Assembly (NCBI RefSeq): GCF_030684315.1 | Contig: NC_081370.1 | Span: 34,428,728-34,492,727 of the forward strand | DNA from: Stegostoma tigrinum | Lineage: Eukaryota | Direction of reading: 5' to 3' | Length of the DNA stretch: 64,000 bases | Part shown: positions 1-64,000 of the stretch, piece after piece | How the letters are laid out: each line of letters starts with the position of its first letter | How positions within the stretch are numbered: the stretch's first letter is position 1 | Notes under the pieces: model-generated | Database searches by the model: none | Seen by the model: the letters and a program-made list of their open reading frames with translations, nothing else | What the model was told of the DNA's origin: nothing | Position numbers and translations under genes: made by a program

Positions 1-1339
1 ATTTTAGCCAAATTAATTAAATGCAGGCTTCCTATCCTTGCAAGCAGTCTTCAATGAAATGAAATTAGAACTTCAGTCAGTTCCTTGTTAACTTGAGCTC
101 GGTAACCCTCAACTCAAAACAATTCATGACATAAACAGAAAACTAGCCAAAAATACTGTAATGTTGTCTCATGAGTGTATATAGTATACCATTATACCTT
201 TAAGGGAAGCATTTATGGCATCATCAGTGTATCATAGCACGGAATTATAACCATATAAAGGCCTCAGTCCCCATCTTAACTGGGATCACTTGAAGCATGA
301 AGTGATTGGAAGTGCAATGTTCTTCTGTATTCCCACAACTTAATGTTAGCCAAAACACTGATTTTTTTTTTTCTTTCCGTTCTTCATTCATGGGATATGG
401 GTATAGCTGGCTTGGTCAGCATTTATTGTCCATCCCTAATTGCCTCTGGTAGTTAAAAGTCAACCACACTGCTGTGGGTCTGGTGTCACATGAAAGACAA
501 GGTAAGGTGACAGATTTCCTCCTGTAAATGACATTAACAAACTCAGTTGGCAGTGGTTATATGGTTGCTGTTAGACTAGCTTTTTAATTCGAGGTTTTGT
601 TTGTTTTTAATTGAACTCCAATTTCGACATCTGCCACGTCCTCAGAACTTGAGCCTGTGACAGGATTACAAATCCATTGATATTTTTTGCTATGCCACCA
701 CTCCTCTGTATGCCTGTGAATGTTTGTACACATTGGCTAGGTGTAATTAACGTCTGTGGGATTGTTTAATGCCACATTACCTATTGCCAGTTTATGTTAC
801 GAGGGATCACATAAGCAGTGTCATATCGGGCAAAATACCTGCAGGGGGCAAAATCACTTAAAATGTCAGAATGGATATTTGCAAAAAGTAAGAAAGGTAG
901 AAAGTGAAGTTGAGCCTGCACAATCCTGGGAAGGCTGAATGGAGTTTGTTCCATAGCTGACTGTATTAGACTTGATATGCATTACTTGATATTAGTGGAG
1001 ACAATATTGGAAAAAAACAATTTCATCAAACAAAACTGACACTTACTTCTTGCAGGCCATCATTTTAAAACTAATGTGGAAATGAAGGTTTTGAATTACA
1101 TTGTATAATAATACAGAAACAAAAGAATGTACAGGCTAAGAAGTCCATGTTGATGTTTACGCGCAGCAGAAGTGTTTCTGCTCTCCCACTCTCCAATGTC
1201 CCCCTCTCCAAAAAGCAAAATGTTATTTGTCTAATGTTCTCAACATTGCCTTTATTTCTCTCACCATTTTGCATTATCCATCACCATCCATCTTTTAAAA
1301 TGAATTTGCTACAGTCACTTTCTGGTAATTTGCCCAATC

Positions 1340-2150
1340 TATTATTACCAGAAGGGTGAGGTGAAACACTTTAGGAGGAATAATAAGACAATGGAGTAAA
1401 TGATCAATGGTAGGATAGTAGGAAATATAGAGGGTCAGAGGAAATTTGGGGTTGCATGTCCACAGATCCTTGAAGGCAACAGGATGGTTGAATAAAGTAA
1501 TTATTAATGCCTGTGGGATAGTGACCTTTATTAGCTGAGGCATTGAATACAGGAGCAAGGAGATTACAGTGAAACTGTAAGTTGGGCCACAGCTGGAATA
1601 TGTTATGCAGTTCTGGCCGTTGTCCTACAGGAAGGATGCAATTGCATGAGAGAGAGTGCAAAGGAGGTTCATCAGAATGTTAATCTATGACACAAGAGCA
1701 GAAGGAGCCATTTGGTGCGTGGAGTCCATTCTACTATTTAATAAGATCATAGTTGAATTGATAATCCTCAATCCCTCTTTCCTGTCTTTTCCCTGTTACC
1801 CTTGATTTACTTACTGATTAAAATTCTTCTCGGCCTTGAATACATTCAGCAGCCTGACCTTTACAGCCTTTTGCAATAAAGAATTCTATAGATTCACCAG
1901 CACCTGAGAGAAGAAAAACTTTGCCATCTTTGAATTAAGTGAGTGACCCCTTACTCTGCAGTTATGCCCACCGTCCTGTTTCGAAAAGAGGAAATAATCT
2001 CTCCCCACATCTACTTTGTGAAGTCCCCTAAGGAACATTTATGTTTCAATAAGGTCATCCTTTCATTTGTGAACACCAATAAGTATAAGCCCATTTTACT
2101 GAATCTGTCCTCATAAGTAAATCACTCCATATTTGAAAACCACCAGTGAA
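1340..2150. mobile_element. Degraded CR1 LINE fragments (+ to about 1680, then -)
   Basis: Decayed 'RPQLEYCVQFW..ERVQRRF'-type coding remnants, followed by an inverted CR1 3' tail. Confidence 0.65.
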
Positions 2151-2954
2151 CCTTCACTTGTTTATGATCATTCTTCTCGAGGATATTTTATGATGAAATT
2201 CTTCATCAATCCAGTCATATTTGCATATTCTAGATTTAAAATGGCTACTTCACAGGTTTTAAAATGTAAGAAATTATCACAAACATTCTCCATGAATTCT
2301 TCAATGCTATCTTTGTCAATTTGGTTTGCCTATTCTATATTAAAATTAAAGTCACCCATGATTATTGGAGCAATTTTCCAACAAGACCTGATTATGTCTT
2401 AACTTGTACCCTGTCTTACAGTATAGCTACTGTGAGACTAAAACAATTCTGTGACGTCAAGATAATACTTTTGTAACCAAGTGAAAATAAAGTATTTGTG
2501 ACCTGTAGCTAACCCAAAATTCCTTCAGAACTGAATGGGCATGTTTTGGGGTTTTAAAAAAAAACTTCCTTTGGGCTGTACATAGTGAGGGGAGGGAAGA
2601 GTCAATCTGTGAAAGGAGGAGAGTTGTCACCAGTCAGATTTTTCCAAATTTCATTAGTGCCATGGGAGCTTTGCAATTTTGTTTTAGTTTCTACATGAAA
2701 AGTAATTGCATTCCTCCAATTTGGTAGCTGCCTGTAGCAGCTGAGGCTCTAAACTCTTGAATTCCCATCCTCAATCTCTCTTCCCACCTTTTAACATGCT
2801 TCTTAAAACATGTCCTTTTGTCTGATCTGTCCTTGCATTGTCACAATCGGCATGCTGAATTATATTCAAGAATGTAGCTATGAAACTGCTTGACTCACAT
2901 ATGTTGTTGTTTAATACGAGGGCTAATTTCATGTCATGAACTGCTTGATACTTT

Positions 2955-3080
2955 CTGATGAAGGGTCTAGGCTCGAAACGTCAGCTTTCCTGCTCCTAAG
3001 ATGCTGCTTGGCCTGCTGTGTTCACCCAGCTCCACATCTTGTTATCTCAGATTCTCTAGCATTGGCAGTTCCTATTATCT
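2955..3080 (+). mobile_element. Short Penelope-like 3' end with hammerhead motif and 14-bp TSD
   Basis: TSD ctgcttgatacttt at 2941-2954 and 3081-3094; sequence matches the 3' end of the PLE at 39276-39402. Confidence 0.8.
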
Positions 3081-3499
3081 CTGCTTGATACTTTATTTGC
3101 TGTGTTGATGAGAACAGAAACAAAATGTTACAACTGATTTCTGTATTATGATAAATACTATAGCTTCTTTCCCCACAGTATTTCACTGTGCTAAGTATAA
3201 AGAAACATTTTCATGCCAAAATCTGATGAAATCATTCATTGTTTTATTAATTGACATATTAGAGTTCTGCAGGTAACAACATGTTAATTTGATTTGATTT
3301 ATTATTTGTCACATGTACCGAGATAGAATGAAAAGCATTGTTTTCATGCTAACTACCTACATTTGTAGAATATCAACTTAAAGATAATTTTTTGTGCAGA
3401 AAATTTTGATATAAAAAACACATTCTTGCTAAATATATGAATTTGTTAGTGTACTATAACGATGCACACAAATTTCACTTGTATGTATGGTGTGGAGAT

Positions 3500-4005
3500 G
3501 TCTTGCTGCAGGACCTTGGTGAAACCACATCTGGAGTATTGTGTACAGTTTTTTCCCTCCTTATCTGAGGAAAGATGGCCATGGACAGTGTATGTCAAAG
3601 CTTTACCAGAATGATTCCTGGGATAGCAGGACTGACTAAAGAGAGATTGAATTGTATAGGACTACATTAAATGGAGTTTAGAAAATTAAAGGGGGAAATC
3701 TCTTCTTTAAAAAAAATCCTAACTGGAGTAGACTAGGAAGTGGTACACTATGTATGACTGAGAAGAGAAATATTACTTCACCCATAGAGTGGTGAGACTG
3801 TTGAATTCTCTGCTACAGAAAGTGAATGAGGCCAAAACATTGATCCCTTTCGCCCCAAGAACTATATCCAACCCCTTCTTGAAACCATTCAAAGGATGTG
3901 GAGAGAAAACAGGAACAAGGCACTGAGTTGGATGATCAGCATGATCATATTGAATGGCAGAGCAGGCTTGATGGACTGGATAGCCAAATCCTATTTTCTA
4001 TGTTC
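3500..4005 (+). mobile_element. CR1 3' fragment
   Basis: ccacatctggagtattgtgtacagttt.. and 3' tail gatcagcatgatcatattgaatggcagagcagg. Confidence 0.65.
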
Positions 4006-4179
4006 CAATAATATTTCAAAATGGTTATTATCAATCATATAGCTTATAGTTGTGAATAACTAAAATTTTAGATTTGTTGTAACCTCATTCCGTAGCTGTA
4101 CTACCTTTAAAATTCCTGATTTATTATAGAAACTTGCAATATTCTATTGTGTCTAACAATATATTTTCTGTTACTACAG

Positions 4180-4503
4180 TGTCTCCACCATTAGTAAAAT
4201 ACATAAAAAGTGAACCAGAACTCCCAGAGGTAGGAAAAGAAGCAACCATCATATGTCATGCATATGGCTTCTTTCCAAAGGAAACGTTGTTCATGTGGTT
4301 CAGAAATAATGAGAGAGCTGATGACGCAGGAATCACTTTTACTGAACCTCAGAAAGATGAGCAAACTGGCTTCTTCTACTGTGAAAGTCGATGGAGATTA
4401 TTAATTAAGCCAGAATATCACCAGATGGAATTCAAAGTTGAGGTTCTACATTTCCCAACTTCTCACAAGCCTTCAAGATCTAGTTTCGTCCTTCATCTTG
4501 GAG
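4180..4503 (+). CDS. Gene A (5'-partial), third-last coding exon: C1-set Ig domain, paralogous to gene B exon 8
   Basis: Acceptor ttactacag|TG, donor GGAG|gtatga; 324 nt, phase 1-1. VSPPLVKYIKSEPELPEVGKEATIICHAYGFFPK..WFRN..EFKVEVLH: B-strand Cys, FFP turn and C-strand Trp present; F-strand Cys replaced by Val. Confidence 0.88.
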
Positions 4504-6699
4504 GTATGAATTTAGTGCATATATTTTTCTGTACTAAACTTATACAAGACTACATATCAGCTACAGACTTTTATATTTAGGAATGTGTGTGAAGTTTTAC
4601 CACACTTCAATACTCCAAACATAAATTTGTTGTATCGTATTGAAATTTTCCAGAGACAGTGGTATGTTCCTGCTTACAAAGTACAAAAACAGTGGCAATT
4701 CTTCCTGCTTTCCAGTCACATTTTTAAAGTTTGATAGCATTTAACCTGAACTGGCGTCCTAATTGGATTATCAAGCTATTTTAAAATTCTAATATTTATT
4801 TTCAGTTGTCGACGTTTTTTTTATGAGTCAATGCACTTGCCAAAAAGTCAAAAGAATTGTAATAATTAGCATTTGGTATAGGAATAGGCATCCAGTAATA
4901 TCCTGCTATGACCTGACTGCATATAGAGTGATGATGATAGGTTTGACTCTGATCCTAGATGCTGAGGTGGTTCAGATGATTAAGTAAAAACAGAGAATTT
5001 CATTTCTTGATATTCTCAGGAAGAATCTTCAGTGATACACCAGAGCAGGCAAATGTGATCTGTAAGACGAATCTTCATCACTGCTCGTTATGTTGCATCA
5101 GCTATTGGTAGAACTTCTGCCACCATCCTTTCTCCTGGTAGAGACACACATGAGGACTGTTTGGTCCAATGTGGCAGTGAGAAACCACTTGACAGTTTAA
5201 TGAGAAGAGGCTTTGTTTTAAACGAAATAAAGTTTATTGTTTGACAACAAGATTATCCTCATTGCAGTGTCTATGTGGAAGACCTAAAGGTGGTAGGTCT
5301 TGCTCATTTAAGATCCTCAGTTGTTCTCCCACATGTCCATATGACATTGCAGCAGGTGGTATTTAATTCACTCCAGGATAATCATCCTTACAGATCCTTA
5401 CAACTTTATACGATGCTGACAACCATTTTTTTTTCTACCCATTATTAATATTTATATATTTGTCTACATAATTAGTTTGTAACTGCTGTATCTCCACAAG
5501 TTTCTTTACACATTCGGGCAGTCTGGAGTCTCACTATTCTCTGAACACACATTATCTTCAGGCTTGGAAGATAGATAGAATTTTGAGTTGAAATTTGTTG
5601 ACTTTTATTCTGTTTCTGACAATGTGAAGGCTGAAAATCCCTTCAGATGAGAGTAATCTTTTAAAAAATCTTTGGATTTCCTTTTGTAGAAGTATGGTTT
5701 CCTACTAAAACAGGCACTTGCTCCATTGCAAATCTGTAGGACCTTTAAACTCCCAAATTTCCTCAATGAGAACAACTGTGGAAATAGACACTTTCATTTT
5801 TGCAGTATCCTGGATCCTAGAACCGGGCAATTTTTTCCTGACTATGCTTTGAATCATTGGACATTATAGTTTCTTCTTGGTGGTGGTTTCCAAGATGGTT
5901 GTATGCACCACCTCTTCAATCTGTCAGCAGATTTTACTTCTCAATCTATGCCAAAGTATATAACACCATTTCTATTCTTCGTTTGGAACTATAGTATTGG
6001 GGAAAACAACAGGCTCAATTCCTTCAACATACCATTTGCTGGTTTGCTGCTTATTGGATGTGATCTCTATTCCTGGGAAGATCAGGAAATGAAACCTTCT
6101 GTTTGAACTTGGTCTTCTGAACCACCAGGACATCTGACATCTGACATCTGACTCAAATCTGTCGTCATCACAGTTTATTGACACCCCCTGTGTTTACTGA
6201 TAAATCTTTAACGAAAACAGAATTTGCTGTAAAATCTCAGCAGGTCTGGCAGCATCTGTGGAGGGAAATCAGAGCTAACATTTTGGATTTGGTGACGCTT
6301 TTTCAGAATTGACGAATCTTGAATTGACATAATTCAATGAGCTCAAATGGGCAATGCTGCTTAGTGGCTTTATGCTTGTTTCCATTTGTTCTGTAAACAT
6401 TGCCAATTCTTGTAATCTAAACTCCATTTGTAGTAAGGAAAATCTTTTGTGCCATATGATAATTTAGCCAATAACTGGAGGCTTCCATTTTTCTTACTGT
6501 GTGAAACAGATTTTTTATGCTGACAAAGCTAATCTCGATTTACTGAAAAGGTTTCTAATAGTAGCTATAAATAAGGAAGTGGAAGGGAGAGAGGAACATA
6601 GTGAAAATTTGACTGGAAGGAAAGTGTTACTGAGTGCACTAATGGAGCTGCAAGTTTCTCAATGCCCAGATCATGATGTGTGTCATGCTTTTGCCTTTA

Positions 6700-8170
6700 G
6701 GAAAGGTGGTTACTGAGGTAGTAGATTAATTTGTGTTAGCTTTTCAAAATTCACTAAATTCTGGCAAGAAGCAAATGTAACCTGCCTATTCAAGACAGGA
6801 AGAAGGCAGAAGCTGGGTATCTACAGTCCAGTTAGCATGATGTCTGTCGTGGGGTGTTAGAATTAATCCATAAGGTGCCTGGATACTGGGGAAAAAGTCA
6901 AGGTTATTAGGAAGATGTAGCATTCTTTTTGTGAAAGGAAGAAAATGAATTTTAACCAATTTCTTGGACTTGGTTTGAATGAGTAGTATGTGCACAGTGT
7001 ATACCCATTGACATATTATAGTTGGATTTCCAGAAGGTATTTGACCAGGTGAGCAAATGCAGCTAAATTATCATATGGCACAAAAAGAAATAGGAAAGTT
7101 TGTTTTGAAGAGAACATGAAGAGATCACAGACTAACATAGGTTCAGTGAGTGGAAAATATTTTTTGCAGATGCAGTAGACTCTGGAAATATATGAAATTG
7201 ATCACTTTGGCAGGAAAAATAAAAATGGGTTCAACGGTCTGAATTCAAAGATAGCTGTCAAAATGGCCACCTACACGTAAAACTTAATGATATCAGTTAC
7301 TGGTGATAGATGTCCCCAAGTCAAAATGTATCTGCATGCATAGCTGATATCACTAAATCCTGTACGCTATAAGAGATGGCGTGTAATGTGGAAAATGTGA
7401 AGTTGCTCACTTTGGTGAAAAGAATAAAAAAAGCACAATATTACTTAGATGAAGAATGATTGAAGAATTCCAAGGTGCAAAGTGATTTGGATACATTGGT
7501 TTGTGTCACAAAAAATTTAGTATGTAGGTGAAGCAGATGATCATTAAGGCTAACGGAATGCTAACCTTTATTACAAGAGGAATTGAATATGAAAGTGAGG
7601 ATATTATGCTTCATTCTGTAGGACATGAGTGAGACCACATCTCACATACTGTGTGACGTTTTGGCCTCCTTGTTTAAGGAAGAATGTAAATGTTTGGAAG
7701 GATTCAGAAGCAATTTACAAGATTTATACCTAGAATTAGTTGTACTAAGAGGAAATGTTGAATGGATTGGGCTTGTTTTCACTGGAGTTGAAATGAATGA
7801 GGGGTGACTTGTATAAATCCTGAACGACCTTGATTTCAGCAGGTGTGGAAAGAATATTTTGTCTTGCGCATGAGTACAGAATTAGGGAACACTATTTCAA
7901 AAAAAAAACTCGTGTTGCCTATTAGGAAATGGAGGAGGTGAATTTTTTTCACTGAGGACTGACAGACTTTGGAATTCTGCTTAAATGATGGCAGAGGCAG
8001 CTCATTGAATACTCTTAAGCAAGGATAAATATGTTTTTGTTAGACAAAGCAATAAAATACTATCACGAGTAATTGGGAAATGTGGAATATGAAACACAAA
8101 CTGATCAACCATGATCTTACTGAATGGCAAAGAACATCCAAGGGGGCCAAACGGCCTCTACTTCTCCCAG
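6700..8170 (+). mobile_element. Degraded CR1 LINE
   Basis: Decayed RT motifs (ttggatttccagaaggtatttgac) and a CR1 3' tail near 8100-8165. Confidence 0.6.
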
Positions 8171-8784
8171 TTGAATGCGTGTAAGGTTTATCGGTGGCTA
8201 AGGCGAATAAAATAAAATGAATGCAAGTGAACCAAAGTGAAAATTTAGTAAGGAAGGATGTTGCATCAAAGATTCAATATCTACAATCAGTTTGGCTGGA
8301 ATTAAAAAGCAGCAAAGGGAGTAAAACATTCTGAGAGTTTCTTTTTTACAGACTGTAGTGGTATTATTGGGCATGGTGTAAAAATCAGAAGTTTAAAAAT
8401 ACATGTAACATGTATAATTGTAGTTTAACAGTCAGCTTCAGTTTATGCATAGTCATACAGCACGGAAGCTGACCCTTCAGTGTAACTCATCCATGCTGAC
8501 CAAGTTTCCCAATCTAAACTAGTCTCACTTGCCTGTGTATGGCCTATATTCCTCTCAACCTTTCCTAATCATGTTCCTGTTCAAATGTCTTTTAAATGTT
8601 GTGACTGTACCAATGTCTACTGCCTCCCCTGGCAATTTATTCCACGTAAGATCCACCCTCTGTGTGAAAAAAGGTGCCACTCAGGTTTCTTTTAGATTTA
8701 ACCCCTCTCACCTCAAAAATACACTCCCTACTTTTGAACTCTCCCACCCTAGGGAAAAACTAAATCAACATTAATACTATGGAA

Positions 8785-9015
8785 CACAAATAGAAGTTGC
8801 TGAAAAAGCTCAGAAGGTGTGGCAGCACCTGTGAAGGAAAATCAGTTAACATTTCAAGTCCAGTGACCCTTCCTCAGTTCTGAGGCAGGGTTATTGGACC
8901 TGAAATGTTAACTCTGATTTTTCTTCACAGATGCGACCAGACCTGCTGAGCTCTTCCAGCAACTTCTATTTTCCTTCCTGATTTACAGCATCTATAGTTC
9001 TTTTGGTTTTTATTT
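8785..9015. mobile_element. Fold-back mini element of a second PLE family
   Basis: Inverted arms agaagttgctgaaaaagctcag.. / ..ctgagctcttccagcaacttct around degenerate hammerhead cores. Confidence 0.65.
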
Positions 9016-9019
9016 GATG

Positions 9020-11330
9020 GTATAGAGGTTGAAATGCTTCAGTGTGTATGAGATGAGTTTCTGGAGCAGTACATTGAGGAGCCAAGTCTAAATCAGGCTA
9101 TTTTGAACCACCAAATGTTTGATCACAGATGTATATTCCTCTAAGGAACAAACACTCAAAAGGAAATGTAAATCAAACATGGTTAATGAAAAAAGTTAAA
9201 GATTGCATTAAAACAGAAGAAGTGGCTTACATAGAATCCAGGTAAAGTGGCAGTTCTGAGGATTGGGAGCAATTTTGAACTCCACAAAGGTCCCAGAAAC
9301 TGGTTTAAGAACACAAAAAATAAAAATGGAGAGAGGAACATAAAGCAGGACCATGAAAACATTTTTGGGTTGTAAAAGGGAAAGGACAAGTATGACAAGT
9401 ATGGACCCATTACAGCAGGGAGAACAGGAGAATTTATAGTTTTTTTAAAAAAATGACAAAGAAATTAAGTTGTTATTTTGTGGCTATCTTCATGGGAGAA
9501 GATACGGAAAATCTCTCAAATACTAGATGACTTGGAACTTGTGCATCTGAGGAACTAAATGAAATTAGTGTTATTAAAAGGAGAACCAGTAGATGTAATG
9601 TATTTTGGATTTTCAGGAAATGTTTGATTTAGTTTCCACAAAGGAGTCTAGTAATTGAATTACAGCAGAGAGATTGATGGGAAATGTACGAGTATAAATT
9701 GAGAACTGATTAATGGGGAGAAAATGGAGAGAACTGGCAGGAGTATGCATCAGTCCGAATTGCAGTGAAGTGAACCAGGAGGATTGTGCAGCAAAGTCAC
9801 TGTGAAGCAGACTGGGAGGAGTTTGCAGTAAATCAGCACAACTGAAGCGAAGGAGCCCATGCTTTCAAGACAGTGTCAGAGAATGAGGAGTCAGCATGAA
9901 GAGCCATGAAAGTAGGTGACTGTGTGAGAAGAGGAGTAACAGTGAAAGATATAAAAACCAGTGTCAGAGACATCTGTTAACTTATTTCTTCCTTTAACAT
10001 GCAAAATGTGATATTACAGGAAAACAATTAGGTGATTGGTGGGTAGTCCCTCCATGTCTTTTGGTGAAATTAATTTCATTCAGGAGACATTAATGCAGCT
10101 GAAGAATATAGTTAAGAAATTCATCTTTTAAAAATATTTCACAGACTCATTAATTAATTGAATATAATAGAAGTGATGGGGCAGGTGGTGGCTGGCAGCT
10201 TTGGGAACTGGTGGACACAGGTACATCTGTGGTGCATCATATCTGCACAAGTGTTGGTTGCTTGAGGAACTTAAGCCAAGAGTTAATAAGCTGGACTCTG
10301 AACTGTGGACACAGACACATCAAAGATGAAGAGAGATACTGGACACTCTTTCAAGAGAAAGTCACACCCTTTAAATTAATGACATCAAATATGTTTGTGG
10401 TCTGCAGCAGGAGTGTGTGACTGAGAGCGTGGCATGTATTGGATCCACAATTTAGTTTTGGAGTAGCCTCAACCATTCACCTTATCAAATAGGGTATGAA
10501 GTTGCTCTTGGTATAGACAGGGTCACAGACTTTAGGGAGTATGAGAAAACTAACCGCACACCATGTTCATGAGTGGCAGTTAAGTTGATTTTTTTGAGGG
10601 GGGGTGCTCATTGTGAGTTGCTTGATGGAGAAAAGAGAAATGAGGTAATAGAAATTGCATAGTTTAGGTAATGGCACTGTTCTCCTGCGACAAGGACAGT
10701 TCCAAAAGCTGAGTCCTCTACCTGGTGTCATATTCAGGACATCTTTTCTGGACTGGAAAGGAACTTGGATTAGGAGGGGAAGGATCGAATTGTTGTGGTA
10801 CACGTATGCTTTAATGCCTTAAGTAGAACTAGGAAAAGAGGCTTTGCTGAGGGGATTTTGAGCACTTCAGGGCTAAATTGAACACAATCACAAAGGCAGT
10901 AATTCTCAGATTAATGTCTGAGCCAGATGCAAGTGGATAAAAGATAGTTAAGTTTAAAGAGGTAAATGTATGGTTCAAAGATTGACTTGGGAGAAATGAG
11001 TTCTGGGGGACTGCAGAAGAAGTTTGTTGGGATGGGTTTCATCTCAACTATGTTGGGACCAGTATCCTGGAAAATTGTATAATTAATGTTGTAGATAGGG
11101 TTTTAAACTAATTAGCACAAGGAGGAGTGTTCAGTTGAAGGGAAGTTTTTAAAACAAAAATCAAAAGAAATGTGAAAGCTGAAGTGCAGGGTATTGAAGA
11201 GGTGAGCAATAATCCAAATGTGATAAGAATGTGCAAGGAGGTGATTTCTAGGGAAGGTACCAGTGCAGTAATGAGTAGTGATATGGGTACAATAGATCTT
11301 GTGGAATCAGCTTGGATGTGGGATACAAAA
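9020..11330 (+). mobile_element. Heavily degraded CR1 fragments, including 5'/ORF1-like parts
   Basis: Decayed CR1 motifs (gtagatgtaatgtattttggattttcagg; gttgtggtacacgta); no intact ORF. Confidence 0.45.
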
Positions 11331-11364
11331 GCCTGATGAACAATTTCTTGTTGTTTCCAAACAG

Positions 11365-11676
11365 GAATTCCAATAGTTTCTGACATCGTTGCAGAGCCAG
11401 AAATTTCATCCTATGGAAAACGTCTTGTTCTTAAATGCCATGTAAAAAATTTTTCAGGAAATGTATCCTCTGCCAGATGGCTAATGAATAACAAGTATGT
11501 CTCTAGTGGAGTCACAACCACAGAGCCTCAGAAGGAAGAAAGTGGCTATTATCAGTTATTTTCCAGCATGGAGTTAACGCCAACCGCTTTGGATTATAAT
11601 AAGGAAGTTGTATTCGAACTGATGCATAAAGCCTCACCCAATCCCATTCAAAAGCAGCTGTGTTTGAAGCTTCCAG
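11365..11676 (+). CDS. Gene A, second-last coding exon: C1-set Ig domain, paralogous to gene B exon 9
   Basis: Acceptor ttccaaacag|GA, donor CCAG|gtatgt; 312 nt, phase 1-1. GIPIVSDIVAEPEISSYGKRLVLKCHVKNFSG..ARW..SGVTTTEP..EVVFELMH; F-strand Cys replaced by Phe. Confidence 0.88.
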
Positions 11677-12548
11677 GTATGTTTAAAATTGTGCAAAATC
11701 CTAATTACTGTAGAACTAGAGCTTTGAATAGTTTAAGAAACAAGAACAGAATTGAATTTATCATGTTTTTTTTAAGAAAAAAAATGTCAATTATGAAAGT
11801 GCCAATCTGCTCCTGGATACCATTTTCAGTCCCTTTCTATTTGTTATAAATGGGCCCTGATGGGTGAATGTACCAATTTTTCGGTTTCAGAAGACTGGAA
11901 CCTGCCAAATGATAAAATATTACTCTTTGCCATTCTAAATTTAGTGAGAATAACCGATCAAAGCATGATCCCAGATGTGGAACTTGAAGCCATTACTGAG
12001 AGCTCACCCAGATGTCAGGACTATATGCTATTAAAACCGCCTTTTTGGGTGCATAGTTGTTTACTATGCAGAAGGTGCTTTAGGCCTCACTGAAAGATGA
12101 GCTACCTTTTGTAAATCCGTGTTGACTGCCCATGCTTTTCTGACAGTTCAGTAATTTCATGCTGTATTCTGAACTGTTAAGCAGGAAGAATAATATTTGC
12201 CTTCCAGTCAACTTGGAAGAATTCACAATTTTTTGAAGCTTTTTAATGTGTCCACTGATTCTTCTAGTATTCTGGAGTGCAAATGATCTGGGAAATCTAT
12301 TTTATGGCCTTGCTAAAAATGTTATCCCTTTGTATGTTCATCTTGGTTGTCAATCCCAAACATTTCTTTGTTCAACCTTTGATATCTCATGATTCCTACT
12401 GTTCCATAAGAAGTAGTAACTGAATTTGCTAAATTGAACAATTGAATTTGCTGAAGCTATGTCAAGAACACTTACTGTAACATTGAGACAAACTATCACT
12501 GCAGATAATGTGCACACTCATAACTTGTACGTTCTGTTCTGTTTTAAG

Positions 12549-12862
12549 GTTTTCCTCCTACTCTGTCGGAAATCAAATGTAACCCAATGAAACCAGAGAA
12601 AAACAAAGTAACAACTTTCACCGTTTCACTGACTGATTATGCACCTCAAGAAATTGAAATTAGGTGGTTTAAAGAAAAGGAACCCTTCATGGGTCAGGCG
12701 GCTCATACTAAGCCTGAAATTGCTGAAAATGGTCTCTTCTCATCTCTAACAAGTATAGAATTTACACCAGTAGAATCTGATAATGGGATAGGAATCAGAT
12801 GTGAGGTTTATCACCCAGAAACACAAGAATTTAAGGAAAAAAATTTGTGTCTGGCATTCTGA
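12549..12862 (+). CDS. Gene A, terminal coding exon: C1-set Ig domain ending in TGA, paralogous to gene B exon 10
   Basis: Acceptor gttttaag|GT. GFPPTLSEIKCNPMKPEK..FTVSLTDYAPQEIEIRWFK..NGLFSSLTSIEFTP..IRCEVYH..CLAF*; B-strand Cys replaced by Val. Confidence 0.88.
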
Positions 12863-13042
12863 CATAAATATAAAGATTTCTTACATCTATTTTGAACACT
12901 AGGTAAATATAGATGGTGCAAGATTTATTTTAAATTGCTCCCACACAACTGGCATTTATCATTCTGCTTTAAACACTTGTTTTGCATAGCTGGTAAATAT
13001 AAAACAAAAAAAAACCAGCTTGAAATGATGAAATGCTTTGAA

Positions 13043-13147
13043 ATGTTCTGAGGAATGTTCATCGGACCAGAAACGTTAACTCCGTTTTCTTCTCCACAGA
13101 TGCGGCCAGACCGGCTGAGCTTTTCCAGCAACTTTGTTTTTGTTCGG
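13043..13147 (+). mobile_element. PLE 3' end insertion with 9-bp TSD, adjacent to or nested in an older copy
   Basis: TSD tgctttgaa at 13034-13042 and 13148-13156. Confidence 0.65.
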
Positions 13148-13732
13148 TGCTTTGAAGGGTTCAGAATAGAGTTCCTTGACTTGAAATGTTAACTGCTTCT
13201 CTCTCCACTAATGTTGCCAGACATATTGAGCATTTCTCATTCTTTTTATTTCTGATTTCTAGCAATTTGAAGCAGTTTGAGTTTTGTTGACCTGTTTAGC
13301 CCATTTGAAAATTGCACTTTGGTCATCTGGAGTTTCTAGTAGGATTTCACTTGTTCAGTAAGCCAATTAAATCACTTATGTTATAGTGAGCAATTAAAAT
13401 TGGGGTGGTAGGCTCAATTATGTTTAAAAATAGCTGACTTTGATGACATTAATTTCAGTTATTTACACTTCTTATCTCTCTATCCTCTGAGTTAGGGCAG
13501 GACTTTGAATTGACTACTGCGGTTGATTCATACAGGTAACTCCAGGTGGACAGTACTAGATGAGGATTATTCCGAGCTGCAGTGTTCTTCACAGAAATGG
13601 GTGGAAAAATAATGGGCAGAAATTTAATTCAGAAAACAATCATAATCAATGGATTGTCTCATGAACAAAAGCTAAACAGATTGGGGTTCTAATCATTGAA
13701 GTTTAAAAGAATGAGAGGTCATGTCATTAGAA

Positions 13733-13877
13733 GAGCAGGAAAGCTTGATGTTTCAGGTCAGGACCCTTCTTCAGAAATTCCTGCTCCTCTGATGCAGCTT
13801 GGCCTGCTGTGTTCTGACAGCTTCACACTGTGTTATCTCAGATTGTCCAGCATCGGCAGTTCATACTATCTCTGATC
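13733..13877. mobile_element. Mini fold-back PLE with 9-bp TSD, inside a CR1 fragment (about 13500-14225)
   Basis: TSD tcattagaa at 13724-13732 and 13878-13886; short inverted arm gagcaggaa/ttcctgctc. Confidence 0.7.
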
Positions 13878-14926
13878 TCATTAGAACATAGGATTTTAAG
13901 GAACTCCACAGGTTAAATGCTGAGAAGATGTTTCCCCAAATGGGAAAATCTAAGCCTCAGAATAAACAGATGCCAGTTTAAGACTCAGATCAGCAGGAGA
14001 TTCTTCTGATGTTTGAGAGTCTTTAGAACTCCTTGCGAGGAAAGCAATGGGAAACAGAGTTCTTGTCAATTTACTTGATTGGTGGTTGTGGAGGAATGAA
14101 CGATAATGGGGGAAAAGGCAGGAAAGTGGGCGTGACGAATGTCAGATCAGCCACGATCCTGTTGAATGGCGGAGCAGACTTAAAGGGCTGAATGGCCTAC
14201 TCCTGTTCCCTTTTGTTATAGTCTTACAAAAATATCAATTTTCAGTAAAGCAAAATAAAACTTAAATCCAGTGAGATATGAAACTGAGGTCCCATCTGGC
14301 CTTTCAGCTGGATATAAAAAAAACCCCATGGCAATACGTCAAAGGAGGGCATTCCCTAGTTTCCTGGTGAATATTTATTCTTCAATTGGCATCACAATAA
14401 CATGTCAACTGGTCATTGTGACATTACTGTTTGTGGGATCTTTATTATTTGCTATATAACATCACCATCACATTAAATCATTGGACATGAACTTTGAAAT
14501 TTCCAGTGGACACAACAAGACACAATATAAAGACAAGTTATTTAACAATAAGTGGAAGTGAAACCTTCTCTCAGTCACAACTTAGGAGGAGTTTTATGGT
14601 TTAAACTTGAGAGCCCGTTAAACATTTCAGAAAGATGGAGCGTGTTAAGGTGTTCTTTGAATTTTCCCCAATTCTGTATGACTGAATTTGATGTGCACTT
14701 CACTGAGACAATGCAACAGCAGTTTTAAATGTGTAATTCATTTCACTTCTCCAATTGTATGTGAGATTTCATCACATTTTGTAATATTTCAAAACTGACT
14801 TCAGATGTGGAATTCCTTGTTTTGTCCTGATTTTCAAAATACACCTCTTCCTAGCGAGTTTTGAGAAGATTTGTAGCTCAGGTTGAGTTTCTGGATGTGG
14901 TTTGCTCACTGAGCTGGAAGGTTCGT

Positions 14927-14968
14927 TTTCAGACGTTTCATCACCATTCTAGGTAACATCATCAGTGA
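14927..14968 (-). ncRNA. Minimal type I hammerhead ribozyme motif in a PLE terminal repeat
   Basis: Minus strand reads UCA CUGAUGA U GUUACC uagaau GGUGAU GAAAC GUC UGA: core boxes, stem II, palindromic ACGU stem III, 3-bp stem I. Confidence 0.7.
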
Positions 14969-15055
14969 GCCTCCCATGAAGCGCTGGTGTTATGTCCCGC
15001 TTTCTATTTATCTGTTTAGGTTTCCTTGGGTTGGTGATGTCATTTTCTGTTCTTT

Positions 15056-17825
15056 TCCTGTTGGACTGTTGTGGGTTCGCTGCTGCGGACATTTACTGCC
15101 TGCAGGATTTCTCTGGAGGAGGTTTTTACGATGTAACATTCAGGAGTGCCAAGCTTTGCGAGTGCTTCCTGGAGGTTTTCAAGGAGAAAGGAGGTGAGGG
15201 CCCCCTCTCTGTATTGACCGCTGTCCCGCTGTTCGTGATGCCAGCGCAGAGGAGCCGTATGGTGACTGTACACATGTACAATCCGCGTGTGCAAGCAGTT
15301 GATGTCCTGACCTTCCTTGGAAGGTACTTGAAGGTGGAACGGGACCTAACCAACATCATGGACCCCTTCGGGATCTGGACCAGTAAGAGGCAGGTCAAGG
15401 TGACTCTGAGGACGGGCACGGACAGGAACATCGTACACCCACCGTACAGCTTCGCGAGGGAGTGGCTGGACCGGCCGATATCCCTGGACAAGCTGACCAG
15501 AGCCCTCAAGTCCTTGGAGAGGAATAAGACTCCCGGGAGCGACGGCTTACTGGTCGAGCTGTATTCCACTCTGTGGGACCTGGTCGGCCAGGACCTGCTG
15601 GAGGTGTACGATAGTGTGCTTCGGGCAGGGGAAATGTGCAAGTCCATGAGGAAGGGCATCATCACCCTCATTTACAAGAGGAAGGGGGAGAGGGAAGAAA
15701 TTAAGATTTGGCGTCCCATTTCACTATTGAACATGGATTACAAAATCCTGGCCAAGGTCAGAGCCAACCGGGTCAGGTCTGTCCTGGAGTCGGTGATTCA
15801 CCCTGACCAAACCTGTGCTGTGCCGGGCAGCAAGATCGCTGAGAGCCTCGCGCTCATCAGGGATACGATCGCCTACGTACAGGACAGGAGGGTGGACACC
15901 TACCTCGTCAGCCTGGACCAGGAGAAGGCCTTCGACAGGGTCTCTCATGCTTACATGAGGGACGTCCTCTCCAAATTGGGGTTCGGGGAGGGCATCCGCA
16001 ATTGGATCCGGCTGCTCTACACCAACATCGTTAGCACAGTCTCGATCAACAGGTGGGAATCGGACAGTTTTCCCGTCAGATCTGGAGTCAGGGAGGGCTG
16101 CCCGTTCTCTCCTGCCTTGTTCGTGTGCTGTGTGGAGCCCTTCGCCGCATCCATCAGGAAGGACGTGAGCCTGAAGGGCGTGACTATCCCAGGCAGCGGA
16201 GGCCTTCAGGTCAAGACTCCCCTGTACATGGACGATGTCGCCGTCTTCTGCACCGATCGTCGGTCGGTGAGTAGGCTGTTGGACATCTGCAGCCAGTTTG
16301 AACTGGCCTCGGGTGCCAAAGTCAATAGGGGTAAGAGCGAGGCCATGTTCTTCGGGAACTGGGACAACCGCTCCTTCATCCCCTTCACCGTCAAGACAGA
16401 CTACCTGAAGGTGCTGGGTGTTTAGTTCAGTGGAGCTGGGGCGTGCACTAAGACTTGGGAGGAGCGTATCACCAAACTGAAGCAGAAGCTGGGCAGGTGG
16501 ACGCTCCGGTCCCCCTCCATCGCGGGTAAGAACCTGGTTGTCAGGTGCGAGGGGCTTTCGGCACTGTTGTATGTGGAGCAGGCCTGGCCTATTCCCTGGA
16601 CCTGCGCCGCTGCGGTCACCCGGGCCATCTTTCACTTCATTTGGGTGTCGAGGATGGACCGGGTCCGCAGGGACACCGTGTACAAAGACCTGGAAAATGG
16701 GGGAAAGGGCGTACCGAACGCCACCCTCGCCCTGACGGCCACCTTTGTGTACAGCTGCATCAAGCTGTGTGTAGATCCTCAGTACGCAAACACCAAGTGT
16801 CACTACTTACTGAGGTTCTACCTGTCCCCGGTGTTGCGAAGGATGGGCCTGGCCTCGTGGCCACGGAATGCTCCGAGTAGTTGGACCGTCCCGTACCACC
16901 TGTCCTTCGTGGAGAAATGTTTGAAGGGAAACACCTTTGACCACAAGGCCGTCAGGCAGTGGTCAGCACGTAGTATCCTCGAGACCCTTCGGGAAAAGGA
17001 GAGGGTGGATCCCGTCGTGTGGTTCCCCACGCACACTGCCAAAGTTGTTTGGCAGAATGCCTCATCGCCAGAACTTTCAAACAAGCACGAGGACGTTACT
17101 TGGCTGGTGATGAGAGGGGCTCTGCCAGTGAGATCCTTTATGCATGCCCGGAATCTCTGCGCCACCGCACGCTGCCCTCGAGGTGGCTGTGGGGGGGACG
17201 AGACTGTCGATCACCTCCTTCTGGAGTGTGCCTATGTGCAGGAGGTCTGGAGGGGGATGCAGTGGTATTTGTCGAGGTTCATCCCGAGCAGCTCCGTGAC
17301 ATGGGACGCTCTGCTCTACGGGCTGTTTCTCGGGACGCGCACTGAGACCAACATCAACTGCGCCTGGAGGACCATCGATGCAGTGAAAGATGCTCTTTGG
17401 TCTGCCCGCAACTTGCTGATCTGCCAGCTGAAAGAACTGACCCCGACCGAGTATTGCAGACTGGCGCACTCCAAGGTCCAGGACTACGTGCTGAGGGACG
17501 GGCTAAAGCTTGGGGCAGCTGCCAACAAGGCGCGGTGGGGAAAGACCACGGTATGAAACAGAATAGAAAAAAGGGCCCTATCTGGTAACTGGGCCCAGCT
17601 GGCACTTGCCCCAACTGGTCAGGGGGCCAATGGGGTCTGTGCGGGGAGACGACTGCCGGGGTATTTTCTTTGCTTCGTTTTTTTTTCTTCTTTGTTTTGT
17701 TTTTGCCTTTAGTTGGTGTATCTACCCCCTGGGTAACCCGGAATGGCTTGCATGACTGGGTAGGTGTATAAATGTTTTTTTTTGTACATTCTATGAATAA
17801 AGTAAATTTTTTCAAATAAAAAAAA
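15056..17825 (+). mobile_element. L1-clade (Tx1-like) non-LTR retrotransposon, internally deleted
   Basis: ORF1-like N-terminus (DIYCLQDF..FYDVTF) fused to RT (KTPGSDGL, WRPISLLN.DYKILAK, LDQEKAFDRV, YMDD at 16225-16236). C-terminal C..C..ETVDHLLLEC zinc motif, one in-frame TAG at 16423-16425, AATAAA and poly(A) at 17796-17825. Confidence 0.9.
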
Positions 17826-18624
17826 GTGATGAAACGTCTGAAGACTAACCTTTCAGCTCAGCGAGCAAACTCACATCCACACCTCTTCTTGTTGCAACCT
17901 CGCACTAGATTAAACAGGTTGATAGACACGATGTTTTTTTTTAAGAAAAACATGTTCAGTTACATAAGAATTGTTTGTAGTCCAGCAACACAAGATTTAT
18001 CAGTTTGTTCACTGAATTGCAAAGTAGCCAAACTGTTAGACACAAGAAGGCTGCAGATGCTGGAATCCAAGGTAGACAAACAAGGGACTGGAAGAACACA
18101 GCCCACCAGGCAGCATCTGGAGGAAAGGAGCAGTCAATGTTTCAAACCCTTGGTCACTACTAGAAAAACTCTGAACATCACCCCAGAAATTTCCTAAATT
18201 TGTTATCATAAAGAAATTATTAATTGTTGTAATACTGTCATTTGAAGAGTTAGTATAGATGAATACTGTTTTTTAATTAACTATTGAGAAAAGAAGGTAT
18301 GCTTTGCTACTGGTATTAATTACAGCTTTAAAGCTCTGCCTTTTGAACTGGAAAATTTGTTAATAGGATAAATTTTAATGAAGCAAACAGTGCATTGTTG
18401 CTTCAAAGTGGAAGCAAATTACTGCTGTATGGCTGACCGTGATTTGCAGCATGTTTTTTTGTTTTCAGTGCATTGTTCCTTTTGCATAATATGATTAAAT
18501 TTCCTAGACCTGAGAAAAATGATACAACTCCAGTGGACTTGAGCTGGGAATTACTTCTCCAGTTCTGTGGTTAGCTCACCATTTTGTATTTTCTTCCGGG
18601 AGATGTCAAATGCAAATGTGAGTA

Positions 18625-20030
18625 TATCAAAATCATTCAATAAGGTTCCACATGGTAGGCTCATTCCGAAAGTAAGGATGCATGGGATTTATGGAAATTT
18701 GGCTGTCTGGATACAAAACTGGCTGTCCAAAAAAGACAGAGGGCGGTAGTAGATGGAAAGTATTCAGTCTGGAGCTCGGTGACCAGTGGTGTTCTGCAGG
18801 GATCTATTCTGGGAACTCTGTTCTTTGTGATTTTTATAAATGACTTGGATGAAGAAGGGTGGGTTAGTAAGTTTGCCGATGACACAAAGATTGGAGGAGT
18901 TGTGGACAGGGTGGAGGGCTGTTGCAGGTTGCAACACGACATTGACTGGATGCAGAGCTGGGCAAAGAAGTGGCAGATGGAATTCACCCCTGAAAAGTGT
19001 GAAGTGATTCATTTTGAAGGCTGAATTTGAATGCAGAATACAGGGTTAGGGACAGGATTCATGGCAGTGTGGAGGAACAGAGGGATCTTGGAATCCACGT
19101 CCATAGATCCCTCAGTGTTGCTACCTACATTGATAGGGTTATAAATAAGGTGTGTTGGCTTTCATTGGTTGGGGAATTGAGTTTAAGAGCCGAGAGGTTA
19201 TGCTGCAGTTCTATAACACTCTAGTTAGGCTATTGGTGATGGCTAGCATGAGGGACATAGCTTTAAATTGAGGGGTGATAGATGTAGGACAGAAGTCAGA
19301 GGTAGGTTCTTCACTCAGAGTAGTCAGGGCGTGAAATGCCCTGCCTGCAACAGTAGTAGACTCGCCAATTTTAAGGGCATTTTAAATGGTCATTGGATAA
19401 ATGTGTGGATGATAATGGAATAGTGTAGGTTAGATGGGCTTCAGATTGGTTTCACAGGTCGATGCAGCATTGAGGGCCAAAGGGCCTGTACTGCGCTGTA
19501 ATGTTCTATGTTCTATCGTGTTCACTTCTGGTCACCTCATTATAGGAAAAATGTGGAAGCTTTAGAGAGGGTGCAGAGGAGATTTACCAGGATGCTGCCT
19601 GGGCTGGAGGGCAGGTCTTATGAGGAAAGGTTGAGAGAGCTAGGGCTTTTTTTCATTGGAGTGAAGAAGGATGAGACGTGACTTGATAGAGGTTTACAAG
19701 ATGATGAAAGGCATAGATAGAATGGATAGTCAGAGACTTTTTCCCAGGGCTGAAATGACTGTTGTGAGGGGGCATAATTTTGGCGGTTGGAGGAAGGTAT
19801 AAGGGAGATATCAGAGGTACATTCTTCACACAGAGTGGTGGGTGTATAGAATGCATGCCGGCAGTGGTAGTGGAGTCAGATACTTTAGAGACTTTTAAGC
19901 GACTTGGAGAGGCACACAGAGGATAATAAAATGAAGGATATGATCTTATGTAGGGTAGATTGATCTTAGTCGGATAATAGGTTGGCACAACATTGTGGTC
20001 TGAAGGGCCTGCACTGTTCTATGTTCTATA
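18625..20030 (+). mobile_element. CR1 LINE (5'-truncated) with a second CR1 3' fragment nested at about 19228-19516
   Basis: SGVLQGSILG..FINDLD..KFADDTK; two (ttctatg)n tails near 19505 and 20018. Confidence 0.88.
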
Positions 20031-20334
20031 TACCATGAAAATGCATCACCTGATATAATTACCATATTGTTCCTAAGGCAACATGAAGTCCATGTAAGTG
20101 ACAGATTTTCAAATTACTTCAGTGGAATTCATCAATTTGTAGGAAAATCAACTTTGAGTAGAATTGTTGGATAATTAGTGGCTATCTGCAGGCAGGCTGT
20201 ATCCTGCACTCGGTGACTGTCAAGTACAATTAGAGGTCTTTGCTCAACATTTTTAAAAGTAGTTTACAAATTGACAGAGCTCTGGAAGATGACATTGTGG
20301 TGAGTTTGACCATGCTGAGAATGCAGCCCAGTTC

Positions 20335-20642
20335 ACAGAAGCCCTACAGCATGAAAGCAGGTTATTTGGCCCATCGACCCTCTGAAGAGCATCCCACCCA
20401 GACCACACTCCCCTACTCCATATGTCTCACCTGGTATTTTCCATGGCTAATTTACCTGGCCTGCCCACCTTGGCCAGTCCACCTACTCTGCATATCTTTG
20501 AGAGGAAACCAGAACACCCAGAGGAAATCCACACGGACAAGGGGAGAATGTGAAAACTCCACACAGACAGTCATCCGAGGCTGGAATCAAACCTGAGTTC
20601 CTAGTGCTGTGAGGCAACAATGCTAACTACAGAGCCACCACA
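20335..20642 (-). mobile_element. HE1-type SINE, degenerate
   Basis: Reverse complement of the element at 32133-32455. Confidence 0.8.
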
Positions 20643-22885
20643 CTGCTCTCGATACAATAGCTAGACCATGTTATTGCAGATGCTAAATTTTGTTAAATAC
20701 ACAACTACATGAATCTTAGTTTCTCATGTATTTGATCATGTCTTTGCTGGTGTTAAGACTCCAATCTAATCAGTGGTGAATTGCTTTTAATAATCATTTA
20801 GATTTTTCTTTAACATACCTTACTTGAGTCACTTCATAAAATTATAGAGAAATCTAACAAATTTTCAGACTAACTGCCAAAGCTAATTGGAGACATAATT
20901 AAATATTTCCCATAGCTTCCAAGGTATTGGGACTTGAAGCTAAAACAGAAATTGCTGGAGAAAATCAAGACCGGCAGCATCTGTGGGGAGAGAGAGTTAA
21001 TGGTTTTGAGTCCAGTGACCCTTCAGAAGGGACTTGATGTTGGCAACCACAAGGTGTTCGCTATGGTCCAATCTAAAAATTATGATCACAAAAGTTGGTA
21101 CAGTGACAGATATTTTTAACGTTCTTTCCTTCCCTATAGTTTGCCTTTTTTGAAACTGTGAAAACTTTATATTTTTGTATCTCTGGCAATGGAATCCGTC
21201 TTTTTCCAGTGAATGTGTGTCAGAAAGTAACTCCCCCCGAATAGCGAAAACTGGATAATCTATCTTGTGAGATTTTACCTGTAAGTATTTGTAAAATGTT
21301 TTGTTCTAGCCAGCCAAAAAATACATTAGCAACATTAACTATGTTTCCCTTGGCATGCTTACAAACTGACATTGTTTGTTTCTACTGTATATGGATGGTG
21401 GTTGATACAAAATTGTACTGTTTGTCTTTTTGTATTACAAGTTGTAATTAAATGTATCCGAATGAGGAAATGTAAATGTTCAAATGGTATGTTCTATAAA
21501 TACAGTAAATAATGAAATCTAAATAAAATACATATCACTGAGAAATACTGTTTCCTTCCTTATTGACATACACAGAAACACTTGTACCGAAGGTGACTCC
21601 AGAGTCTTGAAATATATTTCCAGACACACAACATTGAGTTAAGAAGTACATGAGAGGGAGCCTTTGGCACAGTACATTGTTTAATTTATATAAATATCTG
21701 ATATTATTTAAACGTTGTATTTATGATATGCAATGTTTTACTTAATACACTTCTAATTTACTCTGAACCCCAGAAATAAGGCAGACAAAACTGAATCTAA
21801 TGTTACAATTTTGTTTTATTTAATGTTCTACTTTGGGTTTGTATCTGCTGTGTTTTTTGTGCTATTACCAATTTCCACATGTTAACAGTTTTTAAGCTTT
21901 GGTGGAAGTTTGAGGCATTCAGACATACAAATTGATTCAAGTTAAACCTTTTAAAGCTATATCAGCAAATATATAATTCTTCACATCTCTGATTTAAACT
22001 TTTTTCCTCCCCAGCCCGACCCCGTACCTTATCTGCTCTTCATGCTAGACATTTTTTTCTCTCGCCGAAAAGACCCAGCGGCAGATTCCACATGTACACT
22101 GGCAACACATCTCTACATCACAACCTCTCTTAAACCCCTTACTGTGTCTATATTGGCTCACTTGGCCTAGAAAAATTGTTCTTCACGTTTATTATTGGGG
22201 AAAACCAGTGCCACTACCTTTGACCCCCACCCCCCCGAAGGAGAATACTAGTTGCCGCTGATTCCATGCCTTCTCTAACAACTGTTGCACATTGAACCAG
22301 CCTGATCCCAGTTTCTGTGCTTTATTTTGTCTAGGTTTGAGCTTCTGACCTCATTTCCTAATCATTAGCCATGTACTTCTGCCTCCACTCGAGTTTCTTT
22401 GAGTTGGTATCACCTCCAGATTTGGCTATTCCAATGTACACATAGCTAACCTACTGAAATATGTAAATGCACATAATCAATTAAAACCTTTAGACTCATT
22501 AACGACTTAACAGCATCTTAGGTTTGTTTCGTACATCCTCATTAATGGGTGTGAACCTTTGATCTTTTACTTATAAATTCAGTGCCTGATACTAACATCT
22601 GAAGGAGTGAAGCTCCGAAAGCTTGTGTCGAATAAACTTGTAGGACTATAAGCTCGTGTCGTGTGATTTCTGAACTTTTTAAGATTTGAAAATAAATAGC
22701 AAAATACTTCTTTCTAAAATTAATTTATTGTTTTCTCAATGCACTGGAACTGTATTAAGTAAAATTTTGCATTTCATAAATACAATGCTTCAATAATGTA
22801 CAGATATCTATATAAATTAAATAACTTTAAACGCCTACGCCCCCCAGCGGTGGAAATTGGACAGTCGGCTCCGCCCGAGCCCGGT

Positions 22886-22897
22886 GAAAGTGAAACT
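22886..22897 (+). promoter_or_regulatory. ISRE / IRF-binding element GAAAGTGAAACT
   Basis: Exact match to GAAANNGAAACT (reverse strand AGTTTCACTTTC), about 95 nt upstream of the ATG. Confidence 0.7.
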
Positions 22898-22990
22898 CGG
22901 GCCGAGCGGAAGCTGCCCGTTGGTGTGCTGTCGGGTTTACAACGAGAGAAGCGCCGGATCGGGTCACGCACACACACACAGAGAGGGGCC

Positions 22991-23063
22991 ATGGGCCCGG
23001 TGAGGAGCTCGCTGCCGCCTCTGGTCCCGGTGTTAGCACTGCTGACCCTGGTACCGCACTCAG
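22991..23063 (+). CDS. Gene B exon 1: signal peptide [24 protein letters not shown]
   Basis: Strong Kozak context gggccATGg, hydrophobic core, phase-1 donor TCAG|gtaaag, located in a CpG-rich island. Confidence 0.85.
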
Positions 23064-26000
23064 GTAAAGGTCGGGGATGGGATGGGATGGGGGAAAGCGG
23101 CCATTCGGCCGGGCTGGGGGATCAAAGTTGCTACAGATTTGTGGCTGGCCGAGTAAAAATGAAAGCAACAACTTGGCGATCGTTGACCCGCGAGCCACGC
23201 CGTGCTTCTGGGCAAGTCAGAAGGGGAGAAGGTAGAACATGCTGGTCTGACCTGTACAGCTCACAGCAGTACTTTCATTTCCAGTTATCACTTTAGGCTT
23301 CCCAGAGGGATGAAACTATTCATTTCGACCCACCCGGATCCCAACAGACTTACCCATTCCCACACTTTGCCCGATTCCCTTTAGAATGGTGAGAGCTTTC
23401 GAGGATGTCCGGGTTTGGGCTTTGTGAGGATTGTTGTATGTGGGACTAACCAGGAGGCGAGGAGACACGCCTGCAAAAGGAGGGGACACTAAATCCAAGT
23501 TCAGCAGGGCTAAAGCCCTTTCTTGTCCAGCGCTATACCGTTTAGTACTACGCAATGAAATTGTAGTAGGTGTAAAAGTAAATACTGGAGGGTGTGTGAA
23601 TTCCTTGAGGTGCAATGGCAGTATCTTTGTCTTAGGAGGTCCAGATTCAAGTGCCACCTGTTCAAGAGGTGTGTAATAACATCTCAGAACAAGTTCATTA
23701 GAAATATCTAAATCATCTCATGGAAAGATTTAAAAAAACTGGAATGGGAAGGCAGGGATAATGGGAACTGCAGATGCTGGAGAATCCAAGAGAACAAAGT
23801 GTGAAGCTGGATGAACACAGCAGGCCAAGCAGCATCTCAGGAGCACAAAAGCTGACGTTTCGGGCCTAGACCCTTCATCAGAGAGGGGGATGTGATGAGG
23901 GTTCTGGAATAAATAGGGAGAGAGGGGGAGGCGGACCGAAGATGGAGAGAAAAGAAGATAGATGGAGAGGGGAGTATAGGTGGGGAGTTAGGGAGGGGAT
24001 AGGTCAGTCCAGGGAAGATGGACAGGTCAAGGAGGTGGGATGAGGTGGTAGGAAATGGAGGTGCAGCTTGGGGTGGGAGGAAGGGATGGGTGAGAGGAAG
24101 AACAGGTTAGGGAAGCAGAGACAAGTTGGACTGGTTTTGGGACGCAGTGGGGGGGGAGAGGGGATGAGCTGGGCTGGTTTTGGGACGCAGTGGGGGGGGG
24201 AGGGGATGAGCTGGGCTGGTTTTGGGACGCAGTGGGGGGGGGAGGGGATGAGCTGGGCTGGTTTTGGGACGCAGTGGGGGGGGGGGGCGGGAGGGGAAGA
24301 ATTGGGCTGGTTTTGGGATGCAGTGGGGGAAGGGGAGGCTTTGAAGCTTGTGAAGTCCACATTGATAGCATTGGGCTGCAGGGTTCCCAAGCGGAATATG
24401 AGTTGCTGTTTCTGCAACCTTTGGGTGGCATTGTTGTGGCACTGCAGGAGGCCTATGATGGACATGTCGTCTAAGGAATGGGAGGGGGAGTTAAAATGGT
24501 TCGCGACTGGGAGGTGCAGTTGTTTATTGCGAACCGAGTGGAGGTGTTCTGCAAAGTGGTCCCCAAACCTCCGCTTGGTTTCCCCAATCTAGAGGAAGCC
24601 CAAAACCAGCCCAGTTCTTCCCCTCCCCCCACTGCATCACAAAACCAGCTCAGCCCATCCCCTCCCCCCACTGTATCCCAAAACCAGTCCAGCCTGTCTC
24701 TGCTTCCCTAACCTGTTCTTCCTCTCACCCATCCCTTCCTCCCACCTCAAGCCGCACCTCCATCTCCTACCTACTAACCTCATCCCGCCTCCTTGACCTG
24801 TCCGTCTTCCCTGGACTGACCTATCTCCTCCCTACCTCTATTCCCCTCTCCACCTATCTTCTTTTCTCTCCATCTTCGGTCCGCCTCCCCCTCTCTCCCT
24901 ATTTATTCCAGAACCCTCACCCCATCCCCCTCTCTGATGAAGGGCCTAGGCCCAAAACGTCAGCTTTTGTGCTCCTGAGATGCTGCTTGGCCTGCTGTGT
25001 TCATCCAGCTTCACACTTTGTTCTCTTGGATTCTCCAGCATCTGCAGTTCCCATTATCTCTGATCCCCCAACTCTGTGCCTGGTCCCACCTGTTCTGGAG
25101 GTGTCTAATAATATCTCTGAACAGGTTAATTAGAAAATATCTTAAACTGGCTTCAAGTCTCAACTGCTCTAGATTTGTGTAATAACATTTCTGAACAAGT
25201 TGTTGAAAAAATATTTAAAGACAGTTGTTTGGAGTATAATATCTCCACCACAATTCTAATTTAACACCATCCCTCTCTTTCTGCCCTTTCTTATTTGTTT
25301 ATGCTACATTGCTCATGGTGGTTGTGTTTCCAAAAAGAGATGTAAAATGAGCTTGCGATTTAGCTGCTAATGTTAGATATTGCAAATCAATGGCCAGATA
25401 TGTTTATCTTATCATTTTTTTGCCTATTAGATTGTGTTCCTTTACTTGGCTTGAATGAAGAGATAGAGAAGATAATTTAATAACAAGACAGAACTTTTGG
25501 TCTATCAGGACCAAATAAAGCAAACCATTGATACTCCTAAGACCTATAATCATGATAAGTTAAATATAAATCAATTATAAAATGCCCATTAGTTAGCAGG
25601 TATGTCTAAGTCCGATCTACTGGATTGGCTCAGCCATTCACACAGTGTATGGGTTATCAATTTCACTCACAAGGTCCTCTGTTACAGAATTTTATGCCTT
25701 TTTAGGGATTTAAGCTGATTGCCAGCCAAGAGCGGTGCTTAATCAATCCACCAATGGGCACTGTCTTCATGAAAAATGGCATGTTTCTGCTGAGCCTCTT
25801 CAACTCTGCTTATGATGGGTCTGGATGATGTAGGCCCAGTATTATGCTCAAGTAACACAAACATCCGTAACTGTGTTTAACTATACCTATCATCTGGGTA
25901 TAGATTTGTCTCCTTTTGCTTACCTGCATCACACCATCAGTTTTAGCCTTCCCGGAAGCCTTGGTTTGCAATCTTAATTTCAGCCTTACTTCCCATGTCA

Positions 26001-29000
26001 ACTGGAAGGTACTGTTTCTTATCTTAGCTTCCCGTTTCAGTTAGGATTTGTCTCAGGAAAAGAAAGTTTATAAACACTTAAGAGCCATAGGGATGTACAG
26101 CATGGAAACATATCGTTGCATATTCTAAATTAAACTAGTCCCGTTTGACAGCATTTAGCCCATATCCCTCCAAACCCTTCCTGCTCATATACTCATCCAG
26201 ATGTTTTTTAAATGTTGTTTATTGTACCAGCCTCTACCACATCCTCTGGCAGCTCGTTCTATACACGCAGCACCCTGTGCGCGAACAAGTTGCCTCTTGG
26301 GTCCTTTTAAAATCTTTCTCCTCTCACCTTAAACCTGTGCCCTCTGGTTTTGTTCTCCCCTAGCCTGGGGAAAAATCCTTGACTATTATAGCAAGGAGAC
26401 CAAAATTAGATGCAGTATTACAAAAGTGGCCTAAACAATGTTCTGTACAGACACAAAATGACCTCCCAGCTCCTATACTCAATGCACTGACCAATAAACA
26501 TACCAAATACCTTCTTCACTAATTAAAAACTGAAAGAGCTGCGGGTGCTGTAAATCAGGAACAAAAACGAAGTTGCAGGAAAAGCTTAGCATCTGGCAGC
26601 ATCTGTGAAGAAAAGAAATCAGAGTTAACGTTTCAGGCCCGGTGGCCCTTCCTCAGAACTGATGACCGGACCCGAAATGTGAACTTTGATTTTTTTTTTT
26701 CCTTCACAGACGCTGCCAGATCTGCTGCGCTTTTCCAATAACTTTGTCTTTGTATCTTCTTCACTACCCCGTTTACCTGCAACTCCACTTTCAATGAATT
26801 ATGAACCTGCATTCCAGGGTCACTTTGTTAGGCGAAACTCCACAGGCCCTTACGATTAAGTGTTTAAGTCCTGTCCTACCAAAATGAGCACCTCACGTTT
26901 ATCTAGATTAAACTCCATCTGCCAGTTCTTGGCTCATCAACCCATCTGATCCAAGTTCCATTGTACTGGAGAGGAATATTATCCATCTGAGTTGCAGGCA
27001 ACATGAGGATATTATTGAAGAGAGAGATAATGATATCAATGAATTTCAGCACTGTTGAGGTATCGAGTACATTGGATCAGCTAATCAAATCAAAAGACAT
27101 GTGCCTTTGGTTGTTTGTGAGCATTTGCTGAACATTCTGAGTGCGTTAATGGCTGCAGAAATGATCAAATTAAAATAATCAGTTGAGTTCATTATGTAAG
27201 ATAACAAGCTGTAGAGCTGGATGAACACAGCAGGCTGAGCAGGAAAGCTGACGTTTGGATCGAGACCCTTCTTCAGAAACGTCAGCTTTCCTGCTCCTCT
27301 GATGCTACTTGGCCTGCTGTGTTCATCCAGCTCTACACCTTGTTATCTCAGATTCTCCAGCACTGGCAATACCTACTGTCTCAAGTTCATTATGTAGGTC
27401 ATTGACTGTTGCCAGAAGGGATATGCATTAAAATGCAGTAATCTGTCCATTTCAAACGAAAATAGTATTTTAAACCCCCCTGTACATTTTAAAAAATTTG
27501 CTCAGGAGTTTGATAAGTAACATAGAAGGAACAAAGAGGATTGGTGAGAGCAGGGTAGTGGATGTGATCTATATGGACTTCAGTAAGGCATTCGACAAAG
27601 TTCCTCATGCAGACTGGTTAGCAAGATTACATCACACAAAATACAAGGAGAGCTAGCCCTTTGGATACAGAACTGGCTCAAAGGTAGAAAACAAGAGGGT
27701 GGGTCTGACACTTCCGCCATCTACAATCTGACCCCACCACCCAAGACAATTTTCCATCCCCACCCTTGTCTGCCTTCCGGAGAGACCACTCTCTCTGTGA
27801 CTCCCTTGTCCGCTTCACACTCCCCTCCAACCCCACCATGCCCGGCACCTTCCCCTGCAACCGCAGGAAGTGCTACACTTGCCCCCACACCTCCTCCTCA
27901 CCCCCATCCCAGACCCCAAGATGACTTTCCATATTAAGCAGATGTTCACCTGCACATCTGCCAATGTGGTATACTGTATCCACTGCACCCGGTGTGGCTT
28001 CCTCTACATTGGGGAAACCAAGTGGAGGCTTGTGGACCGCTTTGCAGAACGCCGACGCTCGGTTCACATCTGCAGCTCCCAGTCGCGAACCATTTTAACT
28101 CCCCGTCCCATTCTTCAGATGACATGTCCATCATAGGCCTCCTGCAGTGCTACAATGATGCCAATTGAAGGTTGCAGGAACAGCAACTCATATTCCGCTT
28201 GGGAACCCTGCAGCCCAATGCTGTCAATGTGGACTTCACAAGCTTCAAAATCTCCCCTTCCCCCACTGCATCCCAAAACCAGCCCAGCCTGTCCCCGCCT
28301 CCCTAACCTGTTCTTCCTCTCACCTATCCCTTTCTCCCACCTCAAGCTACACCTCCATTTCCTACCGACTAACCTCATCCCGCCTCCTTGACCTGTCCAT
28401 CTTCCCTGGACTGACCTCTCCCCACCTACACTTTCCTCTCCACCTATCTTCTTTTCTCAATCTTTGGTCCACCTCTCCCTCTCTCCCTATTTATTCCAGA
28501 ATCCTCTCCCCATCCCCCTCTCTGATGAAGGGTCTCGGCCCGAAATGTCAGCTTTTGTGCACCTGAGATGCTGCTTGGCCTGCTGTGTTCATCCAGCTCC
28601 ACACTTTGTTATCCTGGTGGTGATGGAGTGTTGCTTTGCAGACTGGAGACTTGTGACTAGCAGTGTGCCCCAAGGATCGGTGCTGGGCGCACTGTTTTTT
28701 GTCATTTATGTAAAATGATTTTGATTCCTGCATTGGAACGTAGAAGATATGGTTGGTAGGTTGCAGATGACACTAACATTGGTATAGTGGACAGTGAAGA
28801 AGGTTACCTCAGCGTACAACAGAATCTTGATCAATGGACAATGGGCTGAGAAGTAGCAGATGGAGTTTAATTTAGATAAATGTGAGATACTGCATTTTGG
28901 AAAGGCAAACCAGGGCAGCATTTTTGGACTTTTGGGGAGTGTTGCTGAACAAAGTGGCCTTGGAGTGCAGGTTCACAGTCCCTTGAAAGTGGAGTCGCAT

Positions 29001-32000
29001 GTAGACAGGATTGTGAAGAAGGCGTATGGTATGCTTGCCTTTATTGGTCAGTGCTTTGAATATAGGAGTTGTGGGGTTATGTTGTGCCTTTATGGAACAT
29101 CGGTTAGGTCACTTTTGGAATACTGCATGCAATTCTGGTCTCCCTCCGACATGAAGGATGTTGTGAAACTTGAAAGGGTTCAGAAAAGGTTTAGAAGGTT
29201 GTTGTCAGGGTTGGAGAGTTTGAGCTATAGGCAGAAGCTAAAGGGGCTGGGGCTATTTTCCCTGGAGCATCAGAGGCTGAGGGGTGACCTTTGTAGAGGT
29301 TTGTAAAATCATGAGGGGAGTGGATATGGTGAATAGCCAAGGATTTTTCCCCGCAGTGGTGGGGTGGGGGGGGGGGGGGGGGGTGTCCAAAAGCAGAGGG
29401 CACAGGTTTAAGGTGAGAGGAGAAAGATTGAAAAGGGGCCTAAGGGGCGACTTGTTTACACAGAGGGTAGTGCTTGTATGGAATGAGATGCCAGAGAAAG
29501 TGGTGGAGGCTGCTACAATAAATAACATTTAAAAGACTTCTGGATAGGTATATGAAAAGGAAGGGTTTAGAGGGATATGGGCCAAATGCTGGCAAGTGGG
29601 ACTAGTTTAATTTAGGATATCTAGTTGGCATGGACGCTTTGGAGTGAAGGGTCTGCTTCCATGCTGTACAACCCTATGATTCGAAGTAATGTTCCTATGT
29701 TATTTTCTTCAACGGCAACACCTTGGCTACTGGAACTGCCTTTCAGAACAACCAGCACCTTTTTGTTTGTAGTACAAATAGTTTGAAATTGAAAATTTGT
29801 TTTGAAAGTTCAGGATAACAAGCTTCAGTAACATTATCTTTGTTGAAATTCCATACAACAGCTTGCTGTTAGGATAGTTGACTGAAATCTTGGTTAAAGA
29901 GCAATGCTTTGAGCCTCATCATAAGGAAAAAAGAGACGTGAAGAAGTTTAGGAAGGTGTTCCAGAGCTTGAAGTCTTTCCACATTAAGACATCCCTGTTG
30001 GTTGTGGGAGTGATTAAAATTACAGATGAACAAGAGTACAAGAATTGAAGTATCGAGATCTCACAGGGTTGAAAGTTCAGAGAAGGTTATAGAGATAAGG
30101 ACGCCATGGTGAGATCTGAAACTAAAGAGATCTTGCCAGACCAAGCACACAGGTTAAACTAAATAAAGGAAAAACAGGCTAGGCATGAGATGGGTTATGG
30201 GTAGCAAAATTTGGAATGTATTGAGCAAATGAGGGAGGAGAAGAAGGGATTATGTTGGTAGTGTTCGATGAAACATAGGATAAGCCACTGTCAAGCTGTT
30301 TAACTTAGTTATTTTCATGGTGTACATTCTTTCTTTGTAAGTCAAAATACATTTTAGAAAGTCTTGTTGGATGGGCACTAACAAAACAGTTTTATTTTCT
30401 TTTTAAATCTCAGAAAGCAAGGTGACATTGAAAGACAGTCCAAGTTTTGTGCAAGTAGTACGTAATGAAAATGGTCTTCTAGAATGCGAAATTGCTGAAT
30501 TCAGCGGATCCAAAATGACTCTGCAGAACTCGAGCGTTTTATGGTCTTTCACTAATGGTGCTGAAAAATCAAATGCCTTTGTCTACATTTCTGGAGTAAT
30601 AAGAGAGAAATGGAAAGAAGCAGAGCTATTGAGCAGCTCTATTACACATGGAAACATGTCGCTGTTGCTAAAAGATGTTGCTTATAAACATGCTGGACAA
30701 TACCAATGCGAAGTTTACATTCCACCAAATGATAAAGCCACTAAGACAGTAACACTTGAAGTAATAGGTAAAAAGATTTATTTGTTGTATTGTAAATCAT
30801 ACCACATTTCAGTGCATTACAATGCCTTCAGTTTAATATATTTTGACAATATGTCTTTATTGCTTTGGAAATGTAATCTTACCAAGAAAATTTTCACATG
30901 CCGTGTCTTACCACTGTCTTCAAACATAAAGTACTGTGAATGCTGGAAGTACTTAGCAGGTCAGGCAAAATCTTAGGACAAAAATAGTATTAACGTGTCA
31001 GATTGATTATCAGTCATCAAAAGTTACTTTTAAAATAACAAGTGGTTCGCTCATAGTGTGTAATACTTTTTGATTATATCCACGTACTCATTAATGATCC
31101 GGTAATGCCTGTTTTTACAAAGTTGCTATCTGAACTATCAATTCTCAACCAGATATTGAAAGTTTATTTGTATGATGCATTGTAAATTAACATTTAATGA
31201 CTGAACCAAAAGTAGCAAATTCTGTAAAGTGTTTGCATTTGTGGGGAGGGAAAATATATTTTGGTGAAGATGCCTACACAATCTGTGATTAAGAATGTAG
31301 CATTTAAAATGAAAGTTTAGAAAGCATTTTTTTTTTGCAGCTTTCATCCCAGTGGAGGTGAAAGGGAATTTTAGAGATTTTCCTTCTCCTTCACTTGCAT
31401 GCCAGGGCCATCTGTTCCTTCTGGCATATCACAACTGGTACAAGAGTAGGAATTAATAACAAATTCTTTTCACTTTTCAACTAGTCATGCAGTATTTAAG
31501 TCCCACTGCATATTTTTGAAATAGTTCCTTTATTAACTTGGGGTGTTGGTTTATTGTCTAATCTGAATGATGATACCTCCAATAATATTACATGGAACTT
31601 TTTGTTATGTTGAAGACATGTATCACGTCACCTTATAGTGTTCAGACTTCTAGGGGGGGAAATAAAAGGTCTTTTAGGTATTTCCAGGTGGTTAGAACCT
31701 CTCGGTTGCAGTAACATCCTTGTGAATATCTGTTTTTATAATATGGAAACCAGAAATAGGCACATTACTTAAAATGAGATCATAATCAGATTACATGATC
31801 AGGTTACTATGCAAATTTAACACACTTTTACAATTCTAAATTTCTAGAAATGCATTTCAGTGCTTGAGATGTGGCCTTTTAATGATTATCTGCAAGCCCC
31901 AAAACCTCTTTCTCCTCTATCCCACTTTGACTTTATCTAGCCTATATGTGACCCTATGTTATTATTATGCAATGTCATGCTTATCTGAATTCATTTCCTG

Positions 32001-35000
32001 TGTGTTAATTTGGATGCAAGTTCATTAACATATATTTTAGACACATTCTTCATTTTCTGTTTTTTTGCACTGTCATTTGCAAATTTCAAAATTGTATTTC
32101 TGGTTCCAGAGTACTAATTGCTAATATAATCAGGGCGGCACAGTGGCACAGTGGTTAGCACTGCAGCCTCACAGCGCCAGGGACCTGGGTTCAATTCCCA
32201 CCTCGGGCGACTGTCTGTGTGGAGTTTGCACATTCTCCCTGTGTCTGCGTGGGTTTCCTCTGGGTGCTCCGGTTTCCTCCCACAGTCCAAAGATGTGCAG
32301 GTTAGGTGGATTGGCCATGCTAAATTGCCCGTCGTGTTCAGTGGTGTGTGGGTTATAGGGGGATGGGTCTGGGTGGGATGCTTCAAGGGGCGGTGTGGAC
32401 TTGTTGGGCCAAAGGGCCTGTTTCCACACTGTAGGGAATCTAATTAATCTAATCAAAATTAAGAACATCGGTGGCTCCAATGCCAGCCTCTGAGAAACAC
32501 CACTTCTCACTGTTTGTCTGTCTGATCTGCAACTCCTAATCCATATGTTCTGCTAGCCACTTGGCCACCTGTGAACTTCCTATCTTAACATGAGAACCTT
32601 ATTACTTGTCCTGAAGTTCTGTGGCACTGTTTCCTTTATTGATGTTCGTCAACTGATATATTTATTTAATAGGTGCTCAGCTGTATCTTCACTATGCATA
32701 GATCCAGTCAATGCATTAGTTTTGAAGTATAGTTGCAATTATTAGTGATACTAACATACCTTTTGTATTTTGGTAGCACGACCTACAGTAATAGTGACTT
32801 CAGAAAAAACTGTGGAAGTTGGAACAGGTGGCGAGATGGCTTTAAGTTGTCAGTTAAGTGGATATTTTCCTTGTGAAAGCAATACTGAATGGCTACAGAC
32901 AACCCCAGCACAAGGAAAACTGAGAGTGTTGACTGATGTTTGCATTGCCCCGCCGGTCAAAAACCCTGATGGAACGTGTAACATAAGCACTGAAGTTAGA
33001 TTAGAGCCTGGAGTAGAAGACATTGGCAGCACTTTCACATGCCGTGTCTTTCATAAGTCTTTTACAAAACCATACCAGGTAGAAGCTTTGGTGACTTTGA
33101 AAGGTGAGTTGCAATAATTTTAGCTTTTCTTTATTAAAATACTCAGTCTAAAGCATTTTGGTTAAATTAATTTAACTGTTAACTTTTCTTGTGGACATAA
33201 TCAAATGTGAAGCTTTTGGAATGGATTCGTTTGATACTGACAGGCTAGTGAAATTTTTAACTTCCTTGTATTCTTAAAATTTATTTTTACAAAACATGAA
33301 ATAAAACTCAAGTAACGTCTATAAATCTGAGCAAATTAGATTGCATGTATATTGTGATTAATAACCCTTACTTTACAGTGGTTTTGTGCATGTTATGTGT
33401 TTTAAGTACAGATAGTCCCTGAATTAGAAGACTCATATTTACAAGTGCCATCCCACATGTGGTTTTAATTTTAAAGACCCGACATGTGAACCCTTCCTGT
33501 AACAAAAGCTGCTTTCAATTGCCATCCATTATGTTCCGACTTGCAAGCAATTTGACTTGTGGACTTCAGAATGGAACACATTTGCAGCTGGGGCTTTCCT
33601 GCATTATTTGTGTTCAATCTAATAAATTTGACACCTGTTCCATACTAAATACCTATTTATGCCATACATGTGATTTGATGACTTTTCAGGATTCTTGCAA
33701 AAAGCTTAATTGTACGTTGTTTAATGGATTTTAATTTTCCATTTAATTGCGTTAACAAATCTTTCTGGTGGAAAGGTAGCCAACGATTGTTCCAGTACTT
33801 TGGAATCAATTTTAATGAAGATGTTTAGAGTTTAAAATTAAATATAGTATACAGCACTAAGTGAAGCCAAATGGCTGAACAATAATGTTATTAGTTGTTG
33901 ACTTGCTCGCCGAGCTGGTAAGTTTGTTCACAATTCACCATACTGTGTAACATCATCAGTGTGCCTCCGGTGAAACAACAGTGTTCTGTCACACTTGCCA
34001 TTTGCGTCTTGGTTTGTTGGGGTGGGTGGCATCACTTCCAGATTTTTTTTTTAGTGATTAGTATATGGGGTCCAGCTCGACATGTTTGTTAATGGAGTTC
34101 TGCTTTGAGTGCCAGGCTTCCAGGAATTCTCGTGCATGTCGTTCCTTGGCCACGTTGTCCCAGTCGAGTTAGTGTCCCTCTCTGTCCAAGTGTATCTCAT
34201 TTCAATACACATGAACAAAGAGGAACAGCAGTTCGACTGGGACAGTATTATCCCCCTAGGACCAGCCAAGCAACGACACGCACAAGAATTCCTGGAGGCT
34301 TGATACTCAATCCAGAACTCTGTTAACAAACATGTCGAGCTGGACCCCATGTACCAATCACTAAGAAGCCAATCCGGAAGTGATGCCACCCACCCCAACA
34401 AACCAAGACACAAATAGCAAGTGGGACAGAACACTGATGCTTCACCAGACATGCACTGATGATGTTACCTAGCATGGTGACAAAATGTTTGCAAACAAAC
34501 TTACCAGCTCGGTGAGCAAGTTGACAACCCAAGCTACAAATCTTCTCAAAAACCTTGAATACTGTTCGTATTTATAACCACGTTAACTTTCTCCCATTTT
34601 TATCTACCTTTGCTCATCCTTTTAAGTATATATTTTCTTAGTTTTTTCAACTATGTACTTGTCTAGTTGCCTGTGTTATCTGTCTCACTTGCTGTGGCAG
34701 AGAGTTCCTCACTTCAACTACTTTCTTGACTGAAGAAATTTTATTTATTTTCTCATTCGATTTATTAGTCACTTCCTTTGTACTTGTGGTTCTTAGTTTT
34801 CAACCCTCCTACATGTGAAAATATTGTTTCCATTTCTACCTTGTCCGAACAACTTATAATTTTAAACATCTCTTTAAGGCCACTTGTAAGTATTTGTTTT
34901 TTGAAAGGTGAAGATCCCAACCTATTCAATCTTTTCTCAATTAATGTGATCTCAGTTCTGTTACCATGCTTGTAAACATACTTCACACTTTGAATGGTAC

Positions 35001-38000
35001 TTCTATATCCTTTTTTGTAATAGGCTACCAGAGCTATGCATTCTGCATGCAGCCTGACCAGGTTCCTATACACATTTAACAAGTGTATCACCTCTCAAAC
35101 CAATCCCATGGTTTACCTGACACATTTAATAGTTTTGTTCCCATGCTGCTTTCATTGATTTGTTCACCTATTTCACTGGATCCCTTTGTACTTTCACTGC
35201 ATTTAAAAGAAATAAACTACAGGTGACATTTCTGTATTTTTGTTCAATTGAGTTCATTACGTTTATTGATGTCAGGTAACAATCAGCTGTTCAGGTTTTC
35301 AGATTTGATGTTCTGTTGCATTTTTTTTAGTGTCAGCTAAGCTTACTGTTTTATATCACTTGCAAATTTTGATTTGAAGTTCCTTATTCCTCAGCCTAAA
35401 GCATCAGTTTTCTTGCAAATGCATTCACAAAATGTGAGTGTGCAGGCTGTTTACTGCCCATCCCTTTAAAATGGTGGTGAGCTGCCTTCTGAAATCCCTG
35501 CAGTCCATTTGTTGTAGGTGGCCCCATAATGACTTTAGGAAGGGAGGACCAAGCTTTTGAATCAGTGACATTGAAGTAATGCAAATTATGAGTAACATTG
35601 ATCCTATGTTGATTTTTGTGCAAATGCATTTCCATTAGAAAAGACCTGTTTTCCGAGTATTACAACTGGATTTAAAACAATGAGATGTGCATGTGTAAAA
35701 ATTAGAACCTTGTTTTTGTGCATATTAATTGGATTGCTCAGAACTGAGGTAAGTATTTCTCTATTATACTTCACACAATAATACAGTATTACACTAGTGG
35801 AATGATTAAAATAGCTAACTGTAAGAAATATGTAACTTTTCTTTTGCAGAAGCAGAAATTCATTTGTCCAAAGCTTCAATAATCGGAAGCATTATTGGGA
35901 GCATCATTACTTCTGTTCTTGTACTCGGACTAGGAATTTATTTCTATATGCGATTCTATTATAAAGGTAAAGCCACATTCTGGGTCTTGTGCGCTACTTC
36001 AGACACTTTGGGGGATAAACTGGAGCAAATTGACTCAAAGGAAATAAAATGTGAGGCTGGATGAACACAGCAGGCCAAGCAGCATCTCAGGAGCACAAAA
36101 GCTGACGTTTCGGGCCTGGACCCTTCATCAGAGAGGGGGATGGGGGGAGGGAACTGGAATAAATAGGGAGAGAGGGGGAGGCGGACCGAAGATGGAGAGT
36201 AAAGAAGATAGGTGGCGAGGGTGTAGGTGGGGAGGTAGGGAGGGGATAGGTCAGTCCAGGGAAGACGGACAGGTCAAGGAGGTGGGATGAGGTTAGTAGG
36301 TAGCTGGGGGTGCGGCTTGGGGTGGGAGGAAGGGATGGGTGAGAGGAAGAACCGGTTAGGGAGGCGGAGACAGGTTGGATTGGTTTTGGGATGCAGTGGG
36401 TGGGGGGGAAGAGCTGGGCTGGTTGTGTGGTGCAGTGGGGGGAGGGGATGAACTGGGCTGGTTTAGGGATGCAGTGGGGGAAGGGGAGATTTTGAAACTG
36501 GTGAAGTCCACATTGATACCATATGGCTGCAGGGTTCCCAGGCGGAATATGAGTTGCTGTTCCTGCAACCTTCGGGTGGCATCATTGTGGCAGTGCAGGA
36601 GGCCCATGATGGACATGTCATCAAGAGAATGGGAGGGGGAGTGGAAATGGTTTGCGACTGGGAGGTGCAGTTGTTTGTTGCGAACTGAGCGGAGGTGTTC
36701 TGCAAAGCGGTCCCCAAGCCTCCGCTTGGTTTCCCCAATGTAGAGAAAGCCGCACCGGGTACAGTGGATGCAGTATATCACATTGGCAGATGTGCAGGTG
36801 AACCTCTGCTTAATGTGGAATGTCATCTTGGGGCCTGGGATGGGGGTGAGGGAGGAGGTGTGGGGACAAGTGTAGCATTTCCTGCGGTTGCAGGGGAAGG
36901 TGCCGGGTGTGGTGGGGTTGGAGGGCAGTGTGGAGCGAACAAGGGAGTCACGGAGAGAGTGGTCTCTCCGGAAAACAGACAGGGGTGGGGATGGAAAAAT
37001 GTCTTGGGTGGTGGGGTCGGATTGTAAATGGCGGAAGTGTCGGAGGATAATGCGTTGTATCCGGAGGTTGGTAGGGTGGTGTGTGAGAACGAGGGGGATC
37101 CTCTTGGGGCGGTTGTGGCGGGGGCGGGGTGTGAGGGATGTGTCGCGGGAAATGCGGGAGACGCGGTCAAGGGCGTTCTCAATCACCGTGGGGGGGAAGT
37201 TGCGGTCCTTAAAGAACTTGGACATCTGGGATGTGCGGGAGTGGAATGTCTTATCGTGGGAGCAGATGCGGCGGAGGCGGAGGAATTGGGAATAGGGGAT
37301 GGAATTTTTGCAGGAGGGTGGGTGGGAGGAGGTGTATTCTAGGTAGCTGTGGGAGTCGGTGGGCTTGAAATGGACATCAGTTACAAGCCCACTTCCTACA
37401 GACTAAGGGGGTGGCCATGGGCACCCGCATGGGCCCCAGAATCTGGACTCCATTTTCTCCCCTTTGGTCCAGGAACTCCCCACCTATGTCCGTGACACCA
37501 CCCACGCCCTCCACCTCCTCCAGGACTTCCAATTCCCTGGCCCCCAACACCTCATATTCACCATGGACGTCCAGTCCCTGTACACCTGCATTCCGCATGG
37601 AGATGGCCTCAAGGCCCTCCGCTTCTTCCTGTCCCGCAGGCCCGACCAGGCCCCCTCCACCGACACTCTCATCCGCCTAGCGGAACTCGTCCTCACACTC
37701 AACAACTTCTCTTTTGACTCCTCCCACTTCCTACAGACTAAGGGGGTGGCCATGGGCACCCGCATGGGCCCCAGCTATGCCTGCCTCTTTGTAGGTTACG
37801 TGGAACAGTCCATCTTCCGCACCTACACAGGCCCCAAACCCCACCTCTTCCTCCGGTACATTGATGACTGTATTGGCGCCGCCTCTTGCTCCCCAGAGGA
37901 GCTCGAACAGTTCATCCACTTCACCAACACCTTCCACCCCAACCTTCAGTTCACCTGGGCCATCTCCAGCACATCCCTCACCTTCCTGGACCTCTCAGTC

Positions 38001-41000
38001 TCCATCTCAGGCAACCAGCTTGTAACTGATGTCCATTTCAAGCCCACCGACTCCCACAGCTACCTAGAATACACCTCCTCCCACCCACCCTCCTGCAAAA
38101 ATTCCATCCCCTATTCCCAATTCCTCCGCCTCCGCCGCATCTGCTCCCACGATAAGACATTCCACTCCCGCACATCCCAGATGTCCAAGTTCTTTAAGGA
38201 CCGCAACTTCCCCCCCACGGTGATTGAGAACGCCCTTGACCGCGTCTCCCGCATTTCCCGCGACACATCCCTCACACCCCGCCCCCGCCACAACCGCCCC
38301 AAGAGGATCCCCCTCGTTCTCACACACCACCCTACCAACCTCCGGATACAACGCATTATCCTCCGACACTTCCGCCATTTACAATCCGACCCCACCACCC
38401 AAGACATTTTTCCATCCCCACCCCTGTCTGTTTTCCGGAGAGACCACTCTCTCCGTGACTCCCTTGTTCGCTCCACACTGCCCTCCAACCCCACCACACC
38501 CGGCACCTTCCCCTGCAACCGCAGGAAATGCTACACTTGTCCCCACACCTCCTCCCTCACCCCCATCCCAGGCCCCAAGATGACATTCCACATTAAGCAG
38601 AGGTTCACCTGCACATCTGCCAATGTGATATACTGCATCCACTGTACCCGGTGCGGCTTTCTCTACATTGGGGAAACCAAGCGGAGGCTTGGGGACCGCT
38701 TTGCAGAACACCTCCGCTCAGTTCGCAACAAACAACTGCACCTCCCAGTCGCAAACCATTTCCACTCCCCCTCCCATTCTCTTGATGACATGTCCATCAT
38801 GGGCCTCCTGCACTGCCACAATGATGCCACCCGAAGGTTGCAGGAACAGCAACTCATATTCCGCCTGGGAACCCTGCAGCCATATGGTATCAATGTGGAC
38901 TTCACCAGTTTCAAAATCTCCCCTTCCCCCACTGCATCCCTAAACCAGCCCAGTTCATCCCCTCCCCCCACTGCACCACACAACCAGCCCAGCTCTTCCC
39001 CCCCCACCCACTGCATCCCAAAACCAATCCAACCTGTCTCCGCCTCCCTAACCGGTTCTTCCTCTCACCCATCCCTTCCTCCCACCCCAAGCCGCACCCC
39101 CAGCTACCTACTAACCTCATCCCACCTCCTTGACCTGTCCGTCTTCCCTGGACTGACCTATCCCCTCCCTACCTCCCCACCTACACCCTCTCCACCTATC
39201 TTCTTTACTCTCCATCTTCGGTCCGCCTCCCCCTCTCTCCCTATTTATTCCAGTTCCCTCCCCCCATCCCCCTCTCTGATGAAGGGTCCAGGCCCGAAAC
39301 GTCAGCTTTTGTGCTCCTGAGATGCTGCTTGGCCTGCTGTGTTCATCTAGCCTCACATTTTATTATCTTGGAATCTCCAGCATCTGCAGTTCCCATTATC
39401 TCTGACTCAAAGGAAGGTTGTTTATGGTTTGGGAGGCAGCATTTTGAAAGCTGCTGTTGCAGCAAAGTCATAGATTTAGCCAATGAAATCTCAAACTTGC
39501 TACCCTTTCATTTTTCTGTTTTCACATTATGATAGTCGTTATTAAATGAAAATGATTAGTCTGCCAACAAAGAGTGTTTAATTAAAATGCAAGCTAAAAA
39601 TGAAATGTGTAATTTGGATAGTTTTCTATGTCCTCTGCTTGGTATATTTGTTTTACCTTTCTTAACACCTCATCTAGCTTTTTCTTTGCTGGTACAGAGT
39701 GCTTCTGTTACTCCACCCTAACATTTGCGCTGTCTTACTATACTTTGATCTTTGATCTTGGATCTTGTACTGATGTTGCTGATAGCAATTGCCCAATGCA
39801 TTCTGGAGTTTACAGTCAATGGATTCTCGAATGTTTAAAAGGGAAGGGAAGTTCAAAAGTCCTAATTGCTTGTTTGAAATAATCTACTTTTTAAGAGGAA
39901 GTGAGGATCTTGCTTTCAGTTAGTTAATAATTTTTCCAAAATATAGTTTTTTTTTCTGCTAATGTGAATGGTATCAGATGAGCTGTACTGGTAACATGAG
40001 TTATGTTTTAGAGTTTGGTCCACATTTACTCCATTACAAAAGTAGAAAGCACAACTTCAAGTTTACTTGCAGATCCTTTGACATGGCAAAACCATTCTGT
40101 ATCCTTGAGTGCAGATACGTGATTATCTTTGTCATTTCTCATTTGCTCATTTTTAAAAACAAGTAGTTGTGTTTTATTTTGCAATTTCTTTTCTGTGCCA
40201 TTGTGTGAATTCCATCTCTAGTTCCCTTTTCTGTTGCTCTATTATCCTCCTCATCTGTAAACTTCTAAATATTATTTTGAACTGCAGCATTGTTGCCCAT
40301 GACTCTGTTGAAATTGCACATTTTCAGAGAACATTTTTTAATCGTTTTTTTTGAAATTCTTCTTTGCACTTTGCCTATTTATTTTTGTGGTCTCCTGTTT
40401 ACTGTACAACTACCTTTCCGTAAACTCTAAGTTGCCATAGAAGATGTTTTGCATGCACTTGGAGCAGTGAAATTGTAACTGTGTTCCTCATAAAAATGCC
40501 ATTTCTCACTCTCAGAAAAACACTCCACCCTCCAATAATCACTTCATTCAAACACATGCCACACATTGTGTGAATCTAAGTATGCAAGCAGTTCATTCCA
40601 GTGTTAGTGTAAAGAACAGTTTAGTTAATGGTTAGTAGTTACAAAAGTCTCTGTTCTGACTGAATAATTCCATAAGAGAGTTACTGGTGTTGTAATTTTT
40701 AAGGTGGTTTTTGGAAAACTTCAGTGAACCTTAAATTTGAGAATTAAAACAAATAACAATCAATTTTAGAATCAATTGAGGCAAGTTTTAAAACTGGTAA
40801 GAATTTTTAGGAAGTGCAAAAGATCACATGAAAAAAATCCTACTTGACATTGTTTTTCAATTCCTAGTTGCGCCATATGTGTCAGAAATTCAAAAACCTG
40901 TGAAAGTTATACACCGAGAACCTGCAGAACTTACTTGCCAAGTGTCTGGATTTCAACCTAGTGTTATTACCATTGCCTGGTATTTGAAGAGATTGAAAGA

Positions 41001-44000
41001 TGCTGAAATGAAGTTGATTGCTGAATGGCAGGAAGACAACGTATTCCATTTCCCTTTGAGCAAGGCCAAGAAAATAGGAAAGGCTGAAAAAAAGAATGAA
41101 ACTGATGATTGGAAAGTCAGGGCAGGCAGGATCCAGAAAAGTGGTGATGGAACTTTCAGCATTTCCAGCGTTCTCGAGATTTATCCTGACATTTTTATGG
41201 ACAATGAAGCAGAAATCACATGTAAGGTGATACACCCATCTAACAGTGAAGCCATTTGTAAAAAGATCAAACTCCATGTTGATGGAAGTAAGTTTCTTTT
41301 AATGATTCAATCAAAAGACATAATTCTGTGAAGTAGAATATATGGACCCTAATGTTCTAATTGATCACAATTACAGTGTCCACTGCCATCATGGCAGATG
41401 ATGCAAGTGAGCTTCTAAGAGTGTTGTTTTGTATCAGTCTGTCCTGTCTCTGCCTCCATTCTACCGTATTTGCAATATCATATTCCTATTGCTGGCGTAT
41501 AACTAGAGATGAGGCTGTGACAAAAAATTTTTCTTTTTAAAAAAAAACAGATATTTTTCCCTTTTGTATGAAAGACATCCTGGAATTGTGGAAAAATAGG
41601 GCTGGAATTTAAATCTCTAACTCTTTCCCCAAACAGCTGTTAGCATTTGAAATAAAAGAGATGCTCTAGTGGTACTAATTCAGATAAATAAATACAATCT
41701 AGTGGCTGTAACTGAGATCTAGGATGACCTAGATTGGGACCTAAATATTGAAGTAGCTAGTGAGATGGTTTGTGCATTGGTTTTAATTTTTGAAAACTCA
41801 CTGGATTCAGGGAAAATTCCTTCACATTTGTAAATAGCAAATGTAACTCCCCCAGATGGGCATTTGATGTTTAGGAAGAACACAAAGGTAGGAAAGGAGT
41901 GACTGTTGACAAACATTAAGATTGATAAGTTCCCAGGGCCAGACCAAATTTATCCGAGGTTGCTCCAGGAAGCGAGAAAGGAGGTTGCTAAGCCGCTGGC
42001 GAAGATCTTTGCTTCCTCACTCTCCACGGAAGTCGTACCGGAAGATTGGAGGGAGGCAAATGTTGTTCCTCTTTTCAAGAAAGGGAATAGGGAAATCTCT
42101 GGAAATTACAGACCAGTCAGTCTTATGTCTGTGGTCAGCAAGGTTTTGGAAAGAATTGTGAGGGATAGGATTTATGACTATTTGGAAAAGCATAGTGTGA
42201 TTAAAGGGAGTCAGCATGGCTTTGTGAGGGGCAGGTCATGCCTTCCAAATCTTATTGAGTTCTTTGAGGAAGTCACGAGACAGGCTGACGAGGGTCAAGC
42301 AGTGGATGTGGTGTACATGGACTTCAGCAAAGCATTTGATAAGGTTCCCCACAGCAGGCTCATTCATAAAGTCAGGAGGTATGGGATACAGGGTGATTTG
42401 GCTGTCTGGATTCAGAATTGGTTGGCTGACAGGAGGCAGAGAGTGCTTGTAGATGGTAAGTATTCTGCCTGGAAGTCAGTGCTGAGTGGTGTCCCACAGG
42501 GCTCCGTTCTTGGGCCTCTGCTGTTTGTAGTGTTTATAAATGACTTGGATGAGGAGGTTGAGGGGTGGGTTAGTATGTTTGCTGATTACACAAAGGTTGG
42601 AGGTACCGTTGATAGTATCGAGGGCTATTGCAGGATTCAGCGAGACATTGACAGAATGCAGAGCTGGGCTGAGAAATGGCAGATGGAGTTCACTCTGGAT
42701 AAATGCGAAGTGATGCATTTTGGAAGGTCAAACTTAAATGCTGAATATAGGATTAAAGGCAGGATTCTCGGCAGTGTGGAGGAACAGCGGGATCTTGGTG
42801 TTCAAGTGCATAGCTCCCTCAAAGTTGCCACCCAGGTGGATAAGGTTGTTAAGAAAGCATATGGTGTTTTGGCTTTCATTAACAGGGGGATCGAGTTTAA
42901 GAGCCGCGAGGTTATGCTGCAGCTCTACAAAACCCTGGTGAGACCACACTTGGAATATTGTGTCCGGTTCTGGTTGCCTTATTATAGGACAGATGTGGAG
43001 GCTTTGGAGAGGGTGCAAAGGAGGTTTACCAGGATGCTGCCTGGGCTGGAGGGCTTGTCTTACAAGGAGAGGTTGACTGAGCTTGGACTTTTCTCTCTGG
43101 AGAGAAGGAGGAAGAGAGGTGACCTGATCAAGATGTACAAGGTAATGAGAGGCATGGATAGAGTCGATAGCCAGAGACTTTTCCCCAGGGCAGGATTGAC
43201 TGCCACGAGGGGTCATAGTTTTAAGGTGTTAGAAGGAAGGTATAAAGGAGATGTCAGAGGGAGGTTCTTCACCCAGAGAGTTGTGAGCGCCTGGAATAGT
43301 TTACCAGTGGCAGTCGTGGAAGCAGAGCCATTAGTGACATTTAAGCGACTGCTGGACATGCACATGGACAGCAGTGAATTGAGGGGAATGTAGGTTAGGT
43401 TATTTTATTTTTGGATGAGGATTATTGCACGGCACAACATCGTGGGCCGAAGGGCCTGTACTGTGCTGTACGTTTCTATGTTCTATGTTCTATAGATTAG
43501 AAATAATCTTAGCACAATACATATGAATGACCTAAATTCAGAAAACCAGGATATGGGTACAGATGAGGAACAATGAAGGTAAGAGGTTGCTTGTGGGTAT
43601 TGCGTAGACGTGCACTAACAGTAACCACGTGGTAGGACAGGGTTTCAAGAAAGAACTAATGGAAGGTTGTCAAAACAGTACAGCAATTATTGTGTAGGGA
43701 TTTTAACCTCCTATATAGACTGGAAAAAAATCAAGTGAGAAAATGTAGTCTATAGGAGGAATTCATTGAACGTCTTCAGGATAGTTTCTTCAACCAGTTA
43801 TGTTATGACACCAGTCCGACAGTAGGCTATGCTGCACCTGGTTTTGACCAATGAGATAGGATTAATTATTGATCTCAAAGTGAAAGTTCCCTTGGGTAGC
43901 AGTGGGCAGAATATGATTGTATTTATCATACAGTTTAAGGGAGAGTTTAAACAAGGGCACTTCTGTGGGTATCAATGCAGAGCCTGTGAAAGTGAACTAA

Positions 44001-47000
44001 CAATTTATGTTAAGCTATGTTAAGGTAGTAGAGATGCAGTGGCAAACATTTACAGGGATATTCCAGAAGGTTTAGCATAGCCTGCTGTCTGACCAATGCC
44101 ATAACATACTGATCGAAGAATATATACTTTCCAACAAATAAGAAAAATTTTGTGGGATGGACCCACCATCGTGGTTACTAAAAAACGTCAAACATAATAT
44201 CGCTGCCTTGGAAAAGCAGCTAACATAATCAAAGACCCCTCCCACCTCAGTTATATACTTTTCCACCCTCTTCCATCGAGCAGAAGATACAAAAGTTGAA
44301 AGCACATACCAACAGCTTCAAGAACCGCTTCTTCCTCTCTTTTCAGACTTGTGAACAGACTTCTCATATTAGAGCACCTTCTCTGTAGCTGTGTCACCAT
44401 ATTCTGCATTCTGTTCTATTAATTATTTAAGGTATGATTTGTCTGGATAAATGCAAAACAATGTGACAATAATAAATCAAATCAAATTCAAAGAAAAGGC
44501 ACATAATTCTGCAAAGGTAGCTGGTAGGATGCAAAAAGTATTAAAAGCAACAAAGAATTACTAAATGTTTAATGAGCAGGGAGAAAATGACAATGAGAGA
44601 AAGCCAATAATACAAACAGAATTTTTTTTCAGATAAAAAGGAAAGAGAAACACTAACAAAGTAAGAGTTTGTCCAGTAGCAGATGTGTCTGGGGAATATG
44701 GAAGGGAGAATGAAGAGATGGCAGGCAACTAACTAGGGGATTTTGATTCCTCTCTGATGAAGAGCGTACAAGTAACACTCTGGAAATAGCTGTAAATAAG
44801 GAATTGAAAAGGAGAGAGGAACTCAAAATTGCAATCACCAGGGAGGTAGGACTGAGTTAGTTGTTGGAACTGATTAATTTGATTAGACTGATTATTGAAA
44901 CTGTGAGTTGACAAGGCCCCAAATTATGATCAATTTCATTCTAATGCGTTTTAATGCTAAAGTAGTTAGGGCGACACAGTGGTTTAGTGGTTAATTCTGC
45001 TGTCTCACAGTGCCAGGGACCCAGTTTCGATCCCAGCCTTGGGTGACTGTGTCTGTCTGTGTGGAGTTTCAATGTTCTCCCTGTGTCTGCATGGGTTTCC
45101 TTCAGATGCTTTGGTTTCCTCCCACAGTCCAAAGATGTACAGGTTAGGTCGATTGGCCATGCTAAATTGCTGTGTGTTGTCCAGGGATGTGAAGGCTTGG
45201 TGGATTAGCCGTGTGAATTTCAGGCTTACAGGGTTAGGGTGCAGGAATGTGTCTGAGTGGAATGCTGTTTGGAGAGTTGGTGTAGACTGTATGGTCTGAA
45301 TGGCCTGCTTCCACACTGTAGGGATTTTGAGATGGTTGATGCATTGGTTTTAATTTTGAAAACTCAATGGATTCAGGGAAGATTCCTTCACATTAGAAAA
45401 CAATCAGTGTAACTCCTTTCGTCAAAAAGAAAAGGCGGAAAGCACAAAGTATGAAACTACAGCCCAGTTAGCTTAATGTCTGTCATAAGGGCAAGTGGAA
45501 AAGTTCAAGGTAATCAGGCAGAGCCAGCATGATTTTGTCAACAGGAATCATGTTTAAGTAATTTTATTGGAGTTTTTTGAGGAAGTATAAAGAGGAACCC
45601 ATTGATTTATTGCACTGAGATTTCTAAAAGGCATTTATTAAGGTTAAAAAAAAATGTCAAAGGGGATTGCAGAAGATAAGAGCTCATGATGTAGGGGTTA
45701 CATTAGCATGGATAGAAGATTGCATGGTTACCAGGAAGCTGAGAGGAGGAATAAACAGGTCTTCTTTAGGCCGGCAGGATATCACAAGTGATGTACATCG
45801 AGATAGGTGCTGAGGTTTCAACTCTTAAACGTTTTTGATGAAGAGATTGAAGTTATGGCAGCTAAACTTGCTGATGACACAAAGACCTATAAGGAGGTGA
45901 GTTGTGAAGAGGATCTAAGCATACAAAGAGATATAAATAGATTAAATGATTGAGCAAAGGTCTGTCAAATGGAGTAAAATGTAGGAAAGTGTTATATTGT
46001 CCGTTTTGGTGGAAAGAATAAAAAAACTATATTTAAATACTGAAAGGTTGCCGAGCTCTGAGGTGCAGAGGGATCTGGGCATCCTAATGCATGAATCACA
46101 AAATGTTAGTATGCAAGTACAGCGAGAAATCAAAGCTGATAGAATGTAATGTTTTATTACGAAGGGATTAAATGTAAGAGTATGAAGTAGTATTTCAGCT
46201 ATACAGGTACTGGTATCCAGAGTAGCGTGTTCAGTACTGGTCACCATGTTTGTGGAAGGATGTTAATGAGTTGGAAGCTGTTCATAGAAGGTTTTCTAGA
46301 CCAATACCTGGATTGACCAGATAGCTTTTCTCCCATAAGGCAATGCTCTGGGGTAAAGAAAAATCAGAAATGACTAGATTAAAATGTAGAAGACCCTGAA
46401 GGGATCTGACCAGGTTGCTGTCAAAAAGATGTTTCATTTTGTGGTAGAATTTTGAACAAGGGGTCATAGTTTAAGAGTAAGGTGTTGTACACTAAAACAG
46501 ACATGAGGAAACTTTTTCCCCCTTCTGAGCGTTCAGTATCTTTGGAATAACCTTCCTCAAAAGGCAATGGCTACGGGATCTTCAAGGGTTTTTAATACGG
46601 AGCAAGTTATATCTTTAATTTTTTATCCCTCATGTAATCGTCAGTGGTATGCAAGAATGTAGAGTTGACTTTAAAATCAGGTCAGTCATAATCTTACTGA
46701 ATGGCTGAACAGCCTCAAAGGGTTGACTTGCCTCCTTTTTGTTCCTTGTTTGCATGAGGAAGGTCAATTCAAAGCTTTACCAAATTGAGTTTGATGTGTT
46801 TTTGCTAGGCAAGGGTATAGGAAGAAAGTAACTTCTACAATCTAAGGACATGCCCAAGGCACTTTATACTTCAGAAGTACTTTATTAATTATAATCACTG
46901 TTGTAGGAAGTGGGTTGTGAAGCCAGGATAAATGGATCGTTTTAAGATTCAAATAAGCCATGATTTAATTGGCTGACAGGATGGGCTTATGGGACTGAAT

Positions 47001-50000
47001 TGCTTCCTACTGCTCCCATGTTGCAAACTGGGCTCTGGGTGACATGATGTTTGTTACGTTTTGCCTTTCCTGAATTTGGAATGGCATTTTTACCATGCCT
47101 CCAAATTAGTACAACTGAAAGACAGACAAGAACTCCAGCATGGGTTAGGATGGAGAGCAGACCACTTGAATGATTTCCAAAGAGCTCTAGAAAGGCTGAA
47201 AATAAATGGTCACAACACTGTTTTGATTGCATGTGTTTTGGTGAAAAATGTATGGCTTTTAAAGAAAAACTAATGTTTAGAAGTTCTGTATAATTAAAAA
47301 TGTCTTTTGTTCTTTTCCCTCTTCAGTTCCTCCTAAGTTGGCTCGCATAATTAAGCCGCCTGTGGTGCTGCACAACAGTTCTGTGATGCTGACTTGTCCA
47401 ATAATTTGTTTCAAGCCACGGCCTGTAAAGATCACATGGTATAAAAATGTGCATGGACAGAAAACCCCTTTGCTGGTTTTAGACAATGCAAATGAAAAAA
47501 ATATTTTTCCGGATAAATATTCCCATTATATGAGAAGATTTAATTATTCTGACTGCACTGTCAGTGTCTACAGCACAATACGTTTTAATGCAACAATCCA
47601 AGAAGAAGATAAAAGTCAGTACTTCTGTGCAGTTGAACACATTGGCTTAACCAATCCAGTAGAGGAACAGGTTCAACTTGATGTAAAAGGTAACACATTG
47701 AACACTTAGTTAAAGACAAAATTTCAGTTTCTCTTAAAATGTGGGATCATATTTCCTCTTTCTCTCAGGGTCATGAGTTGGTGGAATTCTCTTCCACAGT
47801 GGAGGCAAGGTCCTTGAATATTTCTAAGGCAAAGTTACACAGATTCTTGACTGACAAGGGAGTCAAAAGGGTATGGGAATGTGGGGAAAGCAGAGTTGAG
47901 ATCACAACAGATTAGCAATGATCTTAAGAAATGACAGAGCAGATTCTCGGGGCTGATTGGTATACTGTGGCTCCTAATTCATGTTTCTTTTTATCAATGT
48001 GAAGAATTTCAATACTAGAAAACAGCACAAATTTCCATTCTAGGATTAAGCACTTCCAAGTTTTCAGTTGAGAGTTTGTGACCAGCTATTGTAATCTGGC
48101 AATTTCTTAAATTAGTTATCTGTCATGTCCCCTCTGGGTGAAATTATTCAGTGCGTCAGCTTTAGATCCGTGTTCACTAAAAATTGCATTGAGATAACTT
48201 CAAGTTTGCTCATGTAGGATACCTGTTAGACATTAAAATGAGTTACATTAATCCTAACATTTTGAATGTTTTGAAATCTAGTTACCAAGGATGAAAGAAT
48301 AATATGTCGAGTCATGGAGCCACAATTTGATTAAGAAGTACTCTACCTAGCCATCACTGAAAATGAGAGTTCTTCATAACAGGCAATATGTATGTGAATG
48401 TATGTATGAGGTGATGTTCTAACACTTTGTATTTTCCAGCTTTTCCTTCTCTTGATGCCATCCTAAGTGATCCTGTGAACCCTGTAATTGGAGAAATGTT
48501 GACTCTGACCTGCAGAGTGCATTCATTTTATCCTGAAAGTATTACTGTCCACTGGTTGAAAGATGATGTTATAGTGGAATCAAAAACACCTAAAACTGAT
48601 CTAAATTCAAAGCATGAGTTGCACGAATTTATCAGTTCATTTACAATTACTCCAACTGTATCAGACCTACAGAGTAAATATAAATGCCAGGTTGATCACG
48701 AGAGCCTTATGTATCCAAGATTTGCAGAATACATTCCTGAAAATTTAGGTGAGTTTATTCTTATTTAAAAGCATTTCTGCAATATAGAAATGTTTGTTTT
48801 ATTTACAAGTCAACTATATCGGTTTCACATTTCTTAAAAAGTATTCACAGAAATTAATATTGTTTCCCCGGCCAGGACACTTGAATTTAAGAGTTAGTCA
48901 GCTGTTTTTAGTGTGCAGAACAGTCACTGGAATTTAGAAGCATTTTAATGATACAGAATAGTTCGGCCACTTTGACCACCCAAATAGGTTTGTAGCATAA
49001 TTTCACTTTCCTAAAGTTATCAAGAGAGAATTCCAGCTAAGACACAAGTTATACTGATTTGCCATATTACTCATTCTATGGTAAAATTAAATCACTGTCA
49101 TCAAAATGAAATAACGTTTTAATGTTAGTGGTGTATTTTTGTGACATTATGTTCTCTAGATCACTTGTTTATGAATTTTAAACATTGAAAAGCTGCATGT
49201 AAAATATTTCAGGCAAAGAGGAAGGGGTGATAGGACAAAACCGTGTGCAAGAAAGTTTAGTTACATTGTTATACTGGTCATATTAAAGATAGAGCTAGCA
49301 TCACAGAAATGGCAGGGACGAGCGCATTACCTTATTTCTCAAAAACATCAATGAGGTTGTAGGACCACTTACAGCACGATGAATGCACAGGTTCAAGAAG
49401 GCAGCTCGGACTACTTTCTTGGGCAATTGAGAGTTCTTCCTCTCACCCATCCCTTCCTCCCACCTCCAAGCCGCACGTCCATTTCCTGCCTACTAACCTC
49501 ATCCCGCCCCCTTGACCTGTCCGTCCTCCCCGGGGTTAGTGTCATCCAGTTTCAGGTGATGTGCCAGTATCCTGGTGACAGTTCTTAGGATGATTGAGCT
49601 TCTTCCAACATTGTTTCTTTATAAGCTGAGCTATTCTGGTGCTAAAATGTAACTTTTATTTGGAAAGGAAATATTTTTTGTGAGTTTTTGTCATAATAAA
49701 CTAGCCAAGAGAATTGAGTTAACATAATATACTAAGTCTTTTTTGCATATAAATGTAATAGTATTAGTAGCCCACATATTTGTTGCTTTCCAATTACTAA
49801 ATTGAATAAATTTAAAATAGACTGTTGCATAATTTTTGATACTGATGTCTGAAATTAAAACCAGAAAAATGTATTTCTTAATATTTTTCTTGATTTTAGT
49901 GTCCCATCCTACAGTATCTGAAATTACATGCAGTCCTGACATCCCTGAAGTAGAGAAAGAGTTGACTTTAACCTGTACTATAAGTGACTATTATCCAAAT

Positions 50001-53000
50001 GATATTCAAGTTGAATGGTTCAGAAATGAGGTGAGAATTAACAGTAATGTAAGCCATGAAAAAATTGAGGAACAATCATCCTGTAAAGATGGTCTGCACA
50101 GCAAAGTCACCATGGTAACTTTAACACCGAGTACAGATGATCATCAAGCTGAATATAGAGTCGAAGTTTGCCATTCAAAATCTTCAACCAAACCAATTAA
50201 GAAGAACTTCCAGTTAACCCTTAAAGGTGAGTTAAAAGTATTCTGTTTGATTAAATGAAATAAGACTGTAAGACAAAGGAGTAGAAGTAGGCCGTTCACC
50301 CTATTGAGTCTGTTCTACCGTTGCATCAGATTGATGTGATAATCCTCAAATCCACGTTACTGCCTTTGCCCCATAACCCTTAATTCCTTGCTGATTAAAA
50401 TTCTGCCTAACTCAGTCTTGAATATACGTCATGACCAAGATTCAATAGCCCTCTCTGGTAAAGAATTCCACAGAATCGCTGCCCTCGGAAGAAATTGATG
50501 TTTAAAGGTTATGCTCTCCTGTGCTGTGCACTCCCACAAGGTGAAACAGCCTTTGGCATCTGCCCAGTCAAGTCCCATATGATTCTTCAATGTTTTAATA
50601 AGGTCGTCTCTCGTTCTCCTATATTTTAACAATCACAGGTCCAATTTATTTAATCTCTTCTCTTAAGGTAGACCCTCTATACCTGGTATCAGCCCAGTGA
50701 ACCTTTTCTGGATCGTCTCTAATGCAAGTACATCTTTCTTTAGATAAGAAGCACAAAACTGTTCACAGTATCCCAGCAGTGGTCTGACTCATGCTGTGTA
50801 TAGTTTTAGCAAAATCTTCACACTTTCATACTCCATTCCCTTTGAAGTGAAGGCAGACATTCCATTTGCTTTCTCTATTACCCCCAAACTTGGATGCTAA
50901 TTTTTTGGGATTCACGGACAAGGTCTCGCAAAACCCTCTCTGTTCTATAGCTTTCTGCAGTCTTTCTCCATTAAAATAATATTCACTACCTCTATTCCTC
51001 CTGCATAACCTCTTATTTCCCCATATTATATTCCACCTACTAAGTTAGTATCCTACTCGCTTAACTTGTCTATATCCCTCTGCAGACTCTGTTTTCCTCA
51101 CCATTTGCCTTCCCATCAATTTTGTGTGAGCTGCCAGCTTGACTGTAGTATAAACATGTATCTCATCCAAGTCATTAAAATATATTTTAAGTAATTGCGG
51201 CCTCAGCACTTATCCCTGTGGCACACCACTGGTTAGAGGTTGCCATTCTGAAAGTGACCTCTTATCCAATACTGTCTTCTTTTTAGATGGTCAATCCTTT
51301 GTCCGTATTAATATGCCACTTCTAAAATCATGGGCTGTTATTCAGTAGATGTGGTACCTCATCAAATGCCTTCTGAAAGTAAAAATATTTTATACCCACT
51401 GCTTCTGTTTTTTCCTTCTCCTGCTTATTTCTCATCCAATAGTTACACTAAATTTTGTCAGACATGATTTTCCCCATCAGGAAACTGTGTGGACTCTGCT
51501 TGATCGTATTATATATTTTAAATGTTTTGCTATCACATCCTTTATTATAAATGTTTATAATACATGTTCTCAATTATAGATGTGAAGCTAGCTATCTCCT
51601 TCCCTTTCGAAACAAAGTTGTTTTCTAATCCTCTGGGACTTATGAAGAGGTTTAATTGAACTGCACTTGAAATGCTAAAACATTTTAATTGTACCGTTAT
51701 ATATTTCTGTCCCTTTCTTTGTTCTGAATAAGAATAACTGAATTCGTCACAGGTAATTGTTTTTAATTAATGTTATTGTGAAGTTGGTGACATGGTGGTT
51801 AGCACTGCCGCCTCACAGCACCAGGGTTCTGGGTTTGATTCCCTTGTTGGGCGACTGTGCAAACTCCACACTGATATTCTTCCCGTGTCTGCGTGGATTT
51901 CCTCCCACAGAGATGTACGTGGTAATTAATGCTAAATTACCCATAAGTGTCCAGTGATGTGCAGCTTGGTGGATTATCCATGGAAAATGCAGGGTTACAG
52001 AGCTAGGGTAGGGGTGTGGGTCTGAGTAGGCTGATCTTCAGAGGGTCGGTCTGGATTCGGTGGACCGAATAGCCGTTTCCACATTATAGAGATCCTGTGA
52101 TTCCAAGTATCCTAATCATGCAACAGTTAGTCAATGTTAGTAACTTTTTCTGCTTTGCTTTTGGCTTGTGAAGGTGAGCAAAGTATGTATGAACAAGGAA
52201 AGGTTTGCTTACTTCTGACTGGTATGTTTAATGCCCAATATGAAGTGAAAATCTTACCATGACTTCTTATAATGCAATGGCATTGTCATCATTGCCATCA
52301 GGGACGCCAAGAGACAATACCAGACTAACCGTATGAACACATGTCAACTGTGGGCAATATTTATATGATCTAACAGGCTTCAAAGCAAAGTCTAATAGAA
52401 TCGCCGACAACAGTGCATCCCTCCCCGATGAGCTCAATGCATTCTACGCTTGTTTTGAACAGAGGCTCAGTGAAATGATGTCACCTGTCCCAACAGCTTC
52501 AGGTGCACAGGTACGTATAGTCACCACCTCGGGCATCAGATCAGCTTTCTTGAGGATGAACCCTCAGAAAGTGACTGACTGGGATAGAGTCCCTGGCTGT
52601 GCACTCAGATCAGCTTTCTTGAGGATGAACCCTCAGAAAGTGACTGACTGGGATAGAGTCCCTGGCTGTGCACTCAGATCAGCTTTCTTGAGGATGAACC
52701 CTCAGAAAGTGACTGACTGGGATAGAGTCCCTGGCTGTGCACTCAGATCAGCTTTCTTGAGGATGAACCCTCAGAAAGTGACTGACTGGGATAGAGTCCC
52801 TGGCTGTGCACTCAGATCAGCTTTCTTGAGGATGAACCCTCAGAAAGTGACTGACTGGGATAGAGTCCCTGGCTGTGCACTCAGATCAGCTTTCTTGAGG
52901 ATGAACCCTCAGAAAGTGACTGACTGGGATAGAGTCCCTGGCTGTGCACTCAGATCAGCTTTCTTGAGGATGAACCCTCAGAAAGTGACTGACTGGGATA

Positions 53001-56000
53001 GAGTCCCTGGCTGTGCACTCAGATCAGCTTTCTTGAGGATGAACCCTCAGAAAGTGACTGACTGGGATAGAGTCCCTGGCTGTGCACTCAGATCAGCTTT
53101 CTTGAGGATGAACCCTCAGAAAGTGACTGACTGGGATAGAGTCCCTGGCTGTGCACTCAGATCAGCTTTCTTGAGGATGAACCCTCAGAAAGTGACTGAC
53201 TGGGATAGAGTCCCTGGCTGTGCACTCAGATCAGCTTTCTTGAGGATGAACCCTCAGAAAGTGACTGACTGGGATAGAGTCCCTGGCTGTGCACTCAGAT
53301 CAGCTTTCTTGAGGATGAACCCTCAGAAAGTGACTGACTGGGATAGAGTCCCTGGCTGTGCACTCAGATCAGCTTTCTTGAGGATGAACCCTCAGAAAGT
53401 GACTGACTGGGATAGAGTCCCTGGCTGTGCACTCAGATCAGCTTTCTTGAGGATGAACCCTCAGAAAGTGACTGACTGGGATAGAGTCCCTGGCTGTGCA
53501 CTCAGATCAGCTTTCTTGAGGATGAACCCTCAGAAAGTGACTGACTGGGATAGAGTCCCTGGCTGTGCACTCAGATCAGCTTTCTTGAGGATGAACCCTC
53601 AGAAAGTGACTGACTGGGATAGAGTCCCTGGCTGTGCACTCAGATCAGCTTTCTTGAGGATGAACCCTCAGAAAGTGACTGACTGGGATAGAGTCCCTGG
53701 CTGTGCACTCAGATCAGCTTTCTTGAGGATGAACCCTCAGAAAGTGACTGACTGGGATAGAGTCCCTGGCTGTGCACTCAGATCAGCTTTCTTGAGGATG
53801 AACCCTCAGAAAGTGACTGACTGGGATAGAGTCCCTGGCTGTGCACTCAGATCAGCTTTCTTGAGGATGAACCCTCAGAAAGTGACTGACTGGGATAGAG
53901 TCCCTGGCTGTGCACTCAGATCAGCTTTCTTGAGGATGAACCCTCAGAAAGTGACTGACTGGGATAGAGTCCCTGGCTGTGCACTCAGATCAGCTTTCTT
54001 GAGGATGAACCCTCAGAAAGTGACTGACTGGGATAGAGTCCCTGGCTGTGCACTCAGATCCCGTGCAGATCAGCTGGTGAGAGTATTTGCAGATACCTTT
54101 AACCTCTCCTTACTATGAGACAAGGCTCGCACTTGCTTCAAGAACACCACTATCCTCCTGGTACTACAGAAAAATCTGGCAGCGTGCCTTAATGACCAGT
54201 GCCTCAAACAGCCGTCATTATGAAGTGCTTCGAGAGGTCAGTAACGACATACACCGACTCCCAGACCACCTTGATCTGATACAAATTGCCTACTGTCACT
54301 GTAGGTCCACAGCAGACACCATCTCCCTGACCCTATGCTCTGTCCCTGGAACATCTAGATAACAAGGACACCTATGTCAGACTACTATTTATTGACTTTA
54401 GCCATGTTTTCAGCACCATAATTCCAACTAAACTCATCTCTAGAACACTGCAACTCCTCTACAGTTGGATCCTCGACGTCCTGACCTACAGTCTGCAGTC
54501 AGTAAGTACAGGCAATAACATCTCCCCATGAGAATCCTCAACACCAGTGCCCCACAAGGCTGCAAACTCAGCCCCTTACTATACTCCTTATACATTCATG
54601 ACTGTGGCCAAATTTTGCTCTAACGCCACTTACAAATTTGCTGATGATACTGCCGTCATGAGTTAGATCTCAAATGACAAGACAGAGTACAGAAAGGAGA
54701 CACACAACTTAGTGGCATGGTGTCAAGAATATAATCTCTCCCTTGATGTCAGCAAAATGAAGGAGCACCAACAAGCTGCTGTGGTCCATCCACGTTGATG
54801 CTACAGTCAATAAAGCGCATCAATGTCTTTACTTCCTCAGAAGGCTAAGGAAGTTCAGCATGCCCACAGTTATTCTTACCCATTTTTATAGATGCGCCAT
54901 AGAAAGCATCCTGTCCGATGCATTACAGCTTGGTATAGAAACTACTCTTCCCAAGACTGCAAGAAATTAGAGAGTTGTGAACACGGGCTAGTCCATCAGG
55001 AAAACCAGCCTTCCTTTCACTGACTCCACCTACACATACTGCTGCTCTGGGAAAGCAGCCAATGTAATCAAACACCCCTCCCATTCTGGGTATATTCTCT
55101 TTCACCTTCTTCCATTGGGCAGAACATATATTAAGTTTGAAAACACATACTGACACATTTAAGAACAGCTTCTTCCCCGTTATTAGATTTATGAATGGAC
55201 TTCTCATATATTGGAGTTGATCTTTCTCTGCACCTTCTCTGTAGCTGTAATACTATATTTTGCAATCTGTTCTACTGCACTGGTAAATTTATTTAAGGTA
55301 TGTTTTGTTCGGTTAGCAGATACAATAATACTTTCCACTGTGTCTTTATACATGTGACAACAATAAATCAAATCAGATTAATGAATCCTCCCCATAAATA
55401 ACAGCAAATGACCAGCAGCCAGAAACTCTACAGGATCAGCCACATAAATGTCATAGCCAGTAAGCACATCAGACATTGGACGTGCAGTTGAGTACTCCAG
55501 TCATTTCTCAGAGCTTCTCCACGACCTAGAAGTTATCTGTCAGCATTGTGAGGATGAATACCATCCACGTCTGTATTAGTGATGCTGTAGCAAAACTAAA
55601 GAATCTCCAAGCTAAAACAGGCTACTAGTCTGGTACCCTGTGCAGCAGAACTGTTAACTAACTCTAGTTCATCTCTGGTGTACTGTAGTTGCAGTATGAT
55701 ATGTACAAGAAGCACTACAAAAGTTGCCAAGGCCTGTCTTTGCAACCCTGTGATTGCCCAGCACTTAGAAGGACAGGACAGGGTGTACATAGACTGCACT
55801 GTCACTTTTCTTTCTTTTGGCTATTTAATGCCATTCCTTCATTATAACTAGATAAAATCCTAAATTCCTTACTTAACAAAACAAAGGAAACCTACATGCT
55901 GCAGCTTGTCACTAGTGGATGGTTAAAAAAGGTGAGTCACAAATGATCGTCTTGTCAGAAATATCCATCATCTGCAAGGTTGAAATCAAGAAAGTTTATT

Positions 56001-58240
56001 GGCAGGGAGGAGTGACCTACTTTTGGCTTTGTGGATCTGTTAAATCTTTCATTTTCTCTCTGCATATAGGCTCACCCAAATTTTCAGTGTTCGTGATGGA
56101 GCCGGAGAACCCTTCGTATGGAAAGGACTTATCTGTGTCCTGTTCAGTTTCTGGAATTTCCCATCCAAATGTGACAGTTGAATGGTATAAAGCGTCTCAG
56201 TTAATTCACAATGGAGTCACAAAAACAAAGCCTATACTTACCTCAGAAAACACTTACAAGGTAGATGCTCGTCTGAAATTTTTTGTGACTGCAGAAGACT
56301 TTGAAGGAGAATTATTCCTTCAGTATAAAGACAATGATAAAGGTGATACGTTTAAACGAGATATTCACCTGCCCCTCCAAGGTGAGTGGATCTTGTGCCC
56401 TGATGTTTACATATGTTTAGAACATCCTAATTTGGTTAATAATTTCTGTAAAAACAAAAGACACTGCATCAAAGACACTGCTCTCTATCTTACCAAGTAG
56501 TGAACGAACAGGTTAATAAAGTGTGAAGCTGGATGAACACAGCAGGCCAAGTAGCATCTCAGGAGCACAAAAGCTGACGTTTCGGGCCTAGACCCTTCAT
56601 CAGAGAGGGGGATGGGGAGTGTCCCCGCCTCCCTAACCTGTTCTTCCTTTCACCTATCCCTTCCTCCCACCTCAAGCCGCACCTCCATTTCCTACCTACT
56701 AACTTTATCCCGCCTCCTTGACCTGTCCGTCTTCCCTGGACTGACCTATCCCCTCCCTACCTCCCCACCTATACTCTCCTCTCCACCTATCTTCTTTTCT
56801 CCATCTTCGGTCCGCCTCCCCCTCGCTCCCTATTTATTCCAGAACCCTCTCCCCATCCCCCTCTCTGATGAAGGGTCTAGGCCCGAAACGTCAGCTTTTG
56901 TGCTCCTGAGATGCTGCTTGGCCTGCTGTGTTCATCCAGCTCCACACTTTGTTATCTTGGATTCTCCAGCATCTGCAGTTCCCATTATCACAGCAAACGG
57001 AGAGCCTGTTCAATTGAACAGATTGAAGGACTGTCACCAGCGCATGCTGACAGCAAAGTGCAAGTTTTATTTAAAAAAGGAAATATAATTCGAATAAATC
57101 ATACAAGAAATACAAACAAAGGTTTAGGCAGAAATAAAGGATTAACATAAAAGATGTGAAGATAGAAAACTGGTTTCAAAAAAAAATCTGCACTACTAAT
57201 TTTATTTTGAGAAAAATGAAACTCCGAACTTGTAAAATTATCAGTGTCAGATATAATACTGAGTGGTGACTACCACTTTGTATATTATTCAGTAATTCCT
57301 GATTAAAAATGGATGAAAATGTTGGCTTGTGAGAAGTTTTTTATACATTCATTGGATGTGGGTGCCAATGCATCTGTTAACCCATCTGTAATTGCCCAGC
57401 AGCCAGTTGAGAGTTAACCACGCTGCTGTGGGTCTGGAGTCACATGTAGGCTGGACTGGGTAAGGTAGGGATGACAGAAGGAGGAAAGAATGGTGGATAA
57501 TTAGCTCAGCATATGGGATGACAGTGATTTATGTGCAGATTAGCAAAGATTACACCAGTGCAGTCTGTGGAGGGGTGCCAGCATCTTCCAGATTTCCCTA
57601 TTAGACATGCGTGGACATCAGGAATTGCTGACATTTTATGTGTGACAGTGAGCAACAACATCCTTACTTATTATTACAACATAAGCTATTGTTTGAAGAC
57701 AGAGGCATTTGCTTTATCAGATCAATGGAAGTTGCTTAGTACGAGTTGAAACTAGCTTTTCTATATACTTGGATTGTAAACATATGATACTACTTAACAT
57801 AACTATTTAACTTGAGCAGTTACTAAAAAATCATTTAAGACTTTAATAACATAAATATAAATTTATTTAAATGGTCTCTGGTTACAGTTGGAATCTTTGA
57901 AAACTTACATTTTGTTTTGGCATTTCTCATAGCTGTGACTCCTGAAGTGTCAGAAATAGAATGTCAACCTGCTTATCCCAGAAAGGGTGAAAGGGCTATT
58001 CTTTATTGCAAGATCGACCATTTTTGTCCCGTGGATATACTGGTTGTTTGGAGCAAGGGATGGACAGAATGCAAGGATGAGAAAAACACAGAAACGCCCA
58101 AAATCAATGAGAAGGGGCTTTACTCTACAGTGACACATTTGCCTATTGACGTAGTTGAAGGCAGAACAGAGTACATTTGCGAAGTTCGGCACCTTAAAAC
58201 TAATGATATCGTAGAGAAGACATACGTTCTGCACGTTTAG
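22991..58240 (+). CDS. NCR3LG1: Gene B, spliced: B7-H6/NCR3LG1-like type I membrane protein with six post-TM C1-set Ig domains, 969 aa; join(22991..23063,30414..30767,32777..33103,35850..35966,40868..41287,47327..47689,48440..48748,49900..50226,56070..56381,57933..58240)
   Basis: All nine introns are GT-AG and phase 1. The CDS totals 2910 nt with no internal stop. V and C1 motifs resemble human B7-H6 as recalled (G.ASL..AGEYRCEV..P.KA.GTV.LEV; PTIKNMDGTFNVTS..ED.G..Y.C.V.H.S). The symbol denotes likeness; orthology is unproven. Confidence 0.75.
23753..25063. mobile_element. Fold-back Penelope-like element in gene B intron 1 (- arm to about 24597, + arm after)
   Basis: GIY-YIG C-terminal coding remnant on the - strand, complete 3' ends at both extremities, internal ~40-bp G-rich tandem units. 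Confidence 0.88.
26080..26965 (-). mobile_element. CR1 fragment containing a mini fold-back PLE (26522-26755)
   Basis: Inverted CR1 3' region; 11-bp TSD cttcttcacta at 26511-26521 and 26756-26766. Confidence 0.75.
27199..27383. mobile_element. Mini fold-back PLE with 13-bp TSD
   Basis: TSD agttcattatgta at 27186-27198 and 27384-27396; inverted arms agataacaag..gaaagctgacgttt / aaacgtcagctttc..cttgttatct. Confidence 0.82.
27535..29685 (+). mobile_element. CR1 LINE interrupted by a PLE 3' portion (about 27704-28615)
   Basis: [16 protein letters not shown] before the insert and VPQGSVLG after it; the insert encodes a GIY-YIG motif (LYIGETK). Confidence 0.85.
30414..30767 (+). CDS. Gene B exon 2: V-set Ig domain (B7 family)
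   Basis: Branch point cactaac, acceptor tctcag|AA, donor ATAG|gtaaaa; 354 nt. [37 protein letters not shown]. Confidence 0.92.
32133..32455 (+). mobile_element. HE1-type tRNA-derived SINE, well preserved
   Basis: A box TGGCACAGTGG, B box GGTTCAATTCC, CR1-derived 3' end aagggcctgtttccacactgtaggga, (taatc)n tail. Confidence 0.9.
32777..33103 (+). CDS. Gene B exon 3: extracellular C1-set Ig domain (B7-H6/tapasin type)
   Basis: Acceptor tttggtag|CA, donor AAAG|gtgagt; 327 nt. [38 protein letters not shown]. Confidence 0.92.
33890..34560. mobile_element. Fold-back PLE of the same family as 14851-15055
   Basis: Inverted arms gttgacttgctcgccgagctggtaagtttg / caaacttaccagctcggtgagcaagttgacaac; endonuclease-end remnant (HAQEFLEA); degenerate hammerhead near 34455-34495. 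Confidence 0.75.
35850..35966 (+). CDS. Gene B exon 4: transmembrane helix
   Basis: Acceptor ttttcttttgcag|AA, donor AAAG|gtaaag; 117 nt, phase 1-1. [39 protein letters not shown]: about 25 uncharged residues followed by aromatic and basic residues. Confidence 0.88.
37464..39320 (+). CDS. PLE reverse transcriptase plus GIY-YIG endonuclease, 5'-truncated, no internal stops
   Basis: [27 protein letters not shown], CxxC motifs, [25 protein letters not shown]. Confidence 0.85.
   Translation: MVQELPTYVRDTTHALHLLQDFQFPGPQHLIFTMDVQSLYTCIPHGDGLKALRFFLSRRPDQAPSTDTLIRLAELVLTLNNFSFDSSHFLQTKGVAMGTRMGPSYACLFVGYVEQSIFRTYTGPKPHLFLRYIDDCIGAASCSPEELEQFIHFTNTFHPNLQFTWAISSTSLTFLDLSVSISGNQLVTDVHFKPTDSHSYLEYTSSHPPSCKNSIPYSQFLRLRRICSHDKTFHSRTSQMSKFFKDRNFPPTVIENALDRVSRISRDTSLTPRPRHNRPKRIPLVLTHHPTNLRIQRIILRHFRHLQSDPTTQDIFPSPPLSVFRRDHSLRDSLVRSTLPSNPTTPGTFPCNRRKCYTCPHTSSLTPIPGPKMTFHIKQRFTCTSANVIYCIHCTRCGFLYIGETKRRLGDRFAEHLRSVRNKQLHLPVANHFHSPSHSLDDMSIMGLLHCHNDATRRLQEQQLIFRLGTLQPYGINVDFTSFKISPSPTASLNQPSSSPPPTAPHNQPSSSPPTHCIPKPIQPVSASLTGSSSHPSLPPTPSRTPSYLLTSSHLLDLSVFPGLTYPLPTSPPTPSPPIFFTLHLRSASPSLPIYSSSLPPSPSLMKGPGPKRQLLCS
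39274..39305 (+). ncRNA. Minimal hammerhead ribozyme motif of the PLE 3' repeat (representative copy)
   Basis: CU CUGAUGA A GGGU ccag GCCC GAAAC GUC AG; related copies near 2955, 24934, 28522, 56865, 63564 (+) and 23852, 36102, 56574 (-). Confidence 0.65.
40868..41287 (+). CDS. Gene B exon 5: post-TM C1-set domain 1, with a long charged insertion
   Basis: Acceptor ttcctag|TT, donor GGAA|gtaagt; 420 nt. [32 protein letters not shown]. Confidence 0.9.
41906..43494 (+). mobile_element. Young 5'-truncated CR1 LINE with a 495-aa open RT frame
   Basis: [42 protein letters not shown] (catalytic DD altered); (ttctatg)n tail. Confidence 0.92.
44205..44490 (+). mobile_element. 3' fragment of a Rex1/Babar-like LINE
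   Basis: Matches about 55045-55375; ends gtgacaataataaatcaaatcaaat. Confidence 0.7.
44968..45328 (+). mobile_element. HE1-type SINE
   Basis: Homologous to 32133-32455; inserted into the old CR1. Confidence 0.85.
47327..47689 (+). CDS. Gene B exon 6: post-TM C1-set domain 2
   Basis: Acceptor ccctcttcag|TT, donor AAAG|gtaaca; 363 nt. [24 protein letters not shown]. Confidence 0.9.
48440..48748 (+). CDS. Gene B exon 7: post-TM C1-set domain 3
   Basis: Acceptor attttccag|CT, donor TTAG|gtgagt; 309 nt. [27 protein letters not shown]. Confidence 0.92.
49900..50226 (+). CDS. Gene B exon 8: post-TM C1-set domain 4 (F-strand Cys replaced by Val)
   Basis: Acceptor gattttag|TG, donor AAAG|gtgagt; 327 nt. 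[27 protein letters not shown]. Confidence 0.9.
50260..51600 (-). mobile_element. Degraded CR1 LINE
   Basis: Inverted CR1 3' tail at 50260-50400 and inverted RT remnants (tatccctgtggcacaccact). Confidence 0.7.
51785..52105 (+). mobile_element. HE1-type SINE, degenerate
   Basis: gtggttagcactgccgcctcacagcaccaggg.. head and CR1-like tail. Confidence 0.75.
52290..55378 (+). mobile_element. Degraded Rex1/Babar-like LINE
   Basis: [26 protein letters not shown] and KFADDT remnants with frameshifts; tail catgtgacaacaataaatcaaatca. Clade assignment is from recalled motifs. Confidence 0.7.
52538..54055 (+). repeat. Perfect tandem array of 22 x 69 bp
   Basis: Unit agatcagctttcttgaggatgaaccctcagaaagtgactgactgggatagagtccctggctgtgcactc; 1518 = 22 x 69; bounded by microhomology tcagatc. 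Confidence 0.97.
56070..56381 (+). CDS. Gene B exon 9: post-TM C1-like domain 5 (F-strand Cys replaced by Leu)
   Basis: Acceptor tgcatatag|GC, donor CAAG|gtgagt; 312 nt. [32 protein letters not shown]. Confidence 0.88.
56515..56990. mobile_element. Fold-back PLE 3' end in gene B intron 9
   Basis: 56515-56619 is the reverse complement of about 56848-56953. Confidence 0.85.
57933..58240 (+). CDS. Gene B exon 10: post-TM C1-set domain 6 and stop codon
   Basis: Acceptor tttctcatag|[42 protein letters not shown]. Confidence 0.9.
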
Positions 58241-60265
58241 GTATGTTCTGCATTATCAGTGCTCTTTAATAATTTAATTTAAATACTGGCAAATTTTGAA
58301 CAATTGAACACGATAAATCCAACTAACGGATATTGAGAGCAGTGCTCTCTGTCAAGCTGCCTTAGCTCATTGAGATATTCTTTGGTTTAAAAGCACTATA
58401 TAAACTTGAGATTCTACCATTTTGATCATCAACCAACATAAAAATCTAAAGTACAAAAGTACACAATAATTAACAGATGCAACAGATTTTTTTCTCCAAT
58501 TTGTACGTCATGGCAACAAATGCATTTAAAAAACAAATTGCAATTTGAAGACAGAATTGTGGTACAACCCATGCTCTGTGGAAACTATTTGAGATTTATA
58601 GGCAAACCTTCTCTGGGTTGCACTCTTACGTCTAAAACTTAAATAATGTGGCACCATGTTTTTAAAGGAAGTGCACAATCTCAGGATAACAAACCCTCAG
58701 AAGTGCTATTATGATTAGCATTTTGTTGTAAATTGCACTTAACCGTAATAATAAACACTCTGGTGTGTGTTTTCAGATCGAGTCCCTAAACTCTTAAGAT
58801 CTTAAGAGATTGTGATTTGATATTAACAGATAAATACTTGCCTCCCCAAGTATTTCCATCTTACTGTCACAAAAGTGGTGTTTTACTGGTACTTTGCATT
58901 TGTGATTTAAATGCCTCTTCTGACAATTAAATGGACAACTAAATGAGGAACGTTAAATAAGCAGAAAATGTACGTGCAAACTTACAAAGTCTGTCTATTT
59001 GGAAGAATATGTTGGCATCTGGGGTTCAACCTGGGTATAGAAAATAAAGAAAAGTTCTGATGCACTTGTGGTGGGTTACTTTTCTTTACACCATTCTGAA
59101 TAAGTGAAACCTGAACCTGACAAAGAATCCTATTCTCTGAAATTTGGATTTAAATTTTGTTTCTTCTTTGAACTCCTAGGAGCAAAAGCAGACCAACCGA
59201 CTAGATTAGCTGTCTGTAATTCAATAACATTATGATAGATCTATGTCCTAGCTCCATCTACCCAGCTGCCATTGCTGCAAATATTGTAACTGAAGCAGTG
59301 TGCCGCCAGGAGGCAGTAGAGTTTAGTAAACATAACGGAAATATGAATAGAATAGTAATTTGTTTATTTTAAGCACTTGGATATTATTGTGTATATGCAA
59401 CTCTGGTTTCATTAGGGTTTTCAAAAATTAAGGGAAGGCAAATTACTGCACATAAAACAAAGACAGAATGTTGGAGAAACTCAGCAGGTCTGGCAGCATC
59501 TTTGGAGAGAGAAGTACAGTTTAACCTTCCATGTCTGCTCTGATTCTTTCAGAACTAAAATATTGTTGGAAATTGTTTGTTTGTTTTGTATACTTTTGAT
59601 AGAAGCAGAGGCCCGGCGTGAAAGGAAGAGTTATTAGTAGGGCATAAAGAGATGTGAAATGGGTGTAAGACAACAAGTGAAAGAGTACATCTTAGTTCAA
59701 AGCAATCTTAAATCAAATTCTTTCTCCACCATTAACAACCCCTTTATCCTTTGCTGCTTTGTAAAAGGGATTTTTTTAATATATATATATATATATATAA
59801 ACGTCCCAATAGCAAACAATTGTGAAGGGAAAATTGAGTAAGAAAATAATATTTGGAATAGATGATTCTAAGTATTATCCAAATTTTGGGATTAATTTTG
59901 CGGACAATCTCATGCTTCTGTTATTTTTATTTTACTTTCAGCATGATTATTGCAGCATGATTTTGTTTTTGTTACTATTCAAGTTGAAAAGCTCGCTCAA
60001 TTTTTTTTTAAGGGTATGTACAAAACGCTAACCTTTATCAATTTTATTTTTCTAGAATTTCTACCCTACACAAACATCTAACTGGAGGGTATTCTGTTTC
60101 ATGAAATGGACTGTACTTTAAATAAAGTTGTGCATTATTAAGAATGGAATCGTTATTGAAGTAAATGAATACTAATTAGCATCTGTTAAACCATACCTCA
60201 ACAGGAATTCTATAACTATCATGTTCAGGTGTAAACTGTGAAATTGAATTAAAAATTTGATATTT

Positions 60266-63200
60266 TGTCTCTGAAGGAAACATCCCATAGAAGCTTCTTT
60301 TGGAGATGCCTGCCTCGAAGAAGTTTCCCTCCTCCCTCCATGAAGACCTCAGCGGATCTCTCTCTCCCACTGCAACCCCCTTGTAATCTCTTCGGCCCTG
60401 AAACTGTACGACCACATACTGAAGCAAACCAGGTACTACAGCCACATTTCCCATCTCAGTACCTACCTATGGAACCGGGTCATCCCCAATGGACTACAGT
60501 CTGCATTTCAGGCCTTCCCAATTTGGCGCCAACTGCAACGACTGCTACGTACAGAACATTAAGATCCTCCGAAAGACAACATTCTCTGCGACCCCCTCAA
60601 ACACACACTTGCAGCAATGCATTGGCATCTCCTGGCCCTACAATCCAGCCTACCCCAGCTCAGAGCCTCCCTCTCCCAAACCAGCAAAGAACCTCAGCTG
60701 TTTTTCATTCTGCGCAGGATCCGCAACCTGAACTCATGATTCTGCTCTGCTTTATTGGACAATAGAAAAAACTGTAAGTACAGTAAACTTACTGGTGCCT
60801 GCCACACAACACAGGCCCCCTCCCCCCCCCCCCCCCCCCCCCCCAATCACCAACCCTACCCAGGACCTACCCCATAATGTACCCGCTGCCATTAGCCACT
60901 ATCAAGGCGCACACGGACTCCATGGATCACATCACATTCGCTGCTGCCGGGTACGCCACTTCCGGTACGGTGAATGCCGTCGACACCGCTGCTGATACCA
61001 CCACCACCGACATCGAAGACGCACCTGTCGATGCCGCTACCGCCGCCAACATCGAGGACTTACCTGCTGACGTCGCTCAGCCCACTGCCCCCAACGGCCA
61101 GCAGAGTATACACCAGTACCCAGCCCTGCTGGGTGTTCACCAGACCTCCCCATCACTGAGGACGGACGGTCATTCCTCAGTAAATGACTCACCTTTATCC
61201 CCCGCCACCCTAACATCAGCGAATACCCTTCATGCCCGGATGTCAGACAGTTTCTCTGCCGCCTCCAACTTCGCACACACTTCTTTAATCATGAGCCTGA
61301 CCCTCCCTCTACTGACCCCTTCTCCCACCTCCAATGCACCCTACCTCCTGTTCACCGCCCTAAGGTCTCCTATCCTCCCTCAACCTCTTCATCTCAAACT
61401 GAATTCAGGACATCAATCACCTCAACCTCTCCACCCCTTCACCCACTCCAGCCTCTCCCCCACAGAATGCTCAGCCCTCTGCTCCCTCAGCTCCAATCCC
61501 AACCTCACCATAAAACCCACGGACGAGGGAGGCGCAGTTGTAGTATGGCGCACTGACCTCTATATCATCGAGACCAGGTGCCAACTCTCCGACACCACCT
61601 CCTACTGCCCCCTTGATCATGACCCCACCCCTGAGCACCAAACCATCCACGACATCATCACCTCAGGTGACCTCCCACCCACAGCCTCCATCCTCATTGC
61701 TCCCCAACCCCGCACCACCTGCTTCTATCACCTTCCCAAAATCCACAAACCCAATTGCCCTTGTCAACCTATTGTCTCCACCTGCTCCTGCCCTGCCCCA
61801 CCGAACTTATCTCCACCTATTTCGACTCCATTTTCTTCCCCTGGCCCCGGAACTCCCCACCTACGTCTGAGATACCACCCACGCTGCCCTCCTCCTCCGA
61901 AACTTCTGATTCCCTGGCTCATTGTCACCATGGACATCCAGTCCCTATACATCTGTATTCCCCATGCAGATGGCCTAAAAGACCTTTGCTGTTCCTCTCA
62001 CGCAGGCTGGATCAGTCCACCTCAACTGACACCCTTAACCACTTAGCCAAACCTGTCTTTACCCTTAACAACTTCTCCTTCAACTCCTCCCACTTTCTAC
62101 AGACAAAGGGGGTTGCCATTGGTACCCCCATGGGCCCAAGCTATGCCTGTCTCTTTGTAGGATATGTGGAACAATCCCTCTTCCGAAGCTACACTGGCCC
62201 TAAACCCCACCTCTTCCTCCATTATATCGATTGGCACCGCCTCGTGCTCCCCTTCGCCCACTTCACCAACACCTTCCACCCCAACCTTAAGTTCATCTGG
62301 ACCATCTCCAATGTGCCTCTCTCCTTCCTGGACTTCTCTGTCTCCATCTCTGGCAACCACCTGGAAACTGATATCTATTTCAAACCTACTAACTCCCACA
62401 GCTACCTAGAATACACCTCCTCTCACCCACCTTCCTGCAAGAATGCCATCCCCTATTCCCAATTCCTTCACCTCTGCAGCATCTGCTCCCGAGATGAGGC
62501 ATTCCACTCCCAGTCATCCCAGATGCCCTGGCTTTTCAAGGATGGCAACATTGCCCTCCACCGTGGTCGAAAATGCCCTCAAATGTATCTCTCGCGTTTT
62601 CCGCAACTCATCGCTCACATCCCCTCCCCGCCATAACAACAAAAACAGAATCCCCTTCGTCCTCACGTACCACCCCACCATCCTCAACATTTCATCATCC
62701 GCTACTTCCGCCACCTGTAATCTGCCATCACTACCAAGGACGTTTTTCCCTCCCAACCCTTATCTGCCTTCTGGAGGGCCTGCACTCTCTGTGCCTCCCT
62801 TGTCCGCTCCACACTCTCCACCACCCCCGGCACTTTTCCTTGCAACCATAGGAAGTGCTACACCTGTCCCTCACCCCCATCCCAGGCCCCAAGAAAACCT
62901 TCCACATTAAACAGATGTTGACCTGTACATCTGCTAATGTGGTATACTGTGTCCGCTGTTCTCGATGTGGCCTCCTCTACATCAGGGAAAGCAGGGCAGG
63001 CTTGGAGACTGCTTTGCAGAACACCTACGCTCGATTTGTGACAAACAACTGCATCTCCCAGTCGTGAACCACTGTAACTCACCGTCCCACTCCTTTGGAC
63101 AACATGTCCATCCTGGGTCTCCAGTGCCACAACGATGCCACCCGAAGGCTGTAGGAACAGCGTCTCATATTTCGCTTGGGAACCCTGCAGCCCAGAGTTC

Positions 63201-63650
63201 TCAATGTGGACTTCACCAGCTTCAAAATCTTCCCACCAATGACCTCACCCAAGACCAGCCCAGCTTGCCTCGCCTCATTGACCTGTTTGTCTTTTCTCCC
63301 AACTATCCCCTCCTCCCAACTCACTGACCAATCCCCACCTACTAGCCTCATTCCTGCCTCCTTGACCTATCCATCTTCCTTCCCACCCACCCACCCTCTC
63401 TCCCAACTGACCAACTCCCTACCTACACTCACCTTCACTGGCTCCATCCCCACCTCCTTGACCTGTCTGACTTCTCTCCACCTATCTGCTCCTTAATCCA
63501 CCTTCCATCATTGCCTCCCCCCCCCTCTCTATTTATGTCAGAGTCCCCTCCCCCTCTGCCATTTCTGAAGAAGGGTGCAGACCCGCAACGTCAGCTTTCC
63601 TTCTCTGATGCTGCTTGGCCTGTTGTGTTCATCCAGCCCTACACCTGTTA
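60266..63650 (+). mobile_element. Longer, frameshifted Penelope-like element
   Basis: IKPTDEGGAVVVW, LPKIHKP, TMDIQSLY, QTKGVAIG and GIY-YIG remnants spread over several frames; 3' repeat with a degenerate hammerhead near 63564. Confidence 0.88.
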
Positions 63651-64000
63651 ACCCATCAAAGCTATTGGATTGGCAGAAACAGTCTTTCATTCATTTAATG
63701 CTAATCTGATGTTTGTTTGCTCATTTTGGGACAATACGGAGGATTTCAGACTTGTAAAAAAAGTCTTTGGTCTCTGATCGTCAGCTTTCCCTTGGTGCTC
63801 CTGGTGCCTTCTGAAGTGGCCTGACAAGCCAGTGAAAGAGAGATTGATGTTAAATGTGACTTCACTTTTGTCGCCCGATGATTTTTGAAGTATAGCATGG
63901 TTATTTCTATTTTATGCAGATAAACAGAGAAATATCCATGAGTGTGTATAATCTTGGATCGTGTTCTGTTATGGGACAGTGATTAAATTGATGAGCTTGA

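Follow-up and report, generated by a model that had tools for sequence, protein, structure and literature searches.

The terminal immunoglobulin (Ig) exons that recur in the zebra shark DNA analysed here (the window, 64,000 nucleotides) belong to two genes, A and B, that are tandem paralogues of the B7-H6 (NCR3LG1) family, likely generated by duplication of a whole gene before the split of sharks and bony vertebrates. The two genes have a common architecture, in which a leader, a V domain, a C1 domain and a transmembrane (TM) segment are followed by a tail of six C1-set domains (c1–c6). The observations as a whole are, in our judgement, probably best explained by a B7-H6 tandem pair of ancient origin, whose six-C1 tail would serve as a cytosolic scaffold. 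The preliminary description of the window had recognised three terminal domains as an old module; our results add to its age as well as to its size, since it comprises six domains and the whole gene.

Gene A corresponds to LOC125459419 (model P0049, 1054 aa), and the three exons present in the window are its final three (Table 1), which encode P0049 residues 740–1054, letter for letter. The leader, V, C1 and TM parts that the preliminary description had expected upstream are present in P0049 and are followed by c1–c3, the source for all of these being the database model. Domain 4 of gene A lacks the canonical F-strand Cys, and domain 6 matches its whale-shark orthologue at 88%. Gene B, the tandem paralogue, corresponds to LOC125459500 (model P0006; 22991–58240), in which all ten of its exons are found exactly; the GC content around its exon 1 is 0.65 (22900–23099). 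Because a donor-like GTATGT lies 3′ of the gene B stop codon, we considered whether this stop could be a sequencing error, and rejected the idea since all eight B orthologues share the end column. A tblastn search of the window with 13 family proteins and eight position profiles revealed no further family exons (best new E value, 0.087). Thus, the extra V domain of the whale-shark model P0048 is absent there.

Table 1. Exons of genes A and B located in the window.
Feature	Position	Strand	Remarks
Gene A tail C1 domain 4	4180..4503	+	324 nt; AG/GT, phase 1-1; Pfam C1-set; exact in P0049 from residue 740; partner of B 49900
Gene A tail C1 domain 5	11365..11676	+	312 nt; AG/GT, phase 1-1; Pfam C1-set; exact in P0049 from residue 848; partner of B 56070
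Gene A tail C1 domain 6, last coding exon	12549..12862	+	after AG; stop TGA; Pfam C1-set; exact in P0049, residue 952 to end; partner of B 57933
Gene B exon 1, GC-rich 5′ region and leader	22835..23063	+	ATG 22991; donor after 23063
Gene B V-set	30414..30767	+	FG loop without the B7-H6 Thr
Gene B extracellular C1	32777..33103	+	family-wide extra D-strand Cys; two more Cys typical of elasmobranch B
Gene B transmembrane	35850..35966	+	117 nt; phase 1-1; in-frame skippable
Gene B tail C1 domain 1	40868..41287	+	
Gene B tail C1 domain 2	47327..47689	+	best-conserved tail position
Gene B tail C1 domain 3	48440..48748	+	
Gene B tail C1 domain 4	49900..50226	+	327 nt; AG/GT, phase 1-1; Pfam C1-set; partner of A 4180
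Gene B tail C1 domain 5	56070..56381	+	312 nt; AG/GT, phase 1-1; Pfam C1-set; partner of A 11365
Gene B tail C1 domain 6	57933..58240	+	after AG; stop TAG; Pfam C1-set; partner of A 12549

The pairing of the last three exons of A with those of B had been proposed from short motifs. The coordinates proved exact, the quoted motifs are present in the pairwise alignments, and the two stop codons share one alignment column. As had been judged by eye, identity is low while the order of positions is the same: 35 of 107 residues were identical between A-4180 and B-49900 (33%; z 16.3), 27 of 103 between A-11365 and B-56070 (26%; z 11.2) and 29 of 101 between A-12549 and B-57933 (29%; z 11.8), each z being based on 200 shuffles. 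Over the whole length, A and B orthologues showed 29–31% identity. As a best match within the window, only the first pair held; B-49900 outscored the positional partners of both A-11365 (z 12.4) and A-12549 (z 15.4). Since two of the three pairings are second-best, position-specificity has to be evaluated by comparison with other species. The claim of a kept end point likewise stood for A versus B but not for the family, in which paralogue C, the coelacanth, one lungfish gene, the reedfish and Xenopus have one or two extra tail domains and five shark gene-A models end after domain 4.

In a tree of 98 tail domains, the position label changed seven times, as compared with a minimum of six and a mean of 66.9 after shuffling (none of 200 shuffles was as low); the domains do not cluster by gene. 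Held-out profiles placed 70 of 70, 87 of 91 and 14 of 14 domains at their positions. Separation was poorest for positions 4 and 6, neither of which is monophyletic in the 98-domain tree; in the profile-stage tree, c6 had a support of 45 and monophyly of c4 was not rejected (p-AU 0.60), and B-only profiles misplaced four of the 13 A c6 domains. The complete c1–c6 order was found in 13 of the best 150 representatives, and 42 of 43 further proteins with at least two tail domains had them in non-decreasing order, counts that lean towards order because the matches were ranked by one A+B profile. Named carriers of the ordered tail include chimaera, coelacanth, lungfish, reedfish, caecilian, newts, Xenopus, and NCR3LG1 of alligator and snake, the reptile proteins keeping the order with a gap. 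In the ESM Atlas, we found generic C1 clusters only. The tree and the held-out profiles, by sorting the domains according to position, support the notion of an old, position-specific Ig tail of a gene family. The constant domains of antibodies, T-cell receptors and MHC are of the C1 set, whose normal place of action is outside the cell. An array of six such domains behind a TM segment, in a fixed order in cartilaginous and bony vertebrates, suggests that the C1 set acquired position-specific, probably cytosolic, roles very early.

We regard it as most improbable that the tail is an inert spacer or relic without position-specific function, whose symmetrical exons are simply seldom rearranged. 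Many relatives have indeed lost, skipped or multiplied tail domains (c2 is absent from the alligator tail, c1 is present in at least seven copies in Heterodontus P0068 and c4 in four copies in Heptranchias P0087, besides the truncated shark A models), and the human protein has a Gag-like tail (PMC2715080, in the part available). Such inertness is difficult to reconcile with a conservation of the tail domains that roughly equals that of the ectodomain (identities of 0.53–0.62 versus 0.64–0.67 for A-A comparisons, and of 0.26–0.36 versus 0.25–0.31 for A-B comparisons), with reading frames that are open in both paralogues and with the many tail columns that do not vary among 39 proteins.

The best PDB sequence match of gene A is human B7-H6 (E 6.7e-32), the flag that natural killer cells recognise, followed by CD276 as the next family (2.5e-17); the link to NCR3LG1, a guess in the preliminary description, was right. 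The matches to tapasin/TAPBPR and SIRP (E about 1e-10 to 1e-8, the tapasin family being at about 1e-10) were some 20 orders of magnitude weaker than that to B7-H6. An AF2 model of the nurse-shark gene A orthologue (P0050; pLDDT 84.6) superimposed on B7-H6 with a TM-score of 0.89–0.90 and an rmsd of 2.1–2.4 Å; in the whole-chain Foldseek ranking, in which multi-Ig chains with low TM-scores predominate, the B7-H6 rows are the sole informative ones. The nurse-shark deposit QTT61907.1 (980 aa), named B7H6, falls into the 90% cluster of gene A and is its orthologue with a full tail, while QTT61906.1 (1092 aa) represents a third paralogue, C, whose domains have the same order and are extended by a seventh. 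As these deposits carry the tail, the long sequences are already public as B7H6. A literature search, beyond whose reach lay the likeliest shark B7H6 sources, found no paper that, judging by its listing, describes an Ig-domain tail on B7-H6.

Gene A groups with alligator and snake NCR3LG1 (A/C/reptile-NCR3LG1 clade, SH-aLRT 97). Gene B did not join the named NCR3LG1 proteins: in the full-length tree, which was midpoint-rooted and has long-branch outgroups, it forms a separate clade with lungfish LOC122810504 and caecilian LOC115468918 (SH-aLRT 99). Its residues 42–249 match B7-H6 best (E 4.7e-18), the overall top row being an antibody chain that matches the tail. On these sequence comparisons, we file gene B as a putative sister paralogue rather than B7-H6 proper. 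We saw no named deposit for its lineage, all B matches being ‘uncharacterized’ or without a name, and none of the named chimaera matches is a B, though A and C are present.

The FG-loop Thr-Pro accounts for 44% of the contacts in the human B7-H6 complex with NKp30, according to the portion of PMC3135353 available. This motif is present in 12 of 19 A proteins (including that of the zebra shark), all seven C proteins and ten of 13 bony-vertebrate and unnamed A/C-side proteins, and in none of the 11 B proteins, all of which have the Pro without the Thr. It is missing from seven of the 19 A proteins; the way in which Thr-Pro or its Thr is absent from five A proteins of rays and Heptranchias weakens the motif as a marker. 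Because the Thr-Pro is kept, gene A is predicted, with fair confidence, to be still a ligand of shark NKp30. For gene B, we lean somewhat towards the prediction that it binds another receptor, or NKp30 in another way; as an unnamed sister lineage of B7-H6, it may be considered a candidate ligand of further receptors in the NKp30 family.

Human B7-H6 and the shark proteins are alike in their type I V-C1 ectodomain, in the FG-loop Thr-Pro (gene A) and in an odd Cys in the ectodomain C1. They differ behind the membrane, where the 454-aa human protein has a Gag-like intracytoplasmic domain (PMC2715080) whereas shark A and B have the six C1-set domains; seen in this way, the human tail has likely replaced an older module. 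Alligator and corn-snake NCR3LG1 (RefSeq) have V-C1-TM followed by tail C1 domains in the shark position order, but without c2 and, in the alligator, with a further terminal domain. UrIg2 also combines a shark V domain, non-rearranging, with many C1 domains, but its nine precede the TM segment and six of them are near-identical recent duplicates (PMC12227049, in part), whereas the A/B array follows a TM segment placed after the first C1, and its positions have been distinct from one another since ancient times. Tapasin/TAPBPR and SIRP share V-C1 or C1 modules, with weaker matches. SIRP has a second extracellular C1, which A and B do not. The fish intracellular-Ig-domain-containing proteins may be related; a literature search for this family found no paper.

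Besides the leader, there is one TM-scale hydrophobic segment, with basic residues after it, and we predict with high confidence a type I topology with the tail inside the cell. Among 35 proteins, the canonical Cys pair is present in 35 V domains, 35 ectodomain C1 domains, and 8 (c1), 34 (c2), 34 (c3), 0 (c4), 4 (c5) and 10 (c6) tail domains. Loss of the Ig disulfide in most proteins at four of the six tail positions fits a cytosolic location; retention of both Cys by c2 and c3 is unexpected for purely cytosolic domains. Glycosylation sequons numbered 83 outside (60 expected) and 151 in the tail (140 expected). A complex of two copies of P0050 tail domains 1–3, predicted without an alignment, had a score of 0.01 and a mark of 0.32, values that carry no weight in either direction.

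The array could alternatively serve mainly a secreted splice form, in which skipping of the TM exon would yield a soluble V-(C1)7 chain that acts as a B7-H6 decoy and has a body resembling Fc, extracellular pairing keeping the order. The length and phases of that exon (117 nt, 1-1), the conserved Cys pair of c2 and c3 (34 of 35), and TM-less models, namely isoform X2 of white-shark and basking-shark A (P0024, P0025), the caecilian B-type isoform X3 (P0209) and three unnamed proteins (P0061, P0070, P0099), would agree with it. We consider it unlikely, as the TM segment is present in most full-length proteins, including both nurse-shark deposits and proteins from 3.5–3.8 kb contigs, the Cys pair is mostly lost in c1, c4, c5 and c6, tail sequons are not enriched, and the TM-less models may represent prediction misses of a short exon. 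The six-domain tail is likely a cytosolic scaffold, of which each position would bind different partners. We tentatively propose, at slightly less than even chances, that the domain order is conserved because the tail tethers the ligand or gathers it into clusters, and determines how it is displayed at the surface.

The translation of gene B exon 1 coincides with the N-terminus of the gene A model over 76 identical residues, and the zebra-shark A and B leaders are identical. In a comparison that rests on database models, all five shark B leaders were nearest to an A leader of the same order (permutation, 1 of 60); by contrast, each of 21 V domains had its nearest counterpart in the same gene. 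In rays, the leaders showed no homogenisation (0.40 between genes, 0.52 within a gene). Contigs from runs X5 and X6 match 22905/22906–23063 and have other letters past the donor. DNA run X2 contained no second leader copy in its single unbranched contig (22683–23203; 21900–22457 without cover), and a contig from run X12 stops at 22864, about 30 letters into the common tract, as would be expected both at a branch point and where cover is lost. We think it probable that exon 1 has been homogenised repeatedly between A and B in sharks, which would tend to co-regulate the two genes.

A more elaborate possibility is that A and B are expressed together as the two halves of an antibody-like dimer in register, with C1 pairing on both sides of the membrane, a link through the unpaired ectodomain Cys, and exon-1 homogenisation matching their expression. 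A and B are identical in domain number and order, 34 of 35 family proteins have the extra D-strand Cys in the ectodomain C1, and shark leaders are lineage-matched; the ABED sheet is the typical dimer interface of C1 domains (PMC11926128, in part), and human B7-H6 ectodomains formed covalent dimers, ‘unwanted’ to the authors, via the odd Cys212 (PMC7409301). The same source, as far as available, has the human ectodomain mostly as a monomer, the named chimaera matches comprise A and C without a B, and the ray leaders are as stated above; we doubt that such a dimer exists. We give equally little credence to its extension to the ancestral jawed-vertebrate B7-H6, which would then have been a co-regulated two-gene dimer with gene B, paired through the ectodomain Cys and a cytosolic six-C1 rod, with repeated conversion of exon 1 and the promoter in sharks and the signalling scaffold swapped for the Gag-like domain in humans. 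Exon-1 homogenisation, if real, would itself be a clean case of concerted evolution limited to the first exon of paralogues that are otherwise 30% identical.

The three exons assigned to gene A in the preliminary description are in-frame, spliceable C1-set exons at 4180, 11365 and 12549, and all three were found exactly in the LOC125459419 database model P0049 (residues 740–1054). They showed 33%, 26% and 29% identity with the gene B exons at 49900, 56070 and 57933, respectively (z = 16.3, 11.2 and 11.8 against shuffles, values that indicate Ig-likeness only). The second pair is of equal length (312 nt each), and the stop codons of the third pair align. However, across all eight gene B domains, the best score of 11365 and of 12549 was with the exon at 49900 and not with the positional partner. 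Thus, position-specific homology is not proven by the window alone.

Gene B (LOC125459500) lies entirely within the window, all ten exons being exact in its model P0006. The part of gene A upstream of the window is known from database models alone; P0049 and its orthologues share with gene B the leader-V-C1-TM arrangement followed by six C1 domains (c1 to c6). End-to-end alignment of A and B gave 29–31% identity.

Exons of gene B in the window
Feature	Position	Strand	Match
Leader	22991-23063	+	letter-for-letter in P0006
V	from 30414	+	letter-for-letter in P0006
C1 (ectodomain)	from 32777	+	letter-for-letter in P0006
TM	from 35850	+	letter-for-letter in P0006
Six C1 tail exons	40868 to 58240	+	letter-for-letter in P0006

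In the per-domain tree that had been foreseen (98 C1 domains, 14 proteins, 7 positions), domains sorted by position, with 7 label changes against a minimum of 6; shuffled labels averaged 66.9 changes, and none of 200 shuffles was as low as 7. Supports were 99 for the ectodomain C1 and 94, 90, 92 and 81 for c1, c2, c3 and c5, with c4 and c6 not cleanly separated. A second tree (72 domains) gave 98, 97 and 45 for c3, c5 and c6, and c4 was not rejected (p-AU 0.60). Assignment was clearer with held-out profiles: non-B profiles placed 70/70 B domains correctly, B-only profiles placed 87/91 A domains (all four misses were c6), and profiles of 12 other proteins placed 14/14 domains of the two zebra-shark proteins. 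Among the best 150 representatives, which were ranked by an A+B profile and are hence biased towards kept order, 13 had the full c1–c6 order and 42 of 43 partial proteins kept a non-decreasing one. These trees and profiles uphold the earlier claim of an old, position-specific module; the family that carries it is already known.

The leader, single TM and basic residues C-terminal to it predict type I proteins with the tail in the cytosol. A secreted form produced by skipping the TM is a rival explanation, to which six TM-less database proteins (P0024, P0025, P0209, P0061, P0070 and P0099), with the ectodomain C1 joined straight to c1, lend support. Both canonical cysteines are present in V and the ectodomain C1 of all 35 proteins and retained in c2 and c3 (34/35 each); the pair is mostly gone from c1, c4, c5 and c6, where 8, 0, 4 and 10 proteins, respectively, still have it. 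Sequons exceed expectation outside (83 found, 60 expected), with no such enrichment in the tail (151 found, 140 expected). The ectodomain C1 (32777-33103 and orthologues) has an extra D-strand cysteine in 34/35 family proteins, which would suit a second rival explanation, an in-register dimer, as would the human odd-cysteine dimers described in PMC7409301. Two more cysteines, found there in 8/8 elasmobranch B proteins, possibly form an additional internal disulfide. Tail domains and ectodomain are conserved to roughly the same degree, which speaks against a third rival, an inert relic. We suppose that the outside part would be a ligand and the inside part a position-specific scaffold that anchors, clusters or traffics it through putative partners.

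The nurse-shark protein QTT61907.1, named B7H6, belongs to the 90% cluster of gene A, and the third paralogue, C (QTT61906.1), is likewise so named. Human B7-H6 was the top PDB match of gene A (E 6.7e-32), and the AF2 model of the nurse-shark A orthologue, with confident Ig domains (mean pLDDT 84.6, pTM 0.44), overlays it at TM 0.89–0.90. The FG-loop Thr-Pro, which according to PMC3135353 accounts for 44% of the contacts when human B7-H6 binds NKp30, occurs in 12/19 A, 7/7 C and 0/11 B proteins and in 10/13 bony-vertebrate and unnamed A/C-side proteins (one not parsed). The human B7-H6 tail is described in PMC2715080 as Gag-like, whereas those of zebra-shark A and B consist of six C1 domains. 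As long shark sequences are already public as B7H6, the tail may be known to specialists. Our literature search, whose reach excluded Flajnik 2012, Ohta and Flajnik 2015 and Kinlein 2021, found no account of it as judged from listings; the text and supplements of these three bear directly on its novelty.

Named carriers (20 of the best 150 representatives, with others from another listing) include chimaera, skate, coelacanth, lungfish, reedfish, caecilian, newts and Xenopus, as well as proteins of alligator and corn snake with the annotation NCR3LG1. The tail end point varies: C, coelacanth, reedfish and Xenopus extend 1–2 domains beyond c6, and five shark A models end after c4. In the full-length tree (35 proteins; midpoint-rooted, the outgroups being long-branched), lungfish LOC122810504, caecilian LOC115468918 and the unnamed P0026 fell in with B (SH-aLRT 99); A, C, coelacanth, Xenopus and reptile NCR3LG1 formed a separate clade (97). 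Gene B is a sister lineage without a name. Since lungfish and caecilian fall inside the B clade, the A/B split likely predates that of cartilaginous and bony fish, over 420 million years ago. The lungfish B-type gene adjoins an A/C-side gene in locus number; A and B likewise adjoin in Hypanus and Mustelus, and in Pristis, Heterodontus and Mobula the contigs that carry them are equally long, suggesting that the tandem pair is general among elasmobranchs. Further paralogues have at least seven c1 copies (P0068, Heterodontus), four c4 copies (P0087, Heptranchias) or a doubled V-C1 ectodomain (P0052, Amblyraja). A second, more distant group (P0073 of tree frog, P0100 of reedfish and similar; 1200–2100 aa) has a TM near residue 230–330, then many Ig domains.

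P0049 and the translation of 22835-23062 have 76 residues in common, including the whole 24-residue leader, and diverge upstream. Among 21 leaders compared, 5/5 shark B leaders were closest to an A leader of their own order; 21/21 V domains were closest to the same gene. When different genes of one order were compared, leader identity averaged 0.80 (11 pairs); for one gene compared across orders it averaged 0.47 (47 pairs). The corresponding V values were 0.25 and 0.73, and permutation gave 1 of 60. Missing or aberrant leaders (P0003, P0016, P0018, P0019, P0023 and P0048) were omitted, as were those of chimaera P0021 and unnamed P0026 and P0044. In rays, this grouping was not seen (0.40 between genes vs 0.52 within). 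As judged from protein models only, exon-1 conversion between A and B is likely. The A and B leaders differ in horn shark (0.72) and sawshark (0.76), suggesting two separate copies that undergo episodic conversion rather than one exon in common. Contigs from two runs of one study (over 21900-23740) confirmed the exon 1 end at 23063; the DNA run, with patchy cover, gave a single unbranched contig and no second copy.

At 58238-58246, the gene B stop TAG runs straight into a donor-like GTATGT, whose phase is shifted by one base relative to the other exons; it may mark an intron in the 3′ UTR or the remnant of a seventh tail domain. The c4–c5 intron of gene B contains a 69-bp tandem repeat (52536-54060; 22.1 copies, 100% identity; 593-codon open frame), either a minisatellite of recent origin or an artefact of assembly. 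Between and within the genes lie long open frames that resemble retroelements and, by eye, encode something like reverse transcriptase (14980-17553, 36000-39400, 41903-43390 and 60800-63200); they may be LINE and Penelope-like elements.

Follow-up and report, generated by a model that had tools for sequence, protein, structure and literature searches.

The constant domains of antibodies, T-cell receptors and MHC molecules belong to the C1 set, and are viewed as disulfide-pinned modules of the secretory side. Absence of the canonical Ig cysteines, as in the N domains of CD2 and CEACAM, is ordinary variation within the Ig superfamily (IgSF). The tail of human B7-H6 (NCR3LG1) is Gag-derived, and the Ig domains of titin and obscurin are I-set domains of soluble or sarcomeric proteins. 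Human B7-H6 is described as a type I protein whose V-C ectodomain binds NKp30 (PMC6514059); the shark proteins reported here have a similar V-C ectodomain and, unlike B7-H6, carry six C1-set domains behind the transmembrane segment (TM). Butyrophilins, as is likely for the shark family, join a V-C-TM ectodomain to a folded cytosolic domain, in their case B30.2, which senses metabolites and signals outward (PMC12841164). The shark proteins differ from them in having neither B30.2 nor heptad coil, in a first post-TM C1 domain separated from the TM helix by just a few residues, and in a tail made of Ig C1 domains. Tandem Ig folds with variable cysteines also occur in the cytosol in titin and obscurin arrays (in titin, cysteine patterns vary and the B- and F-strand cysteines may face each other in the core; PMC6922384), but the post-TM domains of the shark family have C1-set scores and belong to a type I immune ligand. 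Long arrays with a V domain, many C1 domains and a TM are also present in shark UrIg2 and Ig heavy chains (PMC12227049), in which the C1 domains precede the TM.

Two neighbouring genes were recognised on the forward strand (+) of the window, i.e., the whole 64,000-nucleotide stretch analysed here, which is shark DNA (exon 49900..50226 was 100% identical to Stegostoma tigrinum LOC125459500, P0001). The downstream gene, gene B, joined ten exons into a 969-residue protein identical letter for letter to P0001, with phase-1 junctions and in the order leader with predicted signal peptide (22991..23063), V-set domain (30414..30767, Pfam), C1 domain (32777..33103, Pfam and orthologue alignment), TM exon (35850..35966) and six C1-set domains, D1 (40868..41287, C1-like with a long insertion), D2 (47327..47689), D3 (48440..48748), D4 (49900..50226), D5 (56070..56381) and D6 with the stop codon (57933..58240, Pfam and splice check). 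Upstream of it, the window held the last three exons of a paralogue, gene A, assigned by profile and orthology to D4 (4180..4503), D5 (11365..11676) and D6 with the stop codon (12549..12862). These matched D4, D5 and D6 of the whale-shark protein P0014, which has the same eight-domain layout, at 88-93% identity; the TM of gene A lies outside the window, and its domains are called post-TM through orthology to P0014 alone. All nine post-TM domains of the two genes scored above the Pfam C1-set cut-off. When the window was searched in translation with the 11 domains, no extra domain exons emerged, and no flanking genes were recognised within the 64 kb. The reading that we favour, to which we give as a whole a probability of about 0.7, is that the two genes form a tandem pair encoding B7-H6-like type I ligands with a cytosolic C1 chain that tolerates the loss of cysteines.

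The initial annotation had reported that five of the nine post-TM domains lack one canonical cysteine, and all five losses were located in the sequence. In gene A, the F-strand cysteine was replaced by Val in D4 (GTT, 4437) and by Phe in D5 (TTC, 11613), and the B-strand cysteine by Val in D6 (GTT, 12623); in gene B, the F-strand cysteine was replaced by Val in D4 (GTC, 50160) and by Leu in D5 (CTT, 56318). Both cysteines were present in D1, D2, D3 and D6 of gene B and, as had been claimed, in its V-set and pre-TM C1 domains. The C-strand Trp was likewise retained as stated (8/8 gene B and 3/3 gene A domains), so that the C1-set hallmark of a B-F cysteine pair with this Trp was complete in four of the nine post-TM domains, the other five having the Trp without the pair. 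The frames proved intact, gene B joining without internal stop over canonical splice sites (AG acceptor or ATG start in 13/13 exons, GT donor in every internal exon). Replacements had been described as always hydrophobic, which was true of the five window sites (V, F, L) but did not extend to the orthologues: in D5, 8 of 12 gene B orthologues lacked both cysteines and displayed T, Y, H or Q at the B-strand position. The losses had also been taken as independent support for the topology; the window numbers (0/2 pre-TM vs 5/9 post-TM domains) were within chance (one-sided Fisher p=0.27), and the five losses amount to about three events because those of D4 and D5 are common to both paralogues.

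Cysteine retention was strongly dependent on domain position. Among 14 close homologues from chimaera, sharks and rays, both cysteines were found in V and C1 of 14/14, in D1 of 12/14, D2 of 13/14, D3 of 14/14 and D6 of 13/14, but in D4 of 0/14 and in D5 of 0/13; gene B orthologues kept the pair in 12/13 for D1 and 13/13 for D6. The losses of D4 and D5 are thus ancient and common to chimaera, and the species-specific decay that the orthologue check had been meant to detect is excluded. In a 44-member alignment that reached bichir, coelacanth, lungfish and amphibians (D5 F-strand column 847), the pair was retained in C1 of 44/44, D2 of 40/42 and D3 of 44/44, compared with 12/42 for D1, 1/38 for D4, 5/30 for D5 and 14/29 for D6. 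D2 and D3 therefore hold the pair as tightly as the ectodomain, which runs against the earlier suggestion of a disulfide that can be dispensed with throughout the tail: whether a cysteine is lost depends on the domain position. The accompanying claim of a fold under selection fared better at the level of sequence, the Cys-less D4 and D5 appearing to evolve no faster than intact domains (mean pairwise identity 0.61 and 0.57, vs 0.62 for D3 and 0.61 for V; C1 0.72, D1 0.49). The predicted structure of D5 had a pLDDT of 95, and its nearest structures, with Z up to 13.4 and an rmsd of 2.2 over 95 residues, were MHC, Ig-constant, beta2-microglobulin and CD276 domains, while a fold search with the full-length model returned generic multi-Ig matches alone. 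An alternative disulfide through the cysteine of the D4 'EVCH' motif was considered and rejected, that residue being Cys in 8/13 orthologues and Leu in gene A.

The contrast across the TM was examined in the wider family, starting from a family profile search (best 150 of 3,844 proteins at E<=0.001). Domain hits were obtained in 163 proteins, of which 35 were left out for TM calls other than exactly one and 7 for having no scored post-TM domain, and 121 were kept; domains were scored at >=25 bits with a span over both cysteine columns. In the 91 proteins of exact V-C1-TM layout, drawn from this best-match sample, both cysteines were present in 91/91 pre-TM C1 domains vs 212/405 post-TM domains, so that about half of the post-TM C1 domains across sharks, lungfish and amphibians lack a disulfide cysteine. 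Over all 121 proteins the counts were 128/138 pre-TM vs 292/525 post-TM, the ten pre-TM exceptions lying in eight related proteins outside the V-C1-TM set. Cysteine loss ahead of the TM does therefore happen in relatives, and the initial statement that loss is confined to post-TM domains holds as a family-wide concentration behind the TM, not as a strict rule. Kinship was allowed for with FastTree trees built without the two cysteine columns: 0 changes of cysteine state over a length of 54.6 were obtained pre-TM vs 46 over 246 post-TM, whereas 10.2 pre-TM changes were expected at the post-TM rate (P about 4e-5), keeping in mind that trees of short domains are noisy and that the 46 changes may be inflated. 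As controls, two proteins of the UrIg2 and Ig heavy-chain type, whose long C1 arrays precede a C-terminal TM, kept both cysteines in 20/20 domains. An odd number of cysteines per domain did not discriminate (51/91 pre-TM vs 216/405 post-TM), but sporadic extra-cysteine columns in 13 orthologues did (2/224 ectodomain vs 40/673 post-TM positions, p=0.0008; the D5 column used in this count was off by one and holds no cysteine in these 13).

Features other than cysteines also pointed to a single passage through the membrane, and we infer a type I topology. Past the leader, gene B displayed one hydropathy peak, the sole one above 1.5, coinciding with a modelled helix (residues 264-288) directly followed by D1. 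Among the 91 proteins, N-glycosylation sequons were in excess ahead of the TM (279 observed vs 166 expected, 1.68) and near expectation behind it (345 vs 321, 1.07), the excess being larger pre-TM than post-TM in 73/91, and net charge was more positive post-TM than pre-TM in 72/91 proteins and less so in 8. These features weigh against an extracellular or lumenal location of the post-TM domains, inverted or re-entrant, under which the cysteine losses would be ordinary IgSF variation. Other known C1-set domains lie on the secretory side (PMC10751288), the ten of 138 related pre-TM domains without a cysteine fit such a location, and so does the retention of both cysteines in about half of the post-TM domains. 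With a leader, a B7-H6-like ectodomain enriched in sequons, a single TM followed by positive residues, post-TM sequons at chance level and 0 vs 46 cysteine changes, we consider it highly unlikely. The contrasts of 91/91 vs 212/405 domains and 0 vs 46 changes, the pre-TM sequons and the ancient D4 and D5 losses together make a cytosolic position of the post-TM C1 chain likely, and the Cys-poor domains are then likely a normally extracellular fold at work inside the cell.

Continuity of the ectodomain and tail in one product was evaluated against the possibility that the post-TM exons are a separate gene fused by annotation, or are decaying. The TM-D1 intron is long (4.9 kb) and houses a large inverted repeat element, and several database matches begin at post-TM domains without a TM, as a fusion would predict. 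Conversely, residues K290-V291-P293 at the junction were invariant in 14 homologues, and the 949-residue P0013 was encoded in its entirety on a single assembled contig of 3,886 nt, consistent with a spliced mRNA, given that the gene itself extends over 35 kb. Domain order was the same in orthologues from chimaera to rays, the frames were intact, and each post-TM domain was 42-57% identical to its chimaera counterpart. In contigs of relatives from three sets guessed to be RNA, RNA-like contigs joined D1-D2 and D3-D4, the TM-D1 joint not being among the joints listed; one of them extended 837 nt ahead of D1, a length comparable to TM, C1 and V (798 nt) plus leader, with its upstream part not shown mapped. 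Fusion or decay thus appears extremely improbable.

The tight retention of D2 and D3 cysteines would also be expected if the TM exon, in phase 1-1 and therefore open to in-frame skipping, were left out of some transcripts, yielding a secreted V-C1-D1-D6 form in which the D2 and D3 disulfides are real, next to a membrane form with a cytosolic tail. The TM segment was absent from five examined gene models, of which P0171 and P0192 are isoforms of TM-bearing proteins that lack exactly this segment, the others being P0030, P0039 and P0066, and a D2 sequon was retained in 11/13 gene B orthologues (its Asn in just 19/44 members of the wider family). TM-less entries are, however, database gene models in which a short exon may have been missed, post-TM sequons are at chance level overall, and a secreted form would equally expose D1, D4, D5 and D6, which lose cysteines freely. 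We regard such dual use as distinctly unlikely and retain the cytosolic reading, under which the D2 and D3 cysteines would most simply be kept as buried packing residues, by analogy with titin Ig domains.

The assignment to B7-H6 was based on sequence searches. Human B7-H6 was the best PDB sequence match of the ectodomain of P0014, the gene A orthologue (E 2.5e-32; 115 bits vs 64 for CD276), and came first with the family profile (E 1.7e-57; 198 vs 162 bits for CD276), outranking CD276, TAPBPR, SIRP and PD-L1 in both cases. The V domain of gene B taken alone matched B7-H6 weakly (E 0.003) and below CEACAM matches. The predicted layout, type I with a distal IgV and a proximal IgC domain, is that of B7-H6. 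The family is B7-H6-like and, as judged from a one-way search, probably belongs to B7-H6. The 30 proteins whose names were looked up among the best 150 matches came from chimaera, sharks, rays, bichirs, coelacanth, lungfish, caecilian, newt, frogs including Xenopus laevis and one lizard; a sturgeon protein, in which two TMs were called, was also present, whereas these 30 included no teleost, bird or mammal. Most were annotated as 'uncharacterized', and one frog member was named NCR3LG1 by its source. No shorter relatives, amniote B7-H6 included, were obtained at E<=1e-20 in a search covering 30-302 aa. The hydrophobic segment of gene B had no charged residue, and no ITIM-like match was shared among the four proteins tested, nor was any ITAM found in them, so that the ITIM or charged TM of SIRP-type paired receptors was not encountered. 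B30.2 (PRY/SPRY) was absent from the Pfam hits of P0001, whose whole tail consists of six Ig domains.

In the mechanism that we propose, the V-C1 ectodomain would enter the ER, where it would be glycosylated and oxidised; like human B7-H6, it would probably engage a receptor of the NKp30 type. The six C1 domains would fold in the cytosol on their hydrophobic core, where the canonical disulfide would not be expected to form; D1, D4, D5 and D6 would tolerate the loss of cysteines, several positions having lost one long ago. The order and identity of each position are fixed across the sampled lineages, which suggests specific partners per domain position. By analogy with butyrophilin B30.2, the tail could be a docking or sensing chain coupling the cell interior to the display or clustering of an NK-cell ligand, a role that we advance tentatively and with some doubt. 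Among the alternatives, the one that we favour most, ahead of a secreted isoform without the TM, an extracellular location of the tail and a fusion made by annotation, in that order, is that the cytosolic chain is a passive spacer or cytoskeletal tether without sensing, like titin or filamin repeats. The scored domain number varied from 1 to 8 among the 91 proteins, a shared tyrosine motif was absent in the four proteins tested, and titin Ig domains have variable cysteines in the cytosol (PMC6922384), all of which would suit a tether. The distinct sequence identity and order of each position from chimaera to amphibians fit position-specific partners better, although a tether remains compatible with them, and we hold it to be rather unlikely. 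The docking or sensing role could be taken further, to an unrecognised B7 class spread over jawed vertebrates in which a cytosolic, disulfide-free C1-set tail is an inside-out sensor of stress or pathogens that switches the display of the NK ligand; this bolder version is speculative and unlikely to hold in full.

Extra cytoplasmic Ig domains have reportedly been remarked on for amphibian B7H6, so that the architecture may already be in print. As for the loss of cysteines position by position and its age, we know of no prior account. A literature search whose scope did not include Flajnik et al. 2012 or Ohta and Flajnik 2015 found no account of C1 domains located after a TM. A family that seemingly uses the C1 fold in the cytosol, in lineages from chimaeras to amphibians plus one lizard, is relevant to the origin of this fold and to the settings in which it can function, and an ancestral B7-H6 with a large folded tail is also suggested. 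Domains with the pair kept, one cysteine lost or both lost, at fixed positions, form a natural series that allows a direct test of the folding role of the Ig disulfide and may reveal substitutions that stabilise constant domains under reducing conditions; the initial annotation had put the Cys-less domains forward as candidate intrabody scaffolds, a use that would require them to be stable without the disulfide. Should the inside-out sensor reading be true, the family would represent the first natural cytosolic use of the antibody and MHC constant fold, with D4 and D5 as constant domains already proof against reduction.

The pre-TM C1 domain of gene B (32777-33103) possessed five cysteines, the canonical pair and three extra ones invariant in 13/13 gene B orthologues; judging from this odd number, a covalent dimer could be permitted.

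Paralogues and relatives displayed further variation. Leaders of genes A and B were alike within a lineage despite an identity of about 30% between the proteins: 23 of the first 25 residues were the same in zebra-shark B and whale-shark A, and the two horn-shark leaders were also close (P0001, P0014, P0005 and P0018 compared), a pattern that suggests leader-exon gene conversion and perhaps shared regulation. A third paralogue type (P0042, P0067, P0087, P0109) had V-C1-TM followed by repeated D1-like domains without either cysteine, of which the horn-shark P0042 had seven scored copies. Frog proteins such as P0046, P0073 and P0080 encompassed two or three pre-TM domains and long post-TM arrays alternating between Cys-free and Cys-paired domains, and are possibly a second subfamily or of independent origin. 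In P0125 from Xenopus laevis, V-C1-TM-D1 was followed by a 390-residue tail that did not score as Ig, and tails appear from sequence to have been swapped in the family.

Within the locus, the TM-D1 intron (36032-39375) harbored a large and apparently recent inverted duplication, with 987-nt arms 100% complementary and 377-nt arms 98% complementary, which contained a 637-residue retroelement-like frame that we take to be Penelope-like. The D4-D5 intron (52536-54060) held 22 perfect copies of a 69-bp unit within a LINE-like open frame, either a recent expansion or an assembly artefact. A donor-like GT directly followed the stop codon of gene B (58238-58246) and, with several bony-vertebrate relatives having domains beyond D6, may be what remains of an array that was once longer.

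What the first reader, a model, noticed from the sequence alone, without database searches (positions are those of the whole stretch)
22991..58240. B7-H6-like surface protein with six C1-set Ig domains on the cytoplasmic side of the membrane
Seen: signal peptide, V, C1 and TM exons are followed in frame (all phase 1) by six further C1-set exons. There is no second signal peptide, CpG promoter or second hydrophobic segment, and the TM exon ends in a donor rather than a stop. Known: C1-set domains are characteristic of extracellular or luminal adaptive-immune proteins (Ig, TCR, MHC, B2M, tapasin, SIRP, B7-H6). Intracellular Ig folds are usually I-set (titin-like) or other types, and the human B7-H6 tail has no Ig domains. 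Inference: about 680 of 969 residues form a cytosolic C1 array, possibly a scaffold, sensor or decoy coupled to an NKp30-type ligand ectodomain. I cannot exclude that this architecture is already reported for amphibian or shark B7H6-like genes.
Basis: partly seen in the sequence, partly recalled or inferred. Interest (0 to 1): 0.92.

Follow-up and report, generated by a model that had tools for sequence, protein, structure and literature searches.

The report
B7-H6-like protein with intracellular Ig array
This zebra-shark gene is real, transcribed and conserved from sharks to amphibians, and it encodes a B7-H6-like surface protein whose long tail behind the membrane anchor consists of six antibody-constant-type (C1) domains that most likely sit inside the cell, a location not described for this domain type in the papers I could search.

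Summary
All ten phase-1 exons (leader, V, C1, TM, six C1-set) have good splice sites. Their translations are 100% identical to RefSeq XP_059508049.1 (Stegostoma tigrinum LOC125459500, 969 aa, "uncharacterized").

The TM exon is spliced directly to the first post-TM exon in single spliced contigs of a close relative, probably whale shark, in three studies.

Orthologues of 941-974 aa with the same V-C1-TM-6xC1 plan occur in at least 13 other chondrichthyans and in caecilians and newts. A wider family with 2-14 post-TM domains reaches chimaera, bichirs, coelacanth, lungfish and frogs.

A cytoplasmic array is supported by:
- one signal peptide and one TM;
- twice as many K+R residues on the C-terminal flank of the TM;
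- the canonical Ig disulfide kept in 93% of pre-TM domains and 74/74 control extracellular domains, but only 49% of post-TM domains;
- three glycosylation sites shared by sharks and amphibians in the ectodomain, none behind the TM.

The array is as conserved as the ectodomain.

Caveats: topology is inferred, not measured. TM-skipped (secreted) isoforms are modelled for the caecilian orthologue and a shark paralogue. Function is unknown.

The scan reached the same reading on a paralogue 38 kb upstream (s1-881473). I found no paper describing this architecture.

The parts
22886..22897 (+). ISRE-type motif GAAAGTGAAACT about 95 nt upstream of the ATG (candidate interferon-response element in the proximal promoter)
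   Evidence: There are 5 matches to the 11-mer core in the window against 2.1 expected, so the position, not the count, makes it notable. Function not tested.
22991..23063 (+). Exon 1: start codon and signal peptide ([24 protein letters not shown]), donor G|GTAAAG, phase 1
   Evidence: identical to the N-terminus of P0169.
30414..30767 (+). Exon 2: V-set Ig domain (ectodomain). Canonical Cys pair and the NMS sequon are conserved from sharks to amphibians
   Evidence: (V-set 6e-10).
32777..33103 (+). Exon 3: membrane-proximal C1-set domain of the ectodomain, five invariant Cys in chondrichthyans
   Evidence: (human B7-H6 second-best PDB hit, 1.3e-9). The V-C1 model matches B7-H6 6yjp_C with TMt 0.86.
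35850..35966 (+). Exon 4: connecting peptide, transmembrane helix and basic stop-transfer (…[31 protein letters not shown]), phase 1-1 cassette
   Evidence: (helix 267-287). It is spliced to E5 in RNA-type contigs.
36032..39375 (.). Intron 4 content: near-perfect inverted duplication of a retroelement (arms 36032-37388 and 38018-39375). No leader or other exon lies here
   Evidence: reverse-transcriptase-like ORFs. The contigs skip the whole intron.
40868..41287 (+). Exon 5: first post-TM C1-set domain, starting 1-2 residues after the stop-transfer, with a ~35-aa K/E-rich insertion predicted to be disordered
   Evidence: (pLDDT below 50 at residues 348-370).
47327..47689 (+). Exon 6: post-TM C1-set domain 2 (Cys pair kept)
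48440..48748 (+). Exon 7: post-TM C1-set domain 3 (Cys pair kept in chondrichthyans; B-strand Cys lost in salamanders)
   Evidence: (8.5e-14).
49900..50226 (+). Exon 8: post-TM C1-set domain 4. F-strand Cys is absent (…YRVEVCH…), a state shared with amphibian orthologues
56070..56381 (+). Exon 9: post-TM C1-set domain 5. F-strand Cys is lost, and the B-strand Cys is present in only 4 of 14 chondrichthyan orthologues
   Evidence: It is still confidently folded in AF2.
57933..58240 (+). Exon 10: post-TM C1-set domain 6 and TAG stop. The protein ends with the domain, with no further tail

Best explanation
The region holds one gene, Stegostoma tigrinum LOC125459500. It encodes a 969-aa type I membrane protein.

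Shown:
- The ten exons are spliced as drawn.
- The mRNA contains both the TM exon and the six following C1-set exons.
- The same plan (leader, V, C1, TM, 6 x C1, stop) is kept in orthologues from sharks, rays and chimaera to caecilians and newts, with the post-TM domains as conserved as the ectodomain.

Inferred:
- The cleaved leader and the single stop-transfer helix put V-C1 outside the cell. V-C1 is a B7-H6/NCR3LG1-like ectodomain, a likely ligand for the expanded shark NKp30-type receptors.
- The six-domain array is then in the cytosol, starting almost flush with the inner leaflet.
- There it probably forms a stiff rod of disulfide-independent beta-sandwiches (roughly 20-25 nm from typical Ig-domain dimensions; not measured on the model). 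The rod would serve as a docking or oligomerisation scaffold that couples ectodomain engagement, or interferon-induced expression, to intracellular partners. No known signalling motif or enzymatic domain is present.
- A minor secreted form made by skipping the phase-1-1 TM cassette is possible.
For: Gene model:
- Splice sites and phases and Pfam C1-set on each exon.
- 100% identity to the RefSeq model.

Transcript:
- One contig joins 35848-35964 to 40866-41287 in X1, X3 and X4, from three studies.
- Assembled contigs of 3.1-3.9 kb (skate) and 7.5 kb (salamander) encode 949-969 aa including the TM and the array.

Conservation:
- 49-71% mean identity per domain among 14 chondrichthyans.
- 33-42% between sharks and amphibians, with post-TM domains equal to or above the ectodomain.

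Topology:
- A single TM.
- K+R of 4.0 on the C flank against 2.0 on the N flank, higher on the C flank in 85 proteins and lower in 10.
- Canonical Cys pair kept in 114/122 pre-TM domains, 299/616 post-TM domains and 74/74 domains of control multi-C1 proteins with a C-terminal TM.
- Single unpaired canonical Cys residues are conserved across all sampled amphibian orthologues (E5) or all salamanders (E7).
- Three ectodomain sequons are shared by sharks and amphibians, against 0 of 23 post-TM sequon columns.
- A paralogue's post-TM units carry CI-MPR-like acidic dileucine strings (EDDSDRSLLE). Other members end in KRKR-rich acidic tails.

Fold and kinship:
- AF2 pLDDT is 80-93 for all six post-TM domains.
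- The ectodomain superposes on human B7-H6 with TMt 0.86, rmsd 3.1 A, 24% identity.
- RefSeq names the Amblyraja orthologue NCR3LG1.
Against: - No experiment shows topology.
- In this orthologue group four of the six post-TM domains keep both canonical Cys in 13-14 of 14 chondrichthyans, and one sequon (HNxS in E6) is present in 11 of 14. Luminal folding would also explain both.
- Sequon density does not discriminate: control extracellular arrays are also at chance level.
- RefSeq models TM-skipped isoforms for the caecilian orthologue and a Heterodontus paralogue.
- The runs used are only guessed to be RNA, and they come from a relative, not from Stegostoma.
- No binding partner, signalling motif or expression pattern was established.
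- The homodimer test gave no verdict.
Confidence: 0.68

Rival explanations
1. The functional product is a secreted V-C1-(C1)6 glycoprotein made by skipping the phase-1-1 TM cassette, a soluble UrIg-like multi-C1 molecule. The TM-containing mRNA would then give a membrane form whose array is either tolerated or secondary.
For: Exact TM-exon-skipped isoforms are modelled in RefSeq for the caecilian orthologue (P0154) and a Heterodontus paralogue (P0158). Cys pairs are kept in 13-14 of 14 chondrichthyans in E5, E6, E7 and E10, and a sequon is present in 11 of 14 in E6. Secreted or membrane multi-C1 molecules (UrIg, UrIg2) exist in sharks.
Against: All RefSeq isoforms of the chondrichthyan orthologues that were read keep the TM. 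Three independent runs give unbranched contigs through E3-TM-E5-E6, and the skate and salamander transcripts include the TM. Half of all post-TM domains in the family have lost one or both canonical Cys, against 0 of 74 in truly extracellular arrays. No post-TM sequon is shared across clades. The TM exon itself is conserved.
Confidence: 0.15
2. Both forms are made and both matter: a membrane form with a cytosolic array and a secreted all-Ig form, switched by cassette splicing as in membrane versus secreted immunoglobulin.
For: The same evidence as for the two readings above. The phase-1-1 symmetry of every exon keeps the frame either way. The mixed signature (some domains keep Cys, others lose it) fits dual constraints.
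Against: There is no direct evidence of the skipped form in this gene or its shark orthologues. Unpaired canonical Cys residues (E8, E9; amphibian E5, E7) would be a liability in a secreted form.
Confidence: 0.12
3. Annotation artefact: two genes (V-C1-TM and a separate C1 array) or decaying pseudo-exons wrongly chained together.
For: A cytosolic C1 array is unprecedented, and intron 4 is large and filled with a retroelement palindrome.
Against: A spliced contig bridges TM to E5. No leader lies in intron 4. ORFs are intact at constant length (941-974 aa) in more than 20 species. Post-TM domains are as conserved as the ectodomain. AF2 folds are confident.
Confidence: 0.02

Closest known systems
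Human B7-H6 (NCR3LG1), ligand of NKp30
   Same: Leader, V, C1, TM exon order with phase-1 exons. The V-C1 model superposes on B7-H6 (6yjp_C) with TMt 0.86 and 24% identity. B7-H6 is among the best PDB sequence hits for both ectodomain exons. RefSeq names the skate orthologue NCR3LG1.
   Different: From my own knowledge, the human tail is a single non-Ig, Gag-like segment with tyrosine motifs. Here the tail is six C1-set domains and nothing else. Orthology to the mammalian gene was not tested by phylogeny or synteny. V-domain similarity is weak (E 3e-3).
Shark UrIg / UrIg2 (non-rearranging V plus multi-C1 molecules; PMC12227049)
   Same: One V exon followed by many C1-set exons in elasmobranchs. 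UrIg2 V-C1-C2-C3 (9dmx) appears among sequence and fold hits.
   Different: UrIg2 has a VJ-type V and its TM/cytoplasmic exons come after all nine to eleven C domains, so the whole array is extracellular. Here the TM follows the first C1 and six C1 domains come after it. Control proteins with a C-terminal TM keep 74/74 Ig disulfides, unlike this family's post-TM domains.
Cytoskeletal intracellular Ig arrays (titin, obscurin, MyBP-C I-set domains)
   Same: Tandem, disulfide-independent Ig-fold rods in the cytosol. The titin fragment I65-I70 is the top Foldseek hit for the whole model.
   Different: Those are I-set domains in soluble muscle proteins with no signal peptide or TM. Here every post-TM exon scores best as C1-set and the array is tethered to a B7-type ectodomain.
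Butyrophilins (B7-family V-C ectodomain, TM, cytosolic B30.2 domain)
   Same: A B7-type ectodomain coupled through one TM to a folded beta-sandwich module in the cytosol instead of a short motif tail (my own knowledge).
   Different: The cytosolic module there is PRY-SPRY, not Ig. No sequence relation was shown here.

Membership tests
Immunoglobulin C1-set domain (Pfam PF07654), for the six post-TM exons | Significant match to the C1-set profile, better than to V-, I- or C2-set | tested here: met
   C1-set is the best hit and above the gathering score (21 bits) for E5 39.8, E6 32.4, E7 52.1, E8 48.4, E9 43.3 and E10 36.5 bits.
Immunoglobulin C1-set domain (Pfam PF07654), for the six post-TM exons | Seven-strand beta-sandwich with the canonical B-F disulfide and the C-strand Trp | tested here: inconclusive
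   AF2 gives confident sandwiches for all six, and the Trp is invariant. The Cys pair is present in E5, E6, E7 and E10 but incomplete in E8 and E9. C1 versus C2 strand topology was not examined on single-domain models.
B7-H6 / NCR3LG1 | Leader, V, C1 ectodomain and single TM, with overall fold like B7-H6 | tested here: met
   (TMt 0.86, rmsd 3.1 A over 229 columns, 24% identity).
B7-H6 / NCR3LG1 | Orthology to the mammalian gene (phylogeny with other B7, tapasin and nectin V-C1 proteins; conserved synteny) | not tested
   Only RefSeq's automatic name for the Amblyraja orthologue. Atlas neighbours are generic V-C1 proteins including tapasin-related and nectin.
B7-H6 / NCR3LG1 | Binds NKp30 (NCR3) | not testable with these tools
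   No receptor sequence from this genome was in hand. Scan notes report many NKp30-like genes elsewhere in the genome; not checked.
Type I single-pass membrane protein with cytosolic C-terminus | N-terminal signal peptide, exactly one TM helix, positive-inside flanks | tested here: met
   one segment at KD 2.22; leader 1.48; helix 267-287; family K+R 2.0 outside against 4.0 inside.
Type I single-pass membrane protein with cytosolic C-terminus | Experimental topology (tag accessibility, glycan mapping, protease protection) | not testable with these tools
   Indirect support only: relaxed disulfides and unshared sequons.
UrIg / UrIg2 | VJ-type V with split leader, all C1 domains N-terminal to the TM or secreted | tested here: not met
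   The TM exon lies between C1 number 1 and C1 number 2. The V ends in …TVTLEVI, without an FGxGT J motif.

The most novel reading that the evidence does not exclude
C1-set immunoglobulin domains, regarded as a hallmark of extracellular adaptive-immune molecules, also work inside the cell. An ancient family found from sharks to amphibians tethers arrays of 2-14 cytosolic C1 domains to a B7-H6-like ectodomain, probably under interferon control. The array would be a docking platform for cytosolic partners. Candidates are Ig-binding PRY-SPRY/TRIM-type proteins, or the Ig-CARD-NACHT-LRR chimeras noted elsewhere in this genome (s1-882044, untested). No amniote or teleost member was seen among the hits whose source species I read (a limited sample). 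If amniotes did lose the array, the mammalian B7-H6 Gag-like tail would be a later replacement of it.
Probability: 0.3. Interest if true: 0.9.

Novelty: new variant of a known kind. Interest (0 to 1): 0.78.

Why it matters
C1-set domains define Ig, TCR, MHC, beta2-microglobulin, tapasin, SIRP and B7-H6, and are taught as extracellular or luminal modules.

This family has been under purifying selection for roughly 460 million years and places C1-type domains behind the membrane anchor. That would extend the domain's range to the cytosol. It would also give comparative immunologists a testable candidate for how an NK-ligand-type molecule signals inward in the cell that carries it. It raises the question of what the ancestral B7-H6 tail was before the mammalian Gag-like tail.

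All members carry the label "uncharacterized protein" in public annotation. A handful of expression and topology experiments in shark, Xenopus or newt cells could therefore open a new chapter cheaply.

Tried and rejected
- **Homodimer test.** Complex prediction on two copies of residues 553-969 (E7-E10) gave no verdict (score 0.00, controls not run). This is no evidence either way.
- **The look-up of encoding contigs.** It was closed, so the transcript contigs behind P0172 and P0219 could not be read as DNA. Their nature as mRNA is inferred from ORF length against contig length.
- **Sequon density as a topology marker.** Pre-TM 1.29 per 100 aa against post-TM 0.65. It is downgraded because control extracellular multi-C1 proteins are also at chance level (obs/exp 0.95). 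Only cross-clade sequon conservation is kept as evidence.
- **dN/dS from the relative's contig.** In E5 there are 9 non-synonymous and 4 synonymous changes plus one in-frame codon insertion. This is too few sites to interpret, though the frame is kept.
- **Search for a cytosolic signalling domain fused after the array.** A Walker-A screen and Pfam on P0121 found only a retroelement RT fusion. No NACHT, CARD or B30.2 appeared among the 150 representatives.
- **ESM Atlas on the ectodomain.** It returned only generic V-C1 neighbours.
- **Literature.** Six full-text searches found no description of a TM followed by C1 domains. Flajnik et al. 2012 (PMC3709836) and Ohta and Flajnik 2015 (PMC4594805) are not held, so prior description there cannot be excluded.
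- **Joined model.** I did not search with a joined translation of the window exons. Exons were searched one by one by reference, and the identical database protein P0169 was used where a full-length query was needed.
- **Rejected readings.** Separate genes, pseudo-exons, and a second hydrophobic segment or leader in intron 4.


Full report
**1. Observation**

The + strand between 22991 and 58240 carries ten exons with AG/GT boundaries, and every internal exon is in phase 1-1.

| Exon | Coordinates | Content |
|---|---|---|
| E1 | 22991-23063 | ATG and leader |
| E2 | 30414-30767 | V |
| E3 | 32777-33103 | C1 |
| E4 | 35850-35966 | …[31 protein letters not shown], then donor G\|GTAAAG |
| E5 | 40868-41287 | C1 |
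| E6 | 47327-47689 | C1 |
| E7 | 48440-48748 | C1 |
| E8 | 49900-50226 | C1 |
| E9 | 56070-56381 | C1 |
| E10 | 57933-58240 | C1, ending …YVLHV-TAG |

Pfam calls E2 V-set (6e-10). It calls E3 and each of E5-E10 C1-set as the best family, all above the gathering score. A profile built from these exons finds no further copies between the exons or on the minus strand. It does find three more C1 exons upstream on the same strand (4083-4577, 11340-11846, 12548-12859, the last ending in a stop). These are the tail of the neighbouring paralogue.

**2. Identity of the gene**

A full HMMER scan with E5 alone found 222 representative proteins. The exon translations are 100% identical, exon by exon, to P0169. 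This is XP_059508049.1, "uncharacterized protein LOC125459500 [Stegostoma tigrinum]", 969 aa.

I did not search with a joined translation of my own. Exons were searched singly by reference, and P0169 served as the full-length query.

**3. Transcript evidence**

One call of read laying on window:35800-41300 showed the following.
- In three runs from three studies of "organism A", a single contig covers 35848-35964 and continues without a break at 40866-41287. This is the TM-to-E5 junction, written 2 nt further left than the exon boundaries.
- The run of the source organism is colinear with the genome.
- The contigs are about 96-97% identical to the window. They carry an extra in-frame GAT (Asp) that the Rhincodon typus orthologue also has, so organism A is probably the whale shark.
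- Contig lengths fit the model. X3 has 720 nt before the TM exon (E3 + E2 + 39 nt of E1) and 363 nt after E5 (the length of E6). X1 has 1745 nt after E5 (E6-E10 is 1619 nt, plus a presumed 3'UTR).

Caveats: the runs are only guessed to be RNA, contigs hide rare isoforms, and this is a relative, not Stegostoma.

Independent support comes from assembled contigs of 3.1-3.9 kb in a skate and 7.5 kb in a salamander. They encode 949-969-aa proteins with the TM and all six post-TM domains. The window gene spans 35 kb, so I take contigs this short to be spliced mRNA.

**4. Conservation**

Orthologues of 941-974 aa with the same plan occur in:
- Pristiophorus, Heterodontus, Cetorhinus, Carcharodon
- Scyliorhinus (2 species), Mustelus, Chiloscyllium (2 species), Hemiscyllium, Rhincodon
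- Pristis, Mobula (2 species), Hypanus, Hemitrygon
- Amblyraja, Leucoraja, Rhinoraja, Narcine, Callorhinchus

The same plan, at 953-969 aa for full-length models, occurs in the amphibians Microcaecilia, Geotrypetes, Pleurodeles and Lissotriton; the Rhinatrema model read (isoform X2, 749 aa) is shorter.

| Domain | Mean identity among 14 chondrichthyans | Shark vs amphibian |
|---|---|---|
| V | 60% | 34% |
| ecto-C1 | 71% | 36% |
| TM | 60% | 19% |
| E5 | 49% | 33% |
| E6 | 57% | 42% |
| E7 | 63% | 33% |
| E8 | 61% | 38% |
| E9 | 58% | 36% |
| E10 | 58% | 35% |

The array is under purifying selection at least as strong as the ectodomain.

A wider family has a single strong TM at about residue 230-350 followed by 2-14 C1-like domains. 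It includes further shark, ray and chimaera paralogues, bichirs, coelacanth, lungfish, frogs and newts. All are named "uncharacterized". Among the clusters whose names I read I saw no amniote or teleost, but this sample does not prove absence.

**5. Where is the array?**

P0169 has one TM-grade segment (262-280, KD 2.22) plus the leader. AF2 gives one helix, at 267-287.

In 109 family representatives:
- The 15-residue C-terminal flank of the TM holds 4.0 K+R against 2.0 on the N-terminal flank. It is higher on the C flank in 85 proteins and lower in 10.
- The first post-TM domain starts a median of 4 residues after the TM window, and a median of 5 residues follow the last domain.

The canonical B-F cysteine pair is the sharpest signal.

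| Domain set | Both canonical Cys kept |
|---|---|
| Pre-TM C1-type domains | 114 of 122 (93%) |
| Post-TM domains | 299 of 616 (49%); 164 lost both, 153 lost one |
| Control: six multi-C1 proteins from the same hit list with a C-terminal TM | 74 of 74 |

In this gene E8 lacks the F-strand Cys and E9 lacks it too, and both states are shared with amphibians. Amphibian E5 and salamander E7 keep one unpaired canonical Cys.

Three ectodomain sequons (at residues 105, 112 and 211) are shared by sharks and amphibians. None of the 23 post-TM sequon columns is shared.

Raw sequon density also differs (1.29 against 0.65 per 100 aa). I discount it because the extracellular controls are at chance as well.

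Some paralogues carry motifs in the post-TM part that would only function on the cytosolic side. One has repeated EDDSDRSLLE strings resembling the acidic dileucine signal of the cation-independent mannose-6-phosphate receptor (a resemblance from my own knowledge). Others have KRKR-rich acidic C-termini.

Two points weigh against a cytosolic array:
- E5, E6, E7 and E10 keep both canonical Cys in 13-14 of 14 chondrichthyans, and the HNxS sequon in E6 is present in 11 of 14.
- RefSeq models isoforms that precisely skip the TM exon in the caecilian orthologue (P0154) and in a Heterodontus paralogue (P0158). No such isoform is modelled for the chondrichthyan orthologues I read.

**6. Fold and kinship**

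AF2 with 21 orthologues gives mean pLDDT 80. The six post-TM domains score 80-93, higher than the ectodomain. The 35-aa K/E-rich insert of E5 (348-370) is disordered.

Foldseek aligns the V-C1 pair on human B7-H6 in its NKp30 complex (6yjp_C) with TMt 0.86, rmsd 3.1 A and 24% identity. By sequence, B7-H6 is the second-best PDB hit for E3 (1.3e-9) and a weak full-length hit for the V (3e-3). RefSeq names the Amblyraja orthologue NCR3LG1. Orthology to mammalian B7-H6 was not tested.

UrIg2, the known shark V plus multi-C1 gene, has its TM after all C domains. It is a different architecture.

**7. Mechanism**

Shown: one mRNA, one ORF and a conserved architecture.

Inferred (about 0.68): a type I protein with a B7-H6-like ectodomain outside the cell, and a membrane-apposed rod of six disulfide-independent C1-type domains inside it.

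Proposed function (speculative): an intracellular scaffold or oligomerisation platform linked to an NK-receptor ligand. It is possibly interferon-inducible, because a GAAAGTGAAACT ISRE core lies about 95 nt upstream of the ATG.

A homodimer prediction for E7-E10 returned no verdict.

Rivals:
- A mainly secreted TM-skipped product (0.15).
- Two functional forms switched by cassette splicing (0.12).
- An annotation artefact (0.02).

**8. Novelty**

Gene models exist in RefSeq and UniProt, but all that I read are called "uncharacterized" or "Ig-like domain-containing", except the Amblyraja orthologue, which RefSeq names NCR3LG1. Six full-text searches found no paper on a TM followed by C1 domains. 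Two key Flajnik/Ohta papers could not be read, so prior mention cannot be excluded.

The scan has met the same architecture on neighbouring DNA. A follow-up of s1-881473, a paralogue 38 kb upstream, reached the same reading. First-reader notes s1-881475, s1-882169 and s1-881639 describe related genes. I did not test the claim in s1-882044 of a B7-H6-like ectodomain joined to Ig-CARD-NACHT-LRR. If true, it would place post-TM Ig domains next to bona fide cytosolic domains.

I rate this a new variant of a known kind: a B7-type IgSF receptor with an unprecedented cytosolic C1 array. Interest is high.

Noticed in passing
window 4083-4577, 11340-11846, 12548-12859 (+): Three more C1-set exons, the last ending in a stop (…NLCLAF*). 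They are the 3' end of the upstream tandem paralogue and correspond to the C-terminal domains of Pristis LOC127577746 (P0007) and Heterodontus P0008. The last domain has lost its B-strand Cys but keeps the F-strand Cys.
   Followed up: partly
window 22886-22897 (+): Consensus ISRE core GAAAGTGAAACT about 95 nt upstream of the start codon, inside a short GC-rich promoter patch.
   Followed up: partly
window 36032-37388 and 38018-39375: Intron 4 holds a 98-100% complementary inverted duplication (about 1.36-kb arms, 629-nt spacer) of a retroelement with a 618-aa RT-like ORF. It looks like a very recent palindrome and could form a large hairpin in the pre-mRNA.
   Followed up: partly
window 52536-54060: A perfect 69-bp tandem repeat, 22.1 copies at 100% match, in intron 8. 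It reads as an open 547-aa ORF by chance of period (69 = 23 codons).
   Followed up: partly
window 58238-58246: The TAG stop of the last exon is followed at once by a near-consensus donor (TAG|GTATGT). The Carcharodon orthologue has an isoform with a 14-aa C-terminal extension, so alternative 3' ends may exist.
   Followed up: no
window 14992-17556 and 41906-43393 (+), 60877-63500 (+): Several LINE/RT-type retroelement ORFs in the intergenic region, in intron 5 and downstream of the gene. They give very high depth in all runs laid.
   Followed up: no
P0001 / P0156 (Heterodontus francisci paralogue): At least seven near-identical post-TM units, each a disulfide-less C1-like domain preceded by an acidic exon with EDDSDRSLLE (an acidic dileucine-like string). 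This suggests recent exon-pair amplification and gene conversion, as reported for UrIg2 C domains.
   Followed up: no
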